DNA from: a virus
Taxonomy: Duplodnaviria > Caudoviricetes
Virus record (IMG/VR): IMGVR_UViG_3300029913_000001
Length of the DNA stretch: 64,000 bases
Direction: 5' to 3' (one strand)
Part shown: piece by piece, positions 1 through 64,000 of the stretch
Layout of the letters: each line of letters begins with the position of its first letter
Numbering within the stretch: position 1 is the first letter of the stretch
Program-made: the position numbers and the translations under genes
The notes under the pieces: model-generated
The model's database searches: none
What the model was told of the DNA's origin: nothing
The model's input: only the letters and a program-made list of their open reading frames with translations

Positions 1-1
1 C

Positions 2-775
2 TTTGGAATTAATACCCGATGGTGTACTGCGGCAAAAGAAAATAATATGTTTGCAGATTATAATAAGCAAGGCCCATTATATATTGTTTTGTTCAAAAAA
101 GAAAATGAAAGATATCAATTTCATTTTGAAACACAACAATTTATGAATGAACGCGATAAAAAAATAAAGCCAAATGAATTAGCCGATAAATACCCAATTT
201 TATGGAAAATATTTACACCAATTGCCGAACACAGCGGTTCAATTATATTAAATGCACATCCAAGTGAAGCAATTCAATTAGTTGCAGTTAAACAATACGG
301 GTATGCAATTCAATATATCAAAAATCCAAGTGAAGCAATTCAATTAGCCGCAGTTAAACAAAATGGAATTGCGATTAAATTTATAAAAAATCCAAGTGAA
401 GCCATGCAATTAGCCGCAGTTAAACAACACGGGTATGAGATTAAATTTATCAAAAATCCAAGTGAAGCAATTCAATTAGTTGCGGTTAAACAAGATGGAA
501 CTTCGATTAAATTTATCAAAAATCCAAGTGAAGCAATTCAATTAGTTGCGGTTAAACAAGATGGAACTTCGATTAAATTTATCAAAAATCCAAGTGAAGC
601 AATTCAATTAGTTGCGGTTAAACAAGATGGTTATGCAATTCAATATATCAAAAATCCAAGTGAAGCAATTCAATTAGTTGCAGTTAAACAATACGGGTAT
701 GCAATTCAATATATCAAAAATCCAAGTGAAGCAATTCAATTAGCCGCAGTTAAACAAATAAAAAGTATGAGGTAG
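2..775 (+). CDS. 5'-truncated protein: PcfJ-like TxWCT domain followed by 22-aa DUF4116-like repeats
   Basis: Frame is open from base 2 (FGINTRWCTAAKENNMFADYNKQGPLYIV). C-terminal half is about 7.5 copies of NPSEAIQLxAVKQxGxxIxxIK. Confidence 0.7.
   Translation, partial: FGINTRWCTAAKENNMFADYNKQGPLYIVLFKKENERYQFHFETQQFMNERDKKIKPNELADKYPILWKIFTPIAEHSGSIILNAHPSEAIQLVAVKQYGYAIQYIKNPSEAIQLAAVKQNGIAIKFIKNPSEAMQLAAVKQHGYEIKFIKNPSEAIQLVAVKQDGTSIKFIKNPSEAIQLVAVKQDGTSIKFIKNPSEAIQLVAVKQDGYAIQYIKNPSEAIQLVAVKQYGYAIQYIKNPSEAIQLAAVKQIKSMR
260..757 (+). repeat. 66-bp coding tandem repeat, about 7.5 units
   Basis: CCAAGTGAAGC recurs at 260, 326, 392, 458, 524, 590, 656 and 722. Confidence 0.95.
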
Positions 776-781
776 AAAAAC

Positions 782-1165
782 GTGCGATTTAAAGAACTTA
801 TATTCGAATCTTATTCTGCATATGTTCTAACTAAAAAGAGCCGATCCTTATTATTAAATAAATTTCCCCCGAAATTTTCAAAAGTCGATGCCGATCATAT
901 AACAGTCAAATTCGGTCTTAATAAGACAGATAGAATACCACATGAGGCTAAAATTCAGGTCGTTGGGTATGCTTCTGATGCAAGTCTCGAATGTTGTGTA
1001 ATAGCAGTTAATGGTAAAACTGTTCGGCCTGACGGTAGCACCTATCATATAACTTTATCGTATGACAGCGGCAGAAAACCAGTTGAATCAAATCATCTTC
1101 TAAAACATGGTTGGACCTCAGTAACTCCGTTAGATATATCTGCGAAACCAACTATTTTAAAATAA
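782..1165 (+). CDS. 2H phosphoesterase-family protein
   Basis: Two HxT motifs (DHITVKFG, TYHITLS) about 50 aa apart; GTG start; leader MRFKELIFES. Confidence 0.7.
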   Translation: MRFKELIFESYSAYVLTKKSRSLLLNKFPPKFSKVDADHITVKFGLNKTDRIPHEAKIQVVGYASDASLECCVIAVNGKTVRPDGSTYHITLSYDSGRKPVESNHLLKHGWTSVTPLDISAKPTILK

Positions 1166-1192
1166 TATGAGAGGATCTGAATAAATATAATT

Positions 1193-1648
1193 ATGAGAGC
1201 ATCTGAATTTTTACGCCAAGCAAAAGCAATGAATCAAGTCTTTACTAAAAAGTTTCCGTTGACCGTGTATCACGGAACCAATGAAAATTATATTACCGCT
1301 ATTAAAGAAAATGGGTTAAAAGCAAGATCTTATGTCGCAACGAGTTTTCACGCCGCGCAATCATACGCTTTCGAAAAAGTTTTCAACGGCCATCACTATA
1401 AAAGAGATAAAGAAGAATTCAAAAATGTAGACATGGCATCTATGCCTAAACTGTTTGTTTTAACAATTATTATACCAGATAATTCATATTTAGATTGGTC
1501 GGGAGCAAATGCGTTTGATGTAACTCAAAAAATTATCTTACCCGAATATTTTGAAAAAATTACAGAAATTGATTATGCTACTGTGTTTAATAACATATAT
1601 AAAATTGCTCCGTGGGATATGAGGGCGAAACCTAAAAAACATAGATAA
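1193..1648 (+). CDS. ADP-ribosyltransferase-fold protein (H-G-T type)
   Basis: VYHGT...I..NGL...YVATSF..A..YA pattern typical of PARP/Tpt1-like ART folds; ATAAATA late promoter at 1181-1187. Confidence 0.55.
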   Translation: MRASEFLRQAKAMNQVFTKKFPLTVYHGTNENYITAIKENGLKARSYVATSFHAAQSYAFEKVFNGHHYKRDKEEFKNVDMASMPKLFVLTIIIPDNSYLDWSGANAFDVTQKIILPEYFEKITEIDYATVFNNIYKIAPWDMRAKPKKHR

Positions 1649-1840
1649 TCCATATTCTCTAGCACATAATAATTATATACTAACTTTTAATAGCCAGCAA
1701 GATAATTAGACCAATATACTTTTGATCCTGCTGCTAAAATAAAGCTATAACTAAAAAATATCATTATATAAGCCAAAGTATAATTACTACTTGCATTACT
1801 TTTGAGAAAGCATTACTACATACTTATAGTGAGGCGATCT

Positions 1841-3589
1841 GTGATAGATATATTACAAAACATTATTAATACAAGACCGTTCTATGCATCCCGAATTATT
1901 GCTAATAATACCGAAATGTGGAAATGGGTAATGCAACATTGCGATCCTTTATGCATTGATGACAAAACTCGAATTTATACCGCAATATCAGGCGAAAAAA
2001 TTCAATGCCCATGCGGCTCCGGAAAACTTAGAAAATTGTCTAAATGGTATTCGGGATTATCTTTTTGTGGAAGAGCAGGAAAGTGTTCTGCTGCAAAAGA
2101 AGCGGTGATTAAAAAATGTACCGCCGCTGCCAAAGGATGGGATAAAAAAGCGGCCGCTGCAAAAAGAAAAACAACGAATCTTAAGAAATATGGCATAACT
2201 AATACCGGCCAGCTTGAAAAATCAAAACTTGCTAGAAAAGCAGTGTACGACGATCCCACTAAAGTCAAAGAAATTCTTCAAAAAATGCAGGCCACTAACC
2301 GGGAACGATATGGTGTTGATAACCCATCTCAAAATCCAGAAATTCATAAACGTCAGACGAATACAATGTATGAGAGGTACGGCGCGGCTAACGCCATTAA
2401 AATTGCAGATTTTAAAAATCAAATGCAGCAAACTAATATCGAAAGATATGGCGTACCATACGCATCACAAAATGCAGATATTGCAAGAAAAATTGGGCTA
2501 ACTAAAAAACAGACCATGTTGGAGGGAACTGGCAGGCCACACGAAACTCAAATTCATATATCTAACGATGCATGGAATATTCTTCATGATAAAGATAAAT
2601 TTACTGAATTGTTAACCTTACTTGGACGCACAGAATTAGCAAAAATGTTAGGAGTATGTGTAAATACTATTTCCGTATATCATTATAATTTTGGGCTAGA
2701 TATATTAAAAAATTCAGAATCGGCTGTGGAAATTGAAATTACGAACTGGCTCACTGGATTAAATATAAGTTCCCATAAAGATCGAACAATATGTGAGGGA
2801 AAAGAATTAGATTTTTATATTCCTTCATATAATCTAGCAATTGAATATAATGGCCTATTTTGGCATTCTGAAGCACGAGGAAAAGATAAAAATTATCATT
2901 ACAATAAAATGTTACAATGTAATAAAAATAACATCCATCTAATTCATATTTTTGAGGATGAGTGGATTAAAAATCCAAACACATGCAAATCAATTATACA
3001 GCAAAATCTTCATCTAGGAAATAGGATTGCTGCACGAAAATGCAAGATTAAAGAAATCCCCAATAACGACATGCGGGAATTCTTAAACAAAAATCATTTA
3101 CAAGGTTGGGTTAACGGAACGCACGCATATGTGCTGACCTATCAAGATGAAATTGTGGCGGCAATGACATTTGGCAAACCTCGATATAACAAGCAAGCCG
3201 ATTGGGAACTTTTACGACTTACATTTAAAAACAACACAGTTATTATGGGTGGCGCTCAAAAATTATGGAAATTCGCCATTAATGAATTACAGGCAACATC
3301 TATTATCTCTTATTGCGATCGGCGATGGTTCACCGGCGCGGTGTACAATAAACTCGGATTCACTCTTAAAACTCCGGGTGCGCCTACATATTGGTACACA
3401 GATTATGTCTCTAGATGGCACCGTAGTAAATTTACAAAGAAAAATTTATTAAAATTAAGCAAAAATATCGATATAAATCCTACCCAAGAAGATTGGTCTA
3501 TATATAGTGAATCCCAAATAACAAAAGATATTCTCGGATTAGATCGAATTTGGGATTGCGGTCAAGATAGTTGGTTTTGGACAAAATAG
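1841..3589 (+). CDS. Hef-like free-standing PD-(D/E)XK homing endonuclease
   Basis: Repeated ERYGVxN segments, ELDFYIPSYNLAIEYNGLFWH nuclease motif, and C-terminal FLNKNHLQG...WELLRL...WDCG domain. GTG at 1841 follows a GAGG RBS, so preferred over the track start at 1802. Confidence 0.75.
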   Translation: MIDILQNIINTRPFYASRIIANNTEMWKWVMQHCDPLCIDDKTRIYTAISGEKIQCPCGSGKLRKLSKWYSGLSFCGRAGKCSAAKEAVIKKCTAAAKGWDKKAAAAKRKTTNLKKYGITNTGQLEKSKLARKAVYDDPTKVKEILQKMQATNRERYGVDNPSQNPEIHKRQTNTMYERYGAANAIKIADFKNQMQQTNIERYGVPYASQNADIARKIGLTKKQTMLEGTGRPHETQIHISNDAWNILHDKDKFTELLTLLGRTELAKMLGVCVNTISVYHYNFGLDILKNSESAVEIEITNWLTGLNISSHKDRTICEGKELDFYIPSYNLAIEYNGLFWHSEARGKDKNYHYNKMLQCNKNNIHLIHIFEDEWIKNPNTCKSIIQQNLHLGNRIAARKCKIKEIPNNDMREFLNKNHLQGWVNGTHAYVLTYQDEIVAAMTFGKPRYNKQADWELLRLTFKNNTVIMGGAQKLWKFAINELQATSIISYCDRRWFTGAVYNKLGFTLKTPGAPTYWYTDYVSRWHRSKFTKKNLLKLSKNIDINPTQEDWSIYSESQITKDILGLDRIWDCGQDSWFWTK

Positions 3590-3590
3590 T

Positions 3591-3620
3591 AAAAAGCCTA
3601 TCTAGATTGATAGGCTTTTT
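3591..3620. terminator. Bidirectional intrinsic terminator
   Basis: AAAAAGCCTATC-TAGATT-GATAGGCTTTTT between convergent genes. Confidence 0.9.
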
Positions 3621-3623
3621 AGT

Positions 3624-5162
3624 TTAAATATGTTTCCAAGTTTTTCTAGAAATAATATAATAGATAATTACATCTGACACTCCAAATTCATTCGCGAATG
3701 ATTTATATGTGGTAACTCCTTTTATATATCTAGATCGAATTTCTAATACTTGAGATTCAGTAAGTTTGGCTTTTGCACAACGTTCACCTTTTGGACCGGT
3801 GCCGGGATGTAACTTGCCTTTTTGCGCAAGACTCATGTTAGCGCGGGCTTCGTCTGATTTTGGTTTATTTTTTAACGCTTCTCTAATTTTTTGTTTTGTT
3901 ACTTCGGATCGGCATCTTCCTCGATTTGGATTATTTTCGCTAGATAAAGCCGTTGATATTTTTTGAATTGTCTCCGGAGATTTATTTTTACCTGGGTTAG
4001 CATCACTTTTCATGCGATTCGATAATCTCTGCCGAGCCTCTGCCGATATATTCGATGAACGACCTTTCATTTTTAGACTCTGTGCTAATTTTTGTTCGGG
4101 TGTTTTGTGTGTTCCAAAATTCGGATTATCTGCGCCGCATCTAGGATTTTTAGCGTGCGCAATACTCATATTTTCTTTTGCTTTTTCTGATTTCGGTACT
4201 CCTTTCTGCGCGGCGCTCATTTTCTTTTTAGTCTCTTCTGATTTGGGTTTACTATTCGCTTTGCGAATTCGTTCTAGCCCACCTGGCCCAGGTGATTTTC
4301 TTCCAGCCGCATTAAGATTAATCCACCTAGAATCGTTAACTACGTGGCATCGGCGTAATACCGATTGTTCCCAATAATCTGCTTGTGGAATTGTATCAAA
4401 AGTTCGTCTTATTTCATATTCAAATGATTCGATTCCATATTCTTTAATTAATTTATTAATTTGCTTGGAACTAGTAGTATAATTAAACATAAAATCTTGC
4501 AACGGAGTTAGACCTAATTTAATATTTTTAGTTCTAACTCCATAATAAACTTGGCCGGTCGGCTTAAATTTAAGTAGATATGTATATGGTCGAATTTCAT
4601 TTATTTCTCTTTGATATTTCGAACTATATTGTCTACGGGTTTTAATCCGATTATCGATTACTTTTTGGATTTTCTCTTGTTTTAGTCGTTCTTTTCCTCT
4701 CTTATATTTTTCCGAGCAAGCTCGTCTAATTAATTCTCGTTCAGTTTTACGACGTTCGAATTCTTCAACTCGTTCTGGGATTTGTGCTGCATTAGTAACG
4801 CCTTCACCATAGGTCTCTTCCATATTTTCCATTCGATGTTCAACCATTTGCTGAACTGCTTCTGGATGAGTTTTCCAAAAATTCGATAAATTTTCTGCCT
4901 GACTTGCAGATTTACATTTTTTCGATCCGCATGTATTCCAATATCCTTTTTCAAATGTATTAAACAATAAATTCTCACCGCAATCACATTTCGATGGCTC
5001 AATATTCCTAGTAATGCAATAAAATTGCTCATTAATATTACGACAATTTCTTGTATTATTCCAATTATCCAAAAATTTTCGAAGTTCCGGCCTCGAATGT
5101 ACTAATCTATGAAAACTTTTTGAATTATATTTTTGTACTAGCTCTTGAATTAATGAAATCAT
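3624..5162 (-). CDS. GIY-YIG (Seg-like) homing endonuclease with NUMOD3 repeats and C-terminal HTH
   Basis: YTYLLKFKPTGQVYYGVR GIY-YIG variant; repeated KSEETKKKMS-type motifs; KLTESQVLEIR HTH; lies just downstream of the capsid gene like T4 segD. Confidence 0.8.
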   Translation of the reverse strand: MISLIQELVQKYNSKSFHRLVHSRPELRKFLDNWNNTRNCRNINEQFYCITRNIEPSKCDCGENLLFNTFEKGYWNTCGSKKCKSASQAENLSNFWKTHPEAVQQMVEHRMENMEETYGEGVTNAAQIPERVEEFERRKTERELIRRACSEKYKRGKERLKQEKIQKVIDNRIKTRRQYSSKYQREINEIRPYTYLLKFKPTGQVYYGVRTKNIKLGLTPLQDFMFNYTTSSKQINKLIKEYGIESFEYEIRRTFDTIPQADYWEQSVLRRCHVVNDSRWINLNAAGRKSPGPGGLERIRKANSKPKSEETKKKMSAAQKGVPKSEKAKENMSIAHAKNPRCGADNPNFGTHKTPEQKLAQSLKMKGRSSNISAEARQRLSNRMKSDANPGKNKSPETIQKISTALSSENNPNRGRCRSEVTKQKIREALKNKPKSDEARANMSLAQKGKLHPGTGPKGERCAKAKLTESQVLEIRSRYIKGVTTYKSFANEFGVSDVIIYYIISRKTWKHI

Positions 5163-5256
5163 ATTTTCTCCTATATAATATATGTGTATTTATTATATTA
5201 TTCATATAATACCATATAAGAGATTAAAATGCAAGATTTATTTGTGTTCGAGCAAG

Positions 5257-5292
5257 AAAATGTCCGATAAATTTAAATTTATCGGACATTTT
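5257..5292. terminator. Perfect 36-bp palindrome, terminator after the major capsid gene
   Basis: AAAATGTCCGATAAATTT|AAATTTATCGGACATTTT. Confidence 0.85.
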
Positions 5293-5318
5293 GTTAGTGT
5301 AACGTTTGAAGCTGGTTA

Positions 5319-6503
5319 CTATGAAAAACTCAAATTTGCAACCGAAATCGAACTCAAATAATCGGCAGCATTACCCAAAGAACTAACGGAATTTGTTAGT
5401 TCAACGTATCCATATCTCGTGAGAAATGAGACCACGGGTTCGAAGGTAACTGGGTCAAGAACAACACCAGAACTCATCAAAGGAATATATGGACAGTAGA
5501 AAGCCGCTGCATCTGACTCACTTGCGCCCTTATAACCAACCAATACTGGAATTGCGTCATTTGCATAGCCGTCAACATAAATCTTCATTGAGCTATTCAA
5601 AGTTCCTACAAATTTAGTGTTAGTTGGCGCCTCAAATGTGCCTTCAGTTGTTCTTGCGAACGCTGAAGTAGTTGCTGACTGAAGAACAGTTAGTGCCGTA
5701 GGACTTACAACTGCCCAGTTACCTGCACCTCTACGTGTTCTCTGAGCAATTAAGTTAGCTGCTCGGTTAATCATAACTGCAAGTGCCGCGTGCTCATCGC
5801 CTACATAAGTAGCAGTACCTGAAACCAATGACTGATCAAAAGTCTGATCTGTGCCACTTAATGCGCGTAATGAACCCAAGATTTCCTGATCAATTTCAGC
5901 GGTGATTTCCTGAGCCAATGCAGCCATAATTTCGGCTTCTACATCAATACCGTGCATTGCCTGAGCGTCCTGAGCCGCTTCAAATGTCCAACGTGCAGAT
6001 AGCTTACGTGACTTAGCTTCAACAGTCTGACGTAGAATCTGAACATTGATCTTGTTACCAGCCTGTCCTTCTAGGTTAGCAGTCCAATCAGCCTGTCCAG
6101 TTGTTGCACTACCAGAGTAAGCAGTTGCAATCTTGAATGGGCTTAGGGCTTCGTCGCCTGCTGTCGTGCCAGTATTCCACGGATAAGGAGCAGTAACATT
6201 TTCAGTCTGAGCATATCGTACACGCAAAGTCTGAATCTGACCTACTGGGCCTGTCATCGGCTGTACACCAACTAACTCGTTAGCGATAACGGTTGGCATA
6301 ACACGTCGAATAACCGGTAGAATTACACGATTTAATGTTGCGATATTACCGGCTGCTGTTGAGCCACTAGTTGCACTCTCAAGCAGTGATTTGCGGGTGT
6401 TCTCGAGGATTGTAGCCATAACTGTCTTACGGTTACCTTGAAGTCCTTCGAGCAGGGCATTTTTTGTGTCAGCCCAACGATTTTCCAATAATGGTGTAGC
6501 CAT
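5319..6503 (-). CDS. gp23: Major capsid protein (T4 gp23 family)
   Basis: VQPMTGPVGQI, VEAKSRKLSARWTFEAAQD, LAQEITAEIDQEI, FYCPYIPL and TRYG motifs; AGGAG RBS. Confidence 0.97.
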   Translation of the reverse strand: MATPLLENRWADTKNALLEGLQGNRKTVMATILENTRKSLLESATSGSTAAGNIATLNRVILPVIRRVMPTVIANELVGVQPMTGPVGQIQTLRVRYAQTENVTAPYPWNTGTTAGDEALSPFKIATAYSGSATTGQADWTANLEGQAGNKINVQILRQTVEAKSRKLSARWTFEAAQDAQAMHGIDVEAEIMAALAQEITAEIDQEILGSLRALSGTDQTFDQSLVSGTATYVGDEHAALAVMINRAANLIAQRTRRGAGNWAVVSPTALTVLQSATTSAFARTTEGTFEAPTNTKFVGTLNSSMKIYVDGYANDAIPVLVGYKGASESDAAAFYCPYIPLMSSGVVLDPVTFEPVVSFLTRYGYVELTNSVSSLGNAADYLSSISVANLSFS

Positions 6504-6514
6504 TGTTCTTCTCC

Positions 6515-7582
6515 TTAAATATTATACCCTGCTAAACGTTTAATTGCCGTGAGGGAATCTTCATCCTGCGGTACTACGGTTTTAACAGCTTTGTCACCAG
6601 TAGATTCACTAATCATCTGTTTTCCAGTAGTAACCTGTTTCTTATTGGTTAATACCGCTGGCAAATATTTGTCGTATGCAGATCGTAATTGCGGAGTCTG
6701 CACAGTTTCTAATAATTGGCTCATTACTGCTTTCTTACTTCTATCTAATGGTGAAAGCAATTCCGAAAGTACGGTTGCCCGCGCCGCTCGGTTATTTAGT
6801 TTAATTAAATTCTGCTCTCTCGACTCAGCTATCTTAGTTGCCTTTGCTAACTTAGTCGTGACTTCATCTAATTTATTCTTAATTTTACGAACTTCTTTAT
6901 TTTCGTTTAAATATGTTCCTGTAAATTCAGTTGCAAAGGCTTCATAGATCTTACGGCCAAAATTATTCTGCCGTGCAATCTTTAGATCACCGTGTAACTG
7001 TGTTAGTTCATGATTTAAAGTTTCGGCAACAATTTTACTTACTGCCTTACTGCTTCTTGCAATGAACTTCTGTTTTAGTGCGGCTAACTGATTCTTTGCT
7101 TCAGAAATTAACTTGACTCTTGTTTCAGCCAAGGTCTTCTTATCTTCTGCAAATTCATTAATCTCTTCTGCTAGTGAACTAAAAACAAACTTTTCTAACT
7201 TTTTCTTATGAGCTTCTGTTAATTTACGCTCTTGCGCAAACTCTGCTAGCTCTTCAGCCAAGGCACGTGTTGCAAATGCATTGAACTTTTTAGCAGCGGA
7301 TTTCATTTCATTAACTGTTTTGAGTTTTAGCTTCGATACCTGATTGCGCTCTTCTTTAACCTGGGATATTTCCTTTGATAAAGTTTCGGCGACCATTTTG
7401 TCAAGTGTCTTGACCATAACTTTTTTATCATGCTCGTAACGCTCGGCGAATTCTTCACGGGTATTAGTCCGAATTTCGGACTTCATCTCCGTTAACTTCG
7501 CCTCCCATGCAGCATTGATGGCAGTTCGAGTCTCTTCATTTATTACTCCACTCTTAAGGAGTGATTCGAGAGCATCCAACAT
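6515..7582 (-). CDS. gp22: Prohead core scaffold protein (gp22-like)
   Basis: Coiled-coil-rich, GRKIYEAFATEF motif, immediately upstream of gp23. Confidence 0.85.
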   Translation of the reverse strand: MLDALESLLKSGVINEETRTAINAAWEAKLTEMKSEIRTNTREEFAERYEHDKKVMVKTLDKMVAETLSKEISQVKEERNQVSKLKLKTVNEMKSAAKKFNAFATRALAEELAEFAQERKLTEAHKKKLEKFVFSSLAEEINEFAEDKKTLAETRVKLISEAKNQLAALKQKFIARSSKAVSKIVAETLNHELTQLHGDLKIARQNNFGRKIYEAFATEFTGTYLNENKEVRKIKNKLDEVTTKLAKATKIAESREQNLIKLNNRAARATVLSELLSPLDRSKKAVMSQLLETVQTPQLRSAYDKYLPAVLTNKKQVTTGKQMISESTGDKAVKTVVPQDEDSLTAIKRLAGYNI

Positions 7583-7655
7583 AATTTAATCTCCTATTGC
7601 TTTTATTTATTACCGGCTTAAAAATATATGTTATTAAGCCGATTTTTCGTGTAAT

Positions 7656-7970
7656 TTACTCGGTATCTTCATCCCCACCTAAGTCTTCTAACTCAGCGAT
7701 TGTATCTTCCATTGTGCATCCAGCTTTTCCCATGTACTCATGCTCATTACTTAAAGCCATTTTAATATTTGCATACCAATATGATTTAGCACGGGAAACA
7801 ATATGATCTCCCCCAGGAATTCGCCGTACTTGATTCAATGCTTGATCAATTCTCTCTACTAGTTCGGACATTTCTTCCCAGCATTCGGATAACTCTGATA
7901 ATGTTTCTCCGCCGTCAAAAGATTCCTTAACCAACTTTTTATATTTTGTTATTTCCTCGATTAAATTCAT
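7656..7970 (-). CDS. Small protein with MNLIEEITKY leader (candidate internal head protein)
   Basis: ATG at 7970 follows a GGAG RBS; leader shared with neighbours. Confidence 0.7.
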   Translation of the reverse strand: MNLIEEITKYKKLVKESFDGGETLSELSECWEEMSELVERIDQALNQVRRIPGGDHIVSRAKSYWYANIKMALSNEHEYMGKAGCTMEDTIAELEDLGGDEDTE

Positions 7971-7972
7971 TA

Positions 7973-8464
7973 TTATCTCCTGTTGCATTCATCAATCTTT
8001 AATTTGCCTTTCTTTGAAAACGGCCCCGGTGTTACTTTTGATTCGTCGATCAATTCCCAATTTTCCTCAAAATTTTGAACTTTGTCCCAATCTTTATTTT
8101 TAACAGCATTGCGATATTCTATTACTTCTTTTTCTGATGGAACTCGAAACTTATCCCCAGAATGACTTGTTATAATTCTTTCGCCACCGTTACCTAAAGG
8201 CATTGATCCTGTAGGTACTGATTCTTTAATCGATCCCCATTTATTTTTCTGTTTTGCACGAATGGCAAATGTAAGTTGATGCTCTTTTTTCTTAAGAACT
8301 TCTGTCTTATTTGGATTTTTCTTGCATTTAGCTAATTCGGCCTTTAACTCAGAAAGAGTATAATTTTTCCATTTACCCTCATCTTTTTTCTTGGTGGCCA
8401 TCTTCTCATTCCAAGACTCGTTTAAAACATTTTGATATTTTGTTATTTCTTCAAGTAAATCCAT
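7973..8464 (-). CDS. Small protein with MDLLEEITKY leader
   Basis: Shared leader ending VLNES; internal IKES site. Confidence 0.7.
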   Translation of the reverse strand: MDLLEEITKYQNVLNESWNEKMATKKKDEGKWKNYTLSELKAELAKCKKNPNKTEVLKKKEHQLTFAIRAKQKNKWGSIKESVPTGSMPLGNGGERIITSHSGDKFRVPSEKEVIEYRNAVKNKDWDKVQNFEENWELIDESKVTPGPFSKKGKLKIDECNRR

Positions 8465-8480
8465 GTTGGCTCCTCAGTTC

Positions 8481-9041
8481 TTAATCATAATACGATGGTG
8501 TATATTTACGTGTCTTCGGTTTTTTAACCTGTCTAACTCCGTGTTTAACTAACCAATCAGCAAATTCTTTAACATTAGTAAATCCAGTAGATTTTAAATT
8601 ATCTTTTCCATTCATAAACCATGCTTCTGGATTATGAGAGGAAATATCTTGTACTACTAATCTAACTGGGCTAAACAAATAAAATTCTAATTCATCTACA
8701 TCTGCCGGGCCAACCTTACTAATCGTTAAATCTGATATAACTCGAAAGACTTGTTTTTCTTTCGGATCTGTAAAATCTTTTGGATATTTCATACGCGTTT
8801 CAAGCGACGATAATTCAGCCATTTCATAATCATATTTGTTATAATAATGATCAACAGTATTTTCATCTTGAGGACCATTAAGAAATTTAATTATAATTTT
8901 TGCATCACGTAGTGGCAATCGAATACCATACTCTTTTCCAATGGAAATCAATTCTTCCGGAGTTTTTCCTGCTAATGGCCTAGGCACCGATGATTCCAAT
9001 ATAACTCGTTTATAATTTTGAATTTCTTCTATTAGATTCAT
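8481..9041 (-). CDS. Small protein with MNLIEEIQNY leader
   Basis: Shared leader ending VILES. Confidence 0.7.
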   Translation of the reverse strand: MNLIEEIQNYKRVILESSVPRPLAGKTPEELISIGKEYGIRLPLRDAKIIIKFLNGPQDENTVDHYYNKYDYEMAELSSLETRMKYPKDFTDPKEKQVFRVISDLTISKVGPADVDELEFYLFSPVRLVVQDISSHNPEAWFMNGKDNLKSTGFTNVKEFADWLVKHGVRQVKKPKTRKYTPSYYD

Positions 9042-9051
9042 AAAAAATTCC

Positions 9052-9456
9052 TTATTTAATATATTCTTTACCTTTATTTAAAATAATATTAAATTTATCT
9101 AAATATTTCTGAGCTCGCTCTGGATTATCAAAATCAAAATAAACAGGTAGATGAGTATTTCCCGTATGAATAATTTCAACTTCATTTGTTAACCGATCAT
9201 ATTTTGTGATAATAAATTCCATTCCGGCGACATCCTTATCAACGCCATTAGAATATCTTGTAAATTCCGAATTGGGTGCAGTTTTACCAGGACCACTGAA
9301 AGCCTTTTCAAATGGGTGCTCTGCAACATTTAATGGAAGATGGGTGGTATGTGTCTTAATATGCTCATTCTCTTCTTTATAGGAACGAGGAGTAAACTCA
9401 TCTTCCGATTCATTTAATATAGATCGATAATTTTGCATTTCTTCTAATAAATTCAT
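9052..9456 (-). CDS. Small protein with MNLLEEMQNY leader
   Basis: ATG at 9456 directly after the upstream stop at 9458-9460; leader ends ILNES. Confidence 0.7.
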   Translation of the reverse strand: MNLLEEMQNYRSILNESEDEFTPRSYKEENEHIKTHTTHLPLNVAEHPFEKAFSGPGKTAPNSEFTRYSNGVDKDVAGMEFIITKYDRLTNEVEIIHTGNTHLPVYFDFDNPERAQKYLDKFNIILNKGKEYIK

Positions 9457-9457
9457 A

Positions 9458-10189
9458 TTACCATGCCTCACGAGAATTTTCATCGTCAAATTGACGAGCT
9501 GCTTCTTGTTTCCAACCACCGGGATCTCTATCAATCGGCTGTTGAGCTATTTCTTTTTCTAATGTAAGTCGAATAGTTTGAAGTGTGTTTATAAACTCGA
9601 TACCCATATCACTAGAAGCATCGATATGATATAGTTTACCATTAACGAACTTTAATAACTCTGGTAAACCACCATCAAGCGGCTCTTCCCAAGCCTCATT
9701 AGCCAAAGATTCTTTAAGCGTGTGTTTTAAAAATTCTTTTGAAAAACTTATTGACTCGTAATATCTATCACCATAAGCTCTCAACTTATCTGATTTTCTG
9801 CCAAATATTCCAATCTTTGCTAATCCATCATATAACTTATTTTTTTCATATGCTGCTAGAATATCACCATTGACCGCTTTTCTAAGTGCGGGAAGAATTT
9901 TTCCTATTCGTTCATATGCTACATCTGGACCATTATCGGTTATAGTTCTATAAACTACCAATTTTTCTAGCTCTAACTGAGGATTTTTAGCATGACTAAT
10001 ATCTCCCCAATAACCATAGCAATCGGGGTCCTGTTCTTTAGAAATTTTAACAGCTTTCGGATATCTTTTTGTACACAAAAATATACTAGGATATTTTTTT
10101 GCTAACTCGATTGGGGTCAAGTGGGCTTTTTTAACTGCCCCTTCTATTAATATTCCTCGATAATTCTGAATTTCTTCTAATAAATTCAT
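9458..10189 (-). CDS. Protein with MNLLEEIQNY leader
   Basis: AGGAG RBS; leader ends ILIEG. Confidence 0.7.
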   Translation of the reverse strand: MNLLEEIQNYRGILIEGAVKKAHLTPIELAKKYPSIFLCTKRYPKAVKISKEQDPDCYGYWGDISHAKNPQLELEKLVVYRTITDNGPDVAYERIGKILPALRKAVNGDILAAYEKNKLYDGLAKIGIFGRKSDKLRAYGDRYYESISFSKEFLKHTLKESLANEAWEEPLDGGLPELLKFVNGKLYHIDASSDMGIEFINTLQTIRLTLEKEIAQQPIDRDPGGWKQEAARQFDDENSREAW

Positions 10190-10197
10190 GATTTCTC

Positions 10198-10848
10198 CTA
10201 ATTTAGTTTCAATTCATTAATGAATCGAGTTAATTCTTCTTTAAGGTAGCGTTGAACTTTTGGGTTCGATTTAACTTCAGCCGCCATTTCAAAAACATCA
10301 TCACCATTTTTACGGAAGTTACGCAGGCCTTCATATACAGGGATGGGGAACGCATTCGGAGCCGATGGCTGGGCGACTACATCAACAGTAACAATTTCAA
10401 AGTCGCTAACGTAACCACTACTCTCATTAACATTACCCGAACCGCGAGAACTAACCCCCAATTTACACCCACTCTCAAGAATAGTCTTAATAATATTACC
10501 CATTGGGGTAGGAATAATCTTTAATTTACCGCAGCCATTTGCACCTTCCATCCACATCGAGGAAATAGAGTGACTAATACGATCTATATTAATATTTAGA
10601 CCAGTTGGATGGTCTCCTTCTCCGAAAATTGGAGCCCCCGATTCAATCAAGGTATTCATCGCCGTAACGGCTCTTTTAATTTCTGTTACCGGATAAATTC
10701 TCTGATTATAGTTTCTAACATCGCCTTGAATGAAGATTCCCTTCATATACAGATCTTTTTGCTTCTGCCCAGACGCATTAACTGATTCTGCCACTTCAGT
10801 TATCATTGTTGCGGGATTTTGATATTCAAACAACGGAATCTTATTCAT
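10198..10848 (-). CDS. gp21: Prohead core protease (gp21 family)
   Basis: GIFIQGDVRNYNQRIYP, GEGDHP, LGVSSRGSG and DVVAQPSAPNA motifs. Confidence 0.95.
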   Translation of the reverse strand: MNKIPLFEYQNPATMITEVAESVNASGQKQKDLYMKGIFIQGDVRNYNQRIYPVTEIKRAVTAMNTLIESGAPIFGEGDHPTGLNINIDRISHSISSMWMEGANGCGKLKIIPTPMGNIIKTILESGCKLGVSSRGSGNVNESSGYVSDFEIVTVDVVAQPSAPNAFPIPVYEGLRNFRKNGDDVFEMAAEVKSNPKVQRYLKEELTRFINELKLN

Positions 10849-10897
10849 AGTATTACCTCTATTATTATTTATAGTATTACCTCTATTATTATTTATA
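10847..10897 (-). promoter_or_regulatory. Tandemly duplicated late promoter plus RBS (24 bp x2) upstream of gp21
   Basis: ATAGTATTACCTCTATTATTATTT occurs at 10847-10870 and 10871-10894; minus strand reads TATAAATA-ATAATAGAGG twice. Confidence 0.8.
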
Positions 10898-10931
10898 CAA
10901 TCTTATTAATTTAACTATCGGCGCAAAAAAT

Positions 10932-10959
10932 AATGGGAAGGTAAAATACCCTTCCCATT
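10932..10959 (-). terminator. Hairpin/terminator after the acidic core protein gene
   Basis: AATGGGAAGG ... CCTTCCCATT inverted repeat next to a T-run on the minus strand. Confidence 0.65.
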
Positions 10960-10983
10960 TAAATTACTCGTTATCAATGTTAT

Positions 10984-11856
10984 TTAAAGAACACTTTTTT
11001 TATTTGTTCCTTCGCTATCTCCGGTTTTCTTGACAGATGGACCGGGCTTTAATCGGGCCTTGCCACCGGGTACATTAACTACATCTGGTGTAAACTTGCC
11101 GGACGTTGGTGTTGGACGCCCCTTTTCAGGACTGCCACCCTGAGCAATATTCTTGGCAGAAATGCCCTTAACAATCTCATTCTTACCAGCAACAGGAGAC
11201 TTTTTCTGTGTACTCGGCTCTTCTGTTGAATTGGCAAGACCTTTGGTTACCTTTTCTACATACTCACGGATAACACTTTCGTCTACCGGCTCTTCATCAT
11301 CTTCATCATCCAAGTCGTCTTCCTCATCTTCAGACTCAGTTTCAGTTTCGTCATCGTTATCGTCAGACTCGGTTTCAGTTTCAGTTTCGGTTTCGGTCTC
11401 ATCTGAGAATTCGTCTTCATCTTCGAAGTCATCGTCGAGATCTTCGGTGTCGTCTAGATCTAGATCTTCTGCTTCGGTATCTAATGAAGCATCTTCAGAC
11501 TCATCGTCACCATCCACCTGTAATTCATCAAATTCTGCCTTAAGAGCATCAAACTCGTTCTCAAGATCGGAAAGACGATCATCGACTTCGGGTGTTAGTT
11601 CTTCGTCTTCTAGATCAGAATCAGCAAGAACGTCAGATTTAAGATCATCCTGCTCGTCTCCGCCAAACTCATCTAACTCGTGGGAAGTTTCGTCTGACTC
11701 AACTTCATCAAAGTTTCTAGAAGTATCGCCGTCTAAATCTAGATCCTCATAAATTTTACGACTCTTGTCAACAACGATGCTATGAAAAAGTCGGCGAGCC
11801 TTTTTCTCATCATTTGCAACTACATATTCGATAAGTTTTTCAAACTTAGATGCCAT
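10984..11856 (-). CDS. Highly acidic prohead core protein (gp67-like position)
   Basis: MASKFEKLIEYVVANDEKKARRLFHSIVVDKSRKIYE then a D/E-rich tract; ATG at 11856 with AGGAG RBS; lies between portal and protease. Confidence 0.7.
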   Translation of the reverse strand: MASKFEKLIEYVVANDEKKARRLFHSIVVDKSRKIYEDLDLDGDTSRNFDEVESDETSHELDEFGGDEQDDLKSDVLADSDLEDEELTPEVDDRLSDLENEFDALKAEFDELQVDGDDESEDASLDTEAEDLDLDDTEDLDDDFEDEDEFSDETETETETETESDDNDDETETESEDEEDDLDDEDDEEPVDESVIREYVEKVTKGLANSTEEPSTQKKSPVAGKNEIVKGISAKNIAQGGSPEKGRPTPTSGKFTPDVVNVPGGKARLKPGPSVKKTGDSEGTNKKSVL

Positions 11857-12022
11857 TGTATTCTCCTTTAATCTAACAAACTTCTTTGATGTATTTACTT
11901 TCACTTAATATTTTTTAGGCTATAAGCGAGCTAATTTAGTATTTTCCTTAAAAAATCTAAATCCACTATAATTGTATTTACCTTCAATTTTATAAATCCA
12001 TTATATAAAAGCAGATTTGTTA

Positions 12023-12883
12023 TTACTTTTCTTTTATTTCTTTCCATTCATTAACTAACGCTTTTATTTTTTCTACATTTCCAAGAGCTCTAAAATATCT
12101 GTTCGATAAATTACCATTAGATTTATAATTTTCTTGATTATCCCAAATACGACTTATAATCTTCTGGTTATTTTCTACGGTTACAAATGGGTGCCAAATA
12201 TGAGATACAGAACTCGGTAATGTTTTATGTGGGCCGTAAAGTGTGTCCATTACCCGCATTGCGGTAACATCTTCCCCTCCCCAACCACGAAATCTTTCAT
12301 CCCAGCCACCGGTAATTTTAAAAGCCTCCCTTGGCATAATTTGAAATAATGCACCATAACGATGCCCATGGACCGACCCAGACAACCCATTAAAATCTTT
12401 AGTTATTAAAATTTCATCGGTTTCGGGCTCATGATATTTATTATTTGAATTTGTTTGTAACAATTTTTTTGATGCAGATTCATTCAATCGAAAAAATTTT
12501 CTATATGGTATAAACCAGAGCGTATGTTTTTTCTTTCTTGCTTTTCTAATCTCCATAGCACATTTTAACACCGAATCGGTTGATATATATCCATCGGCGT
12601 CCGCAATAACAAAAATATCTCCCAATGCTCTTTTAGCAGCATAATTAACCGCACAGGCTTTTGAAAAGGGTTGGTTATTTATATTAACTTTTTCATCGAT
12701 TCCCATAATAATTTCTGCGCCCGGCAAATGAAATTTCCAATATTCATATAACCAGTTCCAATTTAGAGTTCGTTGATTAGCTGAAGGCGAAGAATAAAAT
12801 GGAACCAGAATGCTAATACCATTGCCTTTCAAGCAAAAAAATTTTGCGATAGTAAATTTAATTAGTTGGTAATTAATTTTCAT
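12023..12883 (-). CDS. Glycosyltransferase, GT-A fold (GT2/GT7-like)
   Basis: FVIADAD (DxD) and GGWDERFRGWGGED motifs. Confidence 0.85.
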   Translation of the reverse strand: MKINYQLIKFTIAKFFCLKGNGISILVPFYSSPSANQRTLNWNWLYEYWKFHLPGAEIIMGIDEKVNINNQPFSKACAVNYAAKRALGDIFVIADADGYISTDSVLKCAMEIRKARKKKHTLWFIPYRKFFRLNESASKKLLQTNSNNKYHEPETDEILITKDFNGLSGSVHGHRYGALFQIMPREAFKITGGWDERFRGWGGEDVTAMRVMDTLYGPHKTLPSSVSHIWHPFVTVENNQKIISRIWDNQENYKSNGNLSNRYFRALGNVEKIKALVNEWKEIKEK

Positions 12884-13644
12884 ATAACTTTTCCTAATTC
12901 TCGAAGTGCATCATAAATTGAAAATTTGACTTCTTCGACAAGAACTCTAGATGGTTCAACCATTTTTCCTAACTCAAATGGCGTTCTAATTGACGCGCTA
13001 TAATCTCGAAATTTAAATAAGCCGCCTTCATTCGCCATTTTTTCGCAAAGTTCTACACGCCGTGGAATTCCGCCAAATGAATCAGCCACAATCATTCCAT
13101 GTAAAGAAGACGTAACTATTCTACGACTAGCACCGATTTCACTAATCACCTGTAACGGCGGATCTAAAGGATTAATTACCTTAATAGAAAATTTATTTGG
13201 AATTAATTTTTTAAATCGACTAACTAATTCTGTATCTCGCCAATGAGGGACAATTCCCAAATCCCATTGTTTTTTAATTGGCTCAATTAATTCATTTGCT
13301 AATATACCAGGATCGCCCAATGTAAAATTACCGCTAAACCCTCTAGCAGATAATGGGCCGCGCAAAGCTAAAATTTTTGCAGTTGAACCAAACGAGCCCA
13401 ATCTCGAATTCTCAAATAATTTTCCCGACCCCACAATGTAACCATCCCAGTCAGGAGGAATATATTCTAAAATTGATCCGCAAACCGTAACCAATGATCT
13501 CGAAATGGTATCTCTTTCCACTTGTTTAATATCGGCAAACCGCGAAAGAATCAACGGAGTTAACGCATCCCCAAAATTAGGCATTTTATTCCACCAAAAC
13601 GCTTTAATTGAAGAGTTTGCTCTAAAAAATTTTGAAAGAATCAT
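12880..13644 (-). CDS. Polysaccharide pyruvyl transferase-family protein
   Basis: NFGDALTP, GSIL, ALRGPLS, LGDPG and TSSLHGMIVADSFG motifs. Confidence 0.85.
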   Translation of the reverse strand: MILSKFFRANSSIKAFWWNKMPNFGDALTPLILSRFADIKQVERDTISRSLVTVCGSILEYIPPDWDGYIVGSGKLFENSRLGSFGSTAKILALRGPLSARGFSGNFTLGDPGILANELIEPIKKQWDLGIVPHWRDTELVSRFKKLIPNKFSIKVINPLDPPLQVISEIGASRRIVTSSLHGMIVADSFGGIPRRVELCEKMANEGGLFKFRDYSASIRTPFELGKMVEPSRVLVEEVKFSIYDALRELGKVI

Positions 13645-13688
13645 CGAGTATCCACTTTTAATCTATATTTGGGAATTAGACGTGCGTT

Positions 13689-13913
13689 TTACATTACCCC
13701 GGCGCCGGCGGCTGGAGCTCCATATTGTCGTTGAATATCTTCTAGGTTTTGCTGCATTTCAAATTTACGAACATCATCAATTTTACGCAATTGATTAATA
13801 TGGCCGAGAGTTAAACGTACCTTTCTAAGATCGTTAAGACGAGGAATTTCTTGATCATCCTGCGGATTCTCATAGCCCTTATCATATTCGCCGAACATTT
13901 CATCTAGAATCAT
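13689..13913 (-). CDS. Small hypothetical head-module protein
   Basis: KVRLTLGHINQLRK...QYGAP; intact ORF downstream of the portal gene. Confidence 0.65.
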   Translation of the reverse strand: MILDEMFGEYDKGYENPQDDQEIPRLNDLRKVRLTLGHINQLRKIDDVRKFEMQQNLEDIQRQYGAPAAGAGVM

Positions 13914-13923
13914 AAATTCACCA

Positions 13924-14253
13924 TTAATTATTATCTATTTCTTTTTTAAATCGATCAATTTCATACTGAGCATCAATTAAATTAGTTTCATCTATTATCC
14001 AAGGATTGGAACTCATCGTAGTCCCATCAGATGCACTATTTGCCGCCTCTACTTGTTGAATCGATCCATCTATTGCTTTAAAAATTAATAATGCAGCAGA
14101 GTCTTCATATCCCGACCAATAATCAAAATAAATTATAGAATCTATTAAATCTATATCAGCGTCCGGCCAAATTTCTTTAATAGATTCTATATCGGTTAAT
14201 GAAATATTTTCGGTTATTTTTCGATATTTTTGTATTTCTTCTAATAAATTCAT
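13924..14253 (-). CDS. Small protein with MNLLEEIQKY leader
   Basis: ATG at 14253 after an AGGAAGG RBS; first 20 nt identical to the genes starting at 10189 and 9456. Confidence 0.7.
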   Translation of the reverse strand: MNLLEEIQKYRKITENISLTDIESIKEIWPDADIDLIDSIIYFDYWSGYEDSAALLIFKAIDGSIQQVEAANSASDGTTMSSNPWIIDETNLIDAQYEIDRFKKEIDNN

Positions 14254-14287
14254 AATCCTTCCTAAGTTATTTATCAATTAATTACTA

Positions 14288-16045
14288 TTATGCTCCGGGA
14301 GTTGCTGCGGCTGAAGCTTCGGCTGTACCGGCAGTGGGAACATTCCCTCCTCCACCCATAGCGCCGGCTTCTTCCGATCCTCCGGGCATTTCGCTACTCT
14401 CTTCACCCATACCCATATCTTCTCCTCCACCAAAAGTTTCCATGTCGCCTTCTATACCGCCTGGAGTTATACCTATATTCCTGAAATCAGATGGTTCCGA
14501 CGAATATTGCTCTGGTGAAATATTTTCTTCACGCCACATTTCCTGATTTTCTAATAACTCATCTGGTTTCAATCCTAAGAATCGAGTCATTAACCAGCGT
14601 TTTGAAAAATATGGATATGCTTCTAATTGAGTGAATGTGTTAATTTTAGCCGAATCCAATTCTGCTTGACGATAACTTGCAAAATTTTGAGGAGGAGTAA
14701 ATTCTAATTGAAAAATACTCGAATCAATATTAATTCCACAAAATTTTAAATACGCTTTAAACTCTACATCCAATGGGCCGCAAATAAGTTTTTGTAATCT
14801 CTGGCAATATTGATTAAATCTAAATTCTTGAATTAATGCCGTTCCCACCCTACCATCGTTTAATGTTGCGGAACTTTCCTCTGGACCGGTTGGCAAATAA
14901 CTACTAGGAATACGAAGGCCACGCATCATCTTATTGTTAAAATACAAAAGATCGGAAATTTGGCCCAAGTTTTCTCCGCCTGGAAGAATTTCAACAGAAC
15001 TGCCTCGCCCTGCAGCGGTTTGTGGGAAAAAGAAATCTGCATTCGGAGGAAGACCTTGATAAGAACTATCCATGAAATTTTCGTTACCGGCTCTTCCAGG
15101 AATTCTCCGTTGATGCATCTCATTCTTAACTTTTTCCATAAACTGCATAGCCATGTGGCTAGGCATATCACCAACATCGATTTTGAAAACTCTACGTTCA
15201 GGTGCTCGTTGAACACGATAAATCAAAATTGAATCTTCTAATAGTTCTTTTTGTTTAAAAACTTTGAAAATTAATTCAAGAATACTATTACCAAACGGCC
15301 AATTAGGATCTAATCCCTCGGTTAATGATAAATGAAGAATATTAGTTGCGTCGATACAATTCTCGTTTTGCCCATGTACAAACCGGCTACTAGAACTATT
15401 GGGACTATTCGGCATATTATAACCAGAACCTGATGAAGAATATCCTGGCCCAGATGGGACAACATTATATAGATTATTCGAAGCTACCTGTGTTATTGTT
15501 AAATTTTGAAAATTAGGATTAATATTTCTAATTATATATTGCTCTGGCTTTTTCCCGTCACTTTCATTAACAATAACCTTAATAACCTGATCCATTTCAA
15601 CATAAAATAATTTAAACGTTTCGGGATCCCGAATAAATACTTGGTCGCCGTATTTTAAAACATTTCGAAACAATCTAAATGCCCGTTTATTAAATTCATT
15701 AAGATAATACCAAGACTGAAGTTGTTTATCAATTAATTTAGATTCAGTTTCTGTTGGAGTATCTTTATATTTAATAGTAAAGCACATATGATTTTGCTCG
15801 TCTGCTTGCGTACTAAACTCAGCCAAAATATCTAGCGCTGAATTTACCTCACTATCGCAATCCATTCCTTCCCAGCTTTGGTATCGAGAAATGCGATTTG
15901 GGCAGCCTACGTAGGACTCAGGAATCATATTCGGATATGAATTTGTAGCGATTGCATCTTCGCCTGTATTAGACTTTCGGCGATGAGTCAACGGACTATC
16001 AATACCCGATTCATTTCGTGCTAATTTGAAATATTTTTTCCACAT
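14288..16045 (-). CDS. gp20: Portal vertex protein (gp20 family)
   Basis: IYRVQRAPERRVFKIDVGDMP, DFFFPQ...GRGSSVEILPGG and LRIPSSYL motifs. Confidence 0.96.
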   Translation of the reverse strand: MWKKYFKLARNESGIDSPLTHRRKSNTGEDAIATNSYPNMIPESYVGCPNRISRYQSWEGMDCDSEVNSALDILAEFSTQADEQNHMCFTIKYKDTPTETESKLIDKQLQSWYYLNEFNKRAFRLFRNVLKYGDQVFIRDPETFKLFYVEMDQVIKVIVNESDGKKPEQYIIRNINPNFQNLTITQVASNNLYNVVPSGPGYSSSGSGYNMPNSPNSSSSRFVHGQNENCIDATNILHLSLTEGLDPNWPFGNSILELIFKVFKQKELLEDSILIYRVQRAPERRVFKIDVGDMPSHMAMQFMEKVKNEMHQRRIPGRAGNENFMDSSYQGLPPNADFFFPQTAAGRGSSVEILPGGENLGQISDLLYFNNKMMRGLRIPSSYLPTGPEESSATLNDGRVGTALIQEFRFNQYCQRLQKLICGPLDVEFKAYLKFCGINIDSSIFQLEFTPPQNFASYRQAELDSAKINTFTQLEAYPYFSKRWLMTRFLGLKPDELLENQEMWREENISPEQYSSEPSDFRNIGITPGGIEGDMETFGGGEDMGMGEESSEMPGGSEEAGAMGGGGNVPTAGTAEASAAATPGA

Positions 16046-16151
16046 AATTTTAAATTATTTCCTTAAATTGCCGCGATTTTCGACAACTTCATTAGATTAA
16101 ATTAACTCCAAAATTTTCAGATTTAATCATTTTATCCTTGTATTCTATTTA

Positions 16152-16883
16152 TTAATCCTTCTGCGCGACTAACGTCATATTTTGCTCGACATATGTTCTA
16201 TCTTTGGTCAGTTGCTTCTTTTGCTTCGATAATTTATTATATTGATTCCATAATGCTGTTCTTTTTGGGATGTTTTTAAATTTCATGAACTCTGCCCATA
16301 TTCTTTTTTGTTCAGCTTCTAAAGATTTAAATTTTTTCTCATCGTATTCTACATCTGTATCATATAAATCAGTTTCACCAAATAAATCATGCTTGTCTAG
16401 ACTAATAGCCTCTTTCTTTTTATCATCCCATGCAAAAACTAAAATACCAGGAATCTTTGCTAATTTTTCCCAAATTGTTTTGCCACCTTTTGTCTGGGCA
16501 TCAGTTGACCACAATGTATAATTTTTATTTTTAATAAGATATGCATACACCGTTGTTGCTAAACCAATACCTAGGTAGGGAGTATCAACCGCGGTTTCTA
16601 CAATAGAATATGATTTTCTAAGTTTAATTAATTCAATAAATCCAGCAATTTTTTTATTAACGGTATCAAAAATTTGAATCATTTGAGTTGAATGAATATT
16701 AGAAATGCCTGGCTCTTCTCTAAAATATAAATCGAAACCCGATATATTTCCTAATTTAACTTTAATTTCATTTCCATTATCATCTTCATTAAAATCTGTA
16801 TAATCCCATCGATGCACTAAGGTAGTAAACATAGAGTGTTTTGCTGGCGGCGCGGATGCATATCTCAATTCATTTATTCTCAT
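16152..16883 (-). CDS. GNAT-fold acetyltransferase-like protein with MRINEL leader
   Basis: VDTPYLGIGLATTVY (acetyl-CoA-binding motif A) and STDAQTKGGKTIWEKL. Confidence 0.6.
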   Translation of the reverse strand: MRINELRYASAPPAKHSMFTTLVHRWDYTDFNEDDNGNEIKVKLGNISGFDLYFREEPGISNIHSTQMIQIFDTVNKKIAGFIELIKLRKSYSIVETAVDTPYLGIGLATTVYAYLIKNKNYTLWSTDAQTKGGKTIWEKLAKIPGILVFAWDDKKKEAISLDKHDLFGETDLYDTDVEYDEKKFKSLEAEQKRIWAEFMKFKNIPKRTALWNQYNKLSKQKKQLTKDRTYVEQNMTLVAQKD

Positions 16884-16885
16884 AA

Positions 16886-19171
16886 TTATGCCGTTTGCGA
16901 CGCAATCTGGGTCGTTGCCCGAGAAGTTCTTTCGTTGTGATTATTACCAATTTTAATTTGATCTAAAATATTTGACAATATTTCTGTTTGATCATTACCG
17001 GCTGTTTGTGTTTGATTATTGTCTATGCCAATTTCCTGGGGCTTCGCGCTATTTGATGGCGCTCCCGTGGTTTCAGGCATCATACTTCCAATAGTAGGAG
17101 CCGAAGCTGCTCCTGGCATAGAGGGCATAGCAGGCATGGATGGTTTTGAACCCGGATCCGAAACTCCGGGTAAAAACGAAGACATCTTTTTAGTAATCCA
17201 CCACATAGCTATTGCCAGTCCGGTCAATGCTGCTACTACCGCTATAACAGCAACTACAATTAACCAAAACGGTACGGTTGCTATCATTAATGCCGCAGCT
17301 ATTATACTAGAAGCAACAAAAATAATTCCGGCTATAACTAAAATGGCGGCAAAAATACCGATAATTACCGCAGACAAAATTTTAATTAAGGTTAAATGTT
17401 CAACAACCCAGCTAGCAATTCCCACAATAGCACTAATTACGGTAAACAGTATAGCGAAAAAAACCATTATTGTTACCTTAATTTGCGCCCCATTGGCCAT
17501 AACCCATGCAACAACTTCTCCCAGCGCGGCCGTTATATCCGCCAAAACATGTGTTATCGTATTTTTAAAACCTTCTGTTTGTAATGTTTTAACGATGTCA
17601 TCTATTAATGGAGCGATGACCTTCATTAATGGGTCTAACACTCGTTCAATAAAAACCGCCTCTAATTGCAAAAATTCCGCACTCCAGGAAGCCAATGATG
17701 ATCGCATTTTATCACCGGATTCTTGAGTATCTCTTATTTCCTTCATTTTTTGATCAAACAGAACTTTATTAAAAACTCCATTTTTAATATAAAGATCCTG
17801 GTGTGCGAGTAATTCTCCTTGAATTTTTGCGATCGACCCTGCACTTGCGTCATCTAGCCCAGATGAAACAGCATTTAAAATTTCCTGGAAGCCGGCGCCA
17901 GACTTGATTCCAGATTCCAACATATCTCCAATTCTATTATCAACGTCGGTAGGATCATATTTTCCATTTTTCATTTTATTAGAAATATCATCAAATGACT
18001 TACCGATTCCAGGCACGGTAGCCTGAAGTATTTGCATATCTTTAGTTAATGGCACGATTCCTAGCACATGCATTTTATAAAGTAATGCACTAGTCGGACC
18101 CATTGTAGCATTAACTTCGGCTAATGCCATATTTTGATTTGCCAATTCGGTTGTGCTCATCTGACTCATTTTCAATTTCCAGGCGGCATCTACTTCTAAT
18201 GCCTGTAATTGTTTTGCCTGCTCATCTCTAGACTGGCCTGTTAATTTTGCCATCGCATCAAATTCCGATGTTAATTGCATCGCGCTAGACGCTAATAACT
18301 GATCGCTAGCTCCGTGAGCTTTCATAGATGCGCCAAATAACGAAAGGATACCCGGCAATTCTCTTTGATAGTCGGCTAACGAAATGCCCATATCTGTTAA
18401 CTGGCCGACATATTCTTTCATAGTAATATTAGCGACGCCCGTAAAAACTCTTACGCCGTCCATAACGGTACCAAATTTTGCTAATCCTTGCGCATTGGCT
18501 GTAATAACGGAAGAATAATCTTGCAACGCCATTCCAGCGGATGCGGCACCCACTACCATAGATACCATACTATTATTAAAACTTGCGCCGACCATATTAA
18601 GAGCATACAGCGATTTATTCCAACTATCAATTAGTGTCATTCCGGTACTTAGAATGCTCGTAAGCGTACCTAAAATAGGAATATTCGCTGTGCCATTTGC
18701 AATAGCCGATAAAAAATCACTAAGCGAGGTTTTACCATTTATAAAAGTACCAACTAATAGGCCAGCGGTATTAACAATAGAATGGAAAGCGGAAGTTACA
18801 GTTTCAATTACAGCCATTCCGGCAAATGCTTCAGAAATTCCTGCAACCATCGGGCCAAGAGTATCTAATGCAGCGGTTGTTCCTTCAATTGAATTAACCT
18901 GGCTCTCCGCTGCCTTTTTAACCTTACTGTCATCTGCCTTATTAGTATGAATTCCTAATTTTTCTTTTATTTTATTAAAATATTCATCCATAGATTTAGC
19001 AGGGGGTGTTTTTTCTGAGGATGAGGTTGTACCGGATGGCTTATCATGTAATACATTATCAATAGATTCGAGCCGAGTTAAAATATTTAATAGCGTTTCT
19101 TCCGATGCGATATTCTCGATTTCCGAATCATTAAGAGAATTACCACTTGATTTAATGCGAACTTGCGCCAT
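16886..19171 (-). CDS. Tail tape measure protein
   Basis: 761 aa, Ala/Ser/Met-rich helical composition, LAKLTGQSRDEQ-type segment, hydrophobic C-terminal helices; divergent from baseplate genes. Confidence 0.75.
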   Translation of the reverse strand: MAQVRIKSSGNSLNDSEIENIASEETLLNILTRLESIDNVLHDKPSGTTSSSEKTPPAKSMDEYFNKIKEKLGIHTNKADDSKVKKAAESQVNSIEGTTAALDTLGPMVAGISEAFAGMAVIETVTSAFHSIVNTAGLLVGTFINGKTSLSDFLSAIANGTANIPILGTLTSILSTGMTLIDSWNKSLYALNMVGASFNNSMVSMVVGAASAGMALQDYSSVITANAQGLAKFGTVMDGVRVFTGVANITMKEYVGQLTDMGISLADYQRELPGILSLFGASMKAHGASDQLLASSAMQLTSEFDAMAKLTGQSRDEQAKQLQALEVDAAWKLKMSQMSTTELANQNMALAEVNATMGPTSALLYKMHVLGIVPLTKDMQILQATVPGIGKSFDDISNKMKNGKYDPTDVDNRIGDMLESGIKSGAGFQEILNAVSSGLDDASAGSIAKIQGELLAHQDLYIKNGVFNKVLFDQKMKEIRDTQESGDKMRSSLASWSAEFLQLEAVFIERVLDPLMKVIAPLIDDIVKTLQTEGFKNTITHVLADITAALGEVVAWVMANGAQIKVTIMVFFAILFTVISAIVGIASWVVEHLTLIKILSAVIIGIFAAILVIAGIIFVASSIIAAALMIATVPFWLIVVAVIAVVAALTGLAIAMWWITKKMSSFLPGVSDPGSKPSMPAMPSMPGAASAPTIGSMMPETTGAPSNSAKPQEIGIDNNQTQTAGNDQTEILSNILDQIKIGNNHNERTSRATTQIASQTA

Positions 19172-19185
19172 TTTTTCCTCTATTT

Positions 19186-19215
19186 GTATTTATACAAAAC
19201 TTTTGAAGATAAATA
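19186..19215. promoter_or_regulatory. Back-to-back T4-type late promoters
   Basis: TATAAATA on the minus strand (about 19186-19193) and ATAAATA on the plus strand (19209-19215) ahead of divergent structural genes. Confidence 0.65.
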
Positions 19216-19230
19216 CAAGAGAGGAAACAT

Positions 19231-20187
19231 ATGGCTCAACAAATTAAAAATATTTCTGCAACTCCGCAAATTAATCCATTAGCAGCATTTTTTAGAAAAC
19301 ATAAACTATCATTACATCTGCCTAGTAAAGGTAAATGGTATCCCACGGGTAGTCTAACACTCGATGAGTCGGGAGGGCTTCCTATTTTTGCAATGACAGC
19401 CGAAGATGATATTAAATTTAAAACCGGTGATGTCGCATTGTCCGGCCGTTCAACATATGATCTAATTCGTAGCTGTGCTCCGGGAATAACACAACCCGAG
19501 CTAATACCCACAATAGATGTTGATGCAATTTTACTCGCTATAAGATTTGCAAGTTACGGAGATGATTTTGATATTGAAATTTCAGTACCGAAAACTACGT
19601 TAACTCGGAAGGTTAACGTTTCACTTTTATCATTACTTGATCAGTTACCACAACGAACAGCGACATGGGATGAAGAAATTACAATAGAGGACGAAACTGG
19701 GCAGTCATTAAATCTTGTACTCAACCCAGTGCAATTAAAATATTTGTTTAGTACTTCCAAAAATATTCAAAATCAGAAACGAATTTTGACTAAGAATTTT
19801 GATTCAGAAGAAAATGTTAAGGACGAAGCGGCATTTTCCAATAGCATTACTAACCTAACAGATACTGCCATTGATCTTATTTGCAGTTGTATCAATTCAG
19901 TGAAAATTATCGATGCGCAATCTAAGATACTTCTTGAAATAAATAATTCTTCGCCACAAGATAAAGCACAAATTTCGCAACTAATTAAAAATATGGATGT
20001 TGAATATTTTAATGCTATTAAAAACCATTTAGAAGAGCAAAGAAAGAAATATGCATTTGAAATTCCTATACAAAATAGTACTGCAAATGAATTACGGGCA
20101 GGTGCGCCAAAAGAATGGACCAGTGAATTAACTTTCCAAGGCAGCAATTTCTTTCCCGAGCAGCAAAAAGGCACCGTACTTAAATGA
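19231..20187 (+). CDS. Baseplate hub assembly protein (gp26-like)
   Basis: LHLPSKGKWYP, PIFAMTAEDDI and DAILLAIRFASYG motifs. Confidence 0.8.
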   Translation: MAQQIKNISATPQINPLAAFFRKHKLSLHLPSKGKWYPTGSLTLDESGGLPIFAMTAEDDIKFKTGDVALSGRSTYDLIRSCAPGITQPELIPTIDVDAILLAIRFASYGDDFDIEISVPKTTLTRKVNVSLLSLLDQLPQRTATWDEEITIEDETGQSLNLVLNPVQLKYLFSTSKNIQNQKRILTKNFDSEENVKDEAAFSNSITNLTDTAIDLICSCINSVKIIDAQSKILLEINNSSPQDKAQISQLIKNMDVEYFNAIKNHLEEQRKKYAFEIPIQNSTANELRAGAPKEWTSELTFQGSNFFPEQQKGTVLK

Positions 20188-21200
20188 GACCACCATTTAA
20201 TCAACCAAAACTTTATACCACCCTATTGAGCGAACCGCATGGTACAAACTATGCGGTTTATTCAATGGTTGCGTTAGATGAAATCACCCGTCGAACTCCC
20301 GACGCATTATTAACCGGGGAAGCAACAAAAAAAATAATTACCCATTGCTGCCCAGACATTATCGAACCCGATAATTTATTAAGTTGCGATATTCAGCATC
20401 TATTGGCGACTATACAAATTGCTTCAACCGGCCCTAAGATAGAATTCATTGTCGCGTGCCCTAAATGCGCTAATAAAGATACGTACGAAATTAATTTATC
20501 TTTAATGATAAACTCACTAACTGCAAAATTATGGAATGAATCATTCGAAATTCCATATGAAGACCAGAGTCTCAAAATTTTTATTCATCCGCATTCTTAC
20601 AAAGAATTTAACGAGTTTTCTAAAAATGATTTTCGTTTAAAAAAGCAAATTTATCAAATTACCCAATTAGAATCTATCGACGGGTATGAAGAAATGCTAT
20701 CTTCATTGAGCACAGCCCAAAAGAATAATGTTTTAACCTATCAGTTTAATACGCTCGAAAAAATTGTTATCGACAACAATATTGTCGTTAATGAAAAACA
20801 ATATTTAGAGGAATGGTTTACCCACATTGATAGACAACTTCAAAAAAAGATAACCGATTATATTGTTTCGGCTGAAAAGCAAGCATATTTACCTGATATG
20901 AATATATCATGTCCTGCCTGCGGTAACAACTATTATTTGCCTATTGATTTAGATTTCGGAACACAATTTCGTAATAAGTTAATCGTTATGACCGAAAATG
21001 AGATTATAAGTGAAATAGAGCACATGAGTAAAGACAATAAAAAATTGTCAGATGATCTGCTTAAAATAATCTGGTATATGAGAGGATCAATTTCATATTC
21101 AGAATCCGTCTATTTAACAATAGACGATAGAACAACAATAATGGAAATCATAAAAGAGAATATTGAAACCTCAAAAAAGTGTGGTTTTCCGGTTATCTAA
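20184..21200 (+). CDS. Second gp26-like baseplate hub protein fused to a gp51-like tail
   Basis: YSMVALDEI...PDALLTGEA, CPKC and CPAC zinc motifs, then WYMRGSISYSE...IKENIETSKK. Confidence 0.7.
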   Translation: MRPPFNQPKLYTTLLSEPHGTNYAVYSMVALDEITRRTPDALLTGEATKKIITHCCPDIIEPDNLLSCDIQHLLATIQIASTGPKIEFIVACPKCANKDTYEINLSLMINSLTAKLWNESFEIPYEDQSLKIFIHPHSYKEFNEFSKNDFRLKKQIYQITQLESIDGYEEMLSSLSTAQKNNVLTYQFNTLEKIVIDNNIVVNEKQYLEEWFTHIDRQLQKKITDYIVSAEKQAYLPDMNISCPACGNNYYLPIDLDFGTQFRNKLIVMTENEIISEIEHMSKDNKKLSDDLLKIIWYMRGSISYSESVYLTIDDRTTIMEIIKENIETSKKCGFPVI

Positions 21201-21205
21201 AAATA

Positions 21206-21239
21206 AAAAAGCTAGCATAATTAATTATGCTAGCTTTTT
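21206..21239. terminator. Bidirectional terminator, perfect 34-bp palindrome
   Basis: AAAAAGCTAGCATAATT|AATTATGCTAGCTTTTT between convergent genes. Confidence 0.9.
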
Positions 21240-21263
21240 AAATCTATTTAAACAAGTTCCATA

Positions 21264-21941
21264 TTACTCCGAAACGTTTTTTGGGGTATTTTTTGCCCCC
21301 TTACGTTTAGCGGGCAGAAATGCAGCGGCCTTTTCTTCCAATGATTTTGCTTCTTCAATGAGAAAATTAGCCGTTTCCATTAATTTCTGACTATTGGTAT
21401 GAAGCTCGGCAATGAGATCGGTATTATTAGTCTGAACCAGCGGGCTAACTATTGGTAAACCACTAGCAGCATCGGCGGAAATTTTTAAATCCGACGCCGA
21501 TTCGAGTTCATTCGGTTTCTTTTGTTCTGCCTTTTTATTAATGCCGCGGCCTGCATCAAACTGCTCAAGTTTTTGCGCCGCAGCTCCACCCTCTTCAATC
21601 TTACTCAACATATCATTTAACTCGCTAAGATAGATCTTATTCCGTGAATCGGGCTGAACGAATACCTGCTTAGTCGGACGCTTCTTAAGATGGCCCTCTG
21701 TATGCAACGTTGTGAGCAAATTTCTGCCGTCAGGTAAAACCATCTTAAAAGCCTCATCCATCAAATTTTTTGCAGCCTGGCCCGCTGCACTATTAAGAAC
21801 TCGAGTGAGATGCTGCAAATAAAGTGGCGGCATCTTATCGGGATATACTACAAGGCACATATGCTCCTCGCCTGGAATTTGATGTGTCATTATGATGATG
21901 TTTTTTGCATTATCTAATCCAACATGTTTTGTAAAACTCAT
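21264..21941 (-). CDS. Hypothetical protein
   Basis: KHVG...PGEEHMCLVV...LHTEGHLKKRPT; own sigma70 promoter and AGGAG RBS. Confidence 0.7.
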   Translation of the reverse strand: MSFTKHVGLDNAKNIIIMTHQIPGEEHMCLVVYPDKMPPLYLQHLTRVLNSAAGQAAKNLMDEAFKMVLPDGRNLLTTLHTEGHLKKRPTKQVFVQPDSRNKIYLSELNDMLSKIEEGGAAAQKLEQFDAGRGINKKAEQKKPNELESASDLKISADAASGLPIVSPLVQTNNTDLIAELHTNSQKLMETANFLIEEAKSLEEKAAAFLPAKRKGAKNTPKNVSE

Positions 21942-21987
21942 TTAAATCTCCTAATATTAGTTACTTCTTGTATTCATGAATATATTA

Positions 21988-22016
21988 ATTATATGCGGCT
22001 TGTATCGAAAAGTCAA
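21988..22016 (-). promoter_or_regulatory. sigma70-type promoter
   Basis: TTGACT-17 nt-TATAAT. Confidence 0.85.
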
Positions 22017-22117
22017 GATTTATTTTTGCATTATATCGAATCACGCTGATTTTAACAACGCCACACCCAGCATGATTATTTACACCGAATATCTTAAATA
22101 TTTTGCGAGCCACACAG

Positions 22118-22145
22118 AAAACCCCACCAATATTGGTGGGGTTTT
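22118..22145 (-). terminator. Terminator, perfect 28-bp palindrome
   Basis: AAAACCCCACCAAT|ATTGGTGGGGTTTT. Confidence 0.85.
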
Positions 22146-22158
22146 GTTTGGAAAATTT

Positions 22159-23499
22159 TTACATATTCTTTAAGTCGATATATGCGTATTCACCAAAAGG
22201 TGGAACAATGTTGGGAGTAGAAATTATCCAGGTTACATCAGTGTAAAATTCATCTCCCCAGGTATTATTTGGATAGCCATCAGTGAAAACGATTAGCCTG
22301 GTTGGAACTATTCCTTCTTCCTTAAGATAATCAAAAATACTTTCGAAGGAAGTACCGCCACCACCCATAGGTTGATAGTTGCAAATATCTTCACCATTTT
22401 CGGAGGTAAAAGTTTGCGGATTTAATACCACGGTATCGAAGCAAAAAACTGTGATAGCATATTGAGGAAATTGTTGCATCATTCCATTAACTTCGGAAAG
22501 AAATTGTTGAGCTTCCTTCGAATTAATCGAACCGGACTGATCGATTGCAACAACAACGTTAAGCATTTTTTCAGTGGTAAGTCCGGGAAGAATAGCTTCC
22601 AAACCCCAACCCTTACGGCAAATTCGAGTAAAACTGTAATCAGCCGGAATCATACTATCAATCTGGCATTGCAGAAGTTCTCGCCAATCCATCTTCGGGG
22701 CCGTTAAATTCTGAATTAACCGATTGATACCGGCCGGAAGAGAACCGGCTGCGCAAAGTTTTGCCGCATTGACAATATTGTCGCGCATCTCAGCTTTGAT
22801 CTGATTACGCTCTTCATCGCTTAATTTAGCGGGACCGGATTTTGATGGTTTCCCATCCTGCCCGCCATCACCAGAACCGTCGCCCGTCTGGCTCGGATCT
22901 AAATGCTCATCCAACAACTTATCCAGCATTTCGTCTAGTGACATCTGACCAGATCCGCCACCCTGACCGCTGCCATTGTTTTTTTGCTGATTCTTTTGGA
23001 GGTCTTCGTATACGTCCTCACTCAGCCATCCACGATATTTAATATCGTGCAACCCGACATCCTGTTTAACTTTATGCGTGCGTCCGGTAACCGGGTCCTT
23101 TACTTCAACCTCTTCCGTTGGAAATTTTCCAACATTCGCTAGAATCAAATCGTCATTAACGACATAATCAGCGGCGCAATTATACAATTTCCTATTTCGA
23201 CCTTCATTTCGGCCTAAATGGTCAAAAACCAAATGACTGATTTCGTGAGCGAAAACAAACACGAGCTCATCGTTTGTTAAATTATCGACGAATCGATGGT
23301 TATAATACAAATATTTTCCATCTACCGCCATCGTGGGGCACCACTCGTCAGCAGGTTGCATTTGCAGCCGCATTGCCAACGACCCGAAAAACTTCTGCGT
23401 CCAAAGCATCCCTACGCGAGCTTGAATAATCTTCTCGTGTACACGATCTTCAACCTCTTTCGAGATTGGCTCTTTTGAAATGTTTGCCTTCTTATCCAT
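22159..23499 (-). CDS. vWA-domain protein with N-terminal metallopeptidase-like domain (DUF2201-like)
   Basis: FVFAHEISHL (HExxH), AIDQSGSI (MIDAS), GGGGTSF and VFTDGY motifs; ATG at 23499 lies just downstream of a promoter. Confidence 0.85.
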   Translation of the reverse strand: MDKKANISKEPISKEVEDRVHEKIIQARVGMLWTQKFFGSLAMRLQMQPADEWCPTMAVDGKYLYYNHRFVDNLTNDELVFVFAHEISHLVFDHLGRNEGRNRKLYNCAADYVVNDDLILANVGKFPTEEVEVKDPVTGRTHKVKQDVGLHDIKYRGWLSEDVYEDLQKNQQKNNGSGQGGGSGQMSLDEMLDKLLDEHLDPSQTGDGSGDGGQDGKPSKSGPAKLSDEERNQIKAEMRDNIVNAAKLCAAGSLPAGINRLIQNLTAPKMDWRELLQCQIDSMIPADYSFTRICRKGWGLEAILPGLTTEKMLNVVVAIDQSGSINSKEAQQFLSEVNGMMQQFPQYAITVFCFDTVVLNPQTFTSENGEDICNYQPMGGGGTSFESIFDYLKEEGIVPTRLIVFTDGYPNNTWGDEFYTDVTWIISTPNIVPPFGEYAYIDLKNM

Positions 23500-23505
23500 G
23501 ATTAA

Positions 23506-23534
23506 AGTATATTGCCTTTCCACAAAAAAGTCAA
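23506..23534 (-). promoter_or_regulatory. sigma70-type promoter
   Basis: TTGACT-17 nt-TATACT. Confidence 0.8.
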
Positions 23535-23696
23535 GAAAATTTAAGTCCTTTAAAATCAACAGACCATTAAAATACCGCCCCACGAGCGTTTATGCCATAC
23601 CCAGCCACGTTCAGACCCCTTAAGGGGCGTCGTGGGGCGTTATTTACAAAATTGCCCCTTTAAAATCAACAAGTTGCAAAGCAACTTTTATCGTTC

Positions 23697-23740
23697 AATC
23701 AACGAGCCAAGCAGGTTTAAACCTGCTTGGCTCGTTGATT
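23697..23740. terminator. Perfect 44-bp palindrome after the AAA ATPase gene
   Basis: AATCAACGAGCCAAGCAGGTTT|AAACCTGCTTGGCTCGTTGATT. Confidence 0.75.
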
Positions 23741-23748
23741 ATACCATA

Positions 23749-24960
23749 TTACCGAGTGGTTTGCAGTGCATACTTCGCAAACTTCTCAATAAACTGCGGC
23801 CAGCTCTTAAGGTTTACAAACTGATACTTTGTACCCTTAAGGGAAACGCCAAAATTAAAATTGGAAAATTCCATACGAGCCGCCATCATTCCAATTTCCA
23901 ATTCCACCTGAGTGAGAATGAAGCCGTTAAAATTATCTAGCATCTTCATCCAAGTTTTCACATCGTTGTCGTTATTCCACTTCCGATCAGCAACCTTACG
24001 GTTCGAAACCGAAATGGATGTTCCTGTAGTAACACTATTATTCGTCCAAAATTCATTCATTTCGTACAGCATACCCACAATCAACTGATAGTGAGCAGAA
24101 ATCTCTCGAGTATTAATCGTGGTAACCTTGCCGTTAAGAATATCAGACGGCTTCGGCAATCCCTTACCAACCTTCAGGTATGCCATAAAATCGGTGGCAG
24201 TACCCGCGCCCACAGCAGACGTCATGAATTCACGAATTTCCGTATCACTCAGCTTCTCCTCGTCGGGCTCGGTGGTAATCAACTGGCTCGCAAATTCATA
24301 GCTGCGCGGAGTAGGAAACGACTTGTCGGCGCTAGTTGGATCAAATTCATAGAGCTTATGCCGAAAAGTCGAAAGGAAGGAAACGATATCCGGATGAATC
24401 TTGGCAGGAATAGCCCAATCAAGCCATGAATCAAAATCGGCCTTAATTTCAAAATGAAGGAACCGGTTTGACAACGGCGCCGGCATACGGAAGGTAACAC
24501 CGCGATCTGTTTCGCGATTGCCAGCGGCGAGGACGCAAACATTATCGGGCAACGTATATGTTCCAACCTTACGGTCAAGAACAAGTTGATATGCAGCGGC
24601 TTGCACCGACGGCGGAGCGCTGTTCATCTCGTCAAGGAAAAGAATGACGATTGGAAAACCGTCGCAAAATTCCTTGGTTGGTAATTGCTCGGGAGGAGCC
24701 CAGCACATTACATTACGGCCATTTTCATCCTTTGCAGGATACGGAATGCCCTTAATGTCAGTCGGATCCATCTGGCTCAACCGAATATCAATAACAACTC
24801 CGCCGAGTTCCTTGGCGAGCGCATTGATACCGCAGGACTTTCCGAGGCCAGGGCCACCCCAAACAAACGCGGGACGCTTAACCTTAAGGCACCGCTTGAG
24901 CCGGAGAACCAGATCAGTCATGGTAAGAGCATTAGATGTGTCAGTTCGATTTGAAACCAT
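23749..24960 (-). CDS. MoxR/dynein-related AAA+ ATPase
   Basis: GGPGLGKS Walker A, ILFLDEMN Walker B, AAGNR and PLSNRF motifs. Confidence 0.9.
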   Translation of the reverse strand: MVSNRTDTSNALTMTDLVLRLKRCLKVKRPAFVWGGPGLGKSCGINALAKELGGVVIDIRLSQMDPTDIKGIPYPAKDENGRNVMCWAPPEQLPTKEFCDGFPIVILFLDEMNSAPPSVQAAAYQLVLDRKVGTYTLPDNVCVLAAGNRETDRGVTFRMPAPLSNRFLHFEIKADFDSWLDWAIPAKIHPDIVSFLSTFRHKLYEFDPTSADKSFPTPRSYEFASQLITTEPDEEKLSDTEIREFMTSAVGAGTATDFMAYLKVGKGLPKPSDILNGKVTTINTREISAHYQLIVGMLYEMNEFWTNNSVTTGTSISVSNRKVADRKWNNDNDVKTWMKMLDNFNGFILTQVELEIGMMAARMEFSNFNFGVSLKGTKYQFVNLKSWPQFIEKFAKYALQTTR

Positions 24961-24993
24961 TGTTTTTTAATCCCCTTCTTTTTGACTACTATT

Positions 24994-25022
24994 ATAGTAG
25001 CAAACTTGGGTTGATATGTCAA
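24994..25022 (-). promoter_or_regulatory. sigma70-type promoter
   Basis: TTGACA-17 nt-TACTAT. Confidence 0.75.
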
Positions 25023-25031
25023 CCGGTAATT

Positions 25032-25142
25032 TTAACGGTTTCGCGCAATTCTTTTCAGCGTACGACGAAACTTGATCTGGTGATACGCAATCGGACTCAT
25101 TAAAATGAGTGTAAACCCGAGCGGTAGCAAGTATTGAAGCAT
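25032..25142 (-). CDS. 36-aa membrane-anchored basic peptide (not in the ORF track)
   Basis: MLQYLLPLGFTLILMSPIAYHQIKFRRTLKRIARNR, preceded by AAGGAG and a sigma70 promoter. Confidence 0.55.
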   Translation of the reverse strand: MLQYLLPLGFTLILMSPIAYHQIKFRRTLKRIARNR

Positions 25143-25151
25143 CTTTTGCGT

Positions 25152-25356
25152 TCTCCTTACCAACAAATATAGTATAACGCATTCAGATCAGGATTGCAAG
25201 CATTTTTAAGTCCTTTATTTTCAACAAATAGTGGTAAATCCTTTGTTTTCAGTGTCAAAAATAATTGTTATCTTCTTTGTTTTCAGCACCCGAAAAAATT
25301 TATTTCGGTTGCGTTCGACATCGAAGTACGTTATACTATATTTGTTGGTAAGGAGA
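25152..25356. promoter_or_regulatory. Divergent sigma70 promoter pair sharing an identical 28-bp -10/leader/RBS block
   Basis: CGTTATACTATATTTGTTGGTAAGGAGA at 25329-25356 (+) and 25152-25179 (-); -35 boxes TTGCGT (25309-25314, +) and TTGCAA (25194-25199, -), each 17 nt from TATACT. Confidence 0.9.
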
Positions 25357-25361
25357 GCATA

Positions 25362-25688
25362 ATGACTGATCTCACATCACTAGCCGCTATTCACGCAACC
25401 GCGCTGGTCGCTGCCAAAACCGCTGAAGCCGAATTCCGTTTAAAATACGGAGAACCAGCATATTGCGGATTTGCGTGGGTTCATGTATCAGAAAAAGGTA
25501 GTACCCGACTAGGCAAGGCACTCATTGCTCTTGGCTTTCGTAAAGCCTACGGCGGTGGGTTGAACCTATGGAATCCTGGTGGAAGCGGATCGCAAAGTAT
25601 GGACCTCAAAGAAGAGGGCGCGAACGCGTATGCGGCAGTTTTTCAGCAAGCCGGTATTAAGGCCTACGCAAGTTCCAGAGCCGATTAA
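25362..25688 (+). CDS. Small early phage protein
   Basis: CGFAWV...KEEGANAYA...GIKAYASSRAD; ATG at 25362 after AAGGAG. Confidence 0.8.
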   Translation: MTDLTSLAAIHATALVAAKTAEAEFRLKYGEPAYCGFAWVHVSEKGSTRLGKALIALGFRKAYGGGLNLWNPGGSGSQSMDLKEEGANAYAAVFQQAGIKAYASSRAD

Positions 25689-25720
25689 CCTCAACACCGT
25701 TACTGTAAGGGAGTGATAAA

Positions 25721-25924
25721 ATGCAGATCGAAAAAGGACCGCTATTCGCTGGATCTCGGAGGTACGCTAAAAATATATACCGAATCGAAAACGGCCTTTG
25801 CACCGGATGTGGCTACAGGCCATGCCGCTGTAAACTATCAGCAGGACGAAGGCGCAGCAGAGCGCAATGGAAGTTGCTCACCCCTGTAGAAGCTTTCCGT
25901 GCGCTTTGTAAGAGGCTGTCTTAA
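25721..25924 (+). CDS. Small hypothetical early protein
   Basis: AGGGAG RBS; CxxCxxxxC motif. Confidence 0.55.
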   Translation: MQIEKGPLFAGSRRYAKNIYRIENGLCTGCGYRPCRCKLSAGRRRSRAQWKLLTPVEAFRALCKRLS

Positions 25925-25989
25925 TAATTTAATTGCTAGGCGAGATCCTATTTTCACGCCGGTATAACAAACATTTTCGGAGGAAAGCA

Positions 25990-26163
25990 ATGGCATCGAA
26001 AGCAGCAGAAAAACAACCCGATTTAAATGAGATGGTCAATGAATGGGTCGGCAGACTTTGTATCGCAATTGGCAAGGGCAACTTCCGTGACGAGGTTTCT
26101 CTCATGTTGCAATACGGAATGAACATTGGTTATGATCAGGGCCAACGTCACCCAAAAAAGTAA
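25990..26163 (+). CDS. Small hypothetical early protein
   Basis: GGAGG RBS before ATG at 25990 (MASKAAEKQ). Confidence 0.55.
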   Translation: MASKAAEKQPDLNEMVNEWVGRLCIAIGKGNFRDEVSLMLQYGMNIGYDQGQRHPKK

Positions 26164-26194
26164 TCGGGTTTTCAACCTTTTTTCGGAGAAAAAT

Positions 26195-26353
26195 ATGAAT
26201 TTTTCGGCATGGCTTGTGGTAGCGTCAACGTTGTTTTTTCAGGACCAAAATAAGAAGCCCAGCATTAATTCCGAGCAATATGCGGATGCGCTTCGAAATT
26301 ATTGGGATGGTATTACCGCCGAACATCAATCTCTGTTGTGGAGAAATGCATGA
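26195..26353 (+). CDS. Small hypothetical protein
   Basis: GGAG RBS before MNFSAWLVV; stop overlaps the next start. Confidence 0.4.
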   Translation: MNFSAWLVVASTLFFQDQNKKPSINSEQYADALRNYWDGITAEHQSLLWRNA

Positions 26354-26529
26354 TTGCAAAGCCGAATACTGTTGTTGGTGAGTTAGCCATTTGCTCCAAT
26401 TGTGGGCGTGGATTGCACTGGATAGAAAAATATCGAATCTGGGTTCATCTGAGCAATGATAGCCATTATTGCACTCGGGAACCGTACAATTTTGAACCCG
26501 AAATATCTAGCAGCGAGGAGGCAGAGTGA
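26348..26529 (+). CDS. Small zinc-ribbon-like protein
   Basis: CSNCG...HYC; start about 26350 (MIAKPNTV). Confidence 0.45.
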
Positions 26530-26714
26530 AGGAATTTACAGATACCGAACGGCTTGACTGGGTGATGAACCATACGGGAGCGGAATGGGATTTCACATGG
26601 CAAACTGAAAACCATTGGATTCGATATTTTTCAGAAAGTTATTGGCATGTCGCAGAGGGAAAAAACTATCGAGAATGTATTGATAGTATTTTAAGAGGCG
26701 AAGTAAAAAATTAA
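26526..26714 (+). CDS. Small hypothetical protein
   Basis: GAGGAG RBS, GTGA overlap; DTERLDW...YRECID. Confidence 0.55.
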   Translation: MKEFTDTERLDWVMNHTGAEWDFTWQTENHWIRYFSESYWHVAEGKNYRECIDSILRGEVKN

Positions 26715-26734
26715 ATTTTTAAATATCTTATAGC

Positions 26735-26766
26735 AAAAAGCCCACATTTTAAAATGTGGGCTTTTT
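26735..26766. terminator. Bidirectional terminator, perfect 32-bp palindrome
   Basis: AAAAAGCCCACATTTT|AAAATGTGGGCTTTTT. Confidence 0.9.
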
Positions 26767-26768
26767 CG

Positions 26769-27422
26769 TTATGAATGACTGATTCCAGGAATGCATTGCG
26801 CTTTAAAAAATTCTCGTTCGTCATTAGCTATCGAGCTGTCTTCATACCAAGGAAGATGTTCAATTACATAGGGAAAATCTAACCTTACATGCCCGGCAGG
26901 CGGCCACTTTGCCCAGCCTGGCTCATACATTGCAAATGTAGTGTCTATTGCAGCACGCCAACAATCGCCTTCTTTAGTTCGAGTATCCCAATACTTACCT
27001 TCACTAATTAGCATTTCTTGTTTCTTTGCATAATGCGCAGGAAGATTATCGATTCGAATAGCCGGTCCAACTTTAATAGGAGCATATCTATCGGCAACTT
27101 CGTTCATTTTCCTTACTAAATCTTTCGGACAATTTGCATCGGGGACAACATCGGGATCGGTAACAATATAACGAGAAGTTTGAATCGGAGACAACCCTAA
27201 ATGCCAAAATGCATCTTGACCCAAATTTTTCTTTCGATTCAAAACCAATAAATTACTTTCATCATAATATTTCAATAAGGGTTCCCAGGTCGATGCATTG
27301 TCAATCACTGCAATTTGAGTCATTCCCGCCGAATGCAACCAATCAACCAATTTTCGAAACCCACGTTCTAAATTATTAAAATTTGTAATATAAATAGGAG
27401 TTGCTTTCCAATCAGTTATCAT
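26769..27422 (-). CDS. GT2-like glycosyltransferase
   Basis: VIDNAST, KNLG, YIVTDPD (DxD) and IDTTFAMY motifs. Confidence 0.7.
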   Translation of the reverse strand: MITDWKATPIYITNFNNLERGFRKLVDWLHSAGMTQIAVIDNASTWEPLLKYYDESNLLVLNRKKNLGQDAFWHLGLSPIQTSRYIVTDPDVVPDANCPKDLVRKMNEVADRYAPIKVGPAIRIDNLPAHYAKKQEMLISEGKYWDTRTKEGDCWRAAIDTTFAMYEPGWAKWPPAGHVRLDFPYVIEHLPWYEDSSIANDEREFFKAQCIPGISHS

Positions 27423-27910
27423 TCACTTTCCTCAGTATATTCGAACTCTAAATCAAGCTTTTCTACTACAAAGTCATCTAATTTAATTTTAAAATCAGGT
27501 AACGTTTTAGGAATATCTCCCTCATAATTTTTAGCAACAGAAATATGAGGAATATATTCCGCAAAATCATATGTTGCACCCATATCTTTGGATGCATTAA
27601 AAATAGTTGTCAGCTCCGAATCTTCTAATTTTAGAACTAGCAAATGATCTTTCCCAAAAATTTCCCAACCGATAGGATTAACATTAATAGGAACTTCTGG
27701 ATTAAGATTGGCTAGCTCTGGCACTGGCTTACGAGAATAAACAATAGTTACATGATATTCGCTAGGATCCACCAAATTCTCAAAATTCTTCTCTTTTAAC
27801 CAAGCCGATAATTTATTACGAGACTTATCGGATAATGTCATCTTAGCATAGGTACCCGACGTGGGTTCTTTCTGTTCCTCTTCCATTAAAAAATCACTAA
27901 ACAATTTCAT
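27419..27910 (-). CDS. acb1: Acb1/gp57B-like 2H phosphoesterase (anti-CBASS candidate)
   Basis: GTYA..., YHVTIVYSR, GATYDFAEYIPHISV parallel the T4 Acb1 motifs HSTICYSR and GATHDFDDYTPHITL as I recall them. Confidence 0.8.
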   Translation of the reverse strand: MKLFSDFLMEEEQKEPTSGTYAKMTLSDKSRNKLSAWLKEKNFENLVDPSEYHVTIVYSRKPVPELANLNPEVPINVNPIGWEIFGKDHLLVLKLEDSELTTIFNASKDMGATYDFAEYIPHISVAKNYEGDIPKTLPDFKIKLDDFVVEKLDLEFEYTEESE

Positions 27911-27915
27911 ATTCG

Positions 27916-28284
27916 TTATACGTATCCTCTTGCAAAATTTTCGATATCATCCTGAAATTTAAAAAGCAAAGCAATCTGTTCATCAGCAATATATAAAATC
28001 GAATCTGTTGATTTTCCGTAAAAATAATGAGGGGAAGGCATTCGAGTTAACCCGATAAGAAGAGCGGCGGTCCATGTAATACCTAGCGGTATACTAAATT
28101 CGTAAAAGGAAATTTTGGCTTCGCGAAAACGTTCAAATCCTTTTTCACTTAATCGCATACTACTATTATTTCCAATACGATGCCACCAAAATTTATCTTC
28201 GCCATATGGCAATTCGATGCCAGTACGGCGCAAATATCCACGATATACTTTAGCAGTCCATTCGTCTTTTGTTAATAAACTCAT
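27916..28284 (-). CDS. Hypothetical protein
   Basis: Intact ORF in operon (WW...N...MRLSEKG...MPSPHY). Confidence 0.65.
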   Translation of the reverse strand: MSLLTKDEWTAKVYRGYLRRTGIELPYGEDKFWWHRIGNNSSMRLSEKGFERFREAKISFYEFSIPLGITWTAALLIGLTRMPSPHYFYGKSTDSILYIADEQIALLFKFQDDIENFARGYV

Positions 28285-29312
28285 AGTGATAAAGTTAATC
28301 CTACGTTAGGAGAGTATCCAATATAAGATACTGGTATTCCAAATCTATGCTCTATGTCCCAAATAAAAAATTTAGTTTTATCTGTTAAATCATCAAACCT
28401 TTTTGCATTAATATTCTCACAATCTAAATAATCAACAAAATTAATAGCTAATTTGGTTGGCCGATTAATTTCAATTGCTCTCTTTAATAATTCATAGTCA
28501 AATCGACCGACTCTTCTTAATTTTTTAGTAACCGTTGTATATTCCTTGATTGAATGAGAATACCCACTTTCCTCCTGTAGCGTTTCCCAATCAATTTCAT
28601 TATATAATGGCACAGCCTGCTGACCGGCTACTCTGATTGGAAAGGTTCGAAGTACCATAACTATTTCATTTACCAATAAAGGACTAATTCCGCATTCACT
28701 GATGCATCCCGACGCAGAAGTATCTCTAGAAGTTGCTTTAGGATAAAATCCGCCGTGATAAAGTGAGAGCCCAAATCCTTGGGTGCCTTCTACCAGAATA
28801 TTTTTACCATCATCGATACCTGTATTTATTTCCTTCGATGCATCAACTATAAAAGATTTAATTTCAGGAATATCTTTTGCTAATATAATATCATTACCAC
28901 GAAGAATCTTACGAGATACCGCCGCGCCAACGCCACATAATGTCGAACTAATATTAGTTCGCATATTAAGGTCATTTTCATCTCTAATATCTTGAGGCTG
29001 AATTATCATAGCATTTGCGTCGATACCAACTCGTTCTGGTCCTAATTTTAATAAATTTAATTCGGCTACCAGAACATCGATATCAATTAAACCTCCGGAC
29101 GGAATTAGCAATCTAGAGTTTAACCTAAGAATTCCGCTAGGTATTTGTCGAAGCACATGATTTACTCCATAATTATCGGTAAAACAATGTCCCGAATTTG
29201 GGCCGCCGCACCTAACACATATATCGATATTTTCTTTTTGCGTTATGAAAGAAGAAATTTTACCTTTTCCTTCAGAGCCAAACTGACCGCCAACAACTAC
29301 CCAAACGCCCAT
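28281..29312 (-). CDS. purZ: Short-form adenylosuccinate synthetase-family enzyme with PurZ/PurZ0 signature
   Basis: GGQFGSEGKG (Ser where PurA has Asp), GPNSGH, EGTQGFGLS, RTFPIRVAG, EYTTVTKKLRRVG and NFVDY; ATG at 29312 after AGGAG. Confidence 0.65.
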   Translation of the reverse strand: MGVWVVVGGQFGSEGKGKISSFITQKENIDICVRCGGPNSGHCFTDNYGVNHVLRQIPSGILRLNSRLLIPSGGLIDIDVLVAELNLLKLGPERVGIDANAMIIQPQDIRDENDLNMRTNISSTLCGVGAAVSRKILRGNDIILAKDIPEIKSFIVDASKEINTGIDDGKNILVEGTQGFGLSLYHGGFYPKATSRDTSASGCISECGISPLLVNEIVMVLRTFPIRVAGQQAVPLYNEIDWETLQEESGYSHSIKEYTTVTKKLRRVGRFDYELLKRAIEINRPTKLAINFVDYLDCENINAKRFDDLTDKTKFFIWDIEHRFGIPVSYIGYSPNVGLTLSL

Positions 29313-29313
29313 A

Positions 29314-30306
29314 TTAACTCCTAGGAAAAGCCGTTCCAAGCAACTGAGAAAAATAATTTGCCTGGTCACTAATTTTATTTAACTCATACTTCCCACAGAA
29401 TTTTAAAAAGTGAAATCCTAGCTGAGGGACCGACTTTGGTTCACACGCATCGGCTATTGTTTCAGAAATTACCGTACATATTTCATCCGGTTGTTTAGAC
29501 AAATCAACTAATCCCACATTACGGTTGTAATCATCTAACACTCGATGCTCTAGGCCCTCATGATCTGTCCAACGAGTTAACATAAAAGCATTCCAAGAAA
29601 ATCCCTGTCTATTTCGATCATCAAACGCTTCTTGCATACCCACTTTATTCTTTGATCCTTTTTTACGAGCTCCCGGGTAGGCGGCGAATACATTATCTGT
29701 TACGCAACCACGCACCGCTTTCTCAAATACAGACCAGTGTGGGTCATCTGGCATTTTTGGAGAGCCGGTTTTTTTATCTTTTACAGGATTATTTTTATAA
29801 TCAAAAATACCGTTAAGTGTAATAGTTTGATCCATAATACCATCATACATTGTAACATTGTCGGCGAGTAGCTGAACAAAATCTTTATCCGAACTTACAA
29901 CAATATGGGCATCATCAGGATGGGACTGAATAAATCCAGCTACCAAATCATCGGCTTCTAAAATGGGATTATATAAAACAGTGCAATTGGTACGCTCAGT
30001 TATAAACTTTTGAAAATCGGAAAACGCCGAATAAAAAATAGTGTCTAATTCTTGCTGTGCCGGCGTCGCTAGCGCTCTTTTTTCCGCGCGATTTCTTTTA
30101 TATGGAGCGTAAACCGATTTCCTCCACGATTTTCCATCAAATGCAAAAATTATATGGTCGGCTTTCTGCACTCGCCATAACTTTCCCAAACTTGCGAAAA
30201 TAATATGCAGACACATACCGGCAATTTCGTCAGGTGTTCCTTTAACCGTGTACTTGGACCGGTTAAATAAATGGGATGCGTCAACAATTAAAAATGTATT
30301 CTTCAT
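29314..30306 (-). CDS. rnh: 5'-3' exonuclease / T4 RNase H
   Basis: LIVDAS, FAFDGKSWRK, YKRNR, LEADD, SSDKDFVQL and DNV motifs. Confidence 0.9.
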   Translation of the reverse strand: MKNTFLIVDASHLFNRSKYTVKGTPDEIAGMCLHIIFASLGKLWRVQKADHIIFAFDGKSWRKSVYAPYKRNRAEKRALATPAQQELDTIFYSAFSDFQKFITERTNCTVLYNPILEADDLVAGFIQSHPDDAHIVVSSDKDFVQLLADNVTMYDGIMDQTITLNGIFDYKNNPVKDKKTGSPKMPDDPHWSVFEKAVRGCVTDNVFAAYPGARKKGSKNKVGMQEAFDDRNRQGFSWNAFMLTRWTDHEGLEHRVLDDYNRNVGLVDLSKQPDEICTVISETIADACEPKSVPQLGFHFLKFCGKYELNKISDQANYFSQLLGTAFPRS

Positions 30307-30309
30307 TAG

Positions 30310-30795
30310 TTAGTCCTTATCTTCATAATCACCATAATACTTTTTTGCAAGACGAGCTAAAATAATAAGGGCTTGATCAAATGTGGCCGCGCCGCAATCA
30401 AGACGAATATCATGAATATGCTGCAAACATGGTTTTTCGCGACAGCCTTGCTCCCAACATTCTGCTGTCGTCCATTCCATCGGACCAAATTCTAACCAAC
30501 ATTCAACATTCTTATTAAGAGATTTATCCTTATTAACAACTCGGGAATCATCTACTTTAGTATAATGAATATCGAAATTTTCTTGAATAGAATGATGGAA
30601 AACTCGATCAAATCGTTCCTGATATAATTTCGTGCCATCTGCTTTTTCAAACGCAACATATCTATTATCGCTACGAAGCCCAAGATCCTTGACTCCAATA
30701 AGAACATCCGAACGGTATTCAACCATAAATTTCGGATGTTTGTGAAGAAACCAATATGCATCGTACGAATTTTTAATGATGTGCTTTTTACTCAT
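30310..30795 (-). CDS. Hypothetical protein
   Basis: Intact 161-aa ORF in the operon. Confidence 0.6.
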   Translation of the reverse strand: MSKKHIIKNSYDAYWFLHKHPKFMVEYRSDVLIGVKDLGLRSDNRYVAFEKADGTKLYQERFDRVFHHSIQENFDIHYTKVDDSRVVNKDKSLNKNVECWLEFGPMEWTTAECWEQGCREKPCLQHIHDIRLDCGAATFDQALIILARLAKKYYGDYEDKD

Positions 30796-30826
30796 AAAAT
30801 TATTATATACTTTCTAACTTTAAAAT

Positions 30827-31198
30827 TCAATAATTTTCTGATCTACCATTCTCTATTAATTTCTTTTTTATCATTCGACGTTTATCAGGATCGGCAATTT
30901 CTTGTTCAAATTCATCTGTGAACATGCTGTAACTTATCTGTCGAAACCAAGAATCAACCATTTCTTGATCGTTATGTCCTCGATATCCATATTTAATTAA
31001 TCGAGCGATAAAAATGTCATTCCAATCCAACTCAAAAGACCCCTCAGATAAATTATCCGGGTCTATGTCGAAATGAACAATTCCAACCCAGGGTTCTTTC
31101 GCAGCGGTTGCAGCATTTTTTTCGGCTAATAAATCTTTTGATAATTTCGCAGACCTATGTTTCTTAAATATTTTTCTTAACTTCGCACGTATTGACAT
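30827..31198 (-). CDS. Hypothetical protein
   Basis: EPWV...FELDWND.FI..L...GY.G...VD.WF; intact ORF in operon. Confidence 0.65.
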   Translation of the reverse strand: MSIRAKLRKIFKKHRSAKLSKDLLAEKNAATAAKEPWVGIVHFDIDPDNLSEGSFELDWNDIFIARLIKYGYRGHNDQEMVDSWFRQISYSMFTDEFEQEIADPDKRRMIKKKLIENGRSENY

Positions 31199-31200
31199 TT

Positions 31201-32052
31201 CTAACTACCCCATACATTTTTCCAGAGTTCAACCTGGAGTCTCGGTGAATATCTATACCCATTTGTGATCGCCAATTCAGCAACTCTTTTATTTGTTAAA
31301 TTATACGTTTCGGTGGTTCCCCCGACTGGCATGACATACACCGAACCGGTAAACCCAGCATCTCGATATTCTTTCACCGCTAATTTTGCATCGTCGAAAT
31401 CTTCTTCGGTCCCGACAACAAACTTCAAATATGTTCTACTACCAGGAATCATTGTATATCCTATAACTACCTTAGGTTTAATAGATGACTCCCAGGTTTC
31501 ACCTGAGCAAGGCAATTTTGCGCTAACCGAAAAAGTAGTTTCTAACTTGCTATTATTAAAGTGCCGACAAAGAGCCATTCTTAGTTCACTAGTAATTTCC
31601 ATCGTACCATTCGTTTCAAAAGTGAGATGTGTTAAGCCCATATCGCGTTTAACAAATTCATCTAACAATTCTGGGTATTGTTTTTGCCAGGCCAATAATG
31701 GTTCTCCACCAGTTAAAATTAAATGGCAATCCTGATTAAATTTCCCGTTATGCAATAATAGCTGAATACGATCTGCAATTTGTGATATCGTTTGTTCTGG
31801 ACTAAAATCCTTAAATCGTGGATCCCACGACATATAGGAATCGCAGCCTGTAGAAACCAATGGAGCATCTTCATATTTTGTCAATTGTTCGGGTAAAATT
31901 GTAAAGCGTTCTACACTTTTTTCGCCGCGCGGCATTGAGAAGCCTTCGCACTTTTTATTGCAGCCAAATACCCTTAGAAAAATTGAAGGAACCCCCTGAT
32001 ACATTCCTTCTCCCTGAAGCGATTCGAAAATTTCACCAACCTTAATTGCCAT
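31201..32052 (-). CDS. queE: 7-carboxy-7-deazaguanine synthase (radical SAM)
   Basis: EIFESLQGEG, FLRVFGCNKKC...CDS, LTGGEPLL, FETNGT and SPRLQV motifs. Confidence 0.88.
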   Translation of the reverse strand: MAIKVGEIFESLQGEGMYQGVPSIFLRVFGCNKKCEGFSMPRGEKSVERFTILPEQLTKYEDAPLVSTGCDSYMSWDPRFKDFSPEQTISQIADRIQLLLHNGKFNQDCHLILTGGEPLLAWQKQYPELLDEFVKRDMGLTHLTFETNGTMEITSELRMALCRHFNNSKLETTFSVSAKLPCSGETWESSIKPKVVIGYTMIPGSRTYLKFVVGTEEDFDDAKLAVKEYRDAGFTGSVYVMPVGGTTETYNLTNKRVAELAITNGYRYSPRLQVELWKNVWGS

Positions 32053-32059
32053 AATTCTC

Positions 32060-32590
32060 CTAATTTACATAAATCAACTTAATTTTGGTTTCATCAAACA
32101 TCGAAAGTGAAATTTTAAAATCCTCACCCCATCGAGGATGATCTACGTCTGGGTTAATGCACGAAATTTCTTTAATACCGGCTTGAATAATTGCTCCTGC
32201 ACAACCTTAGCAAGGAAACCAATCTAATGCAATCCCCATTCCTTCTAGCGACGTTCCGAGACGAGCTGCATTATAAATTGCATTCGTTTCGGCATGAACA
32301 GTATATTTGTATTTTAACGGACGCTCATTTCTTTCATCTATTTTCTTAATTGCTTCGAGGCGAACTGCACGCGGAATTGAACAACCCACTTGACGTTCGC
32401 GTTCTTGTAATTTCAAGTCAAATGCCTCTCCTGAATCGTATACTCCTCTAGGAAACCCGTTATATCCAATACTAACGATTGAATTAGTAGTTGGATTGTA
32501 AATTACGGCGCCAACCTTTGAGGATGTATCTTTGCTCCACTTAGCAAAAAATGATGCAGCCTCTACAAATCTTTTATTCCAATTAATCAT
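32060..32590 (-). pseudogene. dCMP deaminase with one in-frame TAA in the PCxxC motif
   Basis: KVGAVI, GYNGFPRG and HAETNAI motifs; WFPC*GCAGAIIQAGI...RWGEDF continues in frame to TAG at 32060-32062. Confidence 0.85.
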
Positions 32591-33645
32591 TATTTAAAAA
32601 ACCTCATCATACCGTGTGAACTAAAAAACTTTGAATATGAATTATCCAAATAATTTTGGGTAGCAGATCGATCATACAATGAAAGAATAAGTCGTATTCG
32701 CTCGACTAAATTCATTCGATTTCTTTCATAAGATTTCCAATTTTCTGTCCACACAGACGGATACAAAAAATCTCGATCATGCTTAAAAATTTCTGAATAA
32801 CTTAATCTATCCGGGGCAATTGGTATTGCACCTAAAATTGGTCCCTCGGATCCCATCGAAATACCCAAGGTTTCCTGCAATGCCGCGGAAAAAACAATTT
32901 TACTCTTTGCCAGCAAAGTATGATACTCATGTTTACTTAGCGGTGTATCTTGGCAAACAATAAATTTCATCTCTGGAATATATTTAGCAAGATCTCGAAA
33001 AATTTCAACTTGCTTTTCTGGTGCGATTCGATGGGGAAATAAAATAATATCTTCTTTTGGAATCGTTTGATATGGTTTTAATACATCAACCATATATTCA
33101 TAAGGATGCCCGCATCGAATAATTCTTAATGGTCCAATATCTTCACCTGTATGCGGATATGCTTTGAGGAATAAATCCTTATGATAATTGGTTGCAAAAT
33201 ATACATGATCATATGCAAAAAACATGCTCTGCTCTGCATACTGAATCCATTTTTTTGGACCAATTAATCTTCCGAGAAAATCTTGAGAGTCATAATTTCC
33301 TGCATGTATCTGGGCATGAAGTGTTACTGGAATACCCAGTAATTCACTCATATATTTTACATTAATTACTGAGGGATTCCAAAAATCAGTAAACAGAAAA
33401 TGATCACCGGCTTTAATAATGCCATCACAAAACATTCTACTAATCTGTTCAAGCTGATTACTTTTCCAGGCATTTGTTCCACCGAAGTTTAAAAATGCTC
33501 CTGGAGTAGTTGCCTCTGGGATGTTAGTTGGGCCAGTTATAACCGTTACATCAAATCCTTTTGATCGAAGTAACTTTGGAATATGAACGCTCCACTGGGA
33601 AGTGTAACGATTTTCCAAACTTTCGAGTTCAACAATATATATCAT
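32590..33645 (-). CDS. GT-B fold glycosyltransferase
   Basis: HFLFTDFWNP, HAGNYD, LFPHRIAPEKQ, QETLGI and PDRLSYSE motifs; TAATG coupling to the deaminase gene. Confidence 0.75.
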   Translation of the reverse strand: MIYIVELESLENRYTSQWSVHIPKLLRSKGFDVTVITGPTNIPEATTPGAFLNFGGTNAWKSNQLEQISRMFCDGIIKAGDHFLFTDFWNPSVINVKYMSELLGIPVTLHAQIHAGNYDSQDFLGRLIGPKKWIQYAEQSMFFAYDHVYFATNYHKDLFLKAYPHTGEDIGPLRIIRCGHPYEYMVDVLKPYQTIPKEDIILFPHRIAPEKQVEIFRDLAKYIPEMKFIVCQDTPLSKHEYHTLLAKSKIVFSAALQETLGISMGSEGPILGAIPIAPDRLSYSEIFKHDRDFLYPSVWTENWKSYERNRMNLVERIRLILSLYDRSATQNYLDNSYSKFFSSHGMMRFFK

Positions 33646-33653
33646 AATTAATC

Positions 33654-34106
33654 CTATTGGATAAATTCCATATGAGCGCCGTTTTCTCCATCTTCGGAAA
33701 TATCAATAATTACATCTCTGCTAGGATATCTTTCCTCAATCTGAATAAACAAATCCTCACACATCATTTCACAGGATCTATAATCCAATTTAAGAATTTT
33801 ATCATCATAAAAACTTTCGAGCCACTGTTTAAAAAGGATAAATTCTATATCTCGATCGTTCGAATTAACAGAAATTTGAACTTTAAAATGGAAAATATGC
33901 CGATGAGGTGAAGCAAGATAAGAAACTTTTTCTAACGCAGGATCGTCTGCTGCGGCAGGATAATAATGAATGCCAGATTTTTGGAATGTAACCCAGATAA
34001 ATTTATTTACATTTGATAATCTAAGAGCTTGATTATTCTTATTTGCTATTTTAATAGCAGATACTATTAATGCTTGTTCCTCTTCAAGAGTGTTTTTATT
34101 TACCAT
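33654..34106 (-). CDS. QueD-like T-fold protein with LxxxHRHxF motif (DpdL-like)
   Basis: YLASPHRHIFHF, RDIEF, SCEM and EDGENGA motifs. Confidence 0.7.
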   Translation of the reverse strand: MVNKNTLEEEQALIVSAIKIANKNNQALRLSNVNKFIWVTFQKSGIHYYPAAADDPALEKVSYLASPHRHIFHFKVQISVNSNDRDIEFILFKQWLESFYDDKILKLDYRSCEMMCEDLFIQIEERYPSRDVIIDISEDGENGAHMEFIQ

Positions 34107-34993
34107 TTAATATATCCTCTTCCATAATTCTTTGGCCTATTTAAGGCATCGCTGAATGCTTTCTGCCATTCACTATTACGATCATAACAGGTAGTCCAGA
34201 ATTTGTCAATGTCTAAATAATTTGATTCAATATAGAGTCTAGCCTTATGCATTGCATCTAGAAAACATGATGCTCTGGGACTAGGGTGAACCACAACAGC
34301 AGAGGCCCAATCCATTTGAGAAGTATCCATCTTTTTACCAACCGCATTAATAATCAAAGCTTCGTTATTCAAAATATTTTCCGAGGAAGTTTCATTGCCA
34401 GCTCGAATATCAATGATTATATCATAGCTATCAGAATGTCGTTCATTAAGAGTTATACCTTCCGATAGCCAAATATCTAAATTACTATGCCCATCAATAT
34501 CAATAACTCCGATATTATTATATAGTTTTAATGTCTGATAGGCAACATATGCAAGAAATCCAGTTCCTAATATTAAAATATTTTTACTATAATAAATCTT
34601 ATCCGGCATTAATGTACACGGAAATAATATCAAATTAATTCCGCACGCAACCGGTTCTAAGATGTATTTCGGCGCAGCTTCTGGAACAAATACATATTCA
34701 TTTGCACGAACGTTATAAAAATCTGAATATGCAGGCTCGCCGCGAGTCGCGACATAATCTCCAACGCTGATATCCTTTATATCCTTACCAACTTTTGTTA
34801 CCTGTCCCAAACCTTCATGTCCGGACATAGTATAAGGTAAGGTAAATTTACCTTGCATCATTGCAATATCACTGCGACATATACCGGTCATTATACTTTT
34901 AACTTCAATTTGATTGCTATCTGGCTCGGGTTTATCCCAAAACATTTCTCGAAACTTATCGTCCCCATCTGTTACTAATAATCGAGTTTTCAT
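34100..34993 (-). CDS. Zn-dependent medium-chain dehydrogenase
   Basis: GICRSD and GHEGLG catalytic Zn ligands, EPVAC, GTGFLA Rossmann loop. Confidence 0.85.
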   Translation of the reverse strand: MKTRLLVTDGDDKFREMFWDKPEPDSNQIEVKSIMTGICRSDIAMMQGKFTLPYTMSGHEGLGQVTKVGKDIKDISVGDYVATRGEPAYSDFYNVRANEYVFVPEAAPKYILEPVACGINLILFPCTLMPDKIYYSKNILILGTGFLAYVAYQTLKLYNNIGVIDIDGHSNLDIWLSEGITLNERHSDSYDIIIDIRAGNETSSENILNNEALIINAVGKKMDTSQMDWASAVVVHPSPRASCFLDAMHKARLYIESNYLDIDKFWTTCYDRNSEWQKAFSDALNRPKNYGRGYIKW

Positions 34994-35037
34994 TTATACC
35001 TTATCTAAAATCACTATTTGATTATTTTCGGCATCAT

Positions 35038-35910
35038 TTATAGCGTATGTAAAAACCTATCAATTTTATATTGGTTATACCAAAAATCTTCATTATCAAA
35101 ATTATGAAGACAATCTAAAATCATTGATTCATATGCTTCTTCTGGACAAAGACCCAATGGAAAGAAATCTTTTCCATTGAAAAAAATACCAATTCGATCT
35201 GGTTCGTTTGTTTTCCACGCGGCATCTAAAATATATGTTTTCCCGCAAATATCGGCTACAATTTTTGCAGTATCGTCCACATCATATACTCCGTTTTCAT
35301 TTACCGGTCCATAATCAGAACCATCGTGCGCAATAGTTTTTAAATCCCAAACCTGACGTTTAATATTCTCAACAACGGTGCAATACTCCCAATTTGCACC
35401 GGCTAGTGCAATCATAATGCTAGCAAGATGTGGAAGAATATCCTTACTAATTCCACCAAGAGATTTTGCTTTTTCAGTAAACCACGAACCCGGGCGAGGA
35501 ACTCTATTCTTAGTTCGCCACTCGATATCTATTATCTCTGTTTTTGCCGCTCGTTCGATTAACGCCGGAATTTCTTTTCGCCACATATTATTTTTAGTCA
35601 TAGTAATTCGAGTGTTAGGATTTAATCCTACCAATCGATTCCATCGTAATTGGCTTTGCACTCCCGGCTTTTCGACGAATACAATATCCGTTTTAGCTGC
35701 AATTTTTTCAGCTATATCTTCATGCAAATAATTAGGAACACAAATATGGGCTATATCAAAATGCATTGTACTTGGAATCTGTTCAACCGAAGTATAATCC
35801 GGAAACTTCAAAACATCGGGATCTACTCTAATAATAGTAGATCCCGCTCGTTCGTAAATTGGCCTATATACAGCATCGCCAAAACCACAACCAACAATTA
35901 ATATATTCAT
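35038..35910 (-). CDS. Gfo/Idh/MocA-family oxidoreductase
   Basis: IVGCGFG, ICVPNYLH, VFVEKPG and GGI..D..PH motifs. Confidence 0.85.
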   Translation of the reverse strand: MNILIVGCGFGDAVYRPIYERAGSTIIRVDPDVLKFPDYTSVEQIPSTMHFDIAHICVPNYLHEDIAEKIAAKTDIVFVEKPGVQSQLRWNRLVGLNPNTRITMTKNNMWRKEIPALIERAAKTEIIDIEWRTKNRVPRPGSWFTEKAKSLGGISKDILPHLASIMIALAGANWEYCTVVENIKRQVWDLKTIAHDGSDYGPVNENGVYDVDDTAKIVADICGKTYILDAAWKTNEPDRIGIFFNGKDFFPLGLCPEEAYESMILDCLHNFDNEDFWYNQYKIDRFLHTL

Positions 35911-35912
35911 TA

Positions 35913-36608
35913 TTAACCTTTCATAGATGCAACAATATGAAAAAATTCATCCTTTTGGGATTGTGATTCCCTGATAGAACCGCGTACAACACTTGTTGTA
36001 AATGCGCTTTCAGCAGCCTGAACGCCGCGCTCTGTAAGACATCCATGAGATGCCTTAATTAGTACGGCTACACCCTTTGCTTCTGTAATACGTTCAATTT
36101 CATCTGCTATCTGAACCGTTAATTCTTCTTGAATAGTTGGACGATTTGAAAACCATTCCGTAATGCGATTAAATTTAGATAATCCAATTACTTTCTTACC
36201 GGGGAAAACACCGATATATGCAACACCGGTAATATTTTGGAAATGGTGGGCACAAACCGAATGAATTGCTATTGGTCCTGCTACTAATAATTGATCATAT
36301 TCTTTTGCGTTCGGAAAACTAGTAACCTTAGGCTCTGGCAAATAACGCCCACTAAGAGTTTCAGTAATATACATCTTAGCCATACGGTGAGCGGTATCTT
36401 TTGTATTATGATCGTTACGAGTATCTATTACTAGACTAGATAATACCGATTCCATTTTCCTTGCTACTTCGTCTTCTAATAAATGTAATTCGGGGGGATT
36501 GATAAATTTACTAATATTATCCGTTGATTTAAAATTTGCATTTGCTCGAGTAATACGTTCTTTAATAACCTCGGAAATACAAACCGTTCCTTCTACAATA
36601 TTCTGCAT
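35913..36608 (-). CDS. folE: GTP cyclohydrolase I
   Basis: TAHRMAKMY, SVCAHH, GLSKFNRI, IQEELT and HGCLTERGV motifs. Confidence 0.93.
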   Translation of the reverse strand: MQNIVEGTVCISEVIKERITRANANFKSTDNISKFINPPELHLLEDEVARKMESVLSSLVIDTRNDHNTKDTAHRMAKMYITETLSGRYLPEPKVTSFPNAKEYDQLLVAGPIAIHSVCAHHFQNITGVAYIGVFPGKKVIGLSKFNRITEWFSNRPTIQEELTVQIADEIERITEAKGVAVLIKASHGCLTERGVQAAESAFTTSVVRGSIRESQSQKDEFFHIVASMKG

Positions 36609-36635
36609 TATTATCCTTTTTATTCGATATAATTA

Positions 36636-36664
36636 ATTATAAACCATAAAATAGTATTTGTCAA
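36636..36664 (-). promoter_or_regulatory. sigma70 consensus promoter for the folE operon
   Basis: TTGACA-17 nt-TATAAT. Confidence 0.9.
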
Positions 36665-36736
36665 ACATGAATAAATAATGTTGGCCACTACGCTAAGAAC
36701 GTATGCCAACTCTAAAGCCCCAAGGAGGCAATCAGC

Positions 36737-37869
36737 ATGGATATTTATTCAGACAAAACTATCAACTTCGTATTATGTTCTATGAAAATTCATCATGGAA
36801 AATATTCTTATCCTCAAACCATATTTCGAATTAACACCGAAAAAGTAATTATAACATGCCCTATACACGGAGATTTTCAGCAAACACCCAAGATGCATCT
36901 TAACGGTACTAACTGCCGATTATGCTCTTATAAAAATAACTCTGAAAAGTATACAAGAACAAAAGAACAATTCATTAATTTAGCCAATAAAAAACATTTG
37001 AACAAATATTCATATGATAAATCAATATATGTAGGCTGCAAAATTCCATTAATAATTACCTGCCCTATACACGGAGATTTTCAGCAACTACCGGCCAATC
37101 ATTTGATAGAAAGTGGTTGTTCCTATTGTTCTCATGGTGCGGTACGGCAAATTTTATTCGAAAGGCAAATATAATTCATAAAAAATTCTATACATATCAA
37201 GATTCGGACTGTAGGGGCAGTGAAATACCATTAACTATTACCTGTCCCATTCATGGAAATTTTAGTCAGAAACCAGTTAATCATCTTCGTGGCAGTGGTT
37301 GTCCTGTATGTGGCCGGGATCGAACTACCTGGAATTTAAATGATTTTCTATTAACAGCTAATAAATTACATAATAAATATTATTCTTATGAAAAAATTAT
37401 TTGGCGCGGTGCACAAGAAAAAATTGAAATTATTTGTCCAAAGCACGGATCTTTTTACCAAAAAGCATACGGTCATATATATGGTGCCGGTTGCCCAAAA
37501 TGCCATCTAAGCCACGGTGAAAGAGTAGTTGAAAAATACCTATCAGAAAATCATATAATATTTTCTGTGCAAATTAAAATTCCAGAATGACGTGACAAAA
37601 AATCGATGCCATTTGATTTCGGTATTTTTAATTCTTCAAATAAATTATTAGGACTTATCGAATATCAAGGAGGTCATCATTATCTTAAAGTTAAATGGAA
37701 TAAAAACATGACAGAACTTGAGGCTGAAAGACGATTAAAGAAAGTTCAACATCATGATAAGCTAAAAATGGAATTTTGCCAGAAAAATAATATTCCATTT
37801 TTAGCTATTCACTATCAAGATAATGTTTCTGCGGTACTTTCAAAATTTATTACTCGTATAAATTATTAA
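36737..37869 (+). pseudogene. Disrupted free-standing endonuclease (repeated CPIHG zinc-finger units plus PD-(D/E)XK domain) inserted antisense between dpdA and folE
   Basis: Four TCPxHGxFxQ units; frameshift near 37150; in-frame TGA at 37588-37590 (KIPE*RDKKSMPFDF); IEYQGGHHY; late promoter ATAAATA at 36671. Confidence 0.8.
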
Positions 37870-39409
37870 AAGATGTTAGGGAATTTTTAGTCTTTTTTCC
37901 GGTATTCCTACTAGGTGTACCGGAAAATTTTTGCCAGTATGCAGTATAGTGATCTATTAATTTCATAGCCTTACCATAATCACTGGTTGAAAAAATATCC
38001 TCGATAATGTCTTTTAAATACAGTCGATCATAGTACATCATTGGTTTATTACCTTTTGCAAGAGTTGATAATGCCGCCGGATAAAGCCCAGAGTCATATT
38101 TCTTATTGCATTCTATTACAGTCATAATATGCATATATACATTATGTGCCATTTGCAAAGCGTAACTAAACGAATCAAACGAAGTCTTTCCGATTTTGCC
38201 TAACTTATTTAGATCCGTTGGCCCGTATGAACAAATATCATGCCCGGTTAATCGAGCACTAATCGGACTGTCGATAAATTCGTCAAATATACCATCTTGT
38301 TCGAGAATATCTTTTAAGGATCGCATGTCGGTTGAATATTTTTTATCATCGATAAACGGCGCAACAAAAAAAGTCCAATCATCTTTAGATGCATCGAATA
38401 ATTTATAATAAATTGTGGCAAACGTCGAAGAAAGGAACGGTGTTGCGCAATCATAACTAAGCGTTATTTTTGGATTATGATATTTGCGCAATGCTTTCTG
38501 CACATCTGTTAATAACAAACTCCATTCTAAATTGCTATTGCCTAAAAAGTGAATCCAATCGTGAATGCCGGGTTCCAAAAGGCCATCAAATCTCTGCTGA
38601 ACCAACATCTTTAGAGCTAGGTGAGGATCCGCAGATGTCTGACTACCATAGGCCCAGCCATTAAACGGAGATTCATATTGTTTCGGATCGCAATATTTCT
38701 TTACTTGCTTATACCAATCTTCTGCTTCGGCGTGTGTATTTCCCTGCAAAATATTAAGAAATTTACACGACCCGTTTCGATTTCGCATAAAATATTCGTT
38801 ATTAATTTGCGTTGCCTTAACTGCGTCTGCATATGTATTAATGCCTGTTAACTTTCGAACTCGATCTTTCTTCACAATAACTGGACTAACATCAAGTGTC
38901 ATCCCGTATTGTGCTTTTAGATTGCAATCCATCCAATTCAAAACTTGTTTACGTTTTGCCCCAGCCCTAGGACAATTAGGATCTTTCCAATCGCCGGACC
39001 ATTTTTCATTTCCGGATAGAATCTGAAACCCGCCACTATCGGCTAGAATAAAATCAGTTTGATCCCGCTCATATACCATCGATTCAGATTGTGCAATTTT
39101 TGTTAAATCCGTGTGCCCGGCTGAATAAAGATTATGACTATAATTAAAATAACCATTCTTTTTATCTAACCAATTTAAACCATCAATTGATCCGTTGAAT
39201 CCGACAGGAATTCTAGACGGATCAACCTCACCACGAAGATGATATTTTTGTCGTCCGATATATCGTATAAAAAATGTGCTAAGTGCAGGCAAATATAATG
39301 AATACTTCGCTAATCCGGTTTTTGGATCAAATAACTCTTTATCAATATTATGCTGTGAAAATTCCACTATGTTGCCACCTGTATCGGTAATACTCGAACT
39401 GTTTGCCAA
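37850..39409 (-). CDS. dpdA: DpdA-like DNA-guanine transglycosylase (TGT fold)
   Basis: LADSGGFQI, MTLD, LNILQG, GWAYG, HFLG and SYDCATPF motifs; clustered with folE and queE. Confidence 0.75.
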   Translation of the reverse strand: MANSSSITDTGGNIVEFSQHNIDKELFDPKTGLAKYSLYLPALSTFFIRYIGRQKYHLRGEVDPSRIPVGFNGSIDGLNWLDKKNGYFNYSHNLYSAGHTDLTKIAQSESMVYERDQTDFILADSGGFQILSGNEKWSGDWKDPNCPRAGAKRKQVLNWMDCNLKAQYGMTLDVSPVIVKKDRVRKLTGINTYADAVKATQINNEYFMRNRNGSCKFLNILQGNTHAEAEDWYKQVKKYCDPKQYESPFNGWAYGSQTSADPHLALKMLVQQRFDGLLEPGIHDWIHFLGNSNLEWSLLLTDVQKALRKYHNPKITLSYDCATPFLSSTFATIYYKLFDASKDDWTFFVAPFIDDKKYSTDMRSLKDILEQDGIFDEFIDSPISARLTGHDICSYGPTDLNKLGKIGKTSFDSFSYALQMAHNVYMHIMTVIECNKKYDSGLYPAALSTLAKGNKPMMYYDRLYLKDIIEDIFSTSDYGKAMKLIDHYTAYWQKFSGTPSRNTGKKTKNSLTSFNNLYE

Positions 39410-39561
39410 AAACCACCGCCGTTATAATATGCTATATATTCTTGCTGAATTTCAACCGGTTCTAGCCAATAAACATATCGTGTTTTGGGATCGGTAATTT
39501 TTAAAAATGCAAATTTAACTTTTGACCGTACGGCTCCGTATTCAACTTCTTTCCAATGCAT
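39367..39561 (-). CDS. Small hypothetical protein
   Basis: ATG after AGGA; overlaps the dpdA 5' end. Confidence 0.45.
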   Translation of the reverse strand: MHWKEVEYGAVRSKVKFAFLKITDPKTRYVYWLEPVEIQQEYIAYYNGGGFWQTVRVLPIQVAT

Positions 39562-39607
39562 ATTTTTCCTTTCTTTTAAAAGAAGGGGGATAAATCCCCC
39601 TTAATCT

Positions 39608-40339
39608 TTATTTCGCTAGCGAAAGTACTGTATATTGATGAACCGCGAGCCCAGTTGTTACCTTAATCTCCATTGCGCCGGCATCCGCAATTGAAAGCAC
39701 CTTATCTCCGGTTAGACTCAAAATTGCTAACACGTTTGACAGCGGCCATTCACGGGGTGTCTTAATGGAGCCAGTAACTCCGGCGGCGAACACAAATTCA
39801 CCAGTATGCGAACTATGATCGCCTAAGACAAGGCAAAGATTTCCATTTGATACAGATGCGGTAAATGTATTTGCGCTGCCTGCGGCCTGAGTCTGAAATT
39901 TCAACCGTTGAATTGCATTATCGGTTGGTACGATTGAAATATTCCAAGCAATTGCCTTACGAGTCTTAGAAGGTAACTGCTCTTCAACTACATCTCGGCT
40001 CATGAATCGATAATCGTTTCGGAAATCTCGAGATGCATTCGCAAATGAAATACCAACGGGAACATCTGTTCCATTAACCGTCTGCTTCGTTACCGTAATG
40101 AATGCGTTTTCCTTATATTCTGGAATATTTAAAATAGTATTAAGACGACCTAAATCGTGCAAACCAAAAACCCCTTCTAATTCAGGAATTGGCTGCACAA
40201 ATTGTGAATTAAGAACAACCGTTTTGTCTGCGGCCATTGCATTAAGCTCGGTAGCAGTATCGGTGCCAGTAACCTTAACTAGATCAAGAAAACCTAGAGC
40301 ATGGGAGTATGCGATTATTTCGCGTAGTGTGTCAATCAT
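39608..40339 (-). CDS. Sliding clamp (gp45-like)
   Basis: MIDTLREIIAYSHALGFLDLVKVTG...FG..DL..L...NDYRFM; next to the polymerase; AAGGA RBS before ATG at 40339. Confidence 0.6.
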   Translation of the reverse strand: MIDTLREIIAYSHALGFLDLVKVTGTDTATELNAMAADKTVVLNSQFVQPIPELEGVFGLHDLGRLNTILNIPEYKENAFITVTKQTVNGTDVPVGISFANASRDFRNDYRFMSRDVVEEQLPSKTRKAIAWNISIVPTDNAIQRLKFQTQAAGSANTFTASVSNGNLCLVLGDHSSHTGEFVFAAGVTGSIKTPREWPLSNVLAILSLTGDKVLSIADAGAMEIKVTTGLAVHQYTVLSLAK

Positions 40340-40373
40340 TTTTTCCTTATGAAAATACAAAAGTTTATAATTT

Positions 40374-40402
40374 ATTATAACGTAAAGTTAGAGTAATGTC
40401 AA
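40374..40402 (-). promoter_or_regulatory. sigma70 consensus promoter
   Basis: TTGACA-17 nt-TATAAT. Confidence 0.9.
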
Positions 40403-40413
40403 GCAATTTCAAC

Positions 40414-41622
40414 TTATTCAAAAAAATCAAAAAAGGTATTAATTTTACGAGTCCCTTCTTCTATTGCTTTCCATATTGGTAACTTTCCCAAGAGATTTTC
40501 TAACTTTTTATCTACCACCGCGGCAATCATTGCATCATTGTCAAATGGTAGTTTAGTAAACCAATCCGGTAGATGGGATTCATCTGTTGGATAAGCAACC
40601 GAAGTCATATTCAGTTGATTCTCTTTTAAAGGGCAAACCACACACTTCTGCCCATCAACGATACGAGTATGAACATTATCGTTATTCATTTTTCTTAATG
40701 AATTCCAATTAATTGCCGCTCTGACGTGTCCAGGAACTCGATTACCTTTTCCTTGTGCAATTTGGTCCGCATAAAATGTTAGCTTGTTGACACGCTTCGG
40801 TGTACCTTGCTCATGTAATGGCAATGCTTTAAACTTATCCTTGAATATATTAATTTTTGCTGTTAAATCATCAACTGTTTTACCTTGTAGTAAATCCATT
40901 AATATTTCACTTAAAAATTTCTGGCAAACTTCCGGGGTATCACTGCGACGCAAATCTAATCCCATTGCTTTTAATTTTAAATGATCGTCACCATAAAACT
41001 TACCATCTTTAAAATAATTAAGAATTGCATATCGTTTTTTAGTAATATATAAACCACGATAACCTACTGATTCGCAAGATGATTTAATTAATTGACCAAA
41101 TTTATCCGGACAATTATACGATCTCTTCATATAATCGGCGTAAGAATCGTTAACTTGCTCTCCAATCTTCAAATATAGCTGAACTGCAATATCTCGATTC
41201 CATTCAACTTGACCTTCATCTATCATATCTTTCATCACTGGCCAAGCCGAAAATTGAGTTGAATCTGTATCCCCATAATGAATTGCTCTTCCTAGATAGT
41301 TATATTCTCCAGTTATACATTCATTAACAAACGAACTCTGATGCCTTACAATTCCCCTACCGGTTAAAGTAACCGATTGCCCTACACGTTTGTCAAAAAA
41401 ACGAGAACTTGGTTGGAGCAGCGTTCCATATGTCGCATTGAGTAGGAGTTTTTTTGCGTGCTGCAATCCATCATAATATTCTACCTGTTTTTTAATTTCC
41501 GATATGTTTTTAGAAAAAATTTTTCCATTTCGGATTTCAAGATTATTATTTGTTATAAATTGTTTAATATCCGAGATATTTCCATTAACAAATAACTCCC
41601 GAAGTTTTTTTACTTCCACCAT
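40414..41622 (-). CDS. gp43: Family B DNA polymerase, C-terminal subunit
   Basis: Motif B KLLLNATYG, motif C YGDTDS, KKRYA and GLDLRRSDTP; own AAGGA RBS. Confidence 0.93.
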   Translation of the reverse strand: MVEVKKLRELFVNGNISDIKQFITNNNLEIRNGKIFSKNISEIKKQVEYYDGLQHAKKLLLNATYGTLLQPSSRFFDKRVGQSVTLTGRGIVRHQSSFVNECITGEYNYLGRAIHYGDTDSTQFSAWPVMKDMIDEGQVEWNRDIAVQLYLKIGEQVNDSYADYMKRSYNCPDKFGQLIKSSCESVGYRGLYITKKRYAILNYFKDGKFYGDDHLKLKAMGLDLRRSDTPEVCQKFLSEILMDLLQGKTVDDLTAKINIFKDKFKALPLHEQGTPKRVNKLTFYADQIAQGKGNRVPGHVRAAINWNSLRKMNNDNVHTRIVDGQKCVVCPLKENQLNMTSVAYPTDESHLPDWFTKLPFDNDAMIAAVVDKKLENLLGKLPIWKAIEEGTRKINTFFDFFE

Positions 41623-42803
41623 ATATGATCCTTATTATAATTATACTCAGATAATGGCATCATTACAACACCTATTTCCTTTAATGTTTTACCACCATAT
41701 ATTTCCGAAAACCTAATTCGTTCAGCAAATTTCCTTTTAGTGGTGCCGGGAATAACAAAATTTAGTATTGATAAATCCCTGGGACTATGATTTTGCAAGG
41801 CACACCGTGATTTCATATACTTTAAAAAATCACCAAGTAAAAAATAATAATTTTCAAAATTAGCAACAATTACTTTTTCCAATGATGTGCCCGCTACTCG
41901 ATAATATGTATTTGAAAAATCTTTCTTCCCGATTAATTTAAATTTTTTATCACGAATATCTAATACTCTTTTATTATTTGGATTATTCGCAGTTGCAAAC
42001 CCTTTATTTTTAAAAATTCTTCCTTCGATAAATCCTTCAGGACGTGGCGCATTTTCATTAATTCTTAAAGTTTCCCCGGTAGTATTATTTGACACCCATC
42101 TTGATTCTGTTATATATGAATAATCGGTGTGTTTTAACCAATCGGGGTATCCCTTAACAAACCCAGGTAAAATTTCATGCATTTGTGCTACTTCTCTCGT
42201 TTTAGGATTATACTGCCATATTTTACCAGTAAAATTCCGGCTGCATAAATCCTTTGACTCTTGGGTACGCACTCTACCTGTTTGAAAAGGCTCCCACTCA
42301 TCTGATTGAGATCCAATCGACATACGTAATAACTCTTTGGTTATTTTATGACGATAAATATTCGTATCCGCAAATAATTTCGACATATAATCACGCTGTT
42401 CTTGTGTTCGCACTTTCCCGGTATTATTTTCAGATATTAGTTTTGCAAATTCTATACGAACGGCCTGATATAACCGGCAGTTAGTAATTCCTCTAGATTT
42501 TGAGACACGGCGCATCTGATTAAATGAGTAAATACAACTGCGATCACGAATTGATTTAAATAATAGATAATGTAGAAGATAATGAGCTTTAGGTTCAACA
42601 ACGATAATATTCCAGGATTCATGCTTATATTCAGGAAATATCGCCACCGGCAAAATATGATGTTTCTCTACTGAACCCAAACCCGATTTGACTAAATCCT
42701 GCGGTAAAAATTTTAGCAATTTAAAATATCGAATAAATTGTCTTTCGTTTTTAACTTTTCCGGTATTGCGAAACATATTTTCCATGTAAAATAAATCGAA
42801 CAT
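41610..42803 (-). CDS. HNH homing endonuclease (Mob-like) between the polymerase halves
   Basis: EKHHILP...N...AHYLLHYLL, NUMOD-like RTQEQRDYMS repeats and GFxxGR motifs. Confidence 0.85.
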   Translation of the reverse strand: MFDLFYMENMFRNTGKVKNERQFIRYFKLLKFLPQDLVKSGLGSVEKHHILPVAIFPEYKHESWNIIVVEPKAHYLLHYLLFKSIRDRSCIYSFNQMRRVSKSRGITNCRLYQAVRIEFAKLISENNTGKVRTQEQRDYMSKLFADTNIYRHKITKELLRMSIGSQSDEWEPFQTGRVRTQESKDLCSRNFTGKIWQYNPKTREVAQMHEILPGFVKGYPDWLKHTDYSYITESRWVSNNTTGETLRINENAPRPEGFIEGRIFKNKGFATANNPNNKRVLDIRDKKFKLIGKKDFSNTYYRVAGTSLEKVIVANFENYYFLLGDFLKYMKSRCALQNHSPRDLSILNFVIPGTTKRKFAERIRFSEIYGGKTLKEIGVVMMPLSEYNYNKDHIWWK

Positions 42804-42835
42804 TTAATAATCCCTATATAATGTTTTTATCATAG

Positions 42836-42900
42836 TGAACTACCGCGATTCAATGCGTTCTAACGCACGTGAAGTACACACGGGCTTGACTCGTAAAGCC
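42836..42900 (-). other. Four abutting hairpins directly after the stop codon of the polymerase N-terminal half
   Basis: Minus strand: GGCUU/AAGCC, CGUG/CACG, UGCGU/ACGCA and UGAAU/GUUCA stems with 0-1 nt spacers. Confidence 0.65.
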
Positions 42901-42901
42901 A

Positions 42902-44557
42902 CTAAGAGGAAAGAGCATCAATTAAATTATCTGGTATCGTTATACCAAATGATAAATCTACAAATTCTTCTTTTTTTGCTTGTAGTTCTTTTCTTTCTGC
43001 ATACCATTTAGCTAATAATCCAGGAATAATCGCTTCTTGATCATAACTAAAAATTGTTCCGTTACCACTTAGCATCCATTTCTGATCGCTATAAAAAATG
43101 ATATCATAAATCTGAGAAGCTGAAAGAGTATCACTTGTACCTGTTGATTCCCAATCAATAATAATATCTACGCCAGGTTTTCGATCAATAACCGCCTGAT
43201 ATTCTAGAGTTGAAAAAACACCCTCCCACGCATGAGAATAAGTCATGCCTTTTTGTGACATTTTTTCAGCAACAAATGCCTCTGTAAGTGTGGGGCGCAA
43301 CTGTCCAATAATAGTTTCTATTCCCATGTTTAATGCACGAATTGTACTAGGATATAGTGAATTAATATCAATTACACCTAGCCATTCGTGAATTCCTACT
43401 TTTGGATCGGCTACATATGCGCCTACTGCGGCTGGCTCGTCATCGTCTTTCTGAGAACTATATTTTGGTTTATTTGGAACAATCATACCCAAATCATGGG
43501 CTCTATTAATAATAGCCTGGTCTGTTTTGGCTACGGTTCCCATACAAGTAGGTAAAAGAGTGGTTGTATCATGGGCGACAACATTAATAAGTTCAATAAA
43601 CTTTAATTTATTGTCTAACTGCTCCAATAGATTAACATCTTGCCTATTATATCTAATAAATAATTCAAAATCATTATTATATAAATCATCTAATGAACCT
43701 TTATATTCAGTCTTACTACTTCCTAATTCATATTCAGCAATAGAATTTAATGAATATGAATGACGTTCTTCATATGTGAATTTTCGGTATAAATCCATCA
43801 TATCGATATGAATCTTGCCAACTAATTCATACGTCTTAAATTCTTTACCATATTTTTCAACTACTTTAGCCTTTGGTTTTTCATTCCAGGATAATTCACA
43901 TAATCTACGAGTATCATCTTTACTCATCACTCGTTGGATTCGATTAACAAGATATGGAATATCGAATCCTTCGCTATTCCATCCTGATATAACATCGCTG
44001 TCTTCTAATATATCGAGAGCGGCATTAAGCATATCAACTTCATTATCGAACACATATGTGTTCTCGAATTTATTTGCTATACTCTGCCCCTCGTCGAAAG
44101 TAATAGTTTTAGGTGGAATTGCTACAGTAATTAGTTTATTACACCAAACTAGATCAATTGTAATTGCGGTTATTTTATTAAAGGGGTCCTCGATGGGCGA
44201 GTATCCCTTATCCTTATCGAAATCAACTTCGATATCGATAAGAGCAACATGAAGATCAGGAGCGGGCTTACCTTTATAATTTTCCGATAAACATTTAAAA
44301 GTAAGATTTAAATCTGACTCCCAAATCTTTTTATCTGTACCTTTAAGGATCGCTAGTTCTTTGTAAAATTCACTAGAAGTTTTAGGGGTAATTTTTGTTA
44401 GAGGCGTATTATAAATTGATTTATAAGACCCATTCGGATCATCGATATAGAAACTATAATCGACAGGATAATTATTGAACACTCTCTTGCCATTGACTCG
44501 TTCGATAACTTCAATACGATCATTCTTACGATCTATTCTAGCTGTAATATATGACAT
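42902..44557 (-). CDS. gp43: Family B DNA polymerase, N-terminal subunit (3'-5' exonuclease and motif A)
   Basis: DIEVD, GWNSEGFDIPY, YNRQDV, DINSLYPS and KWYAERK motifs. Confidence 0.95.
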   Translation of the reverse strand: MSYITARIDRKNDRIEVIERVNGKRVFNNYPVDYSFYIDDPNGSYKSIYNTPLTKITPKTSSEFYKELAILKGTDKKIWESDLNLTFKCLSENYKGKPAPDLHVALIDIEVDFDKDKGYSPIEDPFNKITAITIDLVWCNKLITVAIPPKTITFDEGQSIANKFENTYVFDNEVDMLNAALDILEDSDVISGWNSEGFDIPYLVNRIQRVMSKDDTRRLCELSWNEKPKAKVVEKYGKEFKTYELVGKIHIDMMDLYRKFTYEERHSYSLNSIAEYELGSSKTEYKGSLDDLYNNDFELFIRYNRQDVNLLEQLDNKLKFIELINVVAHDTTTLLPTCMGTVAKTDQAIINRAHDLGMIVPNKPKYSSQKDDDEPAAVGAYVADPKVGIHEWLGVIDINSLYPSTIRALNMGIETIIGQLRPTLTEAFVAEKMSQKGMTYSHAWEGVFSTLEYQAVIDRKPGVDIIIDWESTGTSDTLSASQIYDIIFYSDQKWMLSGNGTIFSYDQEAIIPGLLAKWYAERKELQAKKEEFVDLSFGITIPDNLIDALSS

Positions 44558-44563
44558 ATAACT

Positions 44564-44592
44564 ATTATATAACCGCTATCTATAGTTGTCAA
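44564..44592 (-). promoter_or_regulatory. sigma70 consensus promoter for the polymerase
   Basis: TTGACA-17 nt-TATAAT. Confidence 0.9.
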
Positions 44593-44596
44593 GAAA

Positions 44597-44857
44597 TTAC
44601 TTTCTACCAACACTGTCTAGAATCTTTTCAAGATCATCTAAATCATCTTTCTGGGAAGCAAAATCACCTTTTTGTGCACGAGTAATTGCACTTTTAAGTA
44701 ACTTGGCAGGTATTTCCAACTCCTCTGCAATTGCTTTTACAGTGTCAGATAAACCTTCTTTTAGTGATTGAATCTCATCCTGTGTCCTAACACCGTCTGT
44801 GATCAAATCCTTTAATCTTTGAATTTCTGCTGGGCCAAAACTTGCGGGTAATGCCAT
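44597..44857 (-). CDS. Small DsbA/GapR-like dsDNA-binding protein
   Basis: RLKDLITDG...LKEGLSDTVKAIAEEL; promoter TTCACA-17-TATAAT at 44879-44907; AAGGAG RBS. Confidence 0.55.
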   Translation of the reverse strand: MALPASFGPAEIQRLKDLITDGVRTQDEIQSLKEGLSDTVKAIAEELEIPAKLLKSAITRAQKGDFASQKDDLDDLEKILDSVGRK

Positions 44858-44918
44858 TAGCGTTTCTCCTTATAAGTAATTATACAGCATATACGTATTA
44901 TTGTGAAGATATTAATTA

Positions 44919-45509
44919 TTATATTGTATAGTGGAATTTATTCGGCATATTTTTCTTAATATCAAAATCTAAAAAATTATCTAATTGATTTTTATATTCG
45001 TCGTATGATACGGCTATATAATTTCCATGTATACATATTTCCATTGATTTTTTAAGAGCAATTTTAATATTTGTGTTATTGTATTTCAACGTCGATACAA
45101 ACTCTTCGGGCGACAAATTTTCTAACTCCTGCTTCGATAATTTAAGTTCTTCATGTAAATCAGCATACCGGCAAAAGGAAAAATCAAAACCATTAATGGG
45201 AAAAATAATATAAGGGTTTCCATAATACTCAGTTGAAAAATAGTCACTTGCGCAAAAAATACTATTTGATCGTAATGCCTTAAACCCGGCGGCACGCAAC
45301 TTACTATCAATTAACTCTTGCAAATCAAGAGTAGTATCCATCGGCTTTCTATTAATAGGTGATTGACCGTTAATTATAGATTTCTCCGATTTAATTCCTC
45401 GGAACAAAACCTTATTACATGAACGAAATATTTTTAAAATATTCGAGCAGTCTGATTCGATTATATAAGAAAATTTACTAAGAGACCCATCAAATTCTAG
45501 TAACTTCAT
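44919..45509 (-). CDS. ALRSNSIFC-family ART-like protein, copy 1
   Basis: MKLLEF leader; LFRGI, ALRSNSIFC, YGNPYIIFP and MEICIHG motifs. Confidence 0.7.
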   Translation of the reverse strand: MKLLEFDGSLSKFSYIIESDCSNILKIFRSCNKVLFRGIKSEKSIINGQSPINRKPMDTTLDLQELIDSKLRAAGFKALRSNSIFCASDYFSTEYYGNPYIIFPINGFDFSFCRYADLHEELKLSKQELENLSPEEFVSTLKYNNTNIKIALKKSMEICIHGNYIAVSYDEYKNQLDNFLDFDIKKNMPNKFHYTI

Positions 45510-45519
45510 TTTACCTTCC

Positions 45520-46377
45520 TTACTCGTCATCGTCTTGATCTTCATCACCTTGAAAAATAGGAACTTGCCCTAATAATTCTAATTGATCTGATTTTAACCA
45601 GCAACTCGATTCACAGTCATATCCGTACGTAAATTGTGTTGCTCCATCATAACCAGCATAACTATATGACCCGAAATTATAATGATGAATGCAATCAAAA
45701 TGCTTCTGTAATTCTTGCCAAGGAAAATCTTTTTTAATCAAATCATCCGGAGACCCGTATGATTTTATTCGTTCCCATTCTGCAGGATCTAAATATGCTG
45801 AATTACCACGGCCCAATTTTTCAAAAATTTCATAAATTATTTTTGCATCATCGGTTGAATCTAATTCATAAACTACAGTGTTCGGCTTAACCTTGTATAC
45901 ATAACCTATTTTACTTTGCCTAGATATTCCCAAATCTCCCATTCCATAGGCTTGTATAAATTTATTCCATCCGCTTGTCCACTTACCATTTGGTAATTTC
46001 TTAGCGGTACTTGTCCATAAAATTGCCCCAACTGGTTTATTATTTCCGGGTAATACCGGGGAGCCGCCGGCTATAACAGGAGCGCCCTCGTTTAAATTTC
46101 TAGACTCCATCGCAGTATCAATATAATTTTTCGCCCAATCGGTAAGATTCCCCTCATCGTCGTATGAATATTTTGCCCTATCTTTAAGTAAATAATCTGA
46201 TCTTTCTTTTTTCGTAGTATATGATACTGATTTTCTGGGTATAAAAAGCTGAAGTGTTCCGTTAGGAGCAACCGTAGTGCCATGTTTTTTGTAATATTCT
46301 AGGGATTCTCTAGCAGCTTCTATTGGATCATATATTGCTTCAATTTTTTTCTTTTTTGCAAATTCATCTATTCTCAT
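45520..46377 (-). CDS. Hypothetical protein with MRIDEF leader, possible ART-like C-terminal domain
   Basis: Internal LNEG site; LWTST...YGYDCES. Confidence 0.6.
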   Translation of the reverse strand: MRIDEFAKKKKIEAIYDPIEAARESLEYYKKHGTTVAPNGTLQLFIPRKSVSYTTKKERSDYLLKDRAKYSYDDEGNLTDWAKNYIDTAMESRNLNEGAPVIAGGSPVLPGNNKPVGAILWTSTAKKLPNGKWTSGWNKFIQAYGMGDLGISRQSKIGYVYKVKPNTVVYELDSTDDAKIIYEIFEKLGRGNSAYLDPAEWERIKSYGSPDDLIKKDFPWQELQKHFDCIHHYNFGSYSYAGYDGATQFTYGYDCESSCWLKSDQLELLGQVPIFQGDEDQDDDE

Positions 46378-46389
46378 TAAAATAGCTCC

Positions 46390-46543
46390 ATATCAATGAT
46401 ATATCGCAGGTAAGGCAGCGACATTCTAATAATCTATTACTCCATTAAGCGGCTACAACTCGATGATTACCATCAATTAAATAATCTTTTCTGTTCCATT
46501 ATTTAACAATAATATTGTTCACGTTAAACTCATCAAATCTCAT
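46390..46543 (-). pseudogene. Remnant of a ParB/Srx-like gene with MRFDEF leader
   Basis: One frame reads MRFDEFNVNNIIVK*WNRKDYLIDGNHRVVAA*WSNRLLECRCL, with two in-frame TAA. Confidence 0.65.
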
Positions 46544-46544
46544 T

Positions 46545-47011
46545 TCATACCTCGCCTGGAATAACTAAAATTTTCGGATATGGCTCAACCCCACATATTT
46601 TAGCTGCATTTAACCGAGTGTTCCCTGCCGTTAATACTCGTTGACCATAATGTTCTATTACCATCGCCATAGGAATTGCATCGTTATTTTCAAATCCTCT
46701 TGCAATTCTAAATGGATCTCTAACATAATCAGAATAATACAAACTTATATCTTGCATCATCTGCAAAGAACTACCATTTGTCAATCTAGAAATTGAATTA
46801 AAATTATCGTATGACAGACGTTCAATTTTGCCCCGTAAAACCGCTAGTTTAGCATTTTTCCAGGTAGACCAGCAATTAATATCTGGTAATCCAATTACAT
46901 CAGGATAATCTCTGTCATTTAAATGTTTGAGATCAAATTCTTTCCGCAACTCGGTATCATTAGGCAAACGCCAATTATCATAATGAATTTGTTTAATTTC
47001 AAAAGTCTCAT
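46545..47011 (-). CDS. ParB/Srx-like protein; 5' end frameshifted in a T-run
   Basis: PMAMVI...LTAGNTRL; ATG at 47011 overlaps the upstream TGA; one extra T restores MRLFEIKQIHYDNWRLP in frame. Confidence 0.65.
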
Positions 47012-47583
47012 ATAATTACTCCAAGCCAGTCTTGAAACCAATATGTTGAAAAAGAATTATAACGAACTGCTGCATATTTTCCATGAAGGTAAACTTCTAC
47101 TCCGGTATGCATAGCAAATCCTAAATCAGTATCTTTAAACTCCAAATCTTTAATAAATTTATCTGTTGACATATTTTGAATTTGAGGAACATTATATTCC
47201 ATTTCTTCTGTTAAATCTCGATATTTGCAATATGTATAATCGAATCCGTTAACTGGAAAAATTACATATAAACTTCCGCCATCGGCGTATGCTATAGCAT
47301 CATTCTCCCGACCCGTGCAAAAAATACTATTTGATCGTAATGCCTTAAACCCGGCCGCTTGTAACTTGTCGTCGATGGCAAATGATAAAAATCTAGGAGT
47401 ATCTCTTGGCAAACGATTTACTGGTGACTCGTCAATTAAATACTTCTCGGAACTCGCTATTCCTCGGTATAAAACTTTTCTATTCTCGCGATACAGCACC
47501 AAAATATCAGAACACTTTTCTTTAATGAAAGAAATTATTGCATCATTACCGCTTCCCGAGTTATTGATTTCTGTTAATCTCAT
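47008..47583 (-). CDS. ALRSNSIFC-family ART-like protein, copy 2
   Basis: MRLTEI leader; LYRGI, ALRSNSIFCT and VEVYLHG motifs. Confidence 0.75.
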   Translation of the reverse strand: MRLTEINNSGSGNDAIISFIKEKCSDILVLYRENRKVLYRGIASSEKYLIDESPVNRLPRDTPRFLSFAIDDKLQAAGFKALRSNSIFCTGRENDAIAYADGGSLYVIFPVNGFDYTYCKYRDLTEEMEYNVPQIQNMSTDKFIKDLEFKDTDLGFAMHTGVEVYLHGKYAAVRYNSFSTYWFQDWLGVII

Positions 47584-48587
47584 ATCTTACCATCGCAGGC
47601 CTTAACAATGTTACTTTGACTCTTACGTCCGATCCGATAAAATTCATCGGCGGTTAACCATTTTGTTTCACTAACTTCAAAACCAGGTTTATCAAAATCT
47701 ACGGGATCGGTTACTTCCCCAATAAAAATAGTCATCTCACTGGTTTCTGTATATCCTGTTATTTCACCTTTCCAACCAATCTTAACGGTGTTAGAAATCA
47801 AATTTGAAGGTCTCAACCCGCATTCTTCGTTTGCTTCTCTAAGCCCTGCTTGCATTTCGTTTTCACCAGCATCAACATGCCCCTTTGCAATCATGGGCTT
47901 GTCCCCACCATACGACGGATCGCTGCTAATAACAAATAACATTCGAGCTACGCCGTTATTATCTCGGTAATACGGAATAAATCCGGCTTTTTTAATTTGG
48001 CTACGATCCCAAGCTTCTTCTAAGTTATTGGACATCGTACCTTTTAATTCACATTCAGCACAACAAAATTTCTGGTCAGTCGAATGAATATTTTTAAATG
48101 TTATTCCACAAACTGGACATTTTTTATCAACTGTTTTATCCGCATTTGCAAATTCATTATACGTTAAACTTTCTTGTACAAGATCCCTCTTTTTCATTTT
48201 ACGCATAAAACCATCTGGGCGATGAAGGAAAGACGAAATGAGATCTTCCTTCTTACTTCCAATATTGCCACCCTCAGCAAATGTATTGGCGATTTCTGTA
48301 GCCGCATTAACTATATCATTCATTGTTAATTTACGAGGTTTTTTTCCTCGCAATTCTTCCCACATTAGATACATAAAATCCGAAGGATCATCATATATCT
48401 CAGCTAATACTTTTTTATTAGTCATATTAATTCTCGAACATCCCATAAATTTTGTACTTAAAATTTTTGATTTCTTGGGCTCAGCACCTAAAATAGGGCC
48501 GAGCTCGTCAACTTTATCTTGTGGCCCGAGCCACTGAGAATTTCTATACGATTTATCAGATCCTAAAATTGTTTTTTTCTTTTTCAC
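47580..48587 (-). CDS. Multi-module protein with C-terminal Nudix hydrolase
   Basis: Nudix box GHVDAGENEMQAGLREANEECGL; CPVC...CCAEC zinc finger; modules separated by LAEI, VQES and LEEA. Confidence 0.8.
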   Translation of the reverse strand: MKKKKTILGSDKSYRNSQWLGPQDKVDELGPILGAEPKKSKILSTKFMGCSRINMTNKKVLAEIYDDPSDFMYLMWEELRGKKPRKLTMNDIVNAATEIANTFAEGGNIGSKKEDLISSFLHRPDGFMRKMKKRDLVQESLTYNEFANADKTVDKKCPVCGITFKNIHSTDQKFCCAECELKGTMSNNLEEAWDRSQIKKAGFIPYYRDNNGVARMLFVISSDPSYGGDKPMIAKGHVDAGENEMQAGLREANEECGLRPSNLISNTVKIGWKGEITGYTETSEMTIFIGEVTDPVDFDKPGFEVSETKWLTADEFYRIGRKSQSNIVKACDGKI

Positions 48588-49525
48588 TATTTCACCAAAC
48601 TTAAAAAGTCAAATCGTCGTCTTGCGGCTTCGTAGCAATCGTTATCTATTGCAATGTAAGCCCCATGCACCCAAACATCTTGCCCTTTACTCAACGCCCA
48701 TGCTAAATCAGTATCATAAAATTCATTCACCCGCATATATTCTTCTACTATATCTGGGTTAGTTGGTTCTAAATTAATCTTTTCGGATATTTTATCAGCC
48801 TCTTCTCTAAATTCTTCAAATATAGGATATTTTTGCACCAAAATATAAAACTCTTTTAATATTTTATTTATTTTGCCGCGGATCTGATAAATCGTATGGT
48901 AATTCTGTATAATAGTACCTATAGTGTAGGCATCTTTTAAAAATTTTTTTACTTTTATATCTGAACTAGCTATCGTATTGAATTGTTTTTTATAAAATGC
49001 AGACTCTAGTATCTGGTCTATTATTAACCTATGCACATGCGTTTTTAATTCAACTAAAGGACATATATACTCTCTGGCAGTAGTCCAGGTCCATCTTTTA
49101 CTATACCCAAAAGTAAATCCGTTAATAGGTAATATTAGAAAAACTCGGCCCCAGGATCCGGCATCAGAAATGCTTGAAGTGCAAAAAATACTATTACTAC
49201 GCAATGCAGTAAATCCAGAAGATGACATACAATAATCTGCATACTTAACGGCCTTCGCGATTTCATCGTTAGCCAAACGCTGTTCGATACTTTTTCGTTT
49301 TGCTGGAGGATATCCCATAAAAATGGTTGATCCACCCGAAACGCCTTTTATCCCTCGATATAGATAATTATCAGATTCTTTTGCATCTTTTAAAAATTCA
49401 GAGCAATTTTTAAAAATCCATTTTTCAATTTTGGCTAGCTCAGTCGCGGCCGAGGTATAGTTAATCGAAGAAAATGTATTCGGCTTCAGCATAGCGGGAT
49501 CCGGCATTAACTCATTTATCAACAT
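48587..49525 (-). CDS. ALRSNSIFC-family ART-like protein, copy 3
   Basis: MLINEL leader; LYRGI, ALRSNSIFCTS and QDVWVHG motifs. Confidence 0.75.
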   Translation of the reverse strand: MLINELMPDPAMLKPNTFSSINYTSAATELAKIEKWIFKNCSEFLKDAKESDNYLYRGIKGVSGGSTIFMGYPPAKRKSIEQRLANDEIAKAVKYADYCMSSSGFTALRSNSIFCTSSISDAGSWGRVFLILPINGFTFGYSKRWTWTTAREYICPLVELKTHVHRLIIDQILESAFYKKQFNTIASSDIKVKKFLKDAYTIGTIIQNYHTIYQIRGKINKILKEFYILVQKYPIFEEFREEADKISEKINLEPTNPDIVEEYMRVNEFYDTDLAWALSKGQDVWVHGAYIAIDNDCYEAARRRFDFLSLVK

Positions 49526-49553
49526 GTTTTACTCCTATTCCCTATATCTTGAT

Positions 49554-50192
49554 TTAGTCGAATTCTTCATTTTCTGGGTTATACTTAACCGGTAGACCCT
49601 TAAAATCATCGGCATTAATTTTGGTTTCTTCATGCTTAATAGCAACATAAGCGCCGTGAATCCAAACATCATAATGATTAATTAATGGCCATTGCAAATT
49701 AGTATTGTATAATTCATTGTAATCTAAAAATTCTTCTACATGTTCTGCATTCATCATTCTAGGACGAATATTATATGCGCACGCATTACAATTAGTAAAA
49801 GCCTTACTATATCCAAATGTAAATCCATTAATAGGATATATTTCATATACCTCTCCCCAAGATCTCGCCGCCCCGGTAAAAGAATTACAAAAAATACTAT
49901 TACTTCGTCGAGCCGGCCATCCCGCTAACTTGAGAAGAAAATCAACCTTCTCCGCGGCCTCTGTTGAATAATATTCAACCGTAGGTCGATTTTCCCTAGA
50001 ATAGCCAATAAAAGATTCTCGGGTTTCGTTCTTAATACCGCGATATAATTTATAATCACCCGCAACAGATAAAAATTCGGAGCAATGCTCAACAATCCAG
50101 GATTGCAATTTATCCGATTTATATCTAGCAAGAGATAATTGCTGTCCGGGTTTTAGCAAATCAACTCGATTTAAAATTTCATTTAACCGCAT
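49554..50192 (-). CDS. ALRSNSIFC-family ART-like protein, copy 4
   Basis: MRLNEI leader at 50192; LYRGI, ARRSNSIFC and YDVWIHG motifs. Confidence 0.75.
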   Translation of the reverse strand: MRLNEILNRVDLLKPGQQLSLARYKSDKLQSWIVEHCSEFLSVAGDYKLYRGIKNETRESFIGYSRENRPTVEYYSTEAAEKVDFLLKLAGWPARRSNSIFCNSFTGAARSWGEVYEIYPINGFTFGYSKAFTNCNACAYNIRPRMMNAEHVEEFLDYNELYNTNLQWPLINHYDVWIHGAYVAIKHEETKINADDFKGLPVKYNPENEEFD

Positions 50193-50364
50193 TTTTTCTC
50201 TTCTTCCTATGTCGTTTAATCGGAGAATAAATTGATGAATTAGGGTCACCGCCAAAAAACTGTCCAGCCGGAGGTGTACCCATTGGGCTATTAACAGTTG
50301 ATATAGATCCAGAGCTTGTTCCCCCGCTTGATCCATTTTCTCGAATTATGTCTTTTATCTTCAT
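50179..50364 (-). CDS. Small Gly/Ser-rich protein with MKIKDIIRE leader
   Basis: ATG at 50364 just after an ATAAATA late promoter; basic C-terminus. Confidence 0.6.
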   Translation of the reverse strand: MKIKDIIRENGSSGGTSSGSISTVNSPMGTPPAGQFFGGDPNSSIYSPIKRHRKKRKNAVK

Positions 50365-50372
50365 ATTAATAT

Positions 50373-50804
50373 TTATCGTTTTATTGTTGAACGAAGGAAC
50401 CAAGCAAATTTTTCTTGGGAATCGATTAATCCTTGCACGAAATTTTGTAACCCTAATTGATCGGGTGCCGATGCGTTAACTTCATTAAGAACTTCTATTA
50501 ATTTTTCATTATCAATCAACAATTCTTGAATCATTTCTTGCGCAGGTAAAATACCAGCAAAATCAGATAACACCGATAATCCCATTATTTGTTGAAGACC
50601 GAGGGGAGTAAAAATATCAAGTGCTCGCATCTCTTCTCCAATCCCATCATAGGCAGTATCAACCGATTCATATATGAGTTGTAATAATTTATGCAATTCA
50701 TAAAATCTCGGGCCAGTAATATTAAAGTGTGCAATATGAACCTTAATTGTATAATGTAACACCGTAGCAGTCGCTACCGCCAGCACTTCCTCTAAATTTT
50801 TCAT
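50373..50804 (-). CDS. dps: Dps/ferritin-like protein
   Basis: HFNITGPRFYELHKLL...D.IGEEMRAL...EKFAWFLRS. Confidence 0.88.
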   Translation of the reverse strand: MKNLEEVLAVATATVLHYTIKVHIAHFNITGPRFYELHKLLQLIYESVDTAYDGIGEEMRALDIFTPLGLQQIMGLSVLSDFAGILPAQEMIQELLIDNEKLIEVLNEVNASAPDQLGLQNFVQGLIDSQEKFAWFLRSTIKR

Positions 50805-50889
50805 TTAATCTCCTATTTTGAAAATTGAATCTTCTGCTTTTCATTTAATTTAGAACTAATCTTCCAATGTTTTAATTGTATATTCGGCA

Positions 50890-51153
50890 TCATGCCAGTT
50901 GCCCATCCTTGGCATCCATAATTTTAATAACTCTGGATAATATTTCAGTTTTTATGTCAGAGTTATTCCAATCTTTATCAACAAACAGATAAAATGGTTT
51001 CCACTTATTACCAATTATTTGCATGATTACCGTACCAATTTCCCCAAAACCTTTACAATACCCAGATAATACATACACCGAAATTTTTGAACCGTTAGTT
51101 AATTTTCCAGTCCATTTAATTTTGTTCGAATTGTTAATTTCATTTACTCGCAT
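50890..51153 (-). CDS. Small protein with MRVNEI leader
   Basis: Leader motif; intact ORF in the operon. Confidence 0.5.
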   Translation of the reverse strand: MRVNEINNSNKIKWTGKLTNGSKISVYVLSGYCKGFGEIGTVIMQIIGNKWKPFYLFVDKDWNNSDIKTEILSRVIKIMDAKDGQLA

Positions 51154-51179
51154 AGTTATACTGCTTTTAAAATTTCTGA

Positions 51180-52232
51180 TTATTTCTTTAGACCAAAATA
51201 TTTACATAATAATTTGTCATAATTAATTTCTAGAATATCCTGTCTAATTGCTACATAATGCCCACAAATACATACCTCATTCCTCGTTTTCATTGCTTGA
51301 TCAAGATTATTAGTACGTATGTTATGATATTTTAAAAAATTATTTGATTGTTGCTTACGATCACTTGCCTGCATAATAAGTTTGTACGCGGTTTTTATGT
51401 TGGCGGATGAAATTGAATTCAACTTATATTTTTTAGCAATCTTGCAATAGGTATCTAACGTTGTTTTAATTTTTAATAATTCTTTATTCATGCTAGCTAA
51501 GACATCGGCTGTGTCGTAGGCATCAAAAAATCTAGCATCTGACCAATATTCTTCAATACTTTCTATTATTCTACCGTCCGTTCTTGATAGTTCGGAAAAA
51601 TCTGGAAAGGCTACGGAAAAACTCCTCAATAAAGTTAATAATTTTTTAAATTCTATATTGCTATCAATTATATCATCCACAGATATTTCCCAATCTTCAT
51701 GCTTACTCCAGGTATATGAAAATCCATCACAAGGAAAAATACAAAATATATGCCCATAACCATCTGCACCCAGACTGTTACTTATACAAAAAATACTATT
51801 TGATCGTATTGCCTTACAACCACCAAGCGATAATAATTCATCCACATTTTTTTGAATTTTTTTCGGAGTATCCAATGGACGTCTATTCAATCGTGAAGCA
51901 CCTATAAAATAAACCGTTTTGGGATCTATATCTCGTGATCCGCGATATAATAATGAACTTGATTTTTTCATGTATCTTAAATATTCACTACAATTCTCCT
52001 CTATAAATCGGCAAACTTTTAAAAATCGAAGTTTATCTTTATCCCGCATTGATGCGGGATAAAGATTTAGCAATATTTTCTTGCTAGGCGTTAAATTTGC
52101 ACTAAATAAGTCGCCTTCTACCGTTGATCCCGGTTTTAATTTCTTATAATTTTTCATAGGTAATTTACCCACTCTCTTAATCTTTTTCGTGATTTTAATC
52201 TCAGTTATCTTATTGTATGAATTAATAATCAT
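51180..52232 (-). CDS. ALRSNSIFC-family ART-like protein, copy 5, with helical insertion
   Basis: LLYRGS, AIRSNSIFC, YGHIFCIFP and NEVCICG motifs; start uncertain. Confidence 0.7.
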   Translation of the reverse strand: MIINSYNKITEIKITKKIKRVGKLPMKNYKKLKPGSTVEGDLFSANLTPSKKILLNLYPASMRDKDKLRFLKVCRFIEENCSEYLRYMKKSSSLLYRGSRDIDPKTVYFIGASRLNRRPLDTPKKIQKNVDELLSLGGCKAIRSNSIFCISNSLGADGYGHIFCIFPCDGFSYTWSKHEDWEISVDDIIDSNIEFKKLLTLLRSFSVAFPDFSELSRTDGRIIESIEEYWSDARFFDAYDTADVLASMNKELLKIKTTLDTYCKIAKKYKLNSISSANIKTAYKLIMQASDRKQQSNNFLKYHNIRTNNLDQAMKTRNEVCICGHYVAIRQDILEINYDKLLCKYFGLKK

Positions 52233-53826
52233 TTTTAGCAATTCTCTCATTTTTATTAACAGATTCATTAAAATCATTTGCTGCTCTCTGCCGATAATCA
52301 GTTGGCACATTAATTGTCTTCTTACCATGACAATATACGCATTTTTTCTTCTTGCCATTTATTAATGTAAATCCTTTTCCATCGCATCGAAGGCAAGTTA
52401 GCTGCGCTTCACTTATCTCTAAACCCGGAGTATCATTGGAGTTTATTACTTCATTCATCCCAATTTTAATTATTTTATCGAGTAAGGTTTTATTATTTAA
52501 TGCCACAGCTATATATTTTCCATGAATATAAACCTCAAACATTTTATTCAATGCATCGGTTAAAAAAAGATTAGTAAAACCATATGTTTGTGTGAATTCC
52601 CTGGCCGGCATATTAATCGAATCATTAACAAATGAATTATCACTATAAGTATTGTCTTCATTAAACAAAACGTAGTGTAATCCAAATTTTCCTGTTAAGT
52701 CAAGTGCTCTTCTACACCAGGTATATGAAAATCCATTTAAAGGAAAAATAACATATACTTTTCCGTGATTAGTCTTATCATGATCATTACTATAATTACT
52801 GGCAATCAACTTATCCGACGTACAAAAAATACTATTTGATCGTAATGCAGTAAATCCAACTTTGGATAATGCCGAATCCAATAATTCCGATGCTTTCTCA
52901 TTTGAATCTACCGGCATACGATTTTTAACTTCTTTCCCAAATAAAATAGGTTCGACCGAATGAATACCACGATATAAAAAATCATGATCTTTATAAATTT
53001 GCAAAATATCTGTGCAATTAGTTTTAATAAATCTAACTATTCTATCTTCTTGATTAGGCGTCATACTTTCTTTTAAACTTTTAAAATATTCGACCTCGCC
53101 TTCATGTTTTGCGTCAGCTCTATGACTATCAAAAGTTCCGAGATTCTTACCTTTATGGGAAAGCAATCGATATTTTCCATTCTTTAATTTAACAATATGT
53201 TCGTCTAATTTTGGCGGGGATAATAATACTCGATCGAGTATTACTTTTATTTTATTAACTTTCGTAGATTTAGGGTATAACTCTTGAATGATTTGATATC
53301 TGTCTGTTTCAGAGCCGTTTGCATACATTTCACGAATCTTACTAGCAGAGCTAATATTCTGGCCAAGTATTTTATATTGTATTGCTGGAACAACTACATA
53401 ATAGGCATGCTTATCAAATGTCTGCAATGGAGTAGTAGATGAAACTGGATATGGCTGCATATACGAAAGTTCCCCATTTTTCTTAATAGGAGAACCAAGG
53501 CGATCTCGATCTTTCGATGATAAACCAAAAATTAAAACGGTATTTGCTGAATCATATTTTCCAGTTATTTCGGTAGATTTATACGGACTTACTACTTCAA
53601 CAAATTTATCTTCAGGAACTCCTGCTTGCGCAGCTAAAAATCTCTTCTCTGCAAATGAAAATGGTCGCTCAGACATTTTATTTGAACTAGCCACATATAA
53701 ATCTGCCTTTGGAAATTTATTTTTAAGATAATTATATACTGCGGTATGCCCAGCCGACCATGGGTGAAATCCACCGGGAAATATGCAGAGCTCGTGATAT
53801 CTAGTTTCAAATTCAGAAAGAAGCAT
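52222..53826 (-). CDS. Polyprotein-like fusion: HIGH-type nucleotidyltransferase + small basic domain + ALRSNSIFC ART-like domain (copy 6) + zinc finger
   Basis: IFPGGFHPWSAGH; EHIVKLKNGKYRLLSHKGKNLGT; LYRGI/ALRSNSIFCTS/FEVYIHG; CLRCDGKG...CVYCHG. Confidence 0.75.
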   Translation of the reverse strand: MLLSEFETRYHELCIFPGGFHPWSAGHTAVYNYLKNKFPKADLYVASSNKMSERPFSFAEKRFLAAQAGVPEDKFVEVVSPYKSTEITGKYDSANTVLIFGLSSKDRDRLGSPIKKNGELSYMQPYPVSSTTPLQTFDKHAYYVVVPAIQYKILGQNISSASKIREMYANGSETDRYQIIQELYPKSTKVNKIKVILDRVLLSPPKLDEHIVKLKNGKYRLLSHKGKNLGTFDSHRADAKHEGEVEYFKSLKESMTPNQEDRIVRFIKTNCTDILQIYKDHDFLYRGIHSVEPILFGKEVKNRMPVDSNEKASELLDSALSKVGFTALRSNSIFCTSDKLIASNYSNDHDKTNHGKVYVIFPLNGFSYTWCRRALDLTGKFGLHYVLFNEDNTYSDNSFVNDSINMPAREFTQTYGFTNLFLTDALNKMFEVYIHGKYIAVALNNKTLLDKIIKIGMNEVINSNDTPGLEISEAQLTCLRCDGKGFTLINGKKKKCVYCHGKKTINVPTDYRQRAANDFNESVNKNERIAKNDY

Positions 53827-53836
53827 TTATAAATCC

Positions 53837-54805
53837 TCAGTTATATTTATGAAAGAATGGCCCAAGAATAAGATCCCCTTCCTGTGAATACAATTCTTTA
53901 TTAATTTGTAAAATCCATTCAGGCGCAATGTTCTTTCTTCTATAATTTTTTAAAAATAAATGTGTTTCTATCGGAATATCACCGTAAACCTGCAATACAC
54001 CTAGCATTCGATGTCTACCTTCATGATCTATAACTTTAGCTGCACTTCTAAAATTTAAGTCTTCCCAGTTACTCGGAATTTGGATACTTAAAAATGGGCT
54101 TCCAATAGAATTACCATTTTTAATATATTCTCGCATATTATCTACCGAATCAGAAAAATGTGAGAAAGACGGTGTCAATGACAAAAATGAGCTCGGCTTC
54201 ATTGCTACCCGCAACCCAAAATAATCTATATCTTCATTATTGGGAGTTGCACCGGCACCTCTCTTATTATCTATTTTAACTTCCTCAGATATATTCTTTG
54301 AAAATATTTTTGATAACTTTTTAAATGTATTTTTAACGCCCGAATCTTCGTATAATATTCCGATTCCACCCGCAACATTCCAGGATTTAATATTATCATC
54401 CAAATCGTCGATTAATATATTACTATTCCCAACGTATTCATCTTTATTAAAAGCAAAAATAGCGGGAATACCCCCTAAACCATTCTTTTTTAACCATAAC
54501 TTTTTCCCTGCTATACATTCTTCTGTATTAGGAGGGCCCACGGGACGGCTTAAAAAAATATATGGAATTTTTCTATTGTCGAACCAAGCTAATAATTTTT
54601 TTCCATTTGGCATCCATTCTAAATTTGCAAAGAATTTCTTAATGTCGCCGTTATTAATAACATTGCTCCAATACTTATTGTTCCATCCATAGGATTCAAA
54701 TTCCTCTAGCGTAAGATGATTAAAATCAGCCGCGCCCTTAGCACAATCTGCCAGACACCCATCTAGATCTATAAATACTTTGCGTTCGATTTCAGAAATT
54801 CTCAT
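53837..54805 (-). CDS. Fusion of HAD 5'(3')-deoxyribonucleotidase-like and ParB-like domains
   Basis: FIDLDGCLAD and ILIDD (HAD); linker ISEE; DHEGRHR (ParB-like); late promoter near 54811. Confidence 0.75.
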   Translation of the reverse strand: MRISEIERKVFIDLDGCLADCAKGAADFNHLTLEEFESYGWNNKYWSNVINNGDIKKFFANLEWMPNGKKLLAWFDNRKIPYIFLSRPVGPPNTEECIAGKKLWLKKNGLGGIPAIFAFNKDEYVGNSNILIDDLDDNIKSWNVAGGIGILYEDSGVKNTFKKLSKIFSKNISEEVKIDNKRGAGATPNNEDIDYFGLRVAMKPSSFLSLTPSFSHFSDSVDNMREYIKNGNSIGSPFLSIQIPSNWEDLNFRSAAKVIDHEGRHRMLGVLQVYGDIPIETHLFLKNYRRKNIAPEWILQINKELYSQEGDLILGPFFHKYN

Positions 54806-54841
54806 ATTAATATTTATCCAATAACTCGATTAGCAACAAAT

Positions 54842-54874
54842 AAAAAGCCTATCATGATTCATGATAGGCTTTTT
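54842..54874 (-). terminator. Intrinsic terminator
   Basis: AAAAAGCCTATCATGA-T-TCATGATAGGCTTTTT. Confidence 0.85.
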
Positions 54875-54893
54875 ATACTGTTATTTTTACTTT

Positions 54894-55094
54894 TTATCGA
54901 TCAAAAATTCGAGCTAATGTACAATCAATAGCTTGAAACGCGGAAATTCGATTAATATCATTAGTGTCAGTCGAAGTTACTACATTAATTAAACTTAATG
55001 CCATCTTTTCAGCTCGAGTTAGTTCACTGTCATTTAATGTCCCACTAGTCGGCAATACCTTAATTAACGCATCTTGTAACACGCTTTGTTCCAT
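54894..55094 (-). CDS. Small hypothetical protein
   Basis: AGGAG RBS. Confidence 0.5.
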   Translation of the reverse strand: MEQSVLQDALIKVLPTSGTLNDSELTRAEKMALSLINVVTSTDTNDINRISAFQAIDCTLARIFDR

Positions 55095-55095
55095 A

Positions 55096-55983
55096 TTATT
55101 CTCCTATTTTAATTGGTGTAGCTTTAGTTTCAATGTATTTGGCCAAGGCCACCAAATCTGGCTTAAGAGCAAGCATGGACTCTTCGTCCTTTGTTTCATC
55201 TTGGCGAGACGCGATTCTCGGCGTCAATTGTGGGTTTGCCTCTAGAGAAAGACCCATAGATTTATATAAATTAGTTGGATCTCCCGGGAAAACAAAAGTG
55301 CCGCAATGATTTAGTCGTATAGATGGGTCAGCAAAAATTTCGCCGCCAATTGCTCTGTAACGACAACAGAAAAGCCAATCCTCGGAAAGATATTCTTTTG
55401 TATCAGGGCTAATAGAGCAATCAAATAACGCATAGCAGAATGGATTGAACTTTGGATCTAGTCCGATATTATTAGTAAACTTTGTGTGTGGATAAGATAC
55501 CATCATCTTATTAAAAACTTCCCGTTTAATAAGCATGAACCCCGTACCCAAACGACTGACAGGAATTAATCCATCAACTGATTGTAATTTACCATCCGCG
55601 GCTACATTTTCAGGAGATACATTAACAACAAAATCGGTAGGGAGATTTTTCTTGCTATATAATCCGCCAACAATATCTTTATCGTACAGCAGAAGCTTAA
55701 AAATATATTCTGGCTCAAATCCAATATCTGAATCAATAAAAAGCAGATGGGTTGCTACAGAATTCTCTAAAAACTTCGCAACGAGATGATTACGACCGCG
55801 CGGAATTAGGCTTTCGTTAATCATAGTGTCTAGTGACAACGGTAATCCAATTTTTTGCGCATACATGAAAAATTTAATTAATGATGTCGCGGTTTCTGTG
55901 AACATCATGCCGGCATAGCATGGCAGTGCAATTTGCAAATGCATTTTTCTAAGAGCTTCAGCTTGTTCTTGCGTAATATTCAT
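55096..55983 (-). CDS. GT-A fold glycosyltransferase-like protein
   Basis: IALPCY, ESLIPRGRN, LLFIDSDI, GTGFMLIKR and LSEDWLFC motifs. Confidence 0.75.
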   Translation of the reverse strand: MNITQEQAEALRKMHLQIALPCYAGMMFTETATSLIKFFMYAQKIGLPLSLDTMINESLIPRGRNHLVAKFLENSVATHLLFIDSDIGFEPEYIFKLLLYDKDIVGGLYSKKNLPTDFVVNVSPENVAADGKLQSVDGLIPVSRLGTGFMLIKREVFNKMMVSYPHTKFTNNIGLDPKFNPFCYALFDCSISPDTKEYLSEDWLFCCRYRAIGGEIFADPSIRLNHCGTFVFPGDPTNLYKSMGLSLEANPQLTPRIASRQDETKDEESMLALKPDLVALAKYIETKATPIKIGE

Positions 55984-56048
55984 TCTAATCCTTTGTAAAT
56001 CTAGAATTTGTTCTTAATCGCGATTTAAACCCCAGTCATATCTTTCAT

Positions 56049-56312
56049 TTAAAATTTTCTTAGCTTCGGCCCATTTTCTCTCTCAGCATCAGGAACTCCC
56101 GAAATAGAATGCCAGCTAGCGTTCCATCTAGTTGCTGTATCATACGCCGATAAACAATCCAATAGATAATTAGCCAGAATAAAATCAGGAGTGTTAGTTG
56201 AGTTATCAATTGAAAATGTATTAAGAAGATCGGTTAGAGATCGAATTAACGAGGTTTCATTCGATTTTTCGCAGAACCCACTTGCGCAGGTATCTTTATT
56301 ACAATCACACAT
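56049..56312 (-). CDS. Small hypothetical protein
   Basis: SIDNSTNTPDFILANYL; AGGA RBS. Confidence 0.55.
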   Translation of the reverse strand: MCDCNKDTCASGFCEKSNETSLIRSLTDLLNTFSIDNSTNTPDFILANYLLDCLSAYDTATRWNASWHSISGVPDAERENGPKLRKF

Positions 56313-56321
56313 ATAATTTTC

Positions 56322-56747
56322 CTAATAAGATAATTTTATTGACGATAGAATGCCGTCGGAAATATTTGAAACATTTGCGCGTAGCCAGGCATATTGGCCA
56401 GTAATTGTGTAAAAGGTATTTGTATTATTTGAAATAAAATTCGGTGTGCCAACAACTGATAAATTGTTATAAAATACTAGTTGCTCGTCTGAATCACCGG
56501 TAATTGTATTTGTCAAAGGAATACTTACCCAGGGACCGGAAGAAGAATCCCTGGATAAACTTGCTTCAATTACAATGTTCCCGGTAAAATTAGTAGTCTG
56601 AATTTGCATAGTTTGAAAACCACCGGCTTTTAGAGAAAGGCCAGCAGCTTTAACGGGTTCAGATATATGAGTTGGTTTTTTACTTTCATTACCAACGCCG
56701 CCGCGAAAATCTAATCCCGAAACCATTACAATTCCAAAATCTGTCAT
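56322..56747 (-). CDS. Hypothetical beta-rich protein
   Basis: Intact ORF; FTGNIVIEASL...WLRA. Confidence 0.6.
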   Translation of the reverse strand: MTDFGIVMVSGLDFRGGVGNESKKPTHISEPVKAAGLSLKAGGFQTMQIQTTNFTGNIVIEASLSRDSSSGPWVSIPLTNTITGDSDEQLVFYNNLSVVGTPNFISNNTNTFYTITGQYAWLRANVSNISDGILSSIKLSY

Positions 56748-56911
56748 CGACTAACTTCTACCAATATAGTTGCATCTTCTAATAGTCCCTCTACCGCGGC
56801 CTGCAATGTTTCGATCTGATCATCCGAAATCATTTCGTGAGGATCGTTATCATTATCACGAAGTATGGTCGATAAAGTAATTGTAATGTTTTCATCTAAA
56901 ATTTTTGCCAT
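56744..56911 (-). CDS. Small hypothetical protein
   Basis: MAKILDENITITLS after AGGAG. Confidence 0.55.
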   Translation of the reverse strand: MAKILDENITITLSTILRDNDNDPHEMISDDQIETLQAAVEGLLEDATILVEVSR

Positions 56912-56912
56912 G

Positions 56913-59174
56913 TTATTTCTCCTGTACCGGTTTCTTAATGGAAATAGGAAAAGTATTAATTGCTGTTCCAATTACAAGATTATTACCCACCCAATCTAAA
57001 TTAACAGTCGCTCCGTTTGGAATGATTCCGTTTAATAGTTTAACGCTAAGTGGATATCTAATTAAAGAATCAATAATACCAGAAATCTTTCTTGCCCCAT
57101 ATTCATTACTCTTATTTAGCTCGAGCACATGGCTGATAAGATTTTCAGTCGCAATAATAGTTAAATTTTTATCGGTAAGCGCAGCGATTTCTGCAATTTT
57201 TGTTTGTGCGATTTTACGATAACTAAGATCGTCCAAACTATTATATTCAATCATAGCTGTAATGCGTCCTCGGATTTCAGTGAGGAAAACATTATTAATA
57301 GCCTTTGTAACTGCACTCATGCCATTTGAGTCCGGAATAAAACCTAAATTAATCTTACTCTTTTCTCGACTGCCTACATTACTACTCATAATAATAATTG
57401 TATTTTTGCAATCGGCTGTTTTTCCACTGGCACTTGAAATAGTACCTTCATCCATCATCTGAAGAAGCAAGGTGTATAAATTTGGATTTGCTTTTTCGAT
57501 TTCGTCGAAAAGAATAACCGAATTTGGATGCTTCATTAAATCGTTGATAAGTTTGCCTTCTCCTGCATCCCCATCCCCATATCCTTTATATCCAGGGGGC
57601 GCACCGATTAATGTCGCCATTGCGTGATCTGCCTGATATTCACTCATATCGTAACGAAGTAAATGCATATTCATATACGATGCAAGTTGCTTTGCGGTGT
57701 AAGATTTACCTACGCCGCTAGGGCCGGTTAGTAAAAAACTACCAATGGGTTTAGATGGATCTCGCAACCCGGCTTGTGAAATAATTAGGGACTCGGCAAT
57801 TTTATCAATTGCATGTGTCTGATGGAAAATTTTTGAATTTAGGGTCTCTCGAATATTAAGAATATCGGCCGCGTTATTCTGATCAGTCGTCTTAACCAAA
57901 ATGCCGGTACTAGTTTCGATCTCTCGAATAATATCCAATTTTGTAATACGCTTATTCTTATCTTTAGCAACCGTTTTACGGGCGCAAGCAGAATCGATCA
58001 GATCAATTGCTTTATCTGGAAGCTGCCGATCTGGCTGATAACGAACGGATAATTCGACTGCGGCTTCGATTGCATCGTCCTGAATACGGCATTTATGGAA
58101 TTTATTAAAACTGTTCTTAACTCCTTGAAGAATTAAAATAGTTTCTGCTTTACTCGGTTCCTTTAGAGCAAGCAATCGAAACCTACGCATAAGAGCGGTA
58201 TCTTTCTTAAATGTCTGGGTATATCCATCCCATGTAGTTGCTGCAATAACTTTAATATTACCGCGACTAAGTTCAGGTTTCAACATTGCTGAAAAGGCAA
58301 CACCGGAATCATTTGAGCCGCCTCCGGAATTAATCTGTTGAGCCTCATCTATAAAAAGAATGGCATTTTTTTCATTAACTAATGCGGCTAAGACATTCTT
58401 AATCTTTTCCTCAAAATCTCCTCGGAAATGGCAACCGGCTAAAACCGATCCAACATCTAGACTATAAATAATCTTATCTTTTAAAGTACTGGGTACAATA
58501 CCCGCATTAATATTACGAGCTAATCCTTCAATTAATTCCGATTTACCTACTCCAGGTTCCCCAACCACAAGTACATTATTCTTTTTCTTCTTCGACAGTG
58601 CATGTGCAATGTCAAACAATTCAATTTCCCGGCCAATTAGCACATCGGTAGTACCTTTAACTTTTTCATTTAAATTCACACAAAATTCAGCTAATGCGGT
58701 AGTTGACTGTGTATCAGACGTTGTTAATTGATCTAGTCCGTCAATAATTTTGGAAGTAATGCCGTATTTCTCTAGAAAATAACTAGCATACGACTCCTTT
58801 TCGTTATATAACTTACGAAAAATATCACCAAAAGTTACTTCTCTGCCATATTTTGTGGCTTCGGAGTAAGCCGAAACTAAAACTTTTTGCACCGAGGCTG
58901 TAATTTGCCCAGTCATAATATTCGGCTCGTTACTGGCAATTTTATTTTGAAGTCTAGGAGTTTGTGCTTCGATAAACTTTTTGATGGCCTCAGCCATCAA
59001 ACTAACCGAAACTCCCTGATTTTCGAGATACTTCCGGACAGATGAATACGACAAACTTGCATAAAGAATATGTTCGAGAGTAATAGTTGTTTGATCTAAA
59101 TTAATAGCAAGCTGAAAACTAATATCAATAAGATTCTTAATTAACGGCGATCCGTTCGAAGTAGCAGTTGGCAT
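56913..59174 (-). CDS. clpA: ClpA/ClpB-type AAA+ chaperone
   Basis: Clp N domain (LEHILYA), GEPGVGKS, FIDE, LPDKAIDLID, GPSGVGKS, GAPPGY and LFDEIEKA motifs. Confidence 0.92.
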   Translation of the reverse strand: MPTATSNGSPLIKNLIDISFQLAINLDQTTITLEHILYASLSYSSVRKYLENQGVSVSLMAEAIKKFIEAQTPRLQNKIASNEPNIMTGQITASVQKVLVSAYSEATKYGREVTFGDIFRKLYNEKESYASYFLEKYGITSKIIDGLDQLTTSDTQSTTALAEFCVNLNEKVKGTTDVLIGREIELFDIAHALSKKKKNNVLVVGEPGVGKSELIEGLARNINAGIVPSTLKDKIIYSLDVGSVLAGCHFRGDFEEKIKNVLAALVNEKNAILFIDEAQQINSGGGSNDSGVAFSAMLKPELSRGNIKVIAATTWDGYTQTFKKDTALMRRFRLLALKEPSKAETILILQGVKNSFNKFHKCRIQDDAIEAAVELSVRYQPDRQLPDKAIDLIDSACARKTVAKDKNKRITKLDIIREIETSTGILVKTTDQNNAADILNIRETLNSKIFHQTHAIDKIAESLIISQAGLRDPSKPIGSFLLTGPSGVGKSYTAKQLASYMNMHLLRYDMSEYQADHAMATLIGAPPGYKGYGDGDAGEGKLINDLMKHPNSVILFDEIEKANPNLYTLLLQMMDEGTISSASGKTADCKNTIIIMSSNVGSREKSKINLGFIPDSNGMSAVTKAINNVFLTEIRGRITAMIEYNSLDDLSYRKIAQTKIAEIAALTDKNLTIIATENLISHVLELNKSNEYGARKISGIIDSLIRYPLSVKLLNGIIPNGATVNLDWVGNNLVIGTAINTFPISIKKPVQEK

Positions 59175-59219
59175 AATGTCCCTTTCATTTATAAGTATAA
59201 AACATTATTCATACGTAAG

Positions 59220-59810
59220 TCAAGAGAAAAACGAAACTAACTGAATAAAAAGATCTCCTCGCAGTTTTGTTTTTCGATTGAATAAACCAGCATCGGGTAT
59301 TCGATAAATTGTTTTTGATTTACATCTTTTCGGTATCGAAATTCGGAATCGTACGCCATCGGGTCCAATTATTGTTATTTCCCCGCCTACTATACTCTTC
59401 CAAAAAGATACTCGAATTTTTTGAATTAATTTATCGGCTATTACAATAAAATCATTGGGCATTTCTACCTTAATTTTTGCTTGCAAAATAGAAAATCGAT
59501 CTTCCTCTAGCTGAATATTTCGAAAACATAACGATTCTCCAGTTTTAATACCGGCAGGTATTGATAATCGAAAGGTTCGATTACCATCATTGGACATAAA
59601 ATATCGTTCACATCCTAATATAGAATCTTGTAAAGATATCGCAATTTTAATCTGAAAAATTGTATTAAGACATTTGTTATATTCAAGATTCAGCAAATTA
59701 AATTTTTCTGCGGCTAGCGGATCAGTTGGATGTAAATCTGGATGGCATTCTTTTGCCAATTTTCGATAATTAGAGTGAATTTGATTGAAAAAGATAGAAG
59801 AGTTAGGCAT
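59220..59810 (-). CDS. DnaJ/CbpA-like co-chaperone
   Basis: YRKLAKECHPD J-domain; C-terminal IPAGI...GDLFI. Confidence 0.85.
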   Translation of the reverse strand: MPNSSIFFNQIHSNYRKLAKECHPDLHPTDPLAAEKFNLLNLEYNKCLNTIFQIKIAISLQDSILGCERYFMSNDGNRTFRLSIPAGIKTGESLCFRNIQLEEDRFSILQAKIKVEMPNDFIVIADKLIQKIRVSFWKSIVGGEITIIGPDGVRFRISIPKRCKSKTIYRIPDAGLFNRKTKLRGDLFIQLVSFFS

Positions 59811-59833
59811 TATTCACCCCGTGCTAATTAGAT

Positions 59834-60286
59834 TTAAATTCGATATTGTAATTCCTTCTCAGTTTCTTGCTTAACTATAAATTTAATAGGTGGGCATAAT
59901 CCATTCCAAAATTCTGGTGTGCCATCTGGCATTTTTTTTCTTAGTGCATCATTTGTTACAATTAATTCTACTTCTCTCCAAGCCAAGCTCGATCTCGATT
60001 CATGCAGGGATAAAATTTCAAATCGAAATTTGTCTTTTCCTCTTAAGGTAATTTCTTCATTTAATGTCTTACAACTACCGGTATATTTTTTCCAATTCGA
60101 TTCATTTATTACTTTTTTTCTATTTGTTCTGTTTTTAATTTTTTTTCGGGTTGTCATAAAAAAGAATTTCTTGCCGATATATTTGCGATTGGTATCTATA
60201 CATGTAATTTTATACACAAAGCCAATCCATTCAGTTGGATCAAAATTAAATGGAAATTCCCAATGTCCTATGTCTATTTTTTCCAT
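59834..60286 (-). CDS. Stand-alone GIY-YIG nuclease-domain protein
   Basis: GFVYKIT...RKYIGKK...WKKYTGS...EVEL. Confidence 0.8.
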   Translation of the reverse strand: MEKIDIGHWEFPFNFDPTEWIGFVYKITCIDTNRKYIGKKFFFMTTRKKIKNRTNRKKVINESNWKKYTGSCKTLNEEITLRGKDKFRFEILSLHESRSSLAWREVELIVTNDALRKKMPDGTPEFWNGLCPPIKFIVKQETEKELQYRI

Positions 60287-60341
60287 ATCAATATTTAGCT
60301 GAACATACCGAAATAAGAAAATAGTTAACTATTTTATCGAA

Positions 60342-60857
60342 TTATTTACCGATTATTAAATTTTTCGCAGCTAATTTTTTATTGGAAAATATTTTCTTTT
60401 GTCTATTACGTGATTTGTAATAAGCGGCGTCTTTTAAAATTCGTTGTCGAAAAATCCATTCGTTGTCTTTTAAAAGAATAGCAATTGAAATCGTATTTGG
60501 ATTTAACTGAAATAATAGATCAGTGTCATTAAAAAAATCAATTATGTCATCTCGTAAAATTCCTATACGAAAATTTTCGGTTTTGCTATAAGAAATTATT
60601 CCCTTTTCTTTTAAACTATAATATTGTTCTATAATTGACATAAAAATATAATTGGGAATATCTTGCCAATCGCAATACAGTTTAATTTCATTAATTGTAT
60701 CAATCCAAAAATTTTTATCTATTTCATTAATTGAATTGTCGAAGTCAATTATCATATTCCAAAAATTCATTGATATATCAAAAAATATTAAAAATAATTG
60801 TTTTTGCAATTCATTTAATTTAATAATTTCATCTTGATAATATGATACATATTTCAT
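60342..60857 (-). CDS. Hypothetical protein
   Basis: ATG at 60857 after AAGGA; the upstream extension in the track runs through the cruciform. Confidence 0.5.
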   Translation of the reverse strand: MKYVSYYQDEIIKLNELQKQLFLIFFDISMNFWNMIIDFDNSINEIDKNFWIDTINEIKLYCDWQDIPNYIFMSIIEQYYSLKEKGIISYSKTENFRIGILRDDIIDFFNDTDLLFQLNPNTISIAILLKDNEWIFRQRILKDAAYYKSRNRQKKIFSNKKLAAKNLIIGK

Positions 60858-60906
60858 AAATATATTTCCTTGTTTTGCTTTTCCGAGTGGTGGATGACAA
60901 CACCAA

Positions 60907-61010
60907 GCGAAAGCGATATGCGAAGCCAGTGAACGACAGTGAAACATCTCATCAAATATTATTAAAATTTTTCACTGTCGTTCACTGGCTTCGCTTACTG
61001 GCGCTTTCGC
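60907..61010. repeat. Large GC-rich inverted repeat with AT-rich loop (origin candidate)
   Basis: Perfect 25-bp arms at 60920-60944 and 60970-60994, outer 9-bp arms GCGAAAGCG/CGCTTTCGC, 25-nt AT-rich loop. Confidence 0.9.
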
Positions 61011-61087
61011 TATGTGCTCTCCACAAGTCCGAAAAGCGAAAATTTTAAATATTTTTGATGAATTAAAAATAAAATTATGGTTATTTT

Positions 61088-61536
61088 AAAGACAAAGACG
61101 CTTGGGGCGCCTCCCGTCTCTTTGGAACAACTTCCAAACTAAACTCCAATCCTTCCTATCCCGCTATATCATTAAGATCCGGCTCTTCATTTTGGGCTTC
61201 CGGGGCTTCATAGGAATTTCAGCGGTTATGCTGTACTGAAATAAGACCGTGCGGTCTATGATTGATCTGAAAAACACAACGCAATTATTTCAAATGAGTT
61301 TAGCAATTTGAAATAACTATATCAGGATTAGGAGCATTACGCTCTCGCCTTTACCTGTCTGTCTTTGTCACTTTTCTCAAGCCATGATAGCTATATTGAT
61401 GGGGGGACCCTCCAGGTAGTACTCTACCAACGACATTGGACACTAGGAGTTGCTGGGTGTTTAAGGCCAATAACCTTTGATCTAAATTGTAGGTATTGCT
61501 CCATATTTGCTACTCCATAAGTATTTTCCATGATTA
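61088..61536 (-). ncRNA. Candidate large structured non-coding RNA (about 450 nt)
   Basis: Own sigma70 promoter; no long ORF; several hairpins plus a long-range helix (61361-61369 with 61091-61099). Confidence 0.5.
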
Positions 61537-61542
61537 ATATAC

Positions 61543-61571
61543 AATATAACATTGATACGTTAACTTGTCAA
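61543..61571 (-). promoter_or_regulatory. sigma70-type promoter pointing into the non-coding region
   Basis: TTGACA-17 nt-TATATT. Confidence 0.8.
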
Positions 61572-61584
61572 GACATTTTTTATT

Positions 61585-62886
61585 TTATTTGAAAAAATAA
61601 TTTGCTTCTTCTATCTGTTCAACTGTAGCATTGGGAAAAAATAAATTTCTCATATTTTGAGCCATAGCCTTAGTTGGTAGATATACAATATTGTTATTAT
61701 ATGCTCCGGTTCTTAAGGAACTACGTAAAAGACCTTGATATGAGTGAGATAGCGTATGATGCATTAAAATTTCGTCAGCATCGAATCCGAGATCTACCAT
61801 TTTTTTCTGGTACGCGGGTGGCCACCTATAAGCACCAGATTCTCCGTAATTATGTGTACCAACATAGGTGTTTAATCCCTTAACTTCAAACGGCATAAAA
61901 ATAGGATTTTTAATATGGGTAAATTTATTACCTTTATTATTCTGTAACAAAATTTCGTTATCACCAATTGAATTTCCAACTAATAGATCGAATAATTCGA
62001 AATTGGTAAGAGTTGGTTCTATAAGATTTTTTGAGTTGTAGTAATTTTTACTCCATAGACTAATTTTTTCGGTCATCCATTTGATAGTAATAGGTTGATC
62101 GTGCTTATCAAATCTTTTAGGAATTACAAACTCTTCAATTGCAATGCCTTTTAACTTAAAATAGGCTATGATTTTACTACGTTGAATTTCTGCGCCCATT
62201 AAATAAATGTTTTCAAAACCTTCAAATATGTTGGTATTTAATTCAGCCCACATTTCGGCTTCGTAATTACCAAATTTAAAAGCTGTCAATGATGCAGTAT
62301 CCGCATATATTTTCATATTGGGATTCAATATCAATTGAATAAATTTTTGGAATGGCGGGTAAATAAAATCGTCGCGAAAGCAAAGAGTTTTTAAAAATCG
62401 CTGATCTTCTTTTGAGAGACGTTTTCGCTTAATAGACGTGTACCCACCGGCATTTATTTTGCAGGTACTAATTTTTTCAATATCTGCCATTAGGTCATTA
62501 CCGAATTCATAACTTGATGCATCGTCCGAATCAAAAGTAATGAAGTCAGTTGGTTCTATTTCTTCATCAACAAAAACAGTCCAATTTTTTTTATTCGGAA
62601 AATTCAAAATATTCTTAAATGCCGCATGTGTAATAATAAGGACTTCGCATCGTAATGGTATTGTTAGATATGCATTGATTGCCTTAGTAACACCCATACT
62701 GTCATTTTCCATATAATTGATAATTTTATATGGGGTATTTCCCAATCGTTTAGCAATTTCGTATTGCAAATCGGTTGAGGGGGTTACGAAAAGCACTCGT
62801 TTTTTGTTATTAACGAGTTCTTTAGATAAGTTAACAGCAAAATATGTTTTGCCGGCCCCGCACAACGAATTAATATATCTTATCAT
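61585..62886 (-). CDS. SF2 helicase-like, origin-binding-type protein
   Basis: SLCGAGKT Walker A, VTPS, IITH, VFVDE and YQGLLRSSLR motifs. Confidence 0.7.
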   Translation of the reverse strand: MIRYINSLCGAGKTYFAVNLSKELVNNKKRVLFVTPSTDLQYEIAKRLGNTPYKIINYMENDSMGVTKAINAYLTIPLRCEVLIITHAAFKNILNFPNKKNWTVFVDEEIEPTDFITFDSDDASSYEFGNDLMADIEKISTCKINAGGYTSIKRKRLSKEDQRFLKTLCFRDDFIYPPFQKFIQLILNPNMKIYADTASLTAFKFGNYEAEMWAELNTNIFEGFENIYLMGAEIQRSKIIAYFKLKGIAIEEFVIPKRFDKHDQPITIKWMTEKISLWSKNYYNSKNLIEPTLTNFELFDLLVGNSIGDNEILLQNNKGNKFTHIKNPIFMPFEVKGLNTYVGTHNYGESGAYRWPPAYQKKMVDLGFDADEILMHHTLSHSYQGLLRSSLRTGAYNNNIVYLPTKAMAQNMRNLFFPNATVEQIEEANYFFK

Positions 62887-62892
62887 CGTTTG

Positions 62893-62921
62893 ATTATAAT
62901 TGATTTTATGCCGAATGTCAA
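62893..62921 (-). promoter_or_regulatory. sigma70 consensus promoter for the helicase gene
   Basis: TTGACA-17 nt-TATAAT. Confidence 0.9.
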
Positions 62922-63481
62922 GCTATTAATTCCTTGATAAGTGCATTGAATTTTTCTTCCGCCAAGAACATACATTTTCCAGTAATTAGTATTTCATTAC
63001 CTGATGTAGTTGCCTTTAACAAATTATCCTGCCTAAATGAATATAACGAAGTAAACTCGTTGGGATCCATGTCTATAATTTTAGGTGCGTATTTTGAATA
63101 TTTGCCCTGATCATAATTCGTATATAAATCTTGCATCGTTTCTGACCATGTGAACTCGAAGTTATTGAATGGGAAGGTTATGAAAATTTTTCCATATCTA
63201 TTTGCCACAGATCTTTTATTTGTGCAGAAAATACTATTCGATCGTAGAGCCTTAAATCCTGCTGCTGATAATTTTTCATCAAATATTTTTTGTTGTTTAA
63301 TAGAAAATGACATTGGGTGCCTATCGGCAACCTTAGAAATAATAAACATATTTTCTAATCGGTGTGATCCGTGATAAAGAAATTCACCCGAAGATTTGTA
63401 GAAATCAACAATTTGAGAGCAAGATTTGCTGATAAATTTTTTAATATTATTGAGGTCTGGAGTAATTTCAAATTCTCTCAT
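62918..63481 (-). CDS. ALRSNSIFC-family ART-like protein, copy 7
   Basis: LYHGS, ALRSNSIFCT, YGKIFITFP and NEILITG motifs; TAATG coupling to the tail fibre gene. Confidence 0.72.
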   Translation of the reverse strand: MREFEITPDLNNIKKFISKSCSQIVDFYKSSGEFLYHGSHRLENMFIISKVADRHPMSFSIKQQKIFDEKLSAAGFKALRSNSIFCTNKRSVANRYGKIFITFPFNNFEFTWSETMQDLYTNYDQGKYSKYAPKIIDMDPNEFTSLYSFRQDNLLKATTSGNEILITGKCMFLAEEKFNALIKELIA

Positions 63482-64000
63482 TAATATCCTATTGCTATCC
63501 AGAACGCAGTTTCCCCACTACCACCGCAAATTATATTAAAATGATCGGAATCTGTTGGCGCTGCCGCCATTGGTTGGGGTACTCCTAGTGTTACACGCGG
63601 CCCGTTATCGGTAGCAACCATTCCAAAACAAGCATGGGTAAATGGGGTAGTAAAGGGAAAATTTTGTGTAGTATTATCCACAAGTGACGGAGTCGTACCC
63701 CATTGCAAGATTAGGCCACCCGGAAAATATTGATATCCATTGCCGCTAAGAGCATGAGTTAAAAATGAATTAAGATTGTAGTTACCCCATGCTGCTAATG
63801 CCGAGCCTGCATTTATAAGCGGAGATCCTACAGAAGGTGGCGCTGCCGTAGGTAATGATATTTGGCCCGCACCTCCTTGATTAATTACCGTAGTTCCTTG
63901 AATGTGTAAATCACTTTGCGCAGTAACTAGTGCGTCTAGAGTTGAAACACCATCTACTGAAAGTTGATTTTGTACCGTAAGAGTGCCATTAACAGTGGTG
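63481..64000 (-). CDS. Tail fibre protein, C-terminal part (gp53-like tip domain), runs off the window
   Basis: Frame open to the window end; NGYQYFPGGLILQWG...FPFTTPFTHAC motif. Confidence 0.8.
   Translation of the reverse strand, partial: TTVNGTLTVQNQLSVDGVSTLDALVTAQSDLHIQGTTVINQGGAGQISLPTAAPPSVGSPLINAGSALAAWGNYNLNSFLTHALSGNGYQYFPGGLILQWGTTPSLVDNTTQNFPFTTPFTHACFGMVATDNGPRVTLGVPQPMAAAPTDSDHFNIICGGSGETAFWIAIGY

Follow-up and report, generated by a model that had tools for sequence, protein, structure and literature searches.

A PurZ-like synthetase gene of a T4-like jumbo phage from peat and its origin in a cellular cassette of Acidobacteriaceae

A gene of a T4-like jumbo phage from peat encodes a short protein of the adenylosuccinate synthetase family which, judging from its residues, combines a PurZ-type substrate pocket with a GTP-type base site. 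The phylogeny places this protein neither with PurZ0 nor with PurZ, but in a mainly cellular clade that is sister to these two phage enzymes, and the gene derives from an Acidobacteriaceae cassette of which the core enzyme alone was taken, long ago. The explanation that we favour, with slightly less than even confidence, is that of a catalytically intact GTP-type PurZ-like synthetase of the sister clade, taken as the core enzyme from the cassette of an Acidobacteriaceae host, which would make the precursor of dZ, the nucleotide of 2-aminoadenine (Z). The DNA analysed, called here the window, is a stretch of 64,000 nt, and the longest contig that carries the gene has 292,778 bp.

The PurZ-like gene and its substrate pocket

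The gene product begins with MGVWVVVGGQFGSEGKG, as translated from the minus-strand ORF (Table 1). The four motifs that drew attention to it in a first-pass annotation made from the sequence are all found exactly as quoted in the 343-aa ORF: GGQFGSEGKG (residues 8-17), RTFPIRVAG (222-230), EYTTVTKKLRR (257-267) and NFVDY (291-295). The ATG at 29312 is the true start of the gene, since a Shine-Dalgarno sequence lies at a suitable place upstream of it (Table 1) and the homologues begin at the same residue; the longer GTG start at 29369, chosen by gene callers, overlaps the upstream gene.

Table 1. Features of the PurZ-like locus (positions in the 64,000-nt window)
Feature	Position	Strand	Remarks
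Acb1, anti-CBASS phosphodiesterase	27419..27910	-	PF23474, E 1e-25; next gene of the co-oriented unit
ORF122, orphan ORF of 122 aa	27916..28284	-	4-nt overlap between its start and the PurZ-like stop; order kept in other contigs of the phage
PurZ-like short adenylosuccinate-synthetase-family gene	28281..29312	-	343 aa; stop codon included; pocket Ser13, Ile226, Thr259, Lys264; GTP-type Asp294 kept
5'-3' exonuclease, FEN/RNase H type	29314..30306	-	PF02739, E 6e-20; upstream gene, stop 1 nt before the PurZ-like start
Shine-Dalgarno sequence AGGAG	29318..29322	-	5 nt before the ATG at 29312, read directly; immediately ahead of the stop codon (29314-29316) of the exonuclease gene
Putative promoter, best sigma70-like match	30802..30830	-	TTGAAT-17-TATAAT, 10/12; consensus match only; number of such sites in the region not above chance

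The protein matches Pfam family PF00709 (E 3e-49) and was assigned to phrog_1211 of PHROGs, labelled '2-aminooxy adenylosuccinate synthetase'. With the NCBIfam model of archaeal-type PurA (NF003295) it scores 309 bits, below the cut-off of 368, and true archaeal PurA sequences score 510-586 bits; with the PurZ model (NF038379) it reaches 219 bits, below the cut-off of 300. Among solved relatives, Pyrococcus horikoshii PurA matches best by sequence (E 1e-61); PurZ0 7vf6 ranks third (1e-35), ahead of phiVC8 PurZ (2e-34) and S-2L PurZ (5e-25). The fold ranking is the same, the AlphaFold model (pLDDT 81) having a TM of 0.84-0.89 to P. horikoshii PurA (2d7u, 5k7x) and of ~0.80 to phiVC8 PurZ and PurZ0. 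No DNA nearly identical to the locus was found among deposited phages, whose proteins match the PurZ-like protein at 36% identity or less.

Table 2. Pocket residues of the window protein aligned with 30 PurA, 77 cellular members of the cassette clade, PurZ0 and PurZ
Position	Window	PurA	Cassette clade	PurZ0	PurZ
13	Ser	Asp (30/30)	Ser or Gly	Ser	Ser
226	Ile	Thr	Ile	Ile	Ile
259	Thr	Gly	Thr	Thr	Thr
264	Lys	Arg	Lys 54/77, Arg 15/77	Lys	Leu or Lys
294	Asp	Asp	Asp 74/77	Asp	Asn or Gln
P-loop	GSEGKG	GDEGKG	G[SG]EGKG	GSEAKG	GSTGKG

The column comparison (Table 2) shows a 2-amino pocket of the PurZ type, with Phe11 (Phe or Tyr at this place in PurZ), Ser13 and Thr259; Ser13 stands at the position of the catalytic Asp (E. 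coli Asp13) and Lys264 at that of E. coli Arg303. The change at the Arg303 position has been ascribed to loss of the contact with the ribose 2'-OH, and the roles of Ser13, Thr259 and Phe11 are those given in the same sources (PMC8342488; bioRxiv 10.1101/2025.10.22.683976). These comparisons support, without proving, an enzyme that uses dGMP and GTP. Moreover, 69 of the 72 columns conserved at 95% or more among the 77 cellular members are retained in the phage copy, the three departures being R135K, G234V and P252S, and Ser40 (in GGPNSGH), which is specific to the branch of the cellular cassettes (branch B below), is also present. The idea that the phage copy might be a dead decoy was considered and ruled out by its full set of catalytic residues.

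Phylogeny and the cellular cassette

In a maximum-likelihood tree of 72 rows (LG+C20 PMSF, rooted on long PurA), the Asp-type archaeal short PurA form one group (97/82) and the Ser/Gly proteins all fall in a single sister clade, which a long branch separates from Asp-type PurA (100/100). This clade is composed of branch A (92/80), with PurZ0, PurZ, a Bacillus phage protein and several IMG/VR sequences, and branch B (94/95), with the cellular cassette genes and other IMG/VR sequences. The window protein lies deep in branch B, within an Acidobacteriota subclade (100/100) and sister to four Acidobacteriaceae genes (100/98). Constraining it with PurZ0 of Ghobes and Wayne was rejected by the AU test (p 0.003, log-likelihood difference 53), as was its placement with the whole of branch A, that is PurZ0 plus PurZ (p 0.0009). 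Branch B contains phage sequences at no fewer than three separate points, namely this window, another viral locus (L008) and an IMG/VR clade of seven members, among which are complete genomes of 312 kb and 250 kb. Therefore, large phages have acquired or kept lone copies on more than one occasion.

The first-pass annotation had seen a PurZ/PurZ0 signature in this protein and proposed a phylogeny with PurA, PurZ and PurZ0 as a check. The signature holds for the pocket, which is of the PurZ/PurZ0 type and does not have the PurA residues, but not for membership, in view of the scores below both NCBIfam cut-offs and of the two AU tests; the tree sets the protein clear of Asp-type PurA but in branch B, outside PurZ0 and PurZ. 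In the same way, the Asp of NFVDY, which had been read as consistent with a GTP-using PurZ0, is indeed the guanine-recognising Asp294 kept in PurA and PurZ0, but the protein that bears it nests outside PurZ0.

A large protein collection holds thousands of relatives of the PurZ-like protein. The best 120 of them have 55-65% identity to it, all with GGQ[YF]G[SG]EGKG and nearly all with RTFPIRVA, and several are encoded on bacterial contigs of megabase size. A scan of species-representative genomes found a relative in 381 genomes, and the 80 that were fetched are mostly Acidobacteriota, together with Nitrospirota, Chloroflexota, Peptococcaceae, Saccharibacteria, Halobacteria, Archaeoglobaceae, Methanosarcinales and a Lokiarchaeon. 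The same partner genes flank the PurZ-like gene in nearly all 80 host loci: upstream, a protein of ~520 aa with an RNase_H_2 domain; downstream, a membrane-tailed Dcd-like protein with two C-terminal hydrophobic segments; and, in Acidobacteriota, an AAA_18 kinase of ~185 aa, whose gene separates the RNase_H_2-domain gene from the PurZ-like one. This kinase is similar to the kinase portion of the anti-phage dCTP deaminase (PADLOC 1e-14; NCBIfam NF041025, weak). Some cassettes adjoin type I R-M genes or Tn7-like TniQ/TniB genes, and some lie downstream of a divergent HTH gene; the PurZ-like protein itself matched none of the PADLOC defence models. A canonical full-length PurA is encoded elsewhere in all five of the host genomes checked for it, which are those of two Acidobacteriota, a halobacterium, a member of the Dehalococcoidia and a Lokiarchaeon, so the cassette gene is accessory and not housekeeping. 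In the searchable literature we found no description of a cellular (defence) cassette with a PurA-like or PurZ-like enzyme. Tong et al. reportedly described PurZ0, together with four archaeal Ser/Gly sequences, in 2023 in Nat Microbiol, and the phiVC8 record notes that its PurZ resembles a protein of Solibacter usitatus.

The two sequences nearest to the window protein (65% and 63% identity) both belong to full cassettes, and the RNase_H_2-domain, kinase and Dcd-like partners are absent from the 64,000-nt window. The phage gene has 35.9% GC and a GC3 of 23%, as compared to a GC3 of 49-66% in the nearest host genes. Because its composition is fully phage-like and yet the conserved columns are retained, this is an old acquisition that purifying selection has kept under the functional constraint of the family. 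The phage copy is thus neither a recent passenger nor, as its catalytic residues are intact, a dead decoy.

Phage context and companion genes

The T4-like jumbo context described in the first-pass annotation was borne out. The window encodes the T4 portal gp20 (E 1e-91), T4 baseplate proteins and a family-B polymerase, the gene of which is split by a homing-endonuclease ORF, and the flanking DNA to its left (9 kb, reached by exact protein look-up) adds gp23, the gp21 protease, gp13 and the tail sheath. The phage was found in at least 17 peat metagenome runs. A comparison of the window with 28 IMG/VR loci gave no synteny beyond distant PolB matches.

The PurZ-like gene belongs to a co-oriented run formed by ORF161, the FEN/RNase H-type exonuclease, the PurZ-like gene, ORF122, Acb1 and a GT2-like gene, and this order recurs in other assemblies of the phage. 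The putative promoter listed in Table 1 is a possible start of this unit. No relative of ORF122 was present in any fetched locus, nor did it have an informative atlas match. Three peat RNA libraries yielded small contigs that overlap parts of the locus, the 3' end of the gene among them; they establish neither transcription nor strand and are only a weak sign that the gene is transcribed.

As the first-pass annotation had stated, no DatZ, MazZ or DpoZ is recognisable in the window, where the polymerase is of family B. When DatZ of S-2L and phiVC8, MazZ of S-2L and, from Ghobes and Wayne, the Dut-like proteins and their neighbours served as tblastn queries, the window gave no match (all E >0.3). 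Pfam scans of ~50 of its ORFs likewise revealed no domain of the HD, MazG, dUTPase or NDT type, the sole related match being a Nudix domain in a late cargo protein of 335 aa. Homologues of DatZ, MazZ, DutZ and DmtZ were absent from the 64,000-nt window and from the 9 kb to its left, out of the whole contig; this left flank encodes a gp1-like dNMP kinase (weak match) and a small Nudix protein. The dutZ gene is present in every PurZ0 genome (PMC12884076), in many cases together with dmtZ. The other phages of branch B give a similar picture. Of five IMG/VR records that carry branch-B genes, two have HD domains, one has MazG and none has FolE. On this five-record survey, the branch-B clade in phages is tied neither to the canonical Z helpers nor to deazaguanine synthesis. 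The complete 250-kb record and a 105-kb record that is 93% complete have no HD or MazG gene, which makes a full replacement of A by Z unlikely. The immediate neighbours of branch-B genes in other viral contigs include no Z-pathway family, but only RtcB and an exonuclease.

Genes for deazaguanine synthesis had also been reported in this DNA, and this holds in part. FolE is solid (E 1e-45), but the QueE-like radical SAM protein stays below the cut-offs, and the DpdA-like ORF of 519 aa is a language-model lead, resembling viral TGT/DpdA clusters by language-model features only; neither this ORF nor a QueD-like one had a match in sequence searches against solved structures, and no QueC was recognised among the genes of the window. 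The QueE-like gene and FolE lie 2-7 kb from the PurZ-like gene, on the same strand and at higher coordinates, where a dCMP deaminase, two oxidoreductases and the 519-aa ORF are also encoded.

Possible role in purine modification

In comparison with the known systems, the window protein is closest to the enzymes of the cellular cassettes, as seen in its nesting (100/100), the 55-65% identity, the 69 of 72 conserved columns and the Ser in GGPNSGH, but the phage has the core enzyme only, recoded to phage composition and set among phage early and anti-defence genes. With PurZ0 of actinophages (Gordonia phage Archimedes, PDB 7VF6; Ghobes; Wayne), which is a GTP-dependent 2-aminodeoxyadenylosuccinate synthetase, it shares the short PurA fold, Ser for Asp13, PIRVA and TTVT, Lys for Arg303 and the guanine-recognising Asp. 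However, it has ~30-35% identity to PurZ0 and falls in the other branch, and GSEAKG, the neighbours DutZ and DmtZ and a DpoZ-type PolA are replaced here by GSEGKG, neither neighbour and a polymerase of family B. The ATP-dependent PurZ (phiVC8, S-2L, Acinetobacter phages; PDB 6FM1, 7ODX) is alike in fold (TM ~0.80) and in the Ser and Thr changes of the pocket, and differs in its GSTGKG P-loop, in Asn or Gln for the guanine-recognising Asp and in the presence of DatZ and MazZ alongside. Archaeal short PurA (P. horikoshii PH0438, PDB 2D7U, 5K7X) is the closest in solved structure and sequence, with the same short architecture and GTP site, but has Asp13, Thr in PTRVG, Gly in YGTVTG and Arg303 where the window protein has Ser, Ile, Thr and Lys.

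According to the explanation that we favour, the enzyme would convert dGMP, aspartate and GTP into N6-succino-2-amino-2'-deoxyadenylate (dSMP), a reaction suggested by its residues, and PurB and kinases of the host would turn dSMP into dZMP and then dZTP. In the cassette, the exonuclease-like protein, the kinase and the Dut/Dcd-like protein may have supply functions. A T4-like phage frees dGMP in bulk by degradation of the host DNA and has a dNMP kinase of its own; the partners that feed dGMP to the cassette enzyme may thus be dispensable, because the phage supplies the dNMPs and the kinase. As this phage is AT-rich (36% GC) and its presumed hosts have 51-60% GC, surplus dGMP could be turned into an adenine analogue, just as the dCMP deaminase would handle surplus dCMP. 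The family-B polymerase could incorporate this analogue, probably only in part. Since no dATP-removing enzyme was found in the window or the 9 kb to its left, Z substitution would be partial at most, and Z in the phage DNA is a possibility. Against this explanation, about a fifth of the cellular members have Arg, and not Lys, at position 264. Furthermore, the neighbouring anti-defence gene Acb1 fits a role in counter-defence equally well.

Such a role belongs to the main rival explanation, which we regard as unlikely, namely that the enzyme is a tool acting on nucleotide pools or against defence, which drains or redirects dGMP and GTP and puts no Z in the DNA. Its target would be the host, competing phages or the cassette of the host itself, in the last case through mixed dimers with the host enzyme or by taking its substrate first. 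The settings of the source cassette, which recall defence islands (type I R-M, Tn7-like TniQ/TniB, divergent HTH), the likeness of the cassette kinase to part of an anti-phage deaminase, the co-oriented unit shared with Acb1 and the lack of a recognised dATP-removing enzyme all agree with this. However, the defence role of the cassette is putative, its PurZ-like protein having no PADLOC counterpart; the phage copy keeps the full catalytic set; and a drain on dGMP would starve the replication of the phage itself. The reading of the first-pass annotation, a true PurZ0 in a phage with a fully Z-substituted genome, is distinctly improbable. The Ser/Thr/Lys pocket, the GTP-type Asp shared with PurZ0 and the rank of 7vf6 among the solved relatives speak for it, but the AU tests reject both placements that it would imply, the P-loop is GSEGKG instead of GSEAKG, dutZ was not found in the window and the polymerase is of family B and not DpoZ.

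That annotation had also raised the possibility of a link to deazaguanine, and we consider it very improbable that the enzyme acts on a nucleotide of the 7-deaza-(d)GMP type from the neighbouring pathway, giving a 2-amino-7-deazaadenine derivative. The proximity of FolE and the QueE-like gene on the same strand and the TGT/DpdA-like lead would suit it, QueC being unrecognised, and the PurA-like ToyG step of toyocamycin biosynthesis would be analogous. But DpdA systems swap a free base in finished DNA and require no deaza-nucleotide, and the link itself finds no backing: there are no deazaguanine genes in any of the 80 host cassettes or in the five other phage records of branch B, and the promoter-like site separates the unit of the PurZ-like gene from the queE operon. 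An ordinary PurA, serving as an auxiliary metabolic gene that boosts AMP by making adenylosuccinate from IMP, would account for archaeal-type PurA being the best solved and the best NCBIfam match; it is nevertheless extremely improbable, since the catalytic Asp13 is replaced by Ser and three more pocket residues invariant in PurA are changed, the score is well short of the PurA equivalog cut-off, the Ser/Gly clade stands apart from Asp-type PurA on its long branch, and members of this clade coexist with canonical PurA in their hosts.

A wider version of the favoured explanation, which is unlikely as a whole, would have two modified purines at once in this phage: 2-aminoadenine for part or all of the adenine, made without DatZ, MazZ or DutZ, and a deazaguanine derivative for guanine, an enzyme of a host cassette that is probably anti-phage having been repurposed by a jumbo phage of peat Acidobacteria. 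If this were true, it would point to the cellular cassettes as the reservoir from which the phage PurZ enzymes arose.

To our knowledge, all phages with 2-aminoadenine DNA are small siphoviruses or podoviruses that have a PolA or PrimPol polymerase and whose PurZ or PurZ0 is accompanied by dedicated enzymes that handle dATP and dGTP. The present case differs from them in three respects: the PurZ-type pocket occurs in a T4-like myovirus of 293 kb, the gene has no companions of its cassette, and its origin lies in a widespread cellular cassette. It also gives a predicted host, of the Acidobacteriaceae, for an uncultured jumbo phage of peat. Thus, the case bears on whether the sister clade makes dZ precursors, on whether large phages with ordinary replicases may tolerate or exploit partial Z substitution, and on the gene traffic between host conflict systems and the DNA-modification pathways of phages.

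A cellular cassette around PurZ-like genes

PurZ-like genes belong to a conserved accessory cassette in 381 species genomes from bacterial and archaeal phyla, in which an RNase_H_2-domain protein and a membrane-tailed Dcd-like gene accompany the PurZ-like gene. An AAA_18 kinase is a further member in Acidobacteriota, and restriction-modification or Tn7-like genes often adjoin the cassette, a description of which was not found in the searchable literature.

In the 312-kb IMG/VR record L014, a jumbo phage with terminal repeats, the PurZ-like gene of branch B (the clade joining the cellular cassette genes and some phage sequences, including the window protein) stands alone; the second gene downstream of it encodes an RtcB RNA ligase.

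Neighbourhood of the PurZ-like gene in the window

The second gene after the PurZ-like gene encodes a clear Acb1 homologue. Within the deazaguanine block lie genes resembling Gfo/Idh/MocA and Zn-dependent dehydrogenases, together with an ORF of 351 aa that matches no family; a QueC was not recognised, and the sole match of the QueD-like ORF (33654-34106) is phrog_17812, a family without known function. The overlapping DUF723/zinc-ribbon ORFs, located between folE and the TGT/DpdA-like ORF, run antisense to the operon around them and may represent an insertion of a mobile, endonuclease-type element.

Features of the window and of related loci
Feature	Location	Strand	Remarks
Polysaccharide pyruvyl transferase-like gene	window 12880-13644	-	amid structural genes
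DUF2201 metallopeptidase with VWA domain, adjoining MoxR-like AAA ATPase	window 22159-24960	-	
Acb1 anti-CBASS phosphodiesterase homologue	window 27419-27910	-	PF23474, E 1e-25
Deazaguanine block	window 32590-35910	-	
Two overlapping ORFs, DUF723 and zinc-ribbon matches	window 36737-37590	+	
Family-B DNA polymerase, split	window 40414-44557	-	
Ferritin-like gene	window 50373-50804	-	in late cargo array
RtcB RNA ligase	L014:11607-12803		E 3e-103
PurZ-like cassette, examples	L004:5881-10221; L006:7890-12331; 80 host genome loci (L036-L115)		

Split polymerase and a putative acquired module

The family-B polymerase is encoded in two pieces (42902-44557 and 40414-41622), between which lies a homing/HNH endonuclease ORF of 397 aa (41610-42803). 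As the local GC of the DUF2201/MoxR-like stretch is 42-46%, against 36% for the window, its composition suggests that these genes are a separately acquired module.

Follow-up and report, generated by a model that had tools for sequence, protein, structure and literature searches.

A phage guanine-modification module with a linked GT4-like glycosyltransferase, possibly directing a glycosylated 7-deazaguanine into DNA

The locus described here is the guanine-modification module of a phage of about 290 kb, a distant relative of Pseudomonas phage PA5oct. A glycosyltransferase and two oxidoreductases accompany its deazaguanine genes, and do so in hundreds of related phages: their travelling with Dpd genes points to a guanine substitute in DNA that bears a sugar. 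The product is most likely a glycosylated 7-deazaguanine in DNA, with a sugar remodelled by the two oxidoreductases; for the complete pathway, as an explanation of the cluster, the balance of evidence is about even. The original prediction had proposed a glycosylated deazaguanine hypermodification as not known to be described, in line with the outcome of a literature search, which found no paper on glycosylated deazaguanine in DNA. If true, it would be the first case of a glycosylated purine in natural DNA of any kind, produced by a GT4-type enzyme together with DpdL and a new long DpdA subfamily.

The window is the whole stretch analysed, 64,000 nucleotides long. The module and its features are located in it as follows.

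31201-39409, minus strand (with a plus-strand endonuclease insert): whole module, in the order dpdA, folE, Gfo/Idh/MocA, zinc MDR, dpdL, glycosyltransferase (GT), dCMP-deaminase-like, queE
37850-39409, minus strand: DpdA-like DNA (deaza)guanine transglycosylase, 519 aa, divergent TGT fold
36737-37869, plus strand: degraded Hef-like homing endonuclease, three ORFs with one frameshift and one in-frame stop
36636-36664, minus strand: sigma-70-type promoter, TTGACA-17-TATAAT
35913-36608, minus strand: FolE, GTP cyclohydrolase I
35038-35910, minus strand: Gfo/Idh/MocA NAD(P) oxidoreductase, 290 aa, optional accessory
34100-34993, minus strand: zinc MDR-type dehydrogenase, 297 aa, optional accessory
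33654-34106, minus strand: DpdL, QueD-like T-fold paralogue, predicted 7-carboxy-7-deazaguanine (CDG) decarboxylase
32590-33645, minus strand: GT4-like retaining GT-B glycosyltransferase, 351 aa
32059-32590, minus strand: dCMP-deaminase-like gene, with an in-frame TAA
31201-32052, minus strand: QueE, radical-SAM 7-carboxy-7-deazaguanine synthase

All eight genes lie on the minus strand, but the plus-strand endonuclease ORFs interrupt the block, first described as co-oriented. Junctions are tight, and the overlapping or near-adjacent stops and starts first noticed are indeed present: overlaps measure 7 nt and 1 nt, gaps 2, 8 and 44 nt. The promoter, also foreseen ahead of folE, matches the consensus at 12 out of 12 positions and is located 28 nt 5' of the folE start, inside a 128-nt intergenic gap; about 0.02 sites of this kind are expected in the stretch from base composition. 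The homing endonuclease remnant features DUF723 zinc-ribbon repeats and a DUF2726 nuclease domain, and has a homologue in PA5oct (EST35_0312). It is an insertion between dpdA and folE, outside the pathway: the closest relative (L005) lacks it, and there folE directly follows dpdA.

Deazaguanine synthesis is represented by folE and queE, both correctly recognized from the start. FolE is matched by PF01227 (E 1.2e-45), by phrog_2197 (E 1e-51) and by the NCBIfam FolE models; QueE by phrog_2076 (E 9e-50) and by the NCBIfam QueE models (E 1e-9 to 9e-15). The reported lack of queC, queF and canonical queD also stands: no canonical QueD is found in the window when the ORFs of all six frames are searched with profiles and with phmmer, and neither QueC nor QueF appears in the Pfam and PHROG scans of the window, one of which covers the best 25 of 49 matched families. 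Relatives keep QueD elsewhere in the genome.

DpdL carries the motif LASPHRHIF, scores E 1e-35 with phrog_17812 and shares 36-37% identity, in alignments, with the reference DpdL of phage phiST (tblastn E 2e-13). Of the three central motif residues, the histidines H68 and H70 are invariant among 13 members, and R69 is nearly invariant. The protein escapes the Pfam PTPS model, and the Cys that is catalytic in PTPS and QueD is missing from it. Its neighbours in the module are DpdA, FolE and QueE, with no QueD within 64 kb. The LxxxHRHxF pattern, given in the original prediction as the mark of DpdL in a QueD paralogue, is the published signature, replacing the CxxxHGH of QueD; decarboxylation of CDG by DpdL is a prediction, which the naming authors were unable to demonstrate (PMC10516641).

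The assignment of a dpdA-like gene is supported by fold and by homology. The AF2 model (pLDDT 90.3) has Z. mobilis tRNA-guanine transglycosylase as each of its best 50 Foldseek PDB matches (E 7e-7), with a probability of 1.0 and a target-normalised TM of about 0.53 against TGT structures. Two aspartates, D124 (DSGGFQ) and D320 (SYDCATP, in a YDC context), are invariant across 40 family members; we take them to be the equivalents of ZmTGT D102 and D280. The family profile aligns with the DpdA of Acidovorax phage ACP17 at 95.6% probability (hhalign, E 1.3e-8), and with DpdA3 of phiST at only 65%. None of the 40 members is detected by the Pfam and NCBIfam TGT models, and the canonical TGT zinc motif CxCxxC is absent from the 519-aa sequence. 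The protein may be seen as a member of a new long DpdA subfamily, predicted to exchange guanine for deazaguanine in DNA; in metagenomes, the family comprises 711 clusters at 50% identity.

For the GT, the predicted GT-B type is borne out. The AF2 model (pLDDT 86.6) shows a two-Rossmann-domain GT-B fold, matching BshA with Z 22.2 (VIA) over about 300 of the 351 residues, and SPS, MshA, PimA, GlgM and glycogen synthase with Z 20-21; Foldseek E values to GT4 enzymes are about 1e-8. R206, K211, E258 and E267 are invariant: the R206-x4-K211 and E-x7/8-E motifs, the latter spaced here as E-x8-E, align with the GT4 structures WlaC (6eji) and 8xsg. No Pfam model scores above its cut-off (PF00534, Glycos_transf_1: E 0.072, 13 bits vs 26.4). 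The nearest structural relatives act mostly on small-molecule acceptors, not on DNA, and no T4 DNA glucosyltransferase is found among the top structural matches.

Linkage was evaluated on 160 uncultivated IMG/VR viral loci, 80 seeded by GT and 80 by DpdL. In these loci the GT is directly downstream of DpdL, with DpdA upstream. Of the GT-seeded loci, 75 have DpdL 0.7 kb upstream and 65 have DpdA, misses corresponding to contig ends; of the DpdL-seeded ones with at least 1.5 kb of downstream flank, 67 out of 70 contain the GT. Overall, the two genes are adjacent in about 95% of 150 informative loci. The same module is present in cultured phages of Pseudomonas (PA5oct), Acidovorax, Sinorhizobium, Xanthomonas and Burkholderia, and adjacency is kept in PA5oct-like phages, ACP17, Phosso, BUDD/X1 and BCSR5, although their gene order is rearranged. 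The gene-neighbourhood analysis called for in the original prediction speaks for it, the GT being, over the 160 loci and five cultured phage lineages, a near-obligatory neighbour of DpdL and DpdA. Many relatives carry an added GalE and a phosphoribosyltransferase: a gene 3' of the GT in relatives passes the GalE equivalog cut-off (265.2 vs 262.3 bits), and a GalE-like gene is found in 35 of the 80 DpdL-seeded loci, in keeping with a supply of sugar for the pathway.

The two oxidoreductases score above cut-off, with intact catalytic motifs, confirming their initial identification. The Gfo/Idh/MocA protein (PF01408, E 1.5e-8, 35.8 bits vs 24) conserves VGCGFG, E80-K-P and D157-x3-H161, from which a catalytic triad is presumably formed, by analogy to inositol dehydrogenase; the best PDB match of the family profile is DgpA, a glycoside 3-dehydrogenase (E 3.4e-9). 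The zinc MDR dehydrogenase (PF08240, E 7e-11, 42.8 bits vs 23.5) conserves the zinc-site motifs GICRSD (C39), GHE (H59-E60) and E113-P, along with GTGFLA. It lacks the structural-zinc lobe, and its profile matches threonine, polyol and alcohol dehydrogenases in the PDB. Their supposed linkage to dpdA is supported: in the related loci the pair recurs only inside the cluster, which shows three layouts, but it is optional, being present in 26 of the 160 loci. The GT acceptor is accordingly independent of the pair. The PA5oct copies have lost both cofactor and metal motifs.

The remaining gene, proposed as a dCMP deaminase of the operon, does match PF00383 (E 4e-12) but is broken by a TAA at 32207-32209, within PCxxC: the read-through translation gives PC*GC and continues into a normal C-terminus. 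The identical sequence, TAA included, is found in a contig from an independent metagenome (ENA contig L186). The gene is probably a pseudogene; being broken, and absent from the closest relatives and from all the related loci compared, it falls outside the conserved module.

The proposed pathway would start with FolE turning GTP into dihydroneopterin triphosphate (step 1). A QueD, supplied by the host or, as in PA5oct, encoded at another place in the phage genome, would form CPH4 (step 2), and QueE would convert it into CDG (step 3). DpdL would act on CDG, probably giving 7-deazaguanine, as in phage phiST (step 4), and the divergent TGT-fold DpdA would swap DNA guanine for the deazapurine (step 5). 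The retaining GT4-type GT would put a hexose from a UDP-sugar on the deazaguanine, its substrate being either the DNA or the free base that is yet to be inserted (step 6). The Gfo/Idh/MocA and zinc MDR enzymes would most likely remodel the sugar or its nucleotide donor, through oxidation of the ring and its reduction again, leading to epimerisation or to a keto sugar (step 7); another polyol or the base would be further candidate substrates. Whereas the identities of the genes, their folds and motifs and their linkage are observed in this analysis, steps 4 to 7 are inferred, as are the donor, the acceptor atom and the timing. Since 7-deazaguanine has no hydroxyl, the acceptor atom (N2, C7, or the carboxyl in the case of CDG) is not obvious; this counts against the pathway, as do the small-molecule relatives of the GT, the lack of a canonical QueD in the window, the so far only predicted decarboxylase activity of DpdL, the loss of motifs in the PA5oct copies of the oxidoreductase pair, and the ability of phiST to make plain dDG via DpdL with no GT (PMC10516641). 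A chemical precedent is offered by the N2-glycosylated 7-deazaguanines of huimycin and dapiramicin (PMC7439116). An experimental hint comes from PA5oct, whose DNA resists cleavage at G-containing restriction sites and is attacked by nucleases sensing modified G, reportedly an uncharacterised one (PMC12191111). It is conceivable, at slightly less than an even chance, that a large global clade of big phages, including PA5oct, a therapeutic candidate, replaces guanine by a hexosylated 7-deazaguanine, with the sugar further oxidised or epimerised in a subset that includes this phage.

The example of phiST, which attains 100% dDG with no GT (PMC10516641), suggests that DNA could contain plain 2'-deoxy-7-deazaguanosine, with the GT and the oxidoreductases glycosylating a non-DNA target (such as a host envelope component or a virion or host protein) and sharing the locus by virtue of common early/middle expression. 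GT4 enzymes commonly modify lipids, small molecules and proteins, and a distant relative of the GT is found in Xanthomonas phage PhiXhv-15 beside GlmS and a BshB-like deacetylase, with no Dpd genes. Yet adjacency to DpdL, at the frequency reported above, outlasts extensive rearrangement in at least six lineages, and insertions of GalE, of the phosphoribosyltransferase and of the oxidoreductase pair all fall into one block, and not elsewhere: this explanation is regarded as unlikely.

A soluble glycosylated pterin or deazapurine, made by FolE, DpdL, the two reductases and the GT, would be comparable to cyanobacterial biopterin glucoside or to huimycin, whose GT works on free 7-deazaguanine (PMC7439116). 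FolE, Gfo, ADH, DpdL and GT are contiguous after one promoter in this window, and the structural matches of the GT include tetrahydrobiopterin glucosyltransferase (9v0l, 9v0w) and tRNA-queuosine mannosyltransferase, both GT4 enzymes. These matches, however, are no better than those to dozens of further GT4 enzymes; the PTPS/QueD catalytic Cys is missing from DpdL, the reductases are optional, and in most relatives FolE is far from the GT, while DpdA is always near. We know of no phage role for such a soluble pterin or deazapurine glycoside, and consider it clearly improbable as the product. Glycosylation of another DNA base, such as a hydroxylated or hydroxymethylated pyrimidine, with the Dpd genes nearby as part of a general DNA-modification island, has the least to recommend it and is very improbable: every DNA glycosylation known to date is on pyrimidines (PMC13326640) and the dCMP-deaminase-like gene adjoins the GT here, but that gene is broken and absent from the related loci compared, no thymidylate-synthase-like hydroxylase or hydroxymethylase is found in the syntenic blocks or in the window scans (one of them covering the best 25 of 49 families), and the restriction pattern of PA5oct indicates G (PMC12191111).

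A glycosylated 7-deazaguanine in DNA, the preferred reading, would share features with several known systems. In T-even phages (glucosyl-hydroxymethylcytosine) and in RB69 and DLP3 (arabinosyl-5-hydroxycytosine), phage GTs, sometimes with phage nucleotide-sugar enzymes, decorate a base that is first replaced, then glycosylated (PMC13326640). Acceptors there are pyrimidine hydroxyls, while the presumed acceptor here is a deazapurine, and the GT is GT4-like, not a relative of the T4 AGT or BGT. In huimycin and dapiramicin (PMC7439116), and in glycosyl-queuosine tRNA (QTMAN, Q9VXN0), a GT acts on a 7-deazaguanine scaffold made by FolE-QueD-QueE, but what results there is either a secondary metabolite or a base in tRNA, and DpdA plays no part. 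QTMAN has a GT4-type fold and is among the structural matches of the GT; neither to it nor to HuiG did a specific sequence relationship emerge.

The dDG pathway of the Cellulophaga phage phiST consists of FolE, QueD, QueE, DpdL and DpdA3 (Cui et al. 2023, PMC10516641). In common with it, the present module has FolE, QueE, an LxxxHRHxF DpdL and a TGT-superfamily DpdA, with QueC and QueF absent. In contrast, its DpdA has double the length of DpdA3 and aligns with it only remotely, the GT4 glycosyltransferase and the optional oxidoreductase pair are added, and the cluster is devoid of QueD, MazG and a kinase. In the PA5oct-like jumbo phages (Wroclawvirus) and in ACP17, PolB, a structural protein, DpdA, GT, DpdL, QueE and RNaseH form a syntenic block in common with this phage, with identities of 36-42% for GT, 48-54% for DpdL and 33% for DpdA. 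The Gfo/ADH pair is missing from ACP17. In PA5oct, FolE and QueD are 55 kb away and the pair, with degenerate motifs, 25 kb away, whereas this phage packs all these genes, except QueD, into an 8-kb block.

The eight minus-strand open reading frames predicted in the interval 31201-39409 were all found, with coordinates exactly as anticipated: dpdA, folE, a Gfo/Idh/MocA oxidoreductase (Gfo), a zinc MDR dehydrogenase (ADH), dpdL, a glycosyltransferase (GT), a dCMP deaminase and queE. Gaps of 2 nt separate folE from Gfo, 44 nt Gfo from ADH and 8 nt dpdL from GT; ADH overlaps dpdL by 7 nt, and GT overlaps the deaminase by 1 nt. The sigma70 promoter noted ahead of folE is a perfect TTGACA-17-TATAAT, located 28 nt upstream; from base composition, about 0.02 such sites are expected in the cluster stretch. 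Other features of the window, together with the deaminase, are the following.

12023-13644, minus strand: a GT2-family glycosyltransferase gene and a polysaccharide pyruvyl-transferase-like gene, overlapping, beside the portal gene
28281-29369, minus strand: adenylosuccinate-synthetase-like gene, intermediate in type between PurA and PurZ, 1.8 kb downstream of queE
32059-32590, minus strand: dCMP-deaminase-like gene, with an in-frame TAA (32207-32209) within the PCxxC zinc motif (PC*GC)
36737-37869, plus strand: degraded Hef-like homing endonuclease, three ORFs, with DUF723 zinc-ribbon repeats and a DUF2726 nuclease domain
40414-44557, minus strand: family-B DNA polymerase, two ORFs, split by a free-standing HNH homing endonuclease

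The block had been described as co-oriented. This is true of its eight ORFs, but 1.2 kb of plus-strand ORFs part dpdA from folE. Because of this endonuclease remnant, which carries one frameshift and one in-frame stop, the cluster comprises at least two transcription units. The insert is absent between dpdA and folE in the closest relative (L005). In the Pseudomonas phage PA5oct the DNA polymerase is likewise split by a homing endonuclease, there a homologue of the Hef-like one.

The window has a G+C content of about 35% and contains T4-type structural genes (Gp23 capsid protein, prohead protease, portal, baseplate proteins). The GT protein is encoded, letter for letter, on at least 18 metagenome contigs; the longest measures 292,778 bp, indicating a genome of about 290 kb. 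When the 8.2-kb block was compared by megablast with 50,697 phage records, no match was obtained. As already noted, no canonical queD is found in the 64 kb, and neither QueC nor QueF appears in any window scan, one of which showed the strongest 25 of 49 matched families. The FolE and QueD genes of PA5oct are 55 kb from its DpdA, and QueD is located 3-10 kb from GT or DpdL in 22 of 160 related IMG/VR loci (80 GT-seeded, 80 DpdL-seeded): its absence from the window does not, therefore, mean absence from the genome.

FolE and QueE are clearly assigned by Pfam, PHROG and NCBIfam matches. The 290-aa Gfo/Idh/MocA oxidoreductase has its glycine loop, EKP and D-x3-H all intact, and the 297-aa zinc MDR dehydrogenase features the Cys, His-Glu and Glu ligands and a GxGxxA loop. 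The 150-aa protein bears LASPHRHIF. The original prediction took LxxxHRHxF as the mark of DpdL, the predicted decarboxylase of 7-carboxy-7-deazaguanine (CDG), in agreement with the defining paper, where this signature stands in place of the CxxxHGH of QueD (PMC10516641); the protein is 36-37% identical to the reference DpdL of Cellulophaga phage phiST. DpdA, DpdL and GT were not detected by Pfam, NCBIfam or PDB sequence profiles, so that structure prediction was required. No Pfam or NCBIfam model matched the 519-aa DpdA-like protein or 39 of its relatives. Its AlphaFold model (pLDDT 90.3) has tRNA-guanine transglycosylase as all of the top 50 PDB matches, the family conserves DSGGFQ together with another Asp, invariant and set in a YDC context, and the family profile aligns with the DpdA of Acidovorax phage ACP17 with a probability of 95.6%; on these grounds, the protein is a divergent, long DpdA. 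The long DpdA family comprises 711 clusters at 50% identity. GT was also missed by Pfam, PF00534 reaching 13 bits. Its model (pLDDT 86.6) shows a GT-B fold, with Z scores of 22 to BshA and 20-21 to MshA, PimA, sucrose-phosphate synthase and glycogen synthase, and its invariant R-x4-K and E-x7/8-E align with the motifs of GT4 structures. Judged by the model, the 351-aa protein is a GT4-type NDP-sugar glycosyltransferase, presumably retaining. Isoelectric points in the GT and DpdA families fail to tell enzymes that bind DNA from those acting on small molecules.

Gene neighbourhoods, the check suggested with the original prediction, confirm that GT and the oxidoreductases are linked to dpdA, and the linkage is widespread. 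A tblastn search of the 50,697 phage records found GT homologues in PA5oct-like Pseudomonas phages, Acidovorax ACP17, Sinorhizobium Phosso, Xanthomonas BUDD and X1, and Burkholderia BCSR5. Each of these loci contains a DpdL homologue within about 3 kb, directly adjoining in PA5oct, ACP17 and Phosso; QueE is present in all of them, FolE and a TGT-like gene in most. The dpdL and dpdA of ACP17 were used by the authors who named DpdL, whose paper does not mention a glycosyltransferase (PMC10516641).

Among uncultivated viruses, a first GT-seeded scan of IMG/VR revealed 13 loci sharing a block of PolB, a structural protein, DpdA, (Gfo, ADH), DpdL, GT, FolE, QueE and RNaseH. Of 8,000 GT word-sharing candidates scored, 7,999 had E <= 0.001; the 120 matches listed are 53-100% identical to GT. 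Two larger IMG/VR scans followed, one seeded by GT and one by DpdL; in each, over 560 of the first 600 pattern matches proved to be relatives, a lower bound. From the GT profile scan, with its 567 or more relatives, the best 80 were analyzed: DpdL is located 0.7 kb upstream of GT in 75 out of 80, and the remaining five loci extend no more than about 1 kb upstream. In the same best 80 of at least 567, DpdA is found upstream in 65 loci, FolE is present in 54 and QueE in 53. Conversely, GT is present in 67 of the 70 DpdL-seeded loci with 1.5 kb or more of sequence downstream. Both samples, consisting of the 80 best-scoring loci each, describe one clade and not all DpdL phages: phiST-type phages, in contrast, have DpdL without GT. 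The GTs of DpdL-seeded loci split into one subfamily with 53-73% identity to the query GT set and a second with 22-26%. The divergent subfamily occupies the same place after DpdL (L121, L123, L126, L129-L131, L134, L136-L139 and other loci), and a GalE-like gene lies 1-2 kb beyond it in most such loci reaching far enough downstream.

Gfo and ADH are always found together. In the window and its two closest relatives the pair sits between FolE and DpdL, and in 26 IMG/VR loci it directly follows DpdA, ahead of the next conserved gene; in PA5oct-like phages, in contrast to the window, the pair is 25 kb away from the cluster. This placement identifies the pair as an optional module, found in uncultivated relatives only inside the Dpd-GT cluster. 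The PA5oct homologues (MK797984.1 250869-252637; L019:5870-7638, the locus compared) have lost the glycine loop, EKP and zinc ligands, and, from these residues, may be inactive or repurposed. Among solved structures, the one closest to the Gfo family profile is DgpA (E 3.4e-9), which performs C3 oxidation of a C-glycoside sugar; a glucuronide 3-dehydrogenase and inositol dehydrogenases come next. For the MDR profile, the matches are to threonine, polyol and alcohol dehydrogenases, mostly over the N-terminal domain.

The cluster thus links genetically the CDG-synthesis enzymes (less QueD), DpdL and a DNA-type transglycosylase fold; a GT4 donor site and two dehydrogenases, all motif-intact, are linked to the same Dpd genes. 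Were the product plain 2'-deoxy-7-deazaguanosine (dDG) in DNA, with GT acting on a non-DNA target, the tight adjacency of GT to DpdL and DpdA would hardly be expected to survive rearrangement, as it does. A soluble pterin or deazapurine glycoside would fit with the presence, among the GT matches, of two GT4 enzymes, tetrahydrobiopterin glucosyltransferase and queuosine mannosyltransferase; these, however, do not outscore dozens of other matches, DpdL lacks the PTPS catalytic Cys, and DpdA is constantly present. Glycosylation of another DNA base is disfavored by that same rearrangement-proof closeness and by the lack of a thymidylate-synthase-like hydroxylase in window or syntenic-block scans (in one scan, among the strongest 25 of 49 families).

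In the preferred reading, glycosylation of a deazaguanine destined for DNA, DpdL would produce 7-deazaguanine, as proposed for phiST, and DpdA would insert the deazaguanine base; GT would add a hexose to the deazapurine, and Gfo and the MDR dehydrogenase would remodel the sugar through oxidation and reduction. This scheme is weakest at the acceptor atom, since 7-deazaguanine has no hydroxyl. Exocyclic N2 is a candidate by analogy with huimycin and dapiramicin, both precedents for N2 glycosylation (PMC7439116); other candidates are C7 and, if the DpdL of this clade does not decarboxylate, the CDG carboxyl. As the nearest structural relatives of GT mostly use small-molecule acceptors, the sugar may well be added to the free base, ahead of its insertion, in which case the unusually long DpdA could accommodate the bulkier base. 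The GT loop TTPGAFLNFGGTN (residues 46-58), highly conserved and of low confidence in the model, is a candidate acceptor-binding element.

The DNA of PA5oct is reported to withstand cleavage at restriction sites that contain G, and the phage to be restricted by nucleases sensing hypermodified DNA, one of them specific for modified G; the authors of that study noted QueE and PTPS genes and gave no base identity (PMC12191111). In E. coli, DpdL and DpdA alone yielded no dDG (PMC10516641), a failure for which the chemistry of the cluster may account. In the literature searched, a glycosylated deazaguanine is nowhere described as a constituent of DNA, and the chance that the cluster encodes the first glycosylated purine of DNA is rated at close to even. 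The deazaguanine DNA bases known to us all carry small substituents. Since known DNA glycosylations are all on pyrimidines (PMC13326640), a sugar-bearing deazaguanine would represent a new class of DNA hypermodification. The presence of the module in cultured Pseudomonas, Acidovorax, Xanthomonas, Burkholderia and Sinorhizobium phages makes its chemistry directly testable in at least five phages. It is relevant to how therapeutic phages resist restriction and CRISPR, to the targets of modification-sensing nucleases (e.g. END nucleases, Dag glycosylases) and to sequencing artefacts, and might offer tools for site-specific purine glycosylation.

Relatives carry additional genes in the block.

L007:11172-12206 (a related locus) and many other loci: GalE-type epimerase
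L007:12490-12957 and many other loci: phosphoribosyltransferase (PF00156)
L007:7345-7875 and homologues, L003:7320-7718 in ACP17: c9, a conserved protein of about 175 aa, between DpdA and DpdL

The epimerase, a UDP-glucose 4-epimerase above the GalE equivalog cut-off, is found just after GT; GalE-like genes occur in 35 of the 80 DpdL-seeded loci, a linkage which argues for a UDP-hexose as donor of GT. The phosphoribosyltransferase, likewise just after GT and present in 70 of the 160 related loci, could convert free deazapurine to a nucleotide. The c9 gene is found in 142 of the 160 and in ACP17, and is missing from the window, L005, another compared locus (L004) and the PA5oct locus examined; it has no match in Pfam or PDB, and atlas leads to TIM-barrel glycosidases are weak.

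The dCMP deaminase, proposed as a pathway member, is to be removed from the module: it is broken by the TAA and missing from every related locus, being unique to the phage of the window. Past the TAA the frame stays open and normal for 48 codons, and the TAA recurs in an independent ENA contig that matches the window at 100% identity over 2.7 kb. The window contains no tRNA genes. The interrupted gene could be a pseudogene or a case of read-through or suppression; probably, it was recently acquired and is dead.

The GT2/pyruvyl-transferase pair was also considered for the Dpd system and rejected: it sits among structural genes, unlinked to the Dpd cluster, and Tunturiibacter phage Tunturi_5 is the sole source of close homologues (47-60% identity). 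The pair may glycosylate the virion. The adenylosuccinate-synthetase-like gene scores 308.9 bits with NF003295 (cut-off 368) and 218.8 with the PurZ model NF038379 (cut-off 300); from its closeness to queE, modification of adenine too is possible in this genome.

Follow-up and report, generated by a model that had tools for sequence, protein, structure and literature searches.

Organization of the Locus

The window, a stretch of 64,000 nucleotides, comes from a giant T4-like phage from peat. Seven minus-strand ORFs (copies A to G) encode one common domain and lie where an earlier note on this DNA had located them (Table 1).

Table 1. Genes and features of the paralogue array and its surroundings in the window
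Feature	Position	Strand	Description
Copy A	44919..45509	-	196 aa, start MKLLEF; ORF reaches 45548; phrog_11975 E 2e-25
Second-family ART-fold gene	45520..46377	-	285 aa, leader MRIDEF
Copy B	47008..47583	-	191 aa, minimal member; phrog_11975 E 5e-32; copy modelled
Nudix hydrolase gene	47580..48587	-	PF00293 E 6e-8; phrog_1185 E 3e-14
Copy C	48587..49525	-	312 aa; phrog_11975 E 4e-18; Asp for Glu
Copy D	49554..50192	-	212 aa from MRLNEI; first ATG 50336; Asp for Glu
87-aa gene	50890..51153	-	leader MRVNEI; no family assignment
Copy E	51180..52250	-	356 aa in public-assembly gene calls; phrog_11975 E 4e-28
Copy F	52222..53826	-	fusion protein, leader MLLSEF; phrog_11975 E 4e-27
HAD-type gene	53837..54805	-	322 aa, leader MRISEI; phrog_2643 E 3e-18
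Terminator-like hairpin	54840..54876	bidirectional	17-bp stem
Copy G	62918..63481	-	187 aa, L-Y-H-G; phrog_11975 E 5e-33

The hairpin closes the upstream unit, so the co-directional block from 54805 to 44919 begins after it. The first gene of this block encodes an N-terminal HAD-type 5'-3' deoxyribonucleotidase domain and falls outside the ART-fold family. No strong sigma-70-like promoter was found at the head of the block. Perfect sigma-70-like promoters follow the stop codons of copy A (44907-44879) and copy G (62921-62893), each serving the next gene. The T4 late-promoter motif TATAAATA occurs 7 times versus 14 expected and therefore gives no support for timing. Two peat metatranscriptome runs contained patches of copy A, the 285-aa gene, copies C/D, and copy F at identities of at least 99%, on contigs that are short, shallow, and indistinguishable from carried-over DNA.

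The start of copy A is most likely 45509, with the strong Shine-Dalgarno sequence AAGGAAGG upstream, and that of copy D is probably 50192. For copy E, the start is at 52250 or 52157 and not at 52358, since the longer ORF overlaps copy F. Copy E appears to lack a canonical leader and carries a long insert ahead of strand 5, and copy C carries a predicted helical insert of about 100 aa at the same place. The Nudix gene is flanked by copies C and B and overlaps both at the start and stop codons, and its protein shows weak matches to NudE and ADP-compound hydrolases, under the family cut-off. Copy G is directly downstream of a tail-fibre-like virion gene, again with overlapping stop and start codons; this upstream ORF matches virion structural and tail-fibre PHROGs.

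Copy F is a fusion in the order leader, cytidylyltransferase-like nucleotidyltransferase, ART-fold domain, and CxxC...CxxC zinc ribbon. The nucleotidyltransferase spans approximately residues 1-245 and contains G-G-F-H-P-W-S-A-G-H, and the ART-fold domain spans residues 250-459 (52450-53079). The N-terminal part resembles a phage PF01467 clade (Atlas score 0.95, TM 0.75). Weak matches to NMNAT (TIGR00482, E 0.03) and DnaJ_CXXCXGXG were also obtained.

Seven Diverged Paralogues of a Phage Family

Each copy matched phrog_11975 (PHROG 11975), with E values from 4.3e-18 to 4.9e-33. That PHROG is without annotation, and no credible match to Pfam or NCBIfam was obtained for any of the seven copies, in line with the earlier description of the domain as unannotated. 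Copies C and E were still recovered by a profile built without them (E 8e-45 and 2e-49, respectively), and the same profile found no eighth member in the 64-kb window. The ordered motif set described earlier is real in the seven-copy alignment (A1), in which the fixed columns are the G of L-Y-R-G, the R of N-R-x-P, A-x-R-S-N-S-I-F-C, the P and F of I-F-P-x-x-G-F, and the G of H-G. The described substitutions were found at their places as well, with Asp replacing the conserved Glu in C and D and His present in the L-Y-H-G of G. A DNA sequence common to four copies was likewise confirmed: a 19-mer is identical in four and recurs in a fifth with 2 mismatches, versus 0 expected, and a 39-nt run at this site is identical between A and B. 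Every paralogue finds its closer match in other phages, not in its own genome, indicating that each copy has been maintained. The seven ORFs are anciently diverged paralogues of a large phage-restricted family. Our analysis establishes their paralogy and residue conservation, as well as the fold described below.

At 50% identity the family falls into at least 7,457 representative clusters. Its arrays hold up to 14 copies, and it can occupy 10-20 kb of a phage genome. Identity between the compared members is only 30-40%. The family is unnamed, lacks a Pfam model, and is unannotated in PHROGs, AFDB, and BFVD. When 185,579 prokaryote species genomes were scanned with the ALRSNSIF motif, the wider alignment (A3) being too diverse to serve as seed, no relative was found, and megablast against 50,697 phage records gave no match. 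A Pfam tally of 42 long members returned only GNAT, DUF4116, and YwqH-like fusions. Among 70 neighbour genes, Nudix, ferritin, and DUF6267 appeared three times each along with T4-type structural genes, and no consistent NAD-pathway partner was seen.

Predicted ART Fold and Candidate Active Site

The AF2 model of copy B (pLDDT 89.9, pTM 0.86) contains the split beta-sheet of ADP-ribosyltransferases (ARTs). The core of the model consists of b1 (39-42), a helix (64-76), b2 (87-90), a helix (93-97), b3 (104-110), b4 (115-118), b5 (164-167), and b6 (169-174), a six-strand sheet with helices after strands 1 and 2. All 36 top matches in a VIA structure search with copy B were ART-fold proteins, and the ESM Atlas model agrees with this fold. 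The nearest structures were BC2332, Arr, Tpt1, DarT, and the DT group; protein-Arg toxins were not nearest. Foldseek searches against the PDB and Swiss-Prot AFDB models returned nothing significant, and a profile search of PDB sequences gave one chance match only. The weak top rows of the Foldseek output were OspC-type and other ART-fold proteins, with T4 Alt, ModA, and ModB absent. As judged from the model, the family core is an ART-superfamily domain at the fold level. The ART-like domain proposed in the earlier note thus stands as a fold, whereas its placement in the R-S-E clade is not supported.

Residue conservation was counted over 88 diverse family members. At position 40, 72 members carry R and 14 carry H; G41 occurs in 87, and Y39-[R/H]-G41 sits on strand 39-42. 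R57, R83, N85, S86, and P110 are invariant. F88 occurs in 84 members, and position 99 is Y or F in 87. E163, immediately ahead of strand 164-167, is conserved in 87 of 88 and replaced by Asp in copies C and D of the window; position 161 is mostly G (E in 7/88), and position 162 is N or H. In the published ART layout, R/H-G lies on strand 1 and x-x-E fronts strand 5 (PMC7955679). The predicted site positions match this layout, and the conserved candidate site reads Y-[R/H]-G, I-F-C-T...Y, and x-[N/H]-E.

Canonical R-S-E toxin-type ARTs akin to T4 Alt/Mod, with S-N-S as the S-x-S strand, would show R, S-x-S, and E in the order found here. The strand 1 Arg is present in six of the seven window copies and in 72/88 members, and L-Y-R-G resembles Q-L-Y-R-G-I-S of ModB, the sole hhalign match, over 14 columns. 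The invariant S84-N85-S86 precedes the modelled strand 87-90, the end of which reads C-[TS]-[SG]. Against this assignment, the [QE]-x-E of the ARTT loop and strand 5 is absent, the final Glu alone being conserved, and no profile similarity to T4 Alt, ModA, or ModB was detected. Homology to ModA, ModB, and Alt was rejected at hhalign probabilities of 1.4%, 2.1%, and 0.2%, respectively. We consider membership in this clade highly improbable.

The H-Y-[EDQ] group was compared in a register deduced from sequence and secondary structure. His is found only in copy G among the window copies and in 16% of the family; strand 2 carries F88 (Tyr in 3/88), followed by Y/F99 at +11, and E or D is present. 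Relative to Arr and the H-Y-[EDQ] group (diphtheria toxin, exotoxin A, PARPs), the family carries Arg in place of His in 82% of its members and Phe in place of Tyr on strand 2, and adds invariant R57 and an invariant R-x-N-S ahead of strand 2. BC2332 (DUF2441, PDB 2aua) belongs to the ART superfamily and shares 8% identity with the family and no HMM match. Unlike the present family, DUF2441 is bacterial and has neither a leader nor arrays. BC2332 itself carries no functional assignment, so this structure does not supply a mechanism.

The array also contains a second ART-fold family, newly recognised here in the 285-aa gene and unrelated to the seven copies. Its conserved residues are R48, W121-T-S-T124, and D254-x-E256, a triad cleaner than the site of the seven-copy family. 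In structure comparison, the protein is similar to MbcT, an NAD+ phosphorylase, and to RES toxins.

N-Terminal Leader and Proposed Packaging

The leader M-[RK]-[IL]-x-E starts six copies (A, B, C, D, and F, with the form MREFE in G) and four unrelated genes. The motif occurs 11 times in the window versus 0.74 expected, 10 of these at gene starts. M1 and E5 are each present in 85 of the 88 members. The leader is the sole profile similarity between the two ART-fold families, and it forms a separate module.

A putative T4-type N-terminal propeptide ending in (L/I)-x-E is present in these proteins, as in T4 Alt, whose N-terminus is MELITE. The T4 capsid-targeting sequence and its processing by gp21 are established (PMC9026906). 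By profile search, gp53-gp63 of Agrobacterium phage Atu_ph07 are 11 family members, and virions were found to contain every one of them, with 3-31 unique peptides per protein (PMC6102473 Table S5). Among gp1-gp67 of this phage, 13/13 leader-bearing proteins are virion proteins (Fisher p 2.7e-6), the leader taking an 8-residue L-x-E form. A gp21-type protease (PF03420) is encoded by Atu_ph07 and by two near-complete jumbo phages with the family. Because nearly all ART-fold genes carry a T4-style head-loading tag, their products, by analogy with T4, are probably enzymes that enter the host together with the phage DNA.

The proteins might instead act as unpackaged cytoplasmic enzymes of infection, their shared N-terminus being a translation-initiation or stability signal. 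The T4 late-promoter motif is not enriched, and trimming of only five residues would be unusually short, both of which suit this explanation. However, the leader is kept at the protein level across distant phages, all of its bearers in Atu_ph07 are virion proteins, and translation of copy G is coupled to that of a tail-fibre-like gene. We regard the unpackaged alternative as very unlikely.

Head-packaged ARTs are known from T4 Alt and are predicted to be widespread in myoviruses. Like the present proteins, Alt is a phage ART-fold protein whose N-terminal propeptide is very short. In T4, Alt enters the prohead core, undergoes trimming by gp21, and is ejected along with the DNA (PMC9026906). In contrast, Alt has 682 aa and an R-S-ExE site, whereas the present family, with about 190 aa and an [R/H] / F...Y / x-[NH]-E site, forms arrays of 7-14 copies and shows no detectable sequence or profile similarity to Alt. 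ART-PolyVal and other virion-embedded ARTs are enriched in myoviruses and jumbo phages, some with at least 10 ARTs per genome (PMC9503650; Iyer et al. 2017, 2022). ART-PolyVal shares with the present family the concept of a virion-delivered phage ART and a weak structural resemblance. However, ART-PolyVal domains are parts of giant MuF- or portal-linked polyvalent proteins, while the present proteins are small and stand-alone with their own leader, and none of the seven copies matched PF18760 (ART-PolyVal).

Proposed Function

The explanation we favor, to which we assign an even chance of being correct, is that the copies are ART-superfamily enzymes loaded into the head by their leader, injected with the DNA, and active in ADP-ribosylating host or defence targets. 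The leader would send the proteins into the prohead core, and the gp21-type prohead protease would cleave it off, as happens in T4 Alt and the internal proteins; the trimmed proteins would afterwards reach the cell along with the DNA. Three elements would make up the NAD+ cleft: Y-[R/H]-G of strand 1, I-F-C-T...Y of strand 2 with the helix after it, and the Glu at the beginning of strand 5, replaced by Asp in C and D. ADP-ribose would be transferred to host or host-defence targets, with the hypervariable helical region between strands 4 and 5 setting the target of each paralogue. We infer NAD+ use, the transfer chemistry, and the targets, together with cleavage, packaging, and injection in this phage.

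The copies might also be packaged ART-fold enzymes other than protein ADP-ribosyltransferases, with nucleic acids, nucleotide signals, or small molecules as substrates, or with NAD+ simply consumed by NADase or phosphorylase activity. The nearest structures, BC2332, Arr (small molecule), Tpt1 (RNA 2'-phosphate), DarT (ssDNA), and the DT group, point in this direction, as do the absence of an ARTT-type [QE]-x-E, the resemblance of the neighbouring second-family protein to MbcT and RES toxins, and the Nudix gene and nucleotidyltransferase within the array. Three conserved arginines, R40 (72/88) and the invariant R57 and R83, could bind phosphates. One role of such enzymes could be disarming host defence at entry. 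We judge this alternative fairly unlikely.

T4 IPI is an internal protein that acts by binding host restriction or defence proteins and blocking them. The copies could likewise be non-catalytic internal head proteins, with the ART fold as a scaffold for cargo that blocks restriction or defence proteins or aids DNA condensation. The leader and the virion presence of homologues are features also seen with the non-enzymatic T4 internal proteins, many diverged copies would fit an arms race of binders, and no member has a known activity; pseudo-ART domains do exist, TASOR and PARP13 being among the structure matches. However, the polar residues R57, R83, N85, S86, and E163 are invariant or nearly so at 30-40% identity and occupy ART active-site places, a pattern not readily expected of a scaffold that does no more than bind. 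We judge this proposal unlikely.

A broader proposal, which we offer tentatively and hold to be rather unlikely, combines two ideas. The (L/I)-x-E tag of 5-8 residues may be a general head cargo code in T4-related jumbo phages, with two ART-fold families, a nucleotidyltransferase fusion, a nucleotidase, and others as its loads. The ALRSNSIFC family may at the same time be a new ART clade with non-protein targets, marked by [R/H] / F...Y / E and the invariant R-x-N-S, and acting at DNA entry on nucleic acids or defence signalling nucleotides.

Herein, 11 'hypothetical' virion proteins of Atu_ph07 are re-read as members of an ART-fold family. The non-canonical active site means that chemistry and targets may differ from those of known phage ARTs. 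A minimal natural packaging tag could serve to load proteins into phage heads. Reading these genes as ART-fold, leader-tagged cargo would give a testable function to a large block of unknown genes of jumbo phages.

Seven Old Copies of One Domain Family

Seven minus-strand ORFs (copies A to G) shared one domain, family 1, as the earlier note had claimed. All seven matched PHROG 11975, a function-unknown family (E 4e-18 to 5e-33), and none had a credible match in Pfam or NCBIfam. A profile built from five copies and metagenomic homologues, with C and E left out, regained both (E 8e-45 and 2e-49, respectively) and found no further family-1 member in the window. Alignment of the copies reproduced the ordered motifs that had been reported, along with Asp in two copies (C and D) and His in one (G). 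The reported sharing of DNA by four copies also held, with a 19-mer coding R-S-N-S-I-F exact in 4 copies against 0 expected. Together, the PHROG matches, profile recovery, alignment and 19-mer confirmed the original observation.

The region belonged to a low-GC stretch (32–37%) with tightly packed minus-strand genes, and pairwise protein identity among the copies was 29–40%. A and B carried an identical 39-nt run (45252-45290 and 47317-47355) coding A-G-F-K-A-L-R-S-N-S-I-F-C, identical even at synonymous sites, with ~41% protein identity outside it. This run could be a gene-conversion tract or reflect extreme constraint. For every copy, some other phage contig held a match at least as good as any within its own genome. 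With the low identity among copies, this result indicates that the duplications are old and that none of the copies has been lost.

At E ≤1e-3, an exhaustive search with the profile returned 7,457 representative clusters, against 955 at ≤1e-30; some proteins had up to five domains in tandem. IMG/VR arrays reached 14 copies per 20 kb. Family entries in Atlas, BFVD and AFDB were nearly all viral and unnamed, and a scan of 185,579 prokaryote species genomes found no core-motif member. In culture, only two carriers turned up: Ralstonia phage RsoM2USA and Agrobacterium phage Atu_ph07, where tblastn matched 7 places and the profile 11 proteins.

Coordinates and properties of the features discussed
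Feature	Location	Strand	Remarks
Copy A	44919-45548	-	common domain; start probably 45509
Copy B	47008-47583	-	common domain
Copy C	48587-49525	-	common domain
Copy D	49554-50336	-	common domain; start probably 50192
Copy E	51180-52358	-	common domain; start revised from ORF call to 52250 or 52157
Copy F	52222-53826	-	common domain in C-terminal half
Copy G	62918-63481	-	common domain
285-aa gene	45520-46377	-	within array, same leader; unrelated to family 1
322-aa protein	53837-54805	-	HAD-type 5'-3' deoxyribonucleotidase fusion; leader M-R-[IV]-x-E-[IL]; neither ART-fold family
87-aa protein	50890-51153	-	leader M-R-[IV]-x-E-[IL]; neither ART-fold family
243-aa protein	16152-16883	-	leader M-R-[IV]-x-E-[IL]; neither ART-fold family
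Atu_ph07 gp53	L002 39484-41820		family domain plus region UniProt names Zeta-toxin domain; virion protein
Atu_ph07 gp54	L001 10661-12133		two family domains in tandem; virion protein
Hairpin	54840-54876		bidirectional terminator-like, strong, 17-bp stem
Sigma-70-like promoters	62893-62921; 44564-44592; 44879-44907	-	12/12; 12/12; 11/12
Split family-B DNA polymerase	~40400-44557; also L072 13027-17170	- (first location)	551-aa and 402-aa ORFs
ClpA/B-like AAA+ chaperone	56913-59810	-	beside DnaJ-like gene
DnaJ-like gene	59834-60286	-	
140-aa ORF	46545-46967	-	G-N-T-R-L-N-A-A
322-aa C-terminal half	53837-54295	-	D-H-E-G-R-H-R

Fold and Active Site

Family 1 very probably has the ADP-ribosyltransferase (ART) fold, judging from predicted models. 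No structure-match Z score alone rose above the level that unrelated models can reach. The match list nonetheless consisted of one superfamily, an outcome not due to chance. BC2332/DUF2441 is placed in the ART superfamily by SCOP and Pfam. In an independent ESM Atlas model, the nearest named folds were ART-PolyVal, PARP, DUF3990 and Arr; by sequence features, it was DUF2441.

Putative active-site residues were counted in an alignment of 88 diverse members, in which R57, R83, N85, S86 and P110 were invariant. Strand 2 read I-F-C-[TS]-[SG], with F88 in 84/88 and an aromatic residue 11 positions on (Y/F99, 87/88). Diphtheria toxin has G-F-Y-S-T-D-x7-Y in this region and PARPs have Y-x10-Y, which the family-1 pattern I-F-C-T-S-x7-Y resembles in sequence. 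Strand 1 carried L-Y-[R/H]-G (R 72/88, H 14/88), and Glu163 stood directly before strand 5 in 87/88. By published ART definitions (PMC7955679), strand 1 bears [R/H]-G, strand 2 bears S-x-S or Y-x-x, and x-x-E stands at the front of strand 5. Strands 1 and 5 of family 1 fit this layout; strand 2 is ambiguous, and the invariant S-N-S sits ahead of the modelled strand.

The 285-aa gene, absent from the earlier list, belongs to a second ART-fold family. Its model (pLDDT 83.8) contained an ART domain, with best structural matches to diphtheria-toxin homologues, RES toxins, MbcT, ParT and PARPs, and a further top match to an ART domain in the pre-ejectosome of cyanophage A4. Across its 40 homologues, the conserved residues were R48 just past strand 1, the strand-2 motif W-T-S-T and, fronting strand 5, D254-x-E256. 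These make a cleaner R-S-E-type triad than that of family 1.

Leader and Virion Proteins

Six of the seven family-1 copies began with a short leader, M-[RKL]-[LIE]-x-E-[FIL], also present on four unrelated genes (the 285-, 322-, 87- and 243-aa proteins). Across all window ORFs, the motif occurred 11 times against 0.74 expected, 10 of them at gene starts. M1 and E5 were each kept in 85/88 family-alignment sequences, and ~44% of 158 unique IMG/VR family ORFs had the strict form. The leader is a separate module, since profile comparison of family 1 with the 285-aa family, which is unrelated to it, showed no other similarity. In T4, a capsid-targeting sequence and processing by prohead protease gp21 are established, as is ejection of Alt and internal proteins (PMC9026906). 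The window leader contains (L/I)-x-E, after which gp21 cuts, as does the T4 Alt N-terminus, MELITE. By their leaders, the 322-, 87- and 243-aa proteins may be further head cargo.

Atu_ph07 gp53 to gp63 are family-1 members by profile (numbering checked), and ESI-MS/MS data list all 11 among the virion proteins, each supported by 3 to 31 unique peptides (PMC6102473, Table S5). These proteins began with M-[RK]-W-x-Q-L-x-E, an eight-residue leader with L-x-E at its end, and gp43 and gp47 had similar starts. Within gp1-gp67, 13/13 leader bearers were virion-listed versus 29/67 genes overall (p 2.7e-6). Atu_ph07 and two near-complete family-carrying IMG/VR jumbo phages encoded a gp21-type protease (PF03420).

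Genomic Context

A strong hairpin divides glycosyltransferase/chaperone genes from the putative cargo block, which starts past it and runs from 54805 to 44919. No strong sigma-70-like promoter was found at the block head. Perfect or near-perfect promoters lay directly past the G and A stops, serving the next genes; genes downstream of the three promoters were helicase-like, a DNA polymerase and an 86-aa regulator-like gene. This placement suggests that early units abut the putative cargo genes. G was translationally coupled to a tail-fibre-like gene, and together these features agree only weakly with non-early expression. The T4 late motif was not enriched, and RNA-library contigs were too sparse to be informative.

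A Nudix hydrolase gene lay between C and B, its start and stop codons overlapping theirs, and F fused a phage cytidylyltransferase-like nucleotidyltransferase (weak NMNAT resemblance) to the family-1 domain. Both are compatible with NAD/ADP-ribose chemistry, short of proof; in the family at large, domain fusions and neighbouring genes were uninformative.

The family-B DNA polymerase was split, its two parts separated by a 397-aa ORF that belongs to no known family. The chaperone and DnaJ-like genes were adjacent, as reported for Atu_ph07, and the ORF after them looked GIY-YIG homing-endonuclease-like by eye. The 140-aa ORF and the C-terminal half of the 322-aa protein had a ParB/sulfiredoxin-type look by eye, with no library confirmation.

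Interpretation

We favor, with about even confidence, capsid-targeted putative enzymes of ART fold. It is unlikely that this cargo instead modifies substrates other than protein or works as NADases. Cargo without catalysis, which would share the virion evidence, is more doubtful. Enzymes that are not packaged are improbable beside the Atu_ph07 virion proteins. Canonical ARTs of the R-S-E clade, as the earlier note had it, are slightly more improbable still.

T4 Alt already represents this kind of system, as do the virion ARTs that Iyer et al. predicted; the family, its active site and its leader-tagged arrays had no description in the resources searched. As putative capsid-targeted enzymes, family-1 proteins would be injected and then use NAD+ to act on host or defence targets, with the variable region ahead of strand 5 setting their specificity.

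Follow-up and report, generated by a model that had tools for sequence, protein, structure and literature searches.

Does the short N-terminal sequence shared by products of a gene array in an uncultured giant T4-related phage (Duplodnaviria; Caudoviricetes) mark them for the capsid, and if so, what kinds of protein are they? The window, meaning the whole stretch of DNA analysed here, is 64,000 nt of IMGVR_UViG_3300029913_000001, and the array occupies 44919-54805 on its minus strand, comprising 13 genes and 2 decayed genes. A preliminary description of this DNA had proposed that unrelated enzymes encoded there carry a common leader acting as a capsid-targeting signal. From the upstream boundary, and with each leader placed at its start position, the array reads:

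53837-54805, minus: MRISEI (54805); HAD 5'(3')-deoxyribonucleotidase domain (residues 1-175; phrog_2643, 3e-18) and a 147-aa domain
52222-53826, minus: MLLSEF (53826); cytidylyltransferase-like N-terminal domain (HxGH, ISSxxxR), phrog_11975 domain resembling ADP-ribosyltransferases (ART-like) and CxxC zinc ribbon
51180-52232, minus: phrog_11975 paralog with degenerate leader MIINSY, its start overlapping the stop codon of the upstream gene
50890-51153, minus: MRVNEI (51153); 87-aa protein, family unassigned, leader kept in orthologs
50373-50804, minus: ferritin/Dps-like protein (Pfam PF00210, 2e-10) without the class-1 leader, syntenic in relatives
50179-50364, minus: MKIKDI (50364); 61-aa Gly/Ser-rich protein with a basic tail
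49554-50192, minus: MRLNEI (50192); phrog_11975 ART-like paralog
48587-49525, minus: MLINEL (49525); phrog_11975 ART-like paralog with a helical insert
47580-48587, minus: Nudix hydrolase (Pfam PF00293) and zinc ribbon, without the class-1 leader
47008-47583, minus: MRLTEI (47583); phrog_11975 paralog chosen for modelling, with a predicted ART fold
46545-47010, minus: 140-aa ORF (46545-46967), with the MRL(F)EI leader ATG at 47010 out of frame
46378-46543, minus: MRFDEF (46543); remnant of a decayed gene
45520-46377, minus: MRIDEF (46377); 285-aa protein of a second, predicted ART/RES-like fold family, sequence-unrelated to the first
44919-45509, minus: MKLLEF (45509); phrog_11975 ART-like paralog, last array gene

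All ten leaders listed in the preliminary description are present on the minus strand, and an eleventh, MKIKDI at 50364, had been overlooked. As gene starts, two of the ten fall away because they stand on broken genes: MRFDEF is a remnant, since its 14-codon ORF is followed by two in-frame TAA, and the codons of MRL(F)EI are shifted by one base relative to the ORF at 46545-46967, at a run of four T. The pattern M-[R/K/L]-[I/L/V]-x-[E/D]-[I/F/L] opens 9 of the 13 array genes; the intact genes without a clear leader are three, namely the Nudix gene (which carries another conserved N-terminal module, MKKK..LGP.DKV), the Dps-like gene and the paralog at 51180. Searched across the window as M-[RKL]-hydrophobic-x-[E/D]-[I/F/L], the motif stands at 12 of 71 gene starts compared with 2 of 392 internal methionines (p = 5e-9), and the 9 tagged genes out of 13 in the array compare with none of 27 in the replication/metabolism block (p = 3e-6); the preliminary description had named an equal frequency in early and replication genes as a refutation, and within the window the replication/metabolism block shows no such frequency. 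The shared leader is real, far beyond chance. More distant occurrences had also been claimed; MILDEM (13913) and MREFEI (63481) are looser versions, and the clear ones belong to these genes:

782-1165, plus: MRFKEL (782), GTG start
1193-1648, plus: MRASEF (1193), with a weak Tpt1/KptA hint and ATAAATA at 1181 (5-nt spacer)
16152-16883, minus: MRINEL (16883); 243-aa tagged gene, flanked by the portal gene and a large tail-type gene

Judged by its flanking and internal signals, the array is a discrete unit with a terminator, T4-type late-promoter motifs and then strong sigma70 promoters downstream, and it can be read as a single late transcription unit:

54840-54876, minus: intrinsic-terminator-like hairpin with a 17-bp stem, the upstream boundary (from sequence)
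54811-54817, minus: ATAAATA, T4-type late-promoter-like, 5 nt before the ATG at 54805 (motif scan)
53844-53850, minus: ATAAATA, late-promoter-like, then Shine-Dalgarno GAGGA, before the ATG at 53826 (motif scan)
50376-50370, minus: ATAAATA with a 5-nt spacer ahead of the MKIKDI gene (ATG 50364; motif scan)
44564-44907, minus: two near-perfect sigma70-type promoters, the downstream boundary (from sequence)

Candidates for the -10 element expected upstream of T4-type late genes (TATAAATA-type) are the ATAAATA copies at 54817, 53850 and 50376, which together with the plus-strand copy at 1181 are the motifs previously claimed, all of them found. The downstream promoters (44907-44879, scoring 11/12, and 44592-44564, scoring 12/12) open the next unit, an 86-aa gene and a DNA polymerase, and sigma70-like sites within the array are no more frequent than expected by chance (58 found, 61 expected). 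A megablast search with the array found no match in the phage collection. Contigs of 151 nt from three peat metatranscriptome runs match pieces of the array at 99% or more; they are not taken as evidence of expression because they are of low depth, give no transcript starts and could reflect DNA carry-over.

The array proteins are less diverse than the phrase 'unrelated enzymes' had implied, because 44919, 47008, 48587, 49554, 51180 and the C-terminal half of the 52222 gene form one family, the unnamed phrog_11975, with the 285-aa protein, the seventh, representing a second family of ART fold (predicted). A model of the 47008-47583 protein (pLDDT 89.9) has leader residues 1-9 disordered (AlphaFold, pLDDT < 50), and nearly all of its top 40 matches in VIA-align are ART-fold proteins: BC2332 (Z 6.6, rmsd 3.8, 130 aligned), Arr (Z 5.4), cholix/ExoA/DT (Z 4.3-4.7), as well as DarT, Tpt1 and PARPs. 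Foldseek against the PDB returned nothing significant for this model, and Pfam ART models did not match the phrog_11975 paralogs. In the family alignment N85 and S86 are invariant, R40 and S84 are at least 90% conserved, and E/D occurs in the strand before an HG motif; in the alignment these are candidates for the catalytic triad R / S-x-S / E, with S84-N-S86 in the middle place. We predict an ART fold for the phrog_11975 paralogs from Z values that are modest. The 285-aa model (45520-46377; pLDDT 82.9) matches MbcT (Z 6.8, rmsd 5.2, 142 aligned), ParT (Z 5.6) and the diphtheria-toxin family (Z 4.5-5.2), with W121, T122, S123 and E256 invariant and R48 and T124 at least 90% conserved; Pfam gave no sequence-family match even at permissive thresholds, and no match was found in Atu_ph07 or any cultured phage record. 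With structural scores modest in both cases (Z 3-7), the array appears to be dominated by two predicted ART-fold families.

The remainder of the cargo that had been proposed fared unevenly. ART-fold proteins (predicted) and the HAD nucleotidase stand, and a cytidylyltransferase-like domain is also present; the Nudix gene does lie in the array, though it lacks the leader. Pfam at permissive thresholds matched ParB neither on 46545-46967 nor on the C-terminal domain of 53837-54805, and the GNAT (0.097 on 16152-16883) and 2H phosphoesterase (0.07 on 782-1165) hits are sub-threshold and in genes outside the array.

Could the leader merely have been inherited among paralogs of one expanding family? 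Beyond its six genes in the array, phrog_11975 accounts for 75 of the 113 tagged ORFs in 59 related IMG/VR contigs. Those 113 come from 934 non-redundant ORFs (compared with 0.18% of internal Met) and fall in at least 28 sequence families; since another 27 families, lacking detectable similarity, are tagged, paralogy alone is rejected, and we give this explanation almost no credence. The second ART-fold family is tagged too, as is the HAD nucleotidase, though most homologs of the latter lack the leader and begin directly at the first strand (MYTIYCDMDG). The 147-aa second domain of 53837-54805 is a separate leader-bearing gene in related contigs, so that a pair of genes with two leaders there corresponds to one fusion with a single leader here. 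The leader is retained in homologs of 30-40% identity, and the linker behind it is hypervariable; in two divergent members of the 285-aa family a different, longer leader takes its place. In the set of 113 non-redundant leaders, I/L fills position 3 in 101, position 5 is taken by E (98) or D (15), and every leader has I/L/V/F at position 6. Substitutions interchange K/R, I/L/V and E/D while synonymous codons vary, the Arg being written by five different codons. These patterns indicate that the leader is under selection at the protein level, and they support a portable N-terminal add-on shaped like the T4 gp21 sites (hydrophobic-x-Glu; PMC5694885, PMC9026906).

A cultured relative offers a view of where such proteins go. 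In Atu_ph07 an array running from gp53 to gp62-gp63, annotated as hypothetical, encodes the same family in tandem (tblastn 4e-16, ~40% identity), with late-promoter motifs upstream and, at the same position, an equivalent leader of eight residues (M-R/K-W-x-Q-L-x-E) compared with six in the window phage; its nucleotide sequence differs and its physicochemical pattern is kept. The proteins gp53-gp63 are virion proteins in Attai et al. 2018 (PMC6102473), and leader-bearing ORFs are found in the published virion proteome in 24 of 27-29 cases, compared with 116 of ~685 others (17%) (PMC6102473 Table S5), an association with p = 3e-15 overall and p = 5e-8 outside the array. The particles were PEG-purified, and the proteome also holds RecA-like, SSB and RNR proteins (PMC6102473). 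That paper describes neither the leader nor its connection with the proteome. Because an equivalent tag marks virion proteins in Atu_ph07, the array probably supplies enzymes that are packaged in the head and delivered to the host, a virion link that for the window leader is drawn from one relative at ~40% identity.

The first codons might alternatively be a nucleic-acid signal, either the initial transcribed region or 5' end of a leaderless late mRNA or an AT-rich translation-initiation region, encoding a peptide without function. In the related contigs 32% of leader genes have ATAAATA in the 45 nt upstream, compared with 10% of others, and the exact arrangement ATAAATA-N5-ATG precedes 24% of leader genes compared with 2.7% of others; the 67 ORFs so arranged include 28 strict leaders and about a dozen near-leaders, and ATA is over-used at leader codon 3. 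With the motif exactly 5 nt before ATG in one leader gene out of four, initiation of transcription or translation could be part of the reason why the first codons are conserved. Most leader genes, however, have an ordinary Shine-Dalgarno and no adjacent promoter, and the varied Arg codons and the Glu/Asp and Ile/Leu/Val interchange are at odds with a purely nucleic-acid signal. Leader genes of Atu_ph07, moreover, have a Shine-Dalgarno, T4-type late-promoter motifs 16-25 nt upstream and TGG at codon 3, yet show the same pattern and virion association. We consider this explanation improbable.

If the leader acts as a peptide, its processing enzyme is presumably encoded in the same window, where PHROGs also find a T4-type head module with major capsid protein, scaffold-like gene and portal:

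10198-10848, minus: T4 gp21-type prohead core protease (Peptidase_S77; Pfam PF03420, 6.9e-23), the presumed processing enzyme

In T4, the gp21 protease cleaves behind hydrophobic-x-Glu; Alt is shortened by six residues at ITE-6 and also has a C-terminal propeptide (PMC5694885). Alt, a packaged and injected ADP-ribosyltransferase, offers the closest parallel: a very short leader ending in hydrophobic-x-Glu and followed by a hydrophobic residue, borne on an ART-fold enzyme that is expressed late (fold and late expression both being predictions here) in a phage with a gp21-type protease. It differs in being one gene rather than many paralogs, and no sequence homology to Alt was found in the enzyme domains of the array. 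The ten-residue capsid-targeting sequence (CTS) of T4 IPI-III (Mullaney and Black 1996, via PMC9026906, PMC3012670) is likewise one N-terminal tag on otherwise unrelated, fast-evolving, non-essential proteins, with two hydrophobic residues three apart around an acidic/amide pair, and the concept of a tag admitting diverse proteins into the head is shared; T-even internal proteins already provide the established case of this plug-in concept (PMC3012670, PMC9026906). The window leader, by contrast, has five to six residues and no separate processing half, its cargo consists of enzymes of 60-530 aa (predicted) rather than small basic proteins, and the phage has a second, longer leader class on head-module genes. 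The phiKZ-like giants (SPN3US, phiKZ) also have a gp21-related protease, which processes their ejection proteins: numerous proteins of the head interior are cut after the Glu of a short motif and pass into the host (PMC5694885). There, however, the propeptides run from tens to >100 residues, the cut site reads S/A/G-x-E, a virion RNA polymerase is among the cargo and the lineage is different.

The tag might instead direct proteins to the virion without being cleaved or without leading to the head interior, serving as an assembly tag or as an address for neck, tail or surface fibre. The Atu_ph07 data show virion association only; the window leader has no second hydrophobic-x-Glu past position 5, compared with L-x-E8 in Atu_ph07; and targeting by the T4 CTS depends mainly on residues 4 and 7, which are distinct from the processing residues (PMC9026906). 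Against such a destination, positions 3-5 form a hydrophobic-x-Glu site like ITE-6 of Alt (PMC5694885), the predicted cargo has soluble enzyme folds rather than structural ones, and a gp21-type protease is encoded. On balance we hold this alternative to be unlikely, though less so than a nucleic-acid signal.

We accordingly favour, as a fairly likely account, a late unit in which a six-residue tag of capsid-targeting type loads ART-fold and other enzymes into the head. The leader would be equivalent to the T4 capsid-targeting sequence, the six-residue propeptide of Alt being closest. Its two hydrophobic residues, three apart around the Glu, would dock the new protein onto the prohead scaffold core; cleavage behind Glu5, in a hydrophobic-x-Glu site, by the gp21-type S77 protease may then remove the tag. 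Such a tag might by itself suffice to bring in a foreign protein, an idea to which its gain, loss and exchange among homologs lend indirect support. The cargo, mainly the two putative ART-fold families with the nucleotidase and the nucleotidyltransferase fusion, would remain in the head and be expected to enter the host with the DNA, presumably as active enzymes. The capsid-targeting interpretation in the preliminary description is partly upheld by the portable tag, the protease, the terminator and late motifs and the virion association in Atu_ph07. Should the tag function in this way, the injected arsenal across a mostly uncultured giant phage group could be recognised by a simple sequence rule; that arsenal is predicted to be dominated by NAD-using ART-fold enzymes and to include dozens of candidate host-takeover or anti-defence effectors. 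The T4 targeting principle would then reach a six-residue form, a possible compact tool for loading proteins into large capsids, and Atu_ph07, cultured and with a known proteome, would allow cargo loading in jumbo phages to be tested directly.

More tentatively, and in our view rather doubtful, late promoter, start codon and six leader codons may together form a portable cassette of ~30 bp (ATAAATA-N5-ATG-ARA-ATH-NNN-GAA-ATH) for gene capture. Leaderless late mRNAs and the head-targeting tag would then come from the same stretch, any ORF behind the cassette would become late-expressed, packaged cargo, and the two leader classes would be swapped between families by recombination at cassettes. 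Such built-in gene capture, if real, would account for why Rak2/Atu_ph07-related giants have such large arsenals of ART-fold and other enzymes, and why these change so fast.

All ten leaders quoted in the preliminary description for the minus-strand late-gene block at 44919-54805 (hereafter the array; 13 genes and two decayed ones) are present on that strand where it placed them, and an eleventh, MKIKDI, begins at 50364. The leader is a six-residue N-terminus, M-[R/K/L]-hydrophobic-x-[E/D]-[I/F/L], and genes that start with it are here called tagged. Counted as M-[RKL]-[ILVFMA]-x-[ED]-[IFL], it occurs at 12 of 71 gene starts in the window versus 2 of 392 internal methionines (p = 5e-9). Equal frequency among replication genes is contradicted within the window, where 9 of 13 array genes carry it versus 0 of 27 replication, nucleotide and DNA-modification genes at 19.2-44.9 kb (p = 3e-6). 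The observation stands in corrected form. Two of the ten quoted leaders belong to broken genes: MRFDEF (46543) starts a 14-codon ORF ending in two in-frame TAA codons, and the MRL..EI codons (47010) are shifted one base relative to the frame of ORF 46545-46967 where four T occur in succession. These decayed tagged genes adjoin (window 46378-47010, minus; in-frame TAA stops, one-base leader shift at the T run); the array is undergoing turnover, although the T-run shift may be a homopolymer assembly error.

The tagged products had been described as unrelated enzymes. This was overstated: six array genes contain one family, phrog_11975, although other families are also present.

Genes of the array, and one family member outside it
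44919-45509, minus: phrog_11975 member (phrog_11975 match)
45520-46377, minus: 285-aa protein
47008-47583, minus: phrog_11975 member (phrog_11975 match; AlphaFold-modelled)
47580-48587, minus: Nudix hydrolase, without leader
48587-49525, minus: phrog_11975 member (phrog_11975 match)
49554-50192, minus: phrog_11975 member (phrog_11975 match)
50179-50364, minus: 61-aa tagged ORF
50373-50804, minus: ferritin/Dps-like, without leader
51180-52232, minus: phrog_11975 member (phrog_11975 match)
52222-53826, minus: cytidylyltransferase-like N-terminal 230 residues (Atlas score 0.94, TM 0.78); phrog_11975 domain as C-terminal half (phrog_11975 match)
53837-54805, minus: HAD 5'(3')-deoxyribonucleotidase (phrog_2643, 3e-18) fused to a 147-aa domain which in relatives is encoded by its own tagged gene
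62918-63481: phrog_11975 member outside the array (phrog_11975 match)

The AlphaFold model of 47008-47583 (pLDDT 89.9) retrieved nothing significant from the PDB with Foldseek; in an exhaustive structural comparison its top 40 matches were almost all ADP-ribosyltransferase (ART)-fold proteins, including BC2332 (Z 6.6), Arr (5.4), cholix toxin, exotoxin A and diphtheria toxin (4.3-4.7), as well as DarT, Tpt1, PARPs and AcrIF11. The phrog_11975 alignment conserves the R of YRG, the S-N-S of ALRSNSIF and an E/D preceding HG, a candidate R-S-E triad. The 285-aa protein has no sequence-family match, and its model (pLDDT 82.9) resembles MbcT (Z 6.8), ParT (Z 5.6), diphtheria-toxin relatives and PARPs; together with conserved R48, W-T-S-T 121-124 and E256, these matches point to a second ART/RES-like family. 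The Nudix gene lies in the array but lacks the leader. For GNAT and 2H phosphoesterase, Pfam gave just sub-threshold hints, both in genes that lie outside the interval, and for ParB it gave no match. The remark that many of the products act on NAD or nucleotides is true solely at the level of families.

The untagged Nudix ORF has a conserved N-terminal module of ~60 residues, MKKK..LGS.KP[YF]R.P..LGP.DKV, also found in a 1153-aa (L060 13363-16824) and a 262-aa (L028 9216-10004) protein of related contigs; it is the third N-terminal module seen to be shared. Most of the 61-aa tagged ORF is a Gly/Ser-rich peptide, GTSSGSI.TV...GQFFGG, which recurs in tagged proteins of relatives, C-terminally or directly after the leader (L060 11646-12461; L057 11894-12613).

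Homologs of phrog_11975 at 30-40% identity retain M-R/K-I/L-x-E-I/L/F, and are free to differ, both in length and in sequence, over the 10-60 residues that follow; in the 285-aa family 41 of 43 homologs show the same pattern, and residues 1-9 of the 47008-47583 model are disordered. Across 59 related IMG/VR contigs (945 kb), the strict leader starts 113 of 934 non-redundant ORFs versus 0.18% of internal methionines. With residues 1-8 removed, the tagged proteins group into 28 families; 75 of the proteins belong to phrog_11975, a share inflated because the contigs were selected around that family. In these contigs the leader Arg is written with five codons; K/R, I/L/V/F and E/D interchange, and conservation ends past residue 6. 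The codon analysis supports selection acting on the leader peptide. The majority of HAD nucleotidase homologs lack the leader and start straight at the first strand, two divergent 285-aa family members carry another, longer leader (..RKLINLIE|S) in its place, and two tagged genes that are a pair in relatives form a single fused gene here, which keeps one leader and the relic of a second; these three observations show the leader to be an add-on.

The array is preceded by a terminator with a 17-bp stem (54876-54840) followed by GATAAATA at 54817 (minus). ATAAATA motifs reported near 54811, 53845, 50371 and 1181 are indeed there, the two further ones inside the array lying at 53850 and 50376. Sigma70-like sites within the interval are at chance level, and the next unit (an 86-aa gene and DNA polymerase) begins with two near-perfect sigma70 promoters (44907-44879 and 44592-44564). 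In structural genes of the window ATAAATA lies ~15 nt ahead of the ATG and a Shine-Dalgarno site is present; at the tagged genes at 54805, 50364 and 1193 the distance is exactly 5 nt. In the related contigs ATAAATA-N5-ATG precedes 24% of tagged genes versus 2.7% of others (p = 5e-14), and of the 67 ORFs that it precedes 28 carry the strict leader, some twelve more showing a near variant. In T4, TATAAATA spans -13 to -6. With this spacing transcripts from ATAAATA-N5-ATG genes would begin with the A of that ATG and be leaderless. A purely nucleic-acid role for the leader nevertheless seems improbable, since leader genes of the cultured relative Atu_ph07, which have ordinary promoter spacing and Shine-Dalgarno sites, keep the peptide pattern, making it independent of ATAAATA-N5-ATG.

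At ~43-45% identity, the DNA polymerase fragment encoded by 42902-44557 matches its counterparts in Sinorhizobium phage Phosso, Pseudomonas phage PA5oct and Agrobacterium phage Atu_ph07, which are Rak2-related jumbo phages of the T4 superfamily. This ORF is just the N-terminal part of a family B polymerase apparently divided among consecutive ORFs (window 40414-44557, minus); that of Atu_ph07 is likewise split, into gp276 and gp277 (PMC6102473 Table S3). A T4-type head module lies on the window's minus strand.

Head module
5319-6503, minus: major capsid protein
6515-7582, minus: scaffold-like gene
10198-10848, minus: prohead protease of gp21 type (Peptidase_S77, Pfam 6.9e-23)
14288-16045, minus: portal

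Directly downstream of the major capsid gene is a homing-endonuclease-like ORF (3624-5162, minus; 512 aa, HNH tail, phrog_314). Upstream of the protease gene (10865-10900, minus) a late-promoter-like element and ribosome-binding site stand in tandem duplicate, TATAAATAATAATAGAGGTAATAC being found two times, 24 nt apart.

Atu_ph07 contains phrog_11975 (tblastn 4e-16) as a tandem array, gp53-gp62, in which every gene begins M-R/K-W-x-Q/D-L-x-E. We assigned the virion proteins published for this phage (Attai et al. 2018, PMC6102473, Table S5) to ORFs of the whole genome by molecular weight and gene order. Leader ORFs were those fitting a pattern generalised from both phages, M-[RK]-[WLIVFY]-x-[QDE]-[LIF]. 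The proteome, from PEG-purified particles and including some obvious non-structural proteins, contains 24 of 27-29 leader ORFs versus 116 of ~685 other genes (Fisher p = 3e-15), most leader proteins with 7-31 peptides; enrichment persists outside this phage's own tandem array (p = 5e-8 to 6e-7). We lean towards reading the block at 44919-54805 as a cargo array that is expressed late, with products bearing a short head-targeting tag of the T4/Alt kind. Targeting to the virion with the tag left uncleaved, or to a place outside the head interior, is a distinctly less likely reading.

Such a tag would be a variant of the T4-type targeting principle already known. [quoted passage not shown] The T4 prohead protease gp21 cleaves after hydrophobic-x-Glu, and the packaged ART Alt sheds exactly six residues, at ITE-6 (PMC5694885); residues 3-5 of the window leader offer a possible site of like kind. 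In the 10-residue CTS of internal protein IPIII, residues 4 and 7 serve mainly targeting and 8 and 10 processing (PMC9026906). Like the targeting half, the window leader has two hydrophobics three apart around Glu, whereas the Atu_ph07 leader has a separate L-x-E8 in addition.

A second, longer leader, MNL[LI]EEIxxYxxxxxE followed by S/G, is common to five otherwise unrelated window ORFs.

ORFs with the second leader
7656-7970, minus
7973-8464, minus
8481-9041, minus
9458-10189, minus
13924-14253, minus

The first four fill the stretch that separates the gp21-like protease from the scaffold-like gene; the fifth is directly downstream of the portal gene. Their Atu_ph07 analogues gp33, gp206 and gp594, which start MS..RK[FY].NI..ES, belong to the virion. 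The longer leader seems to define a second targeting class, closer to the T4 CTS and probably serving core or internal proteins. In the Ralstonia phage RsoM2USA (L087, 159396-171725), neighbours of the phrog_11975 homolog begin MTTFKEYLLE, MRLKQFLME, MKFSDYILE and MNQTFKQFLTE, another lineage-specific leader variant and one that closely resembles the T4 CTS. ORF257 of this cluster is among the ten abundant virion bands (PMC8504454).
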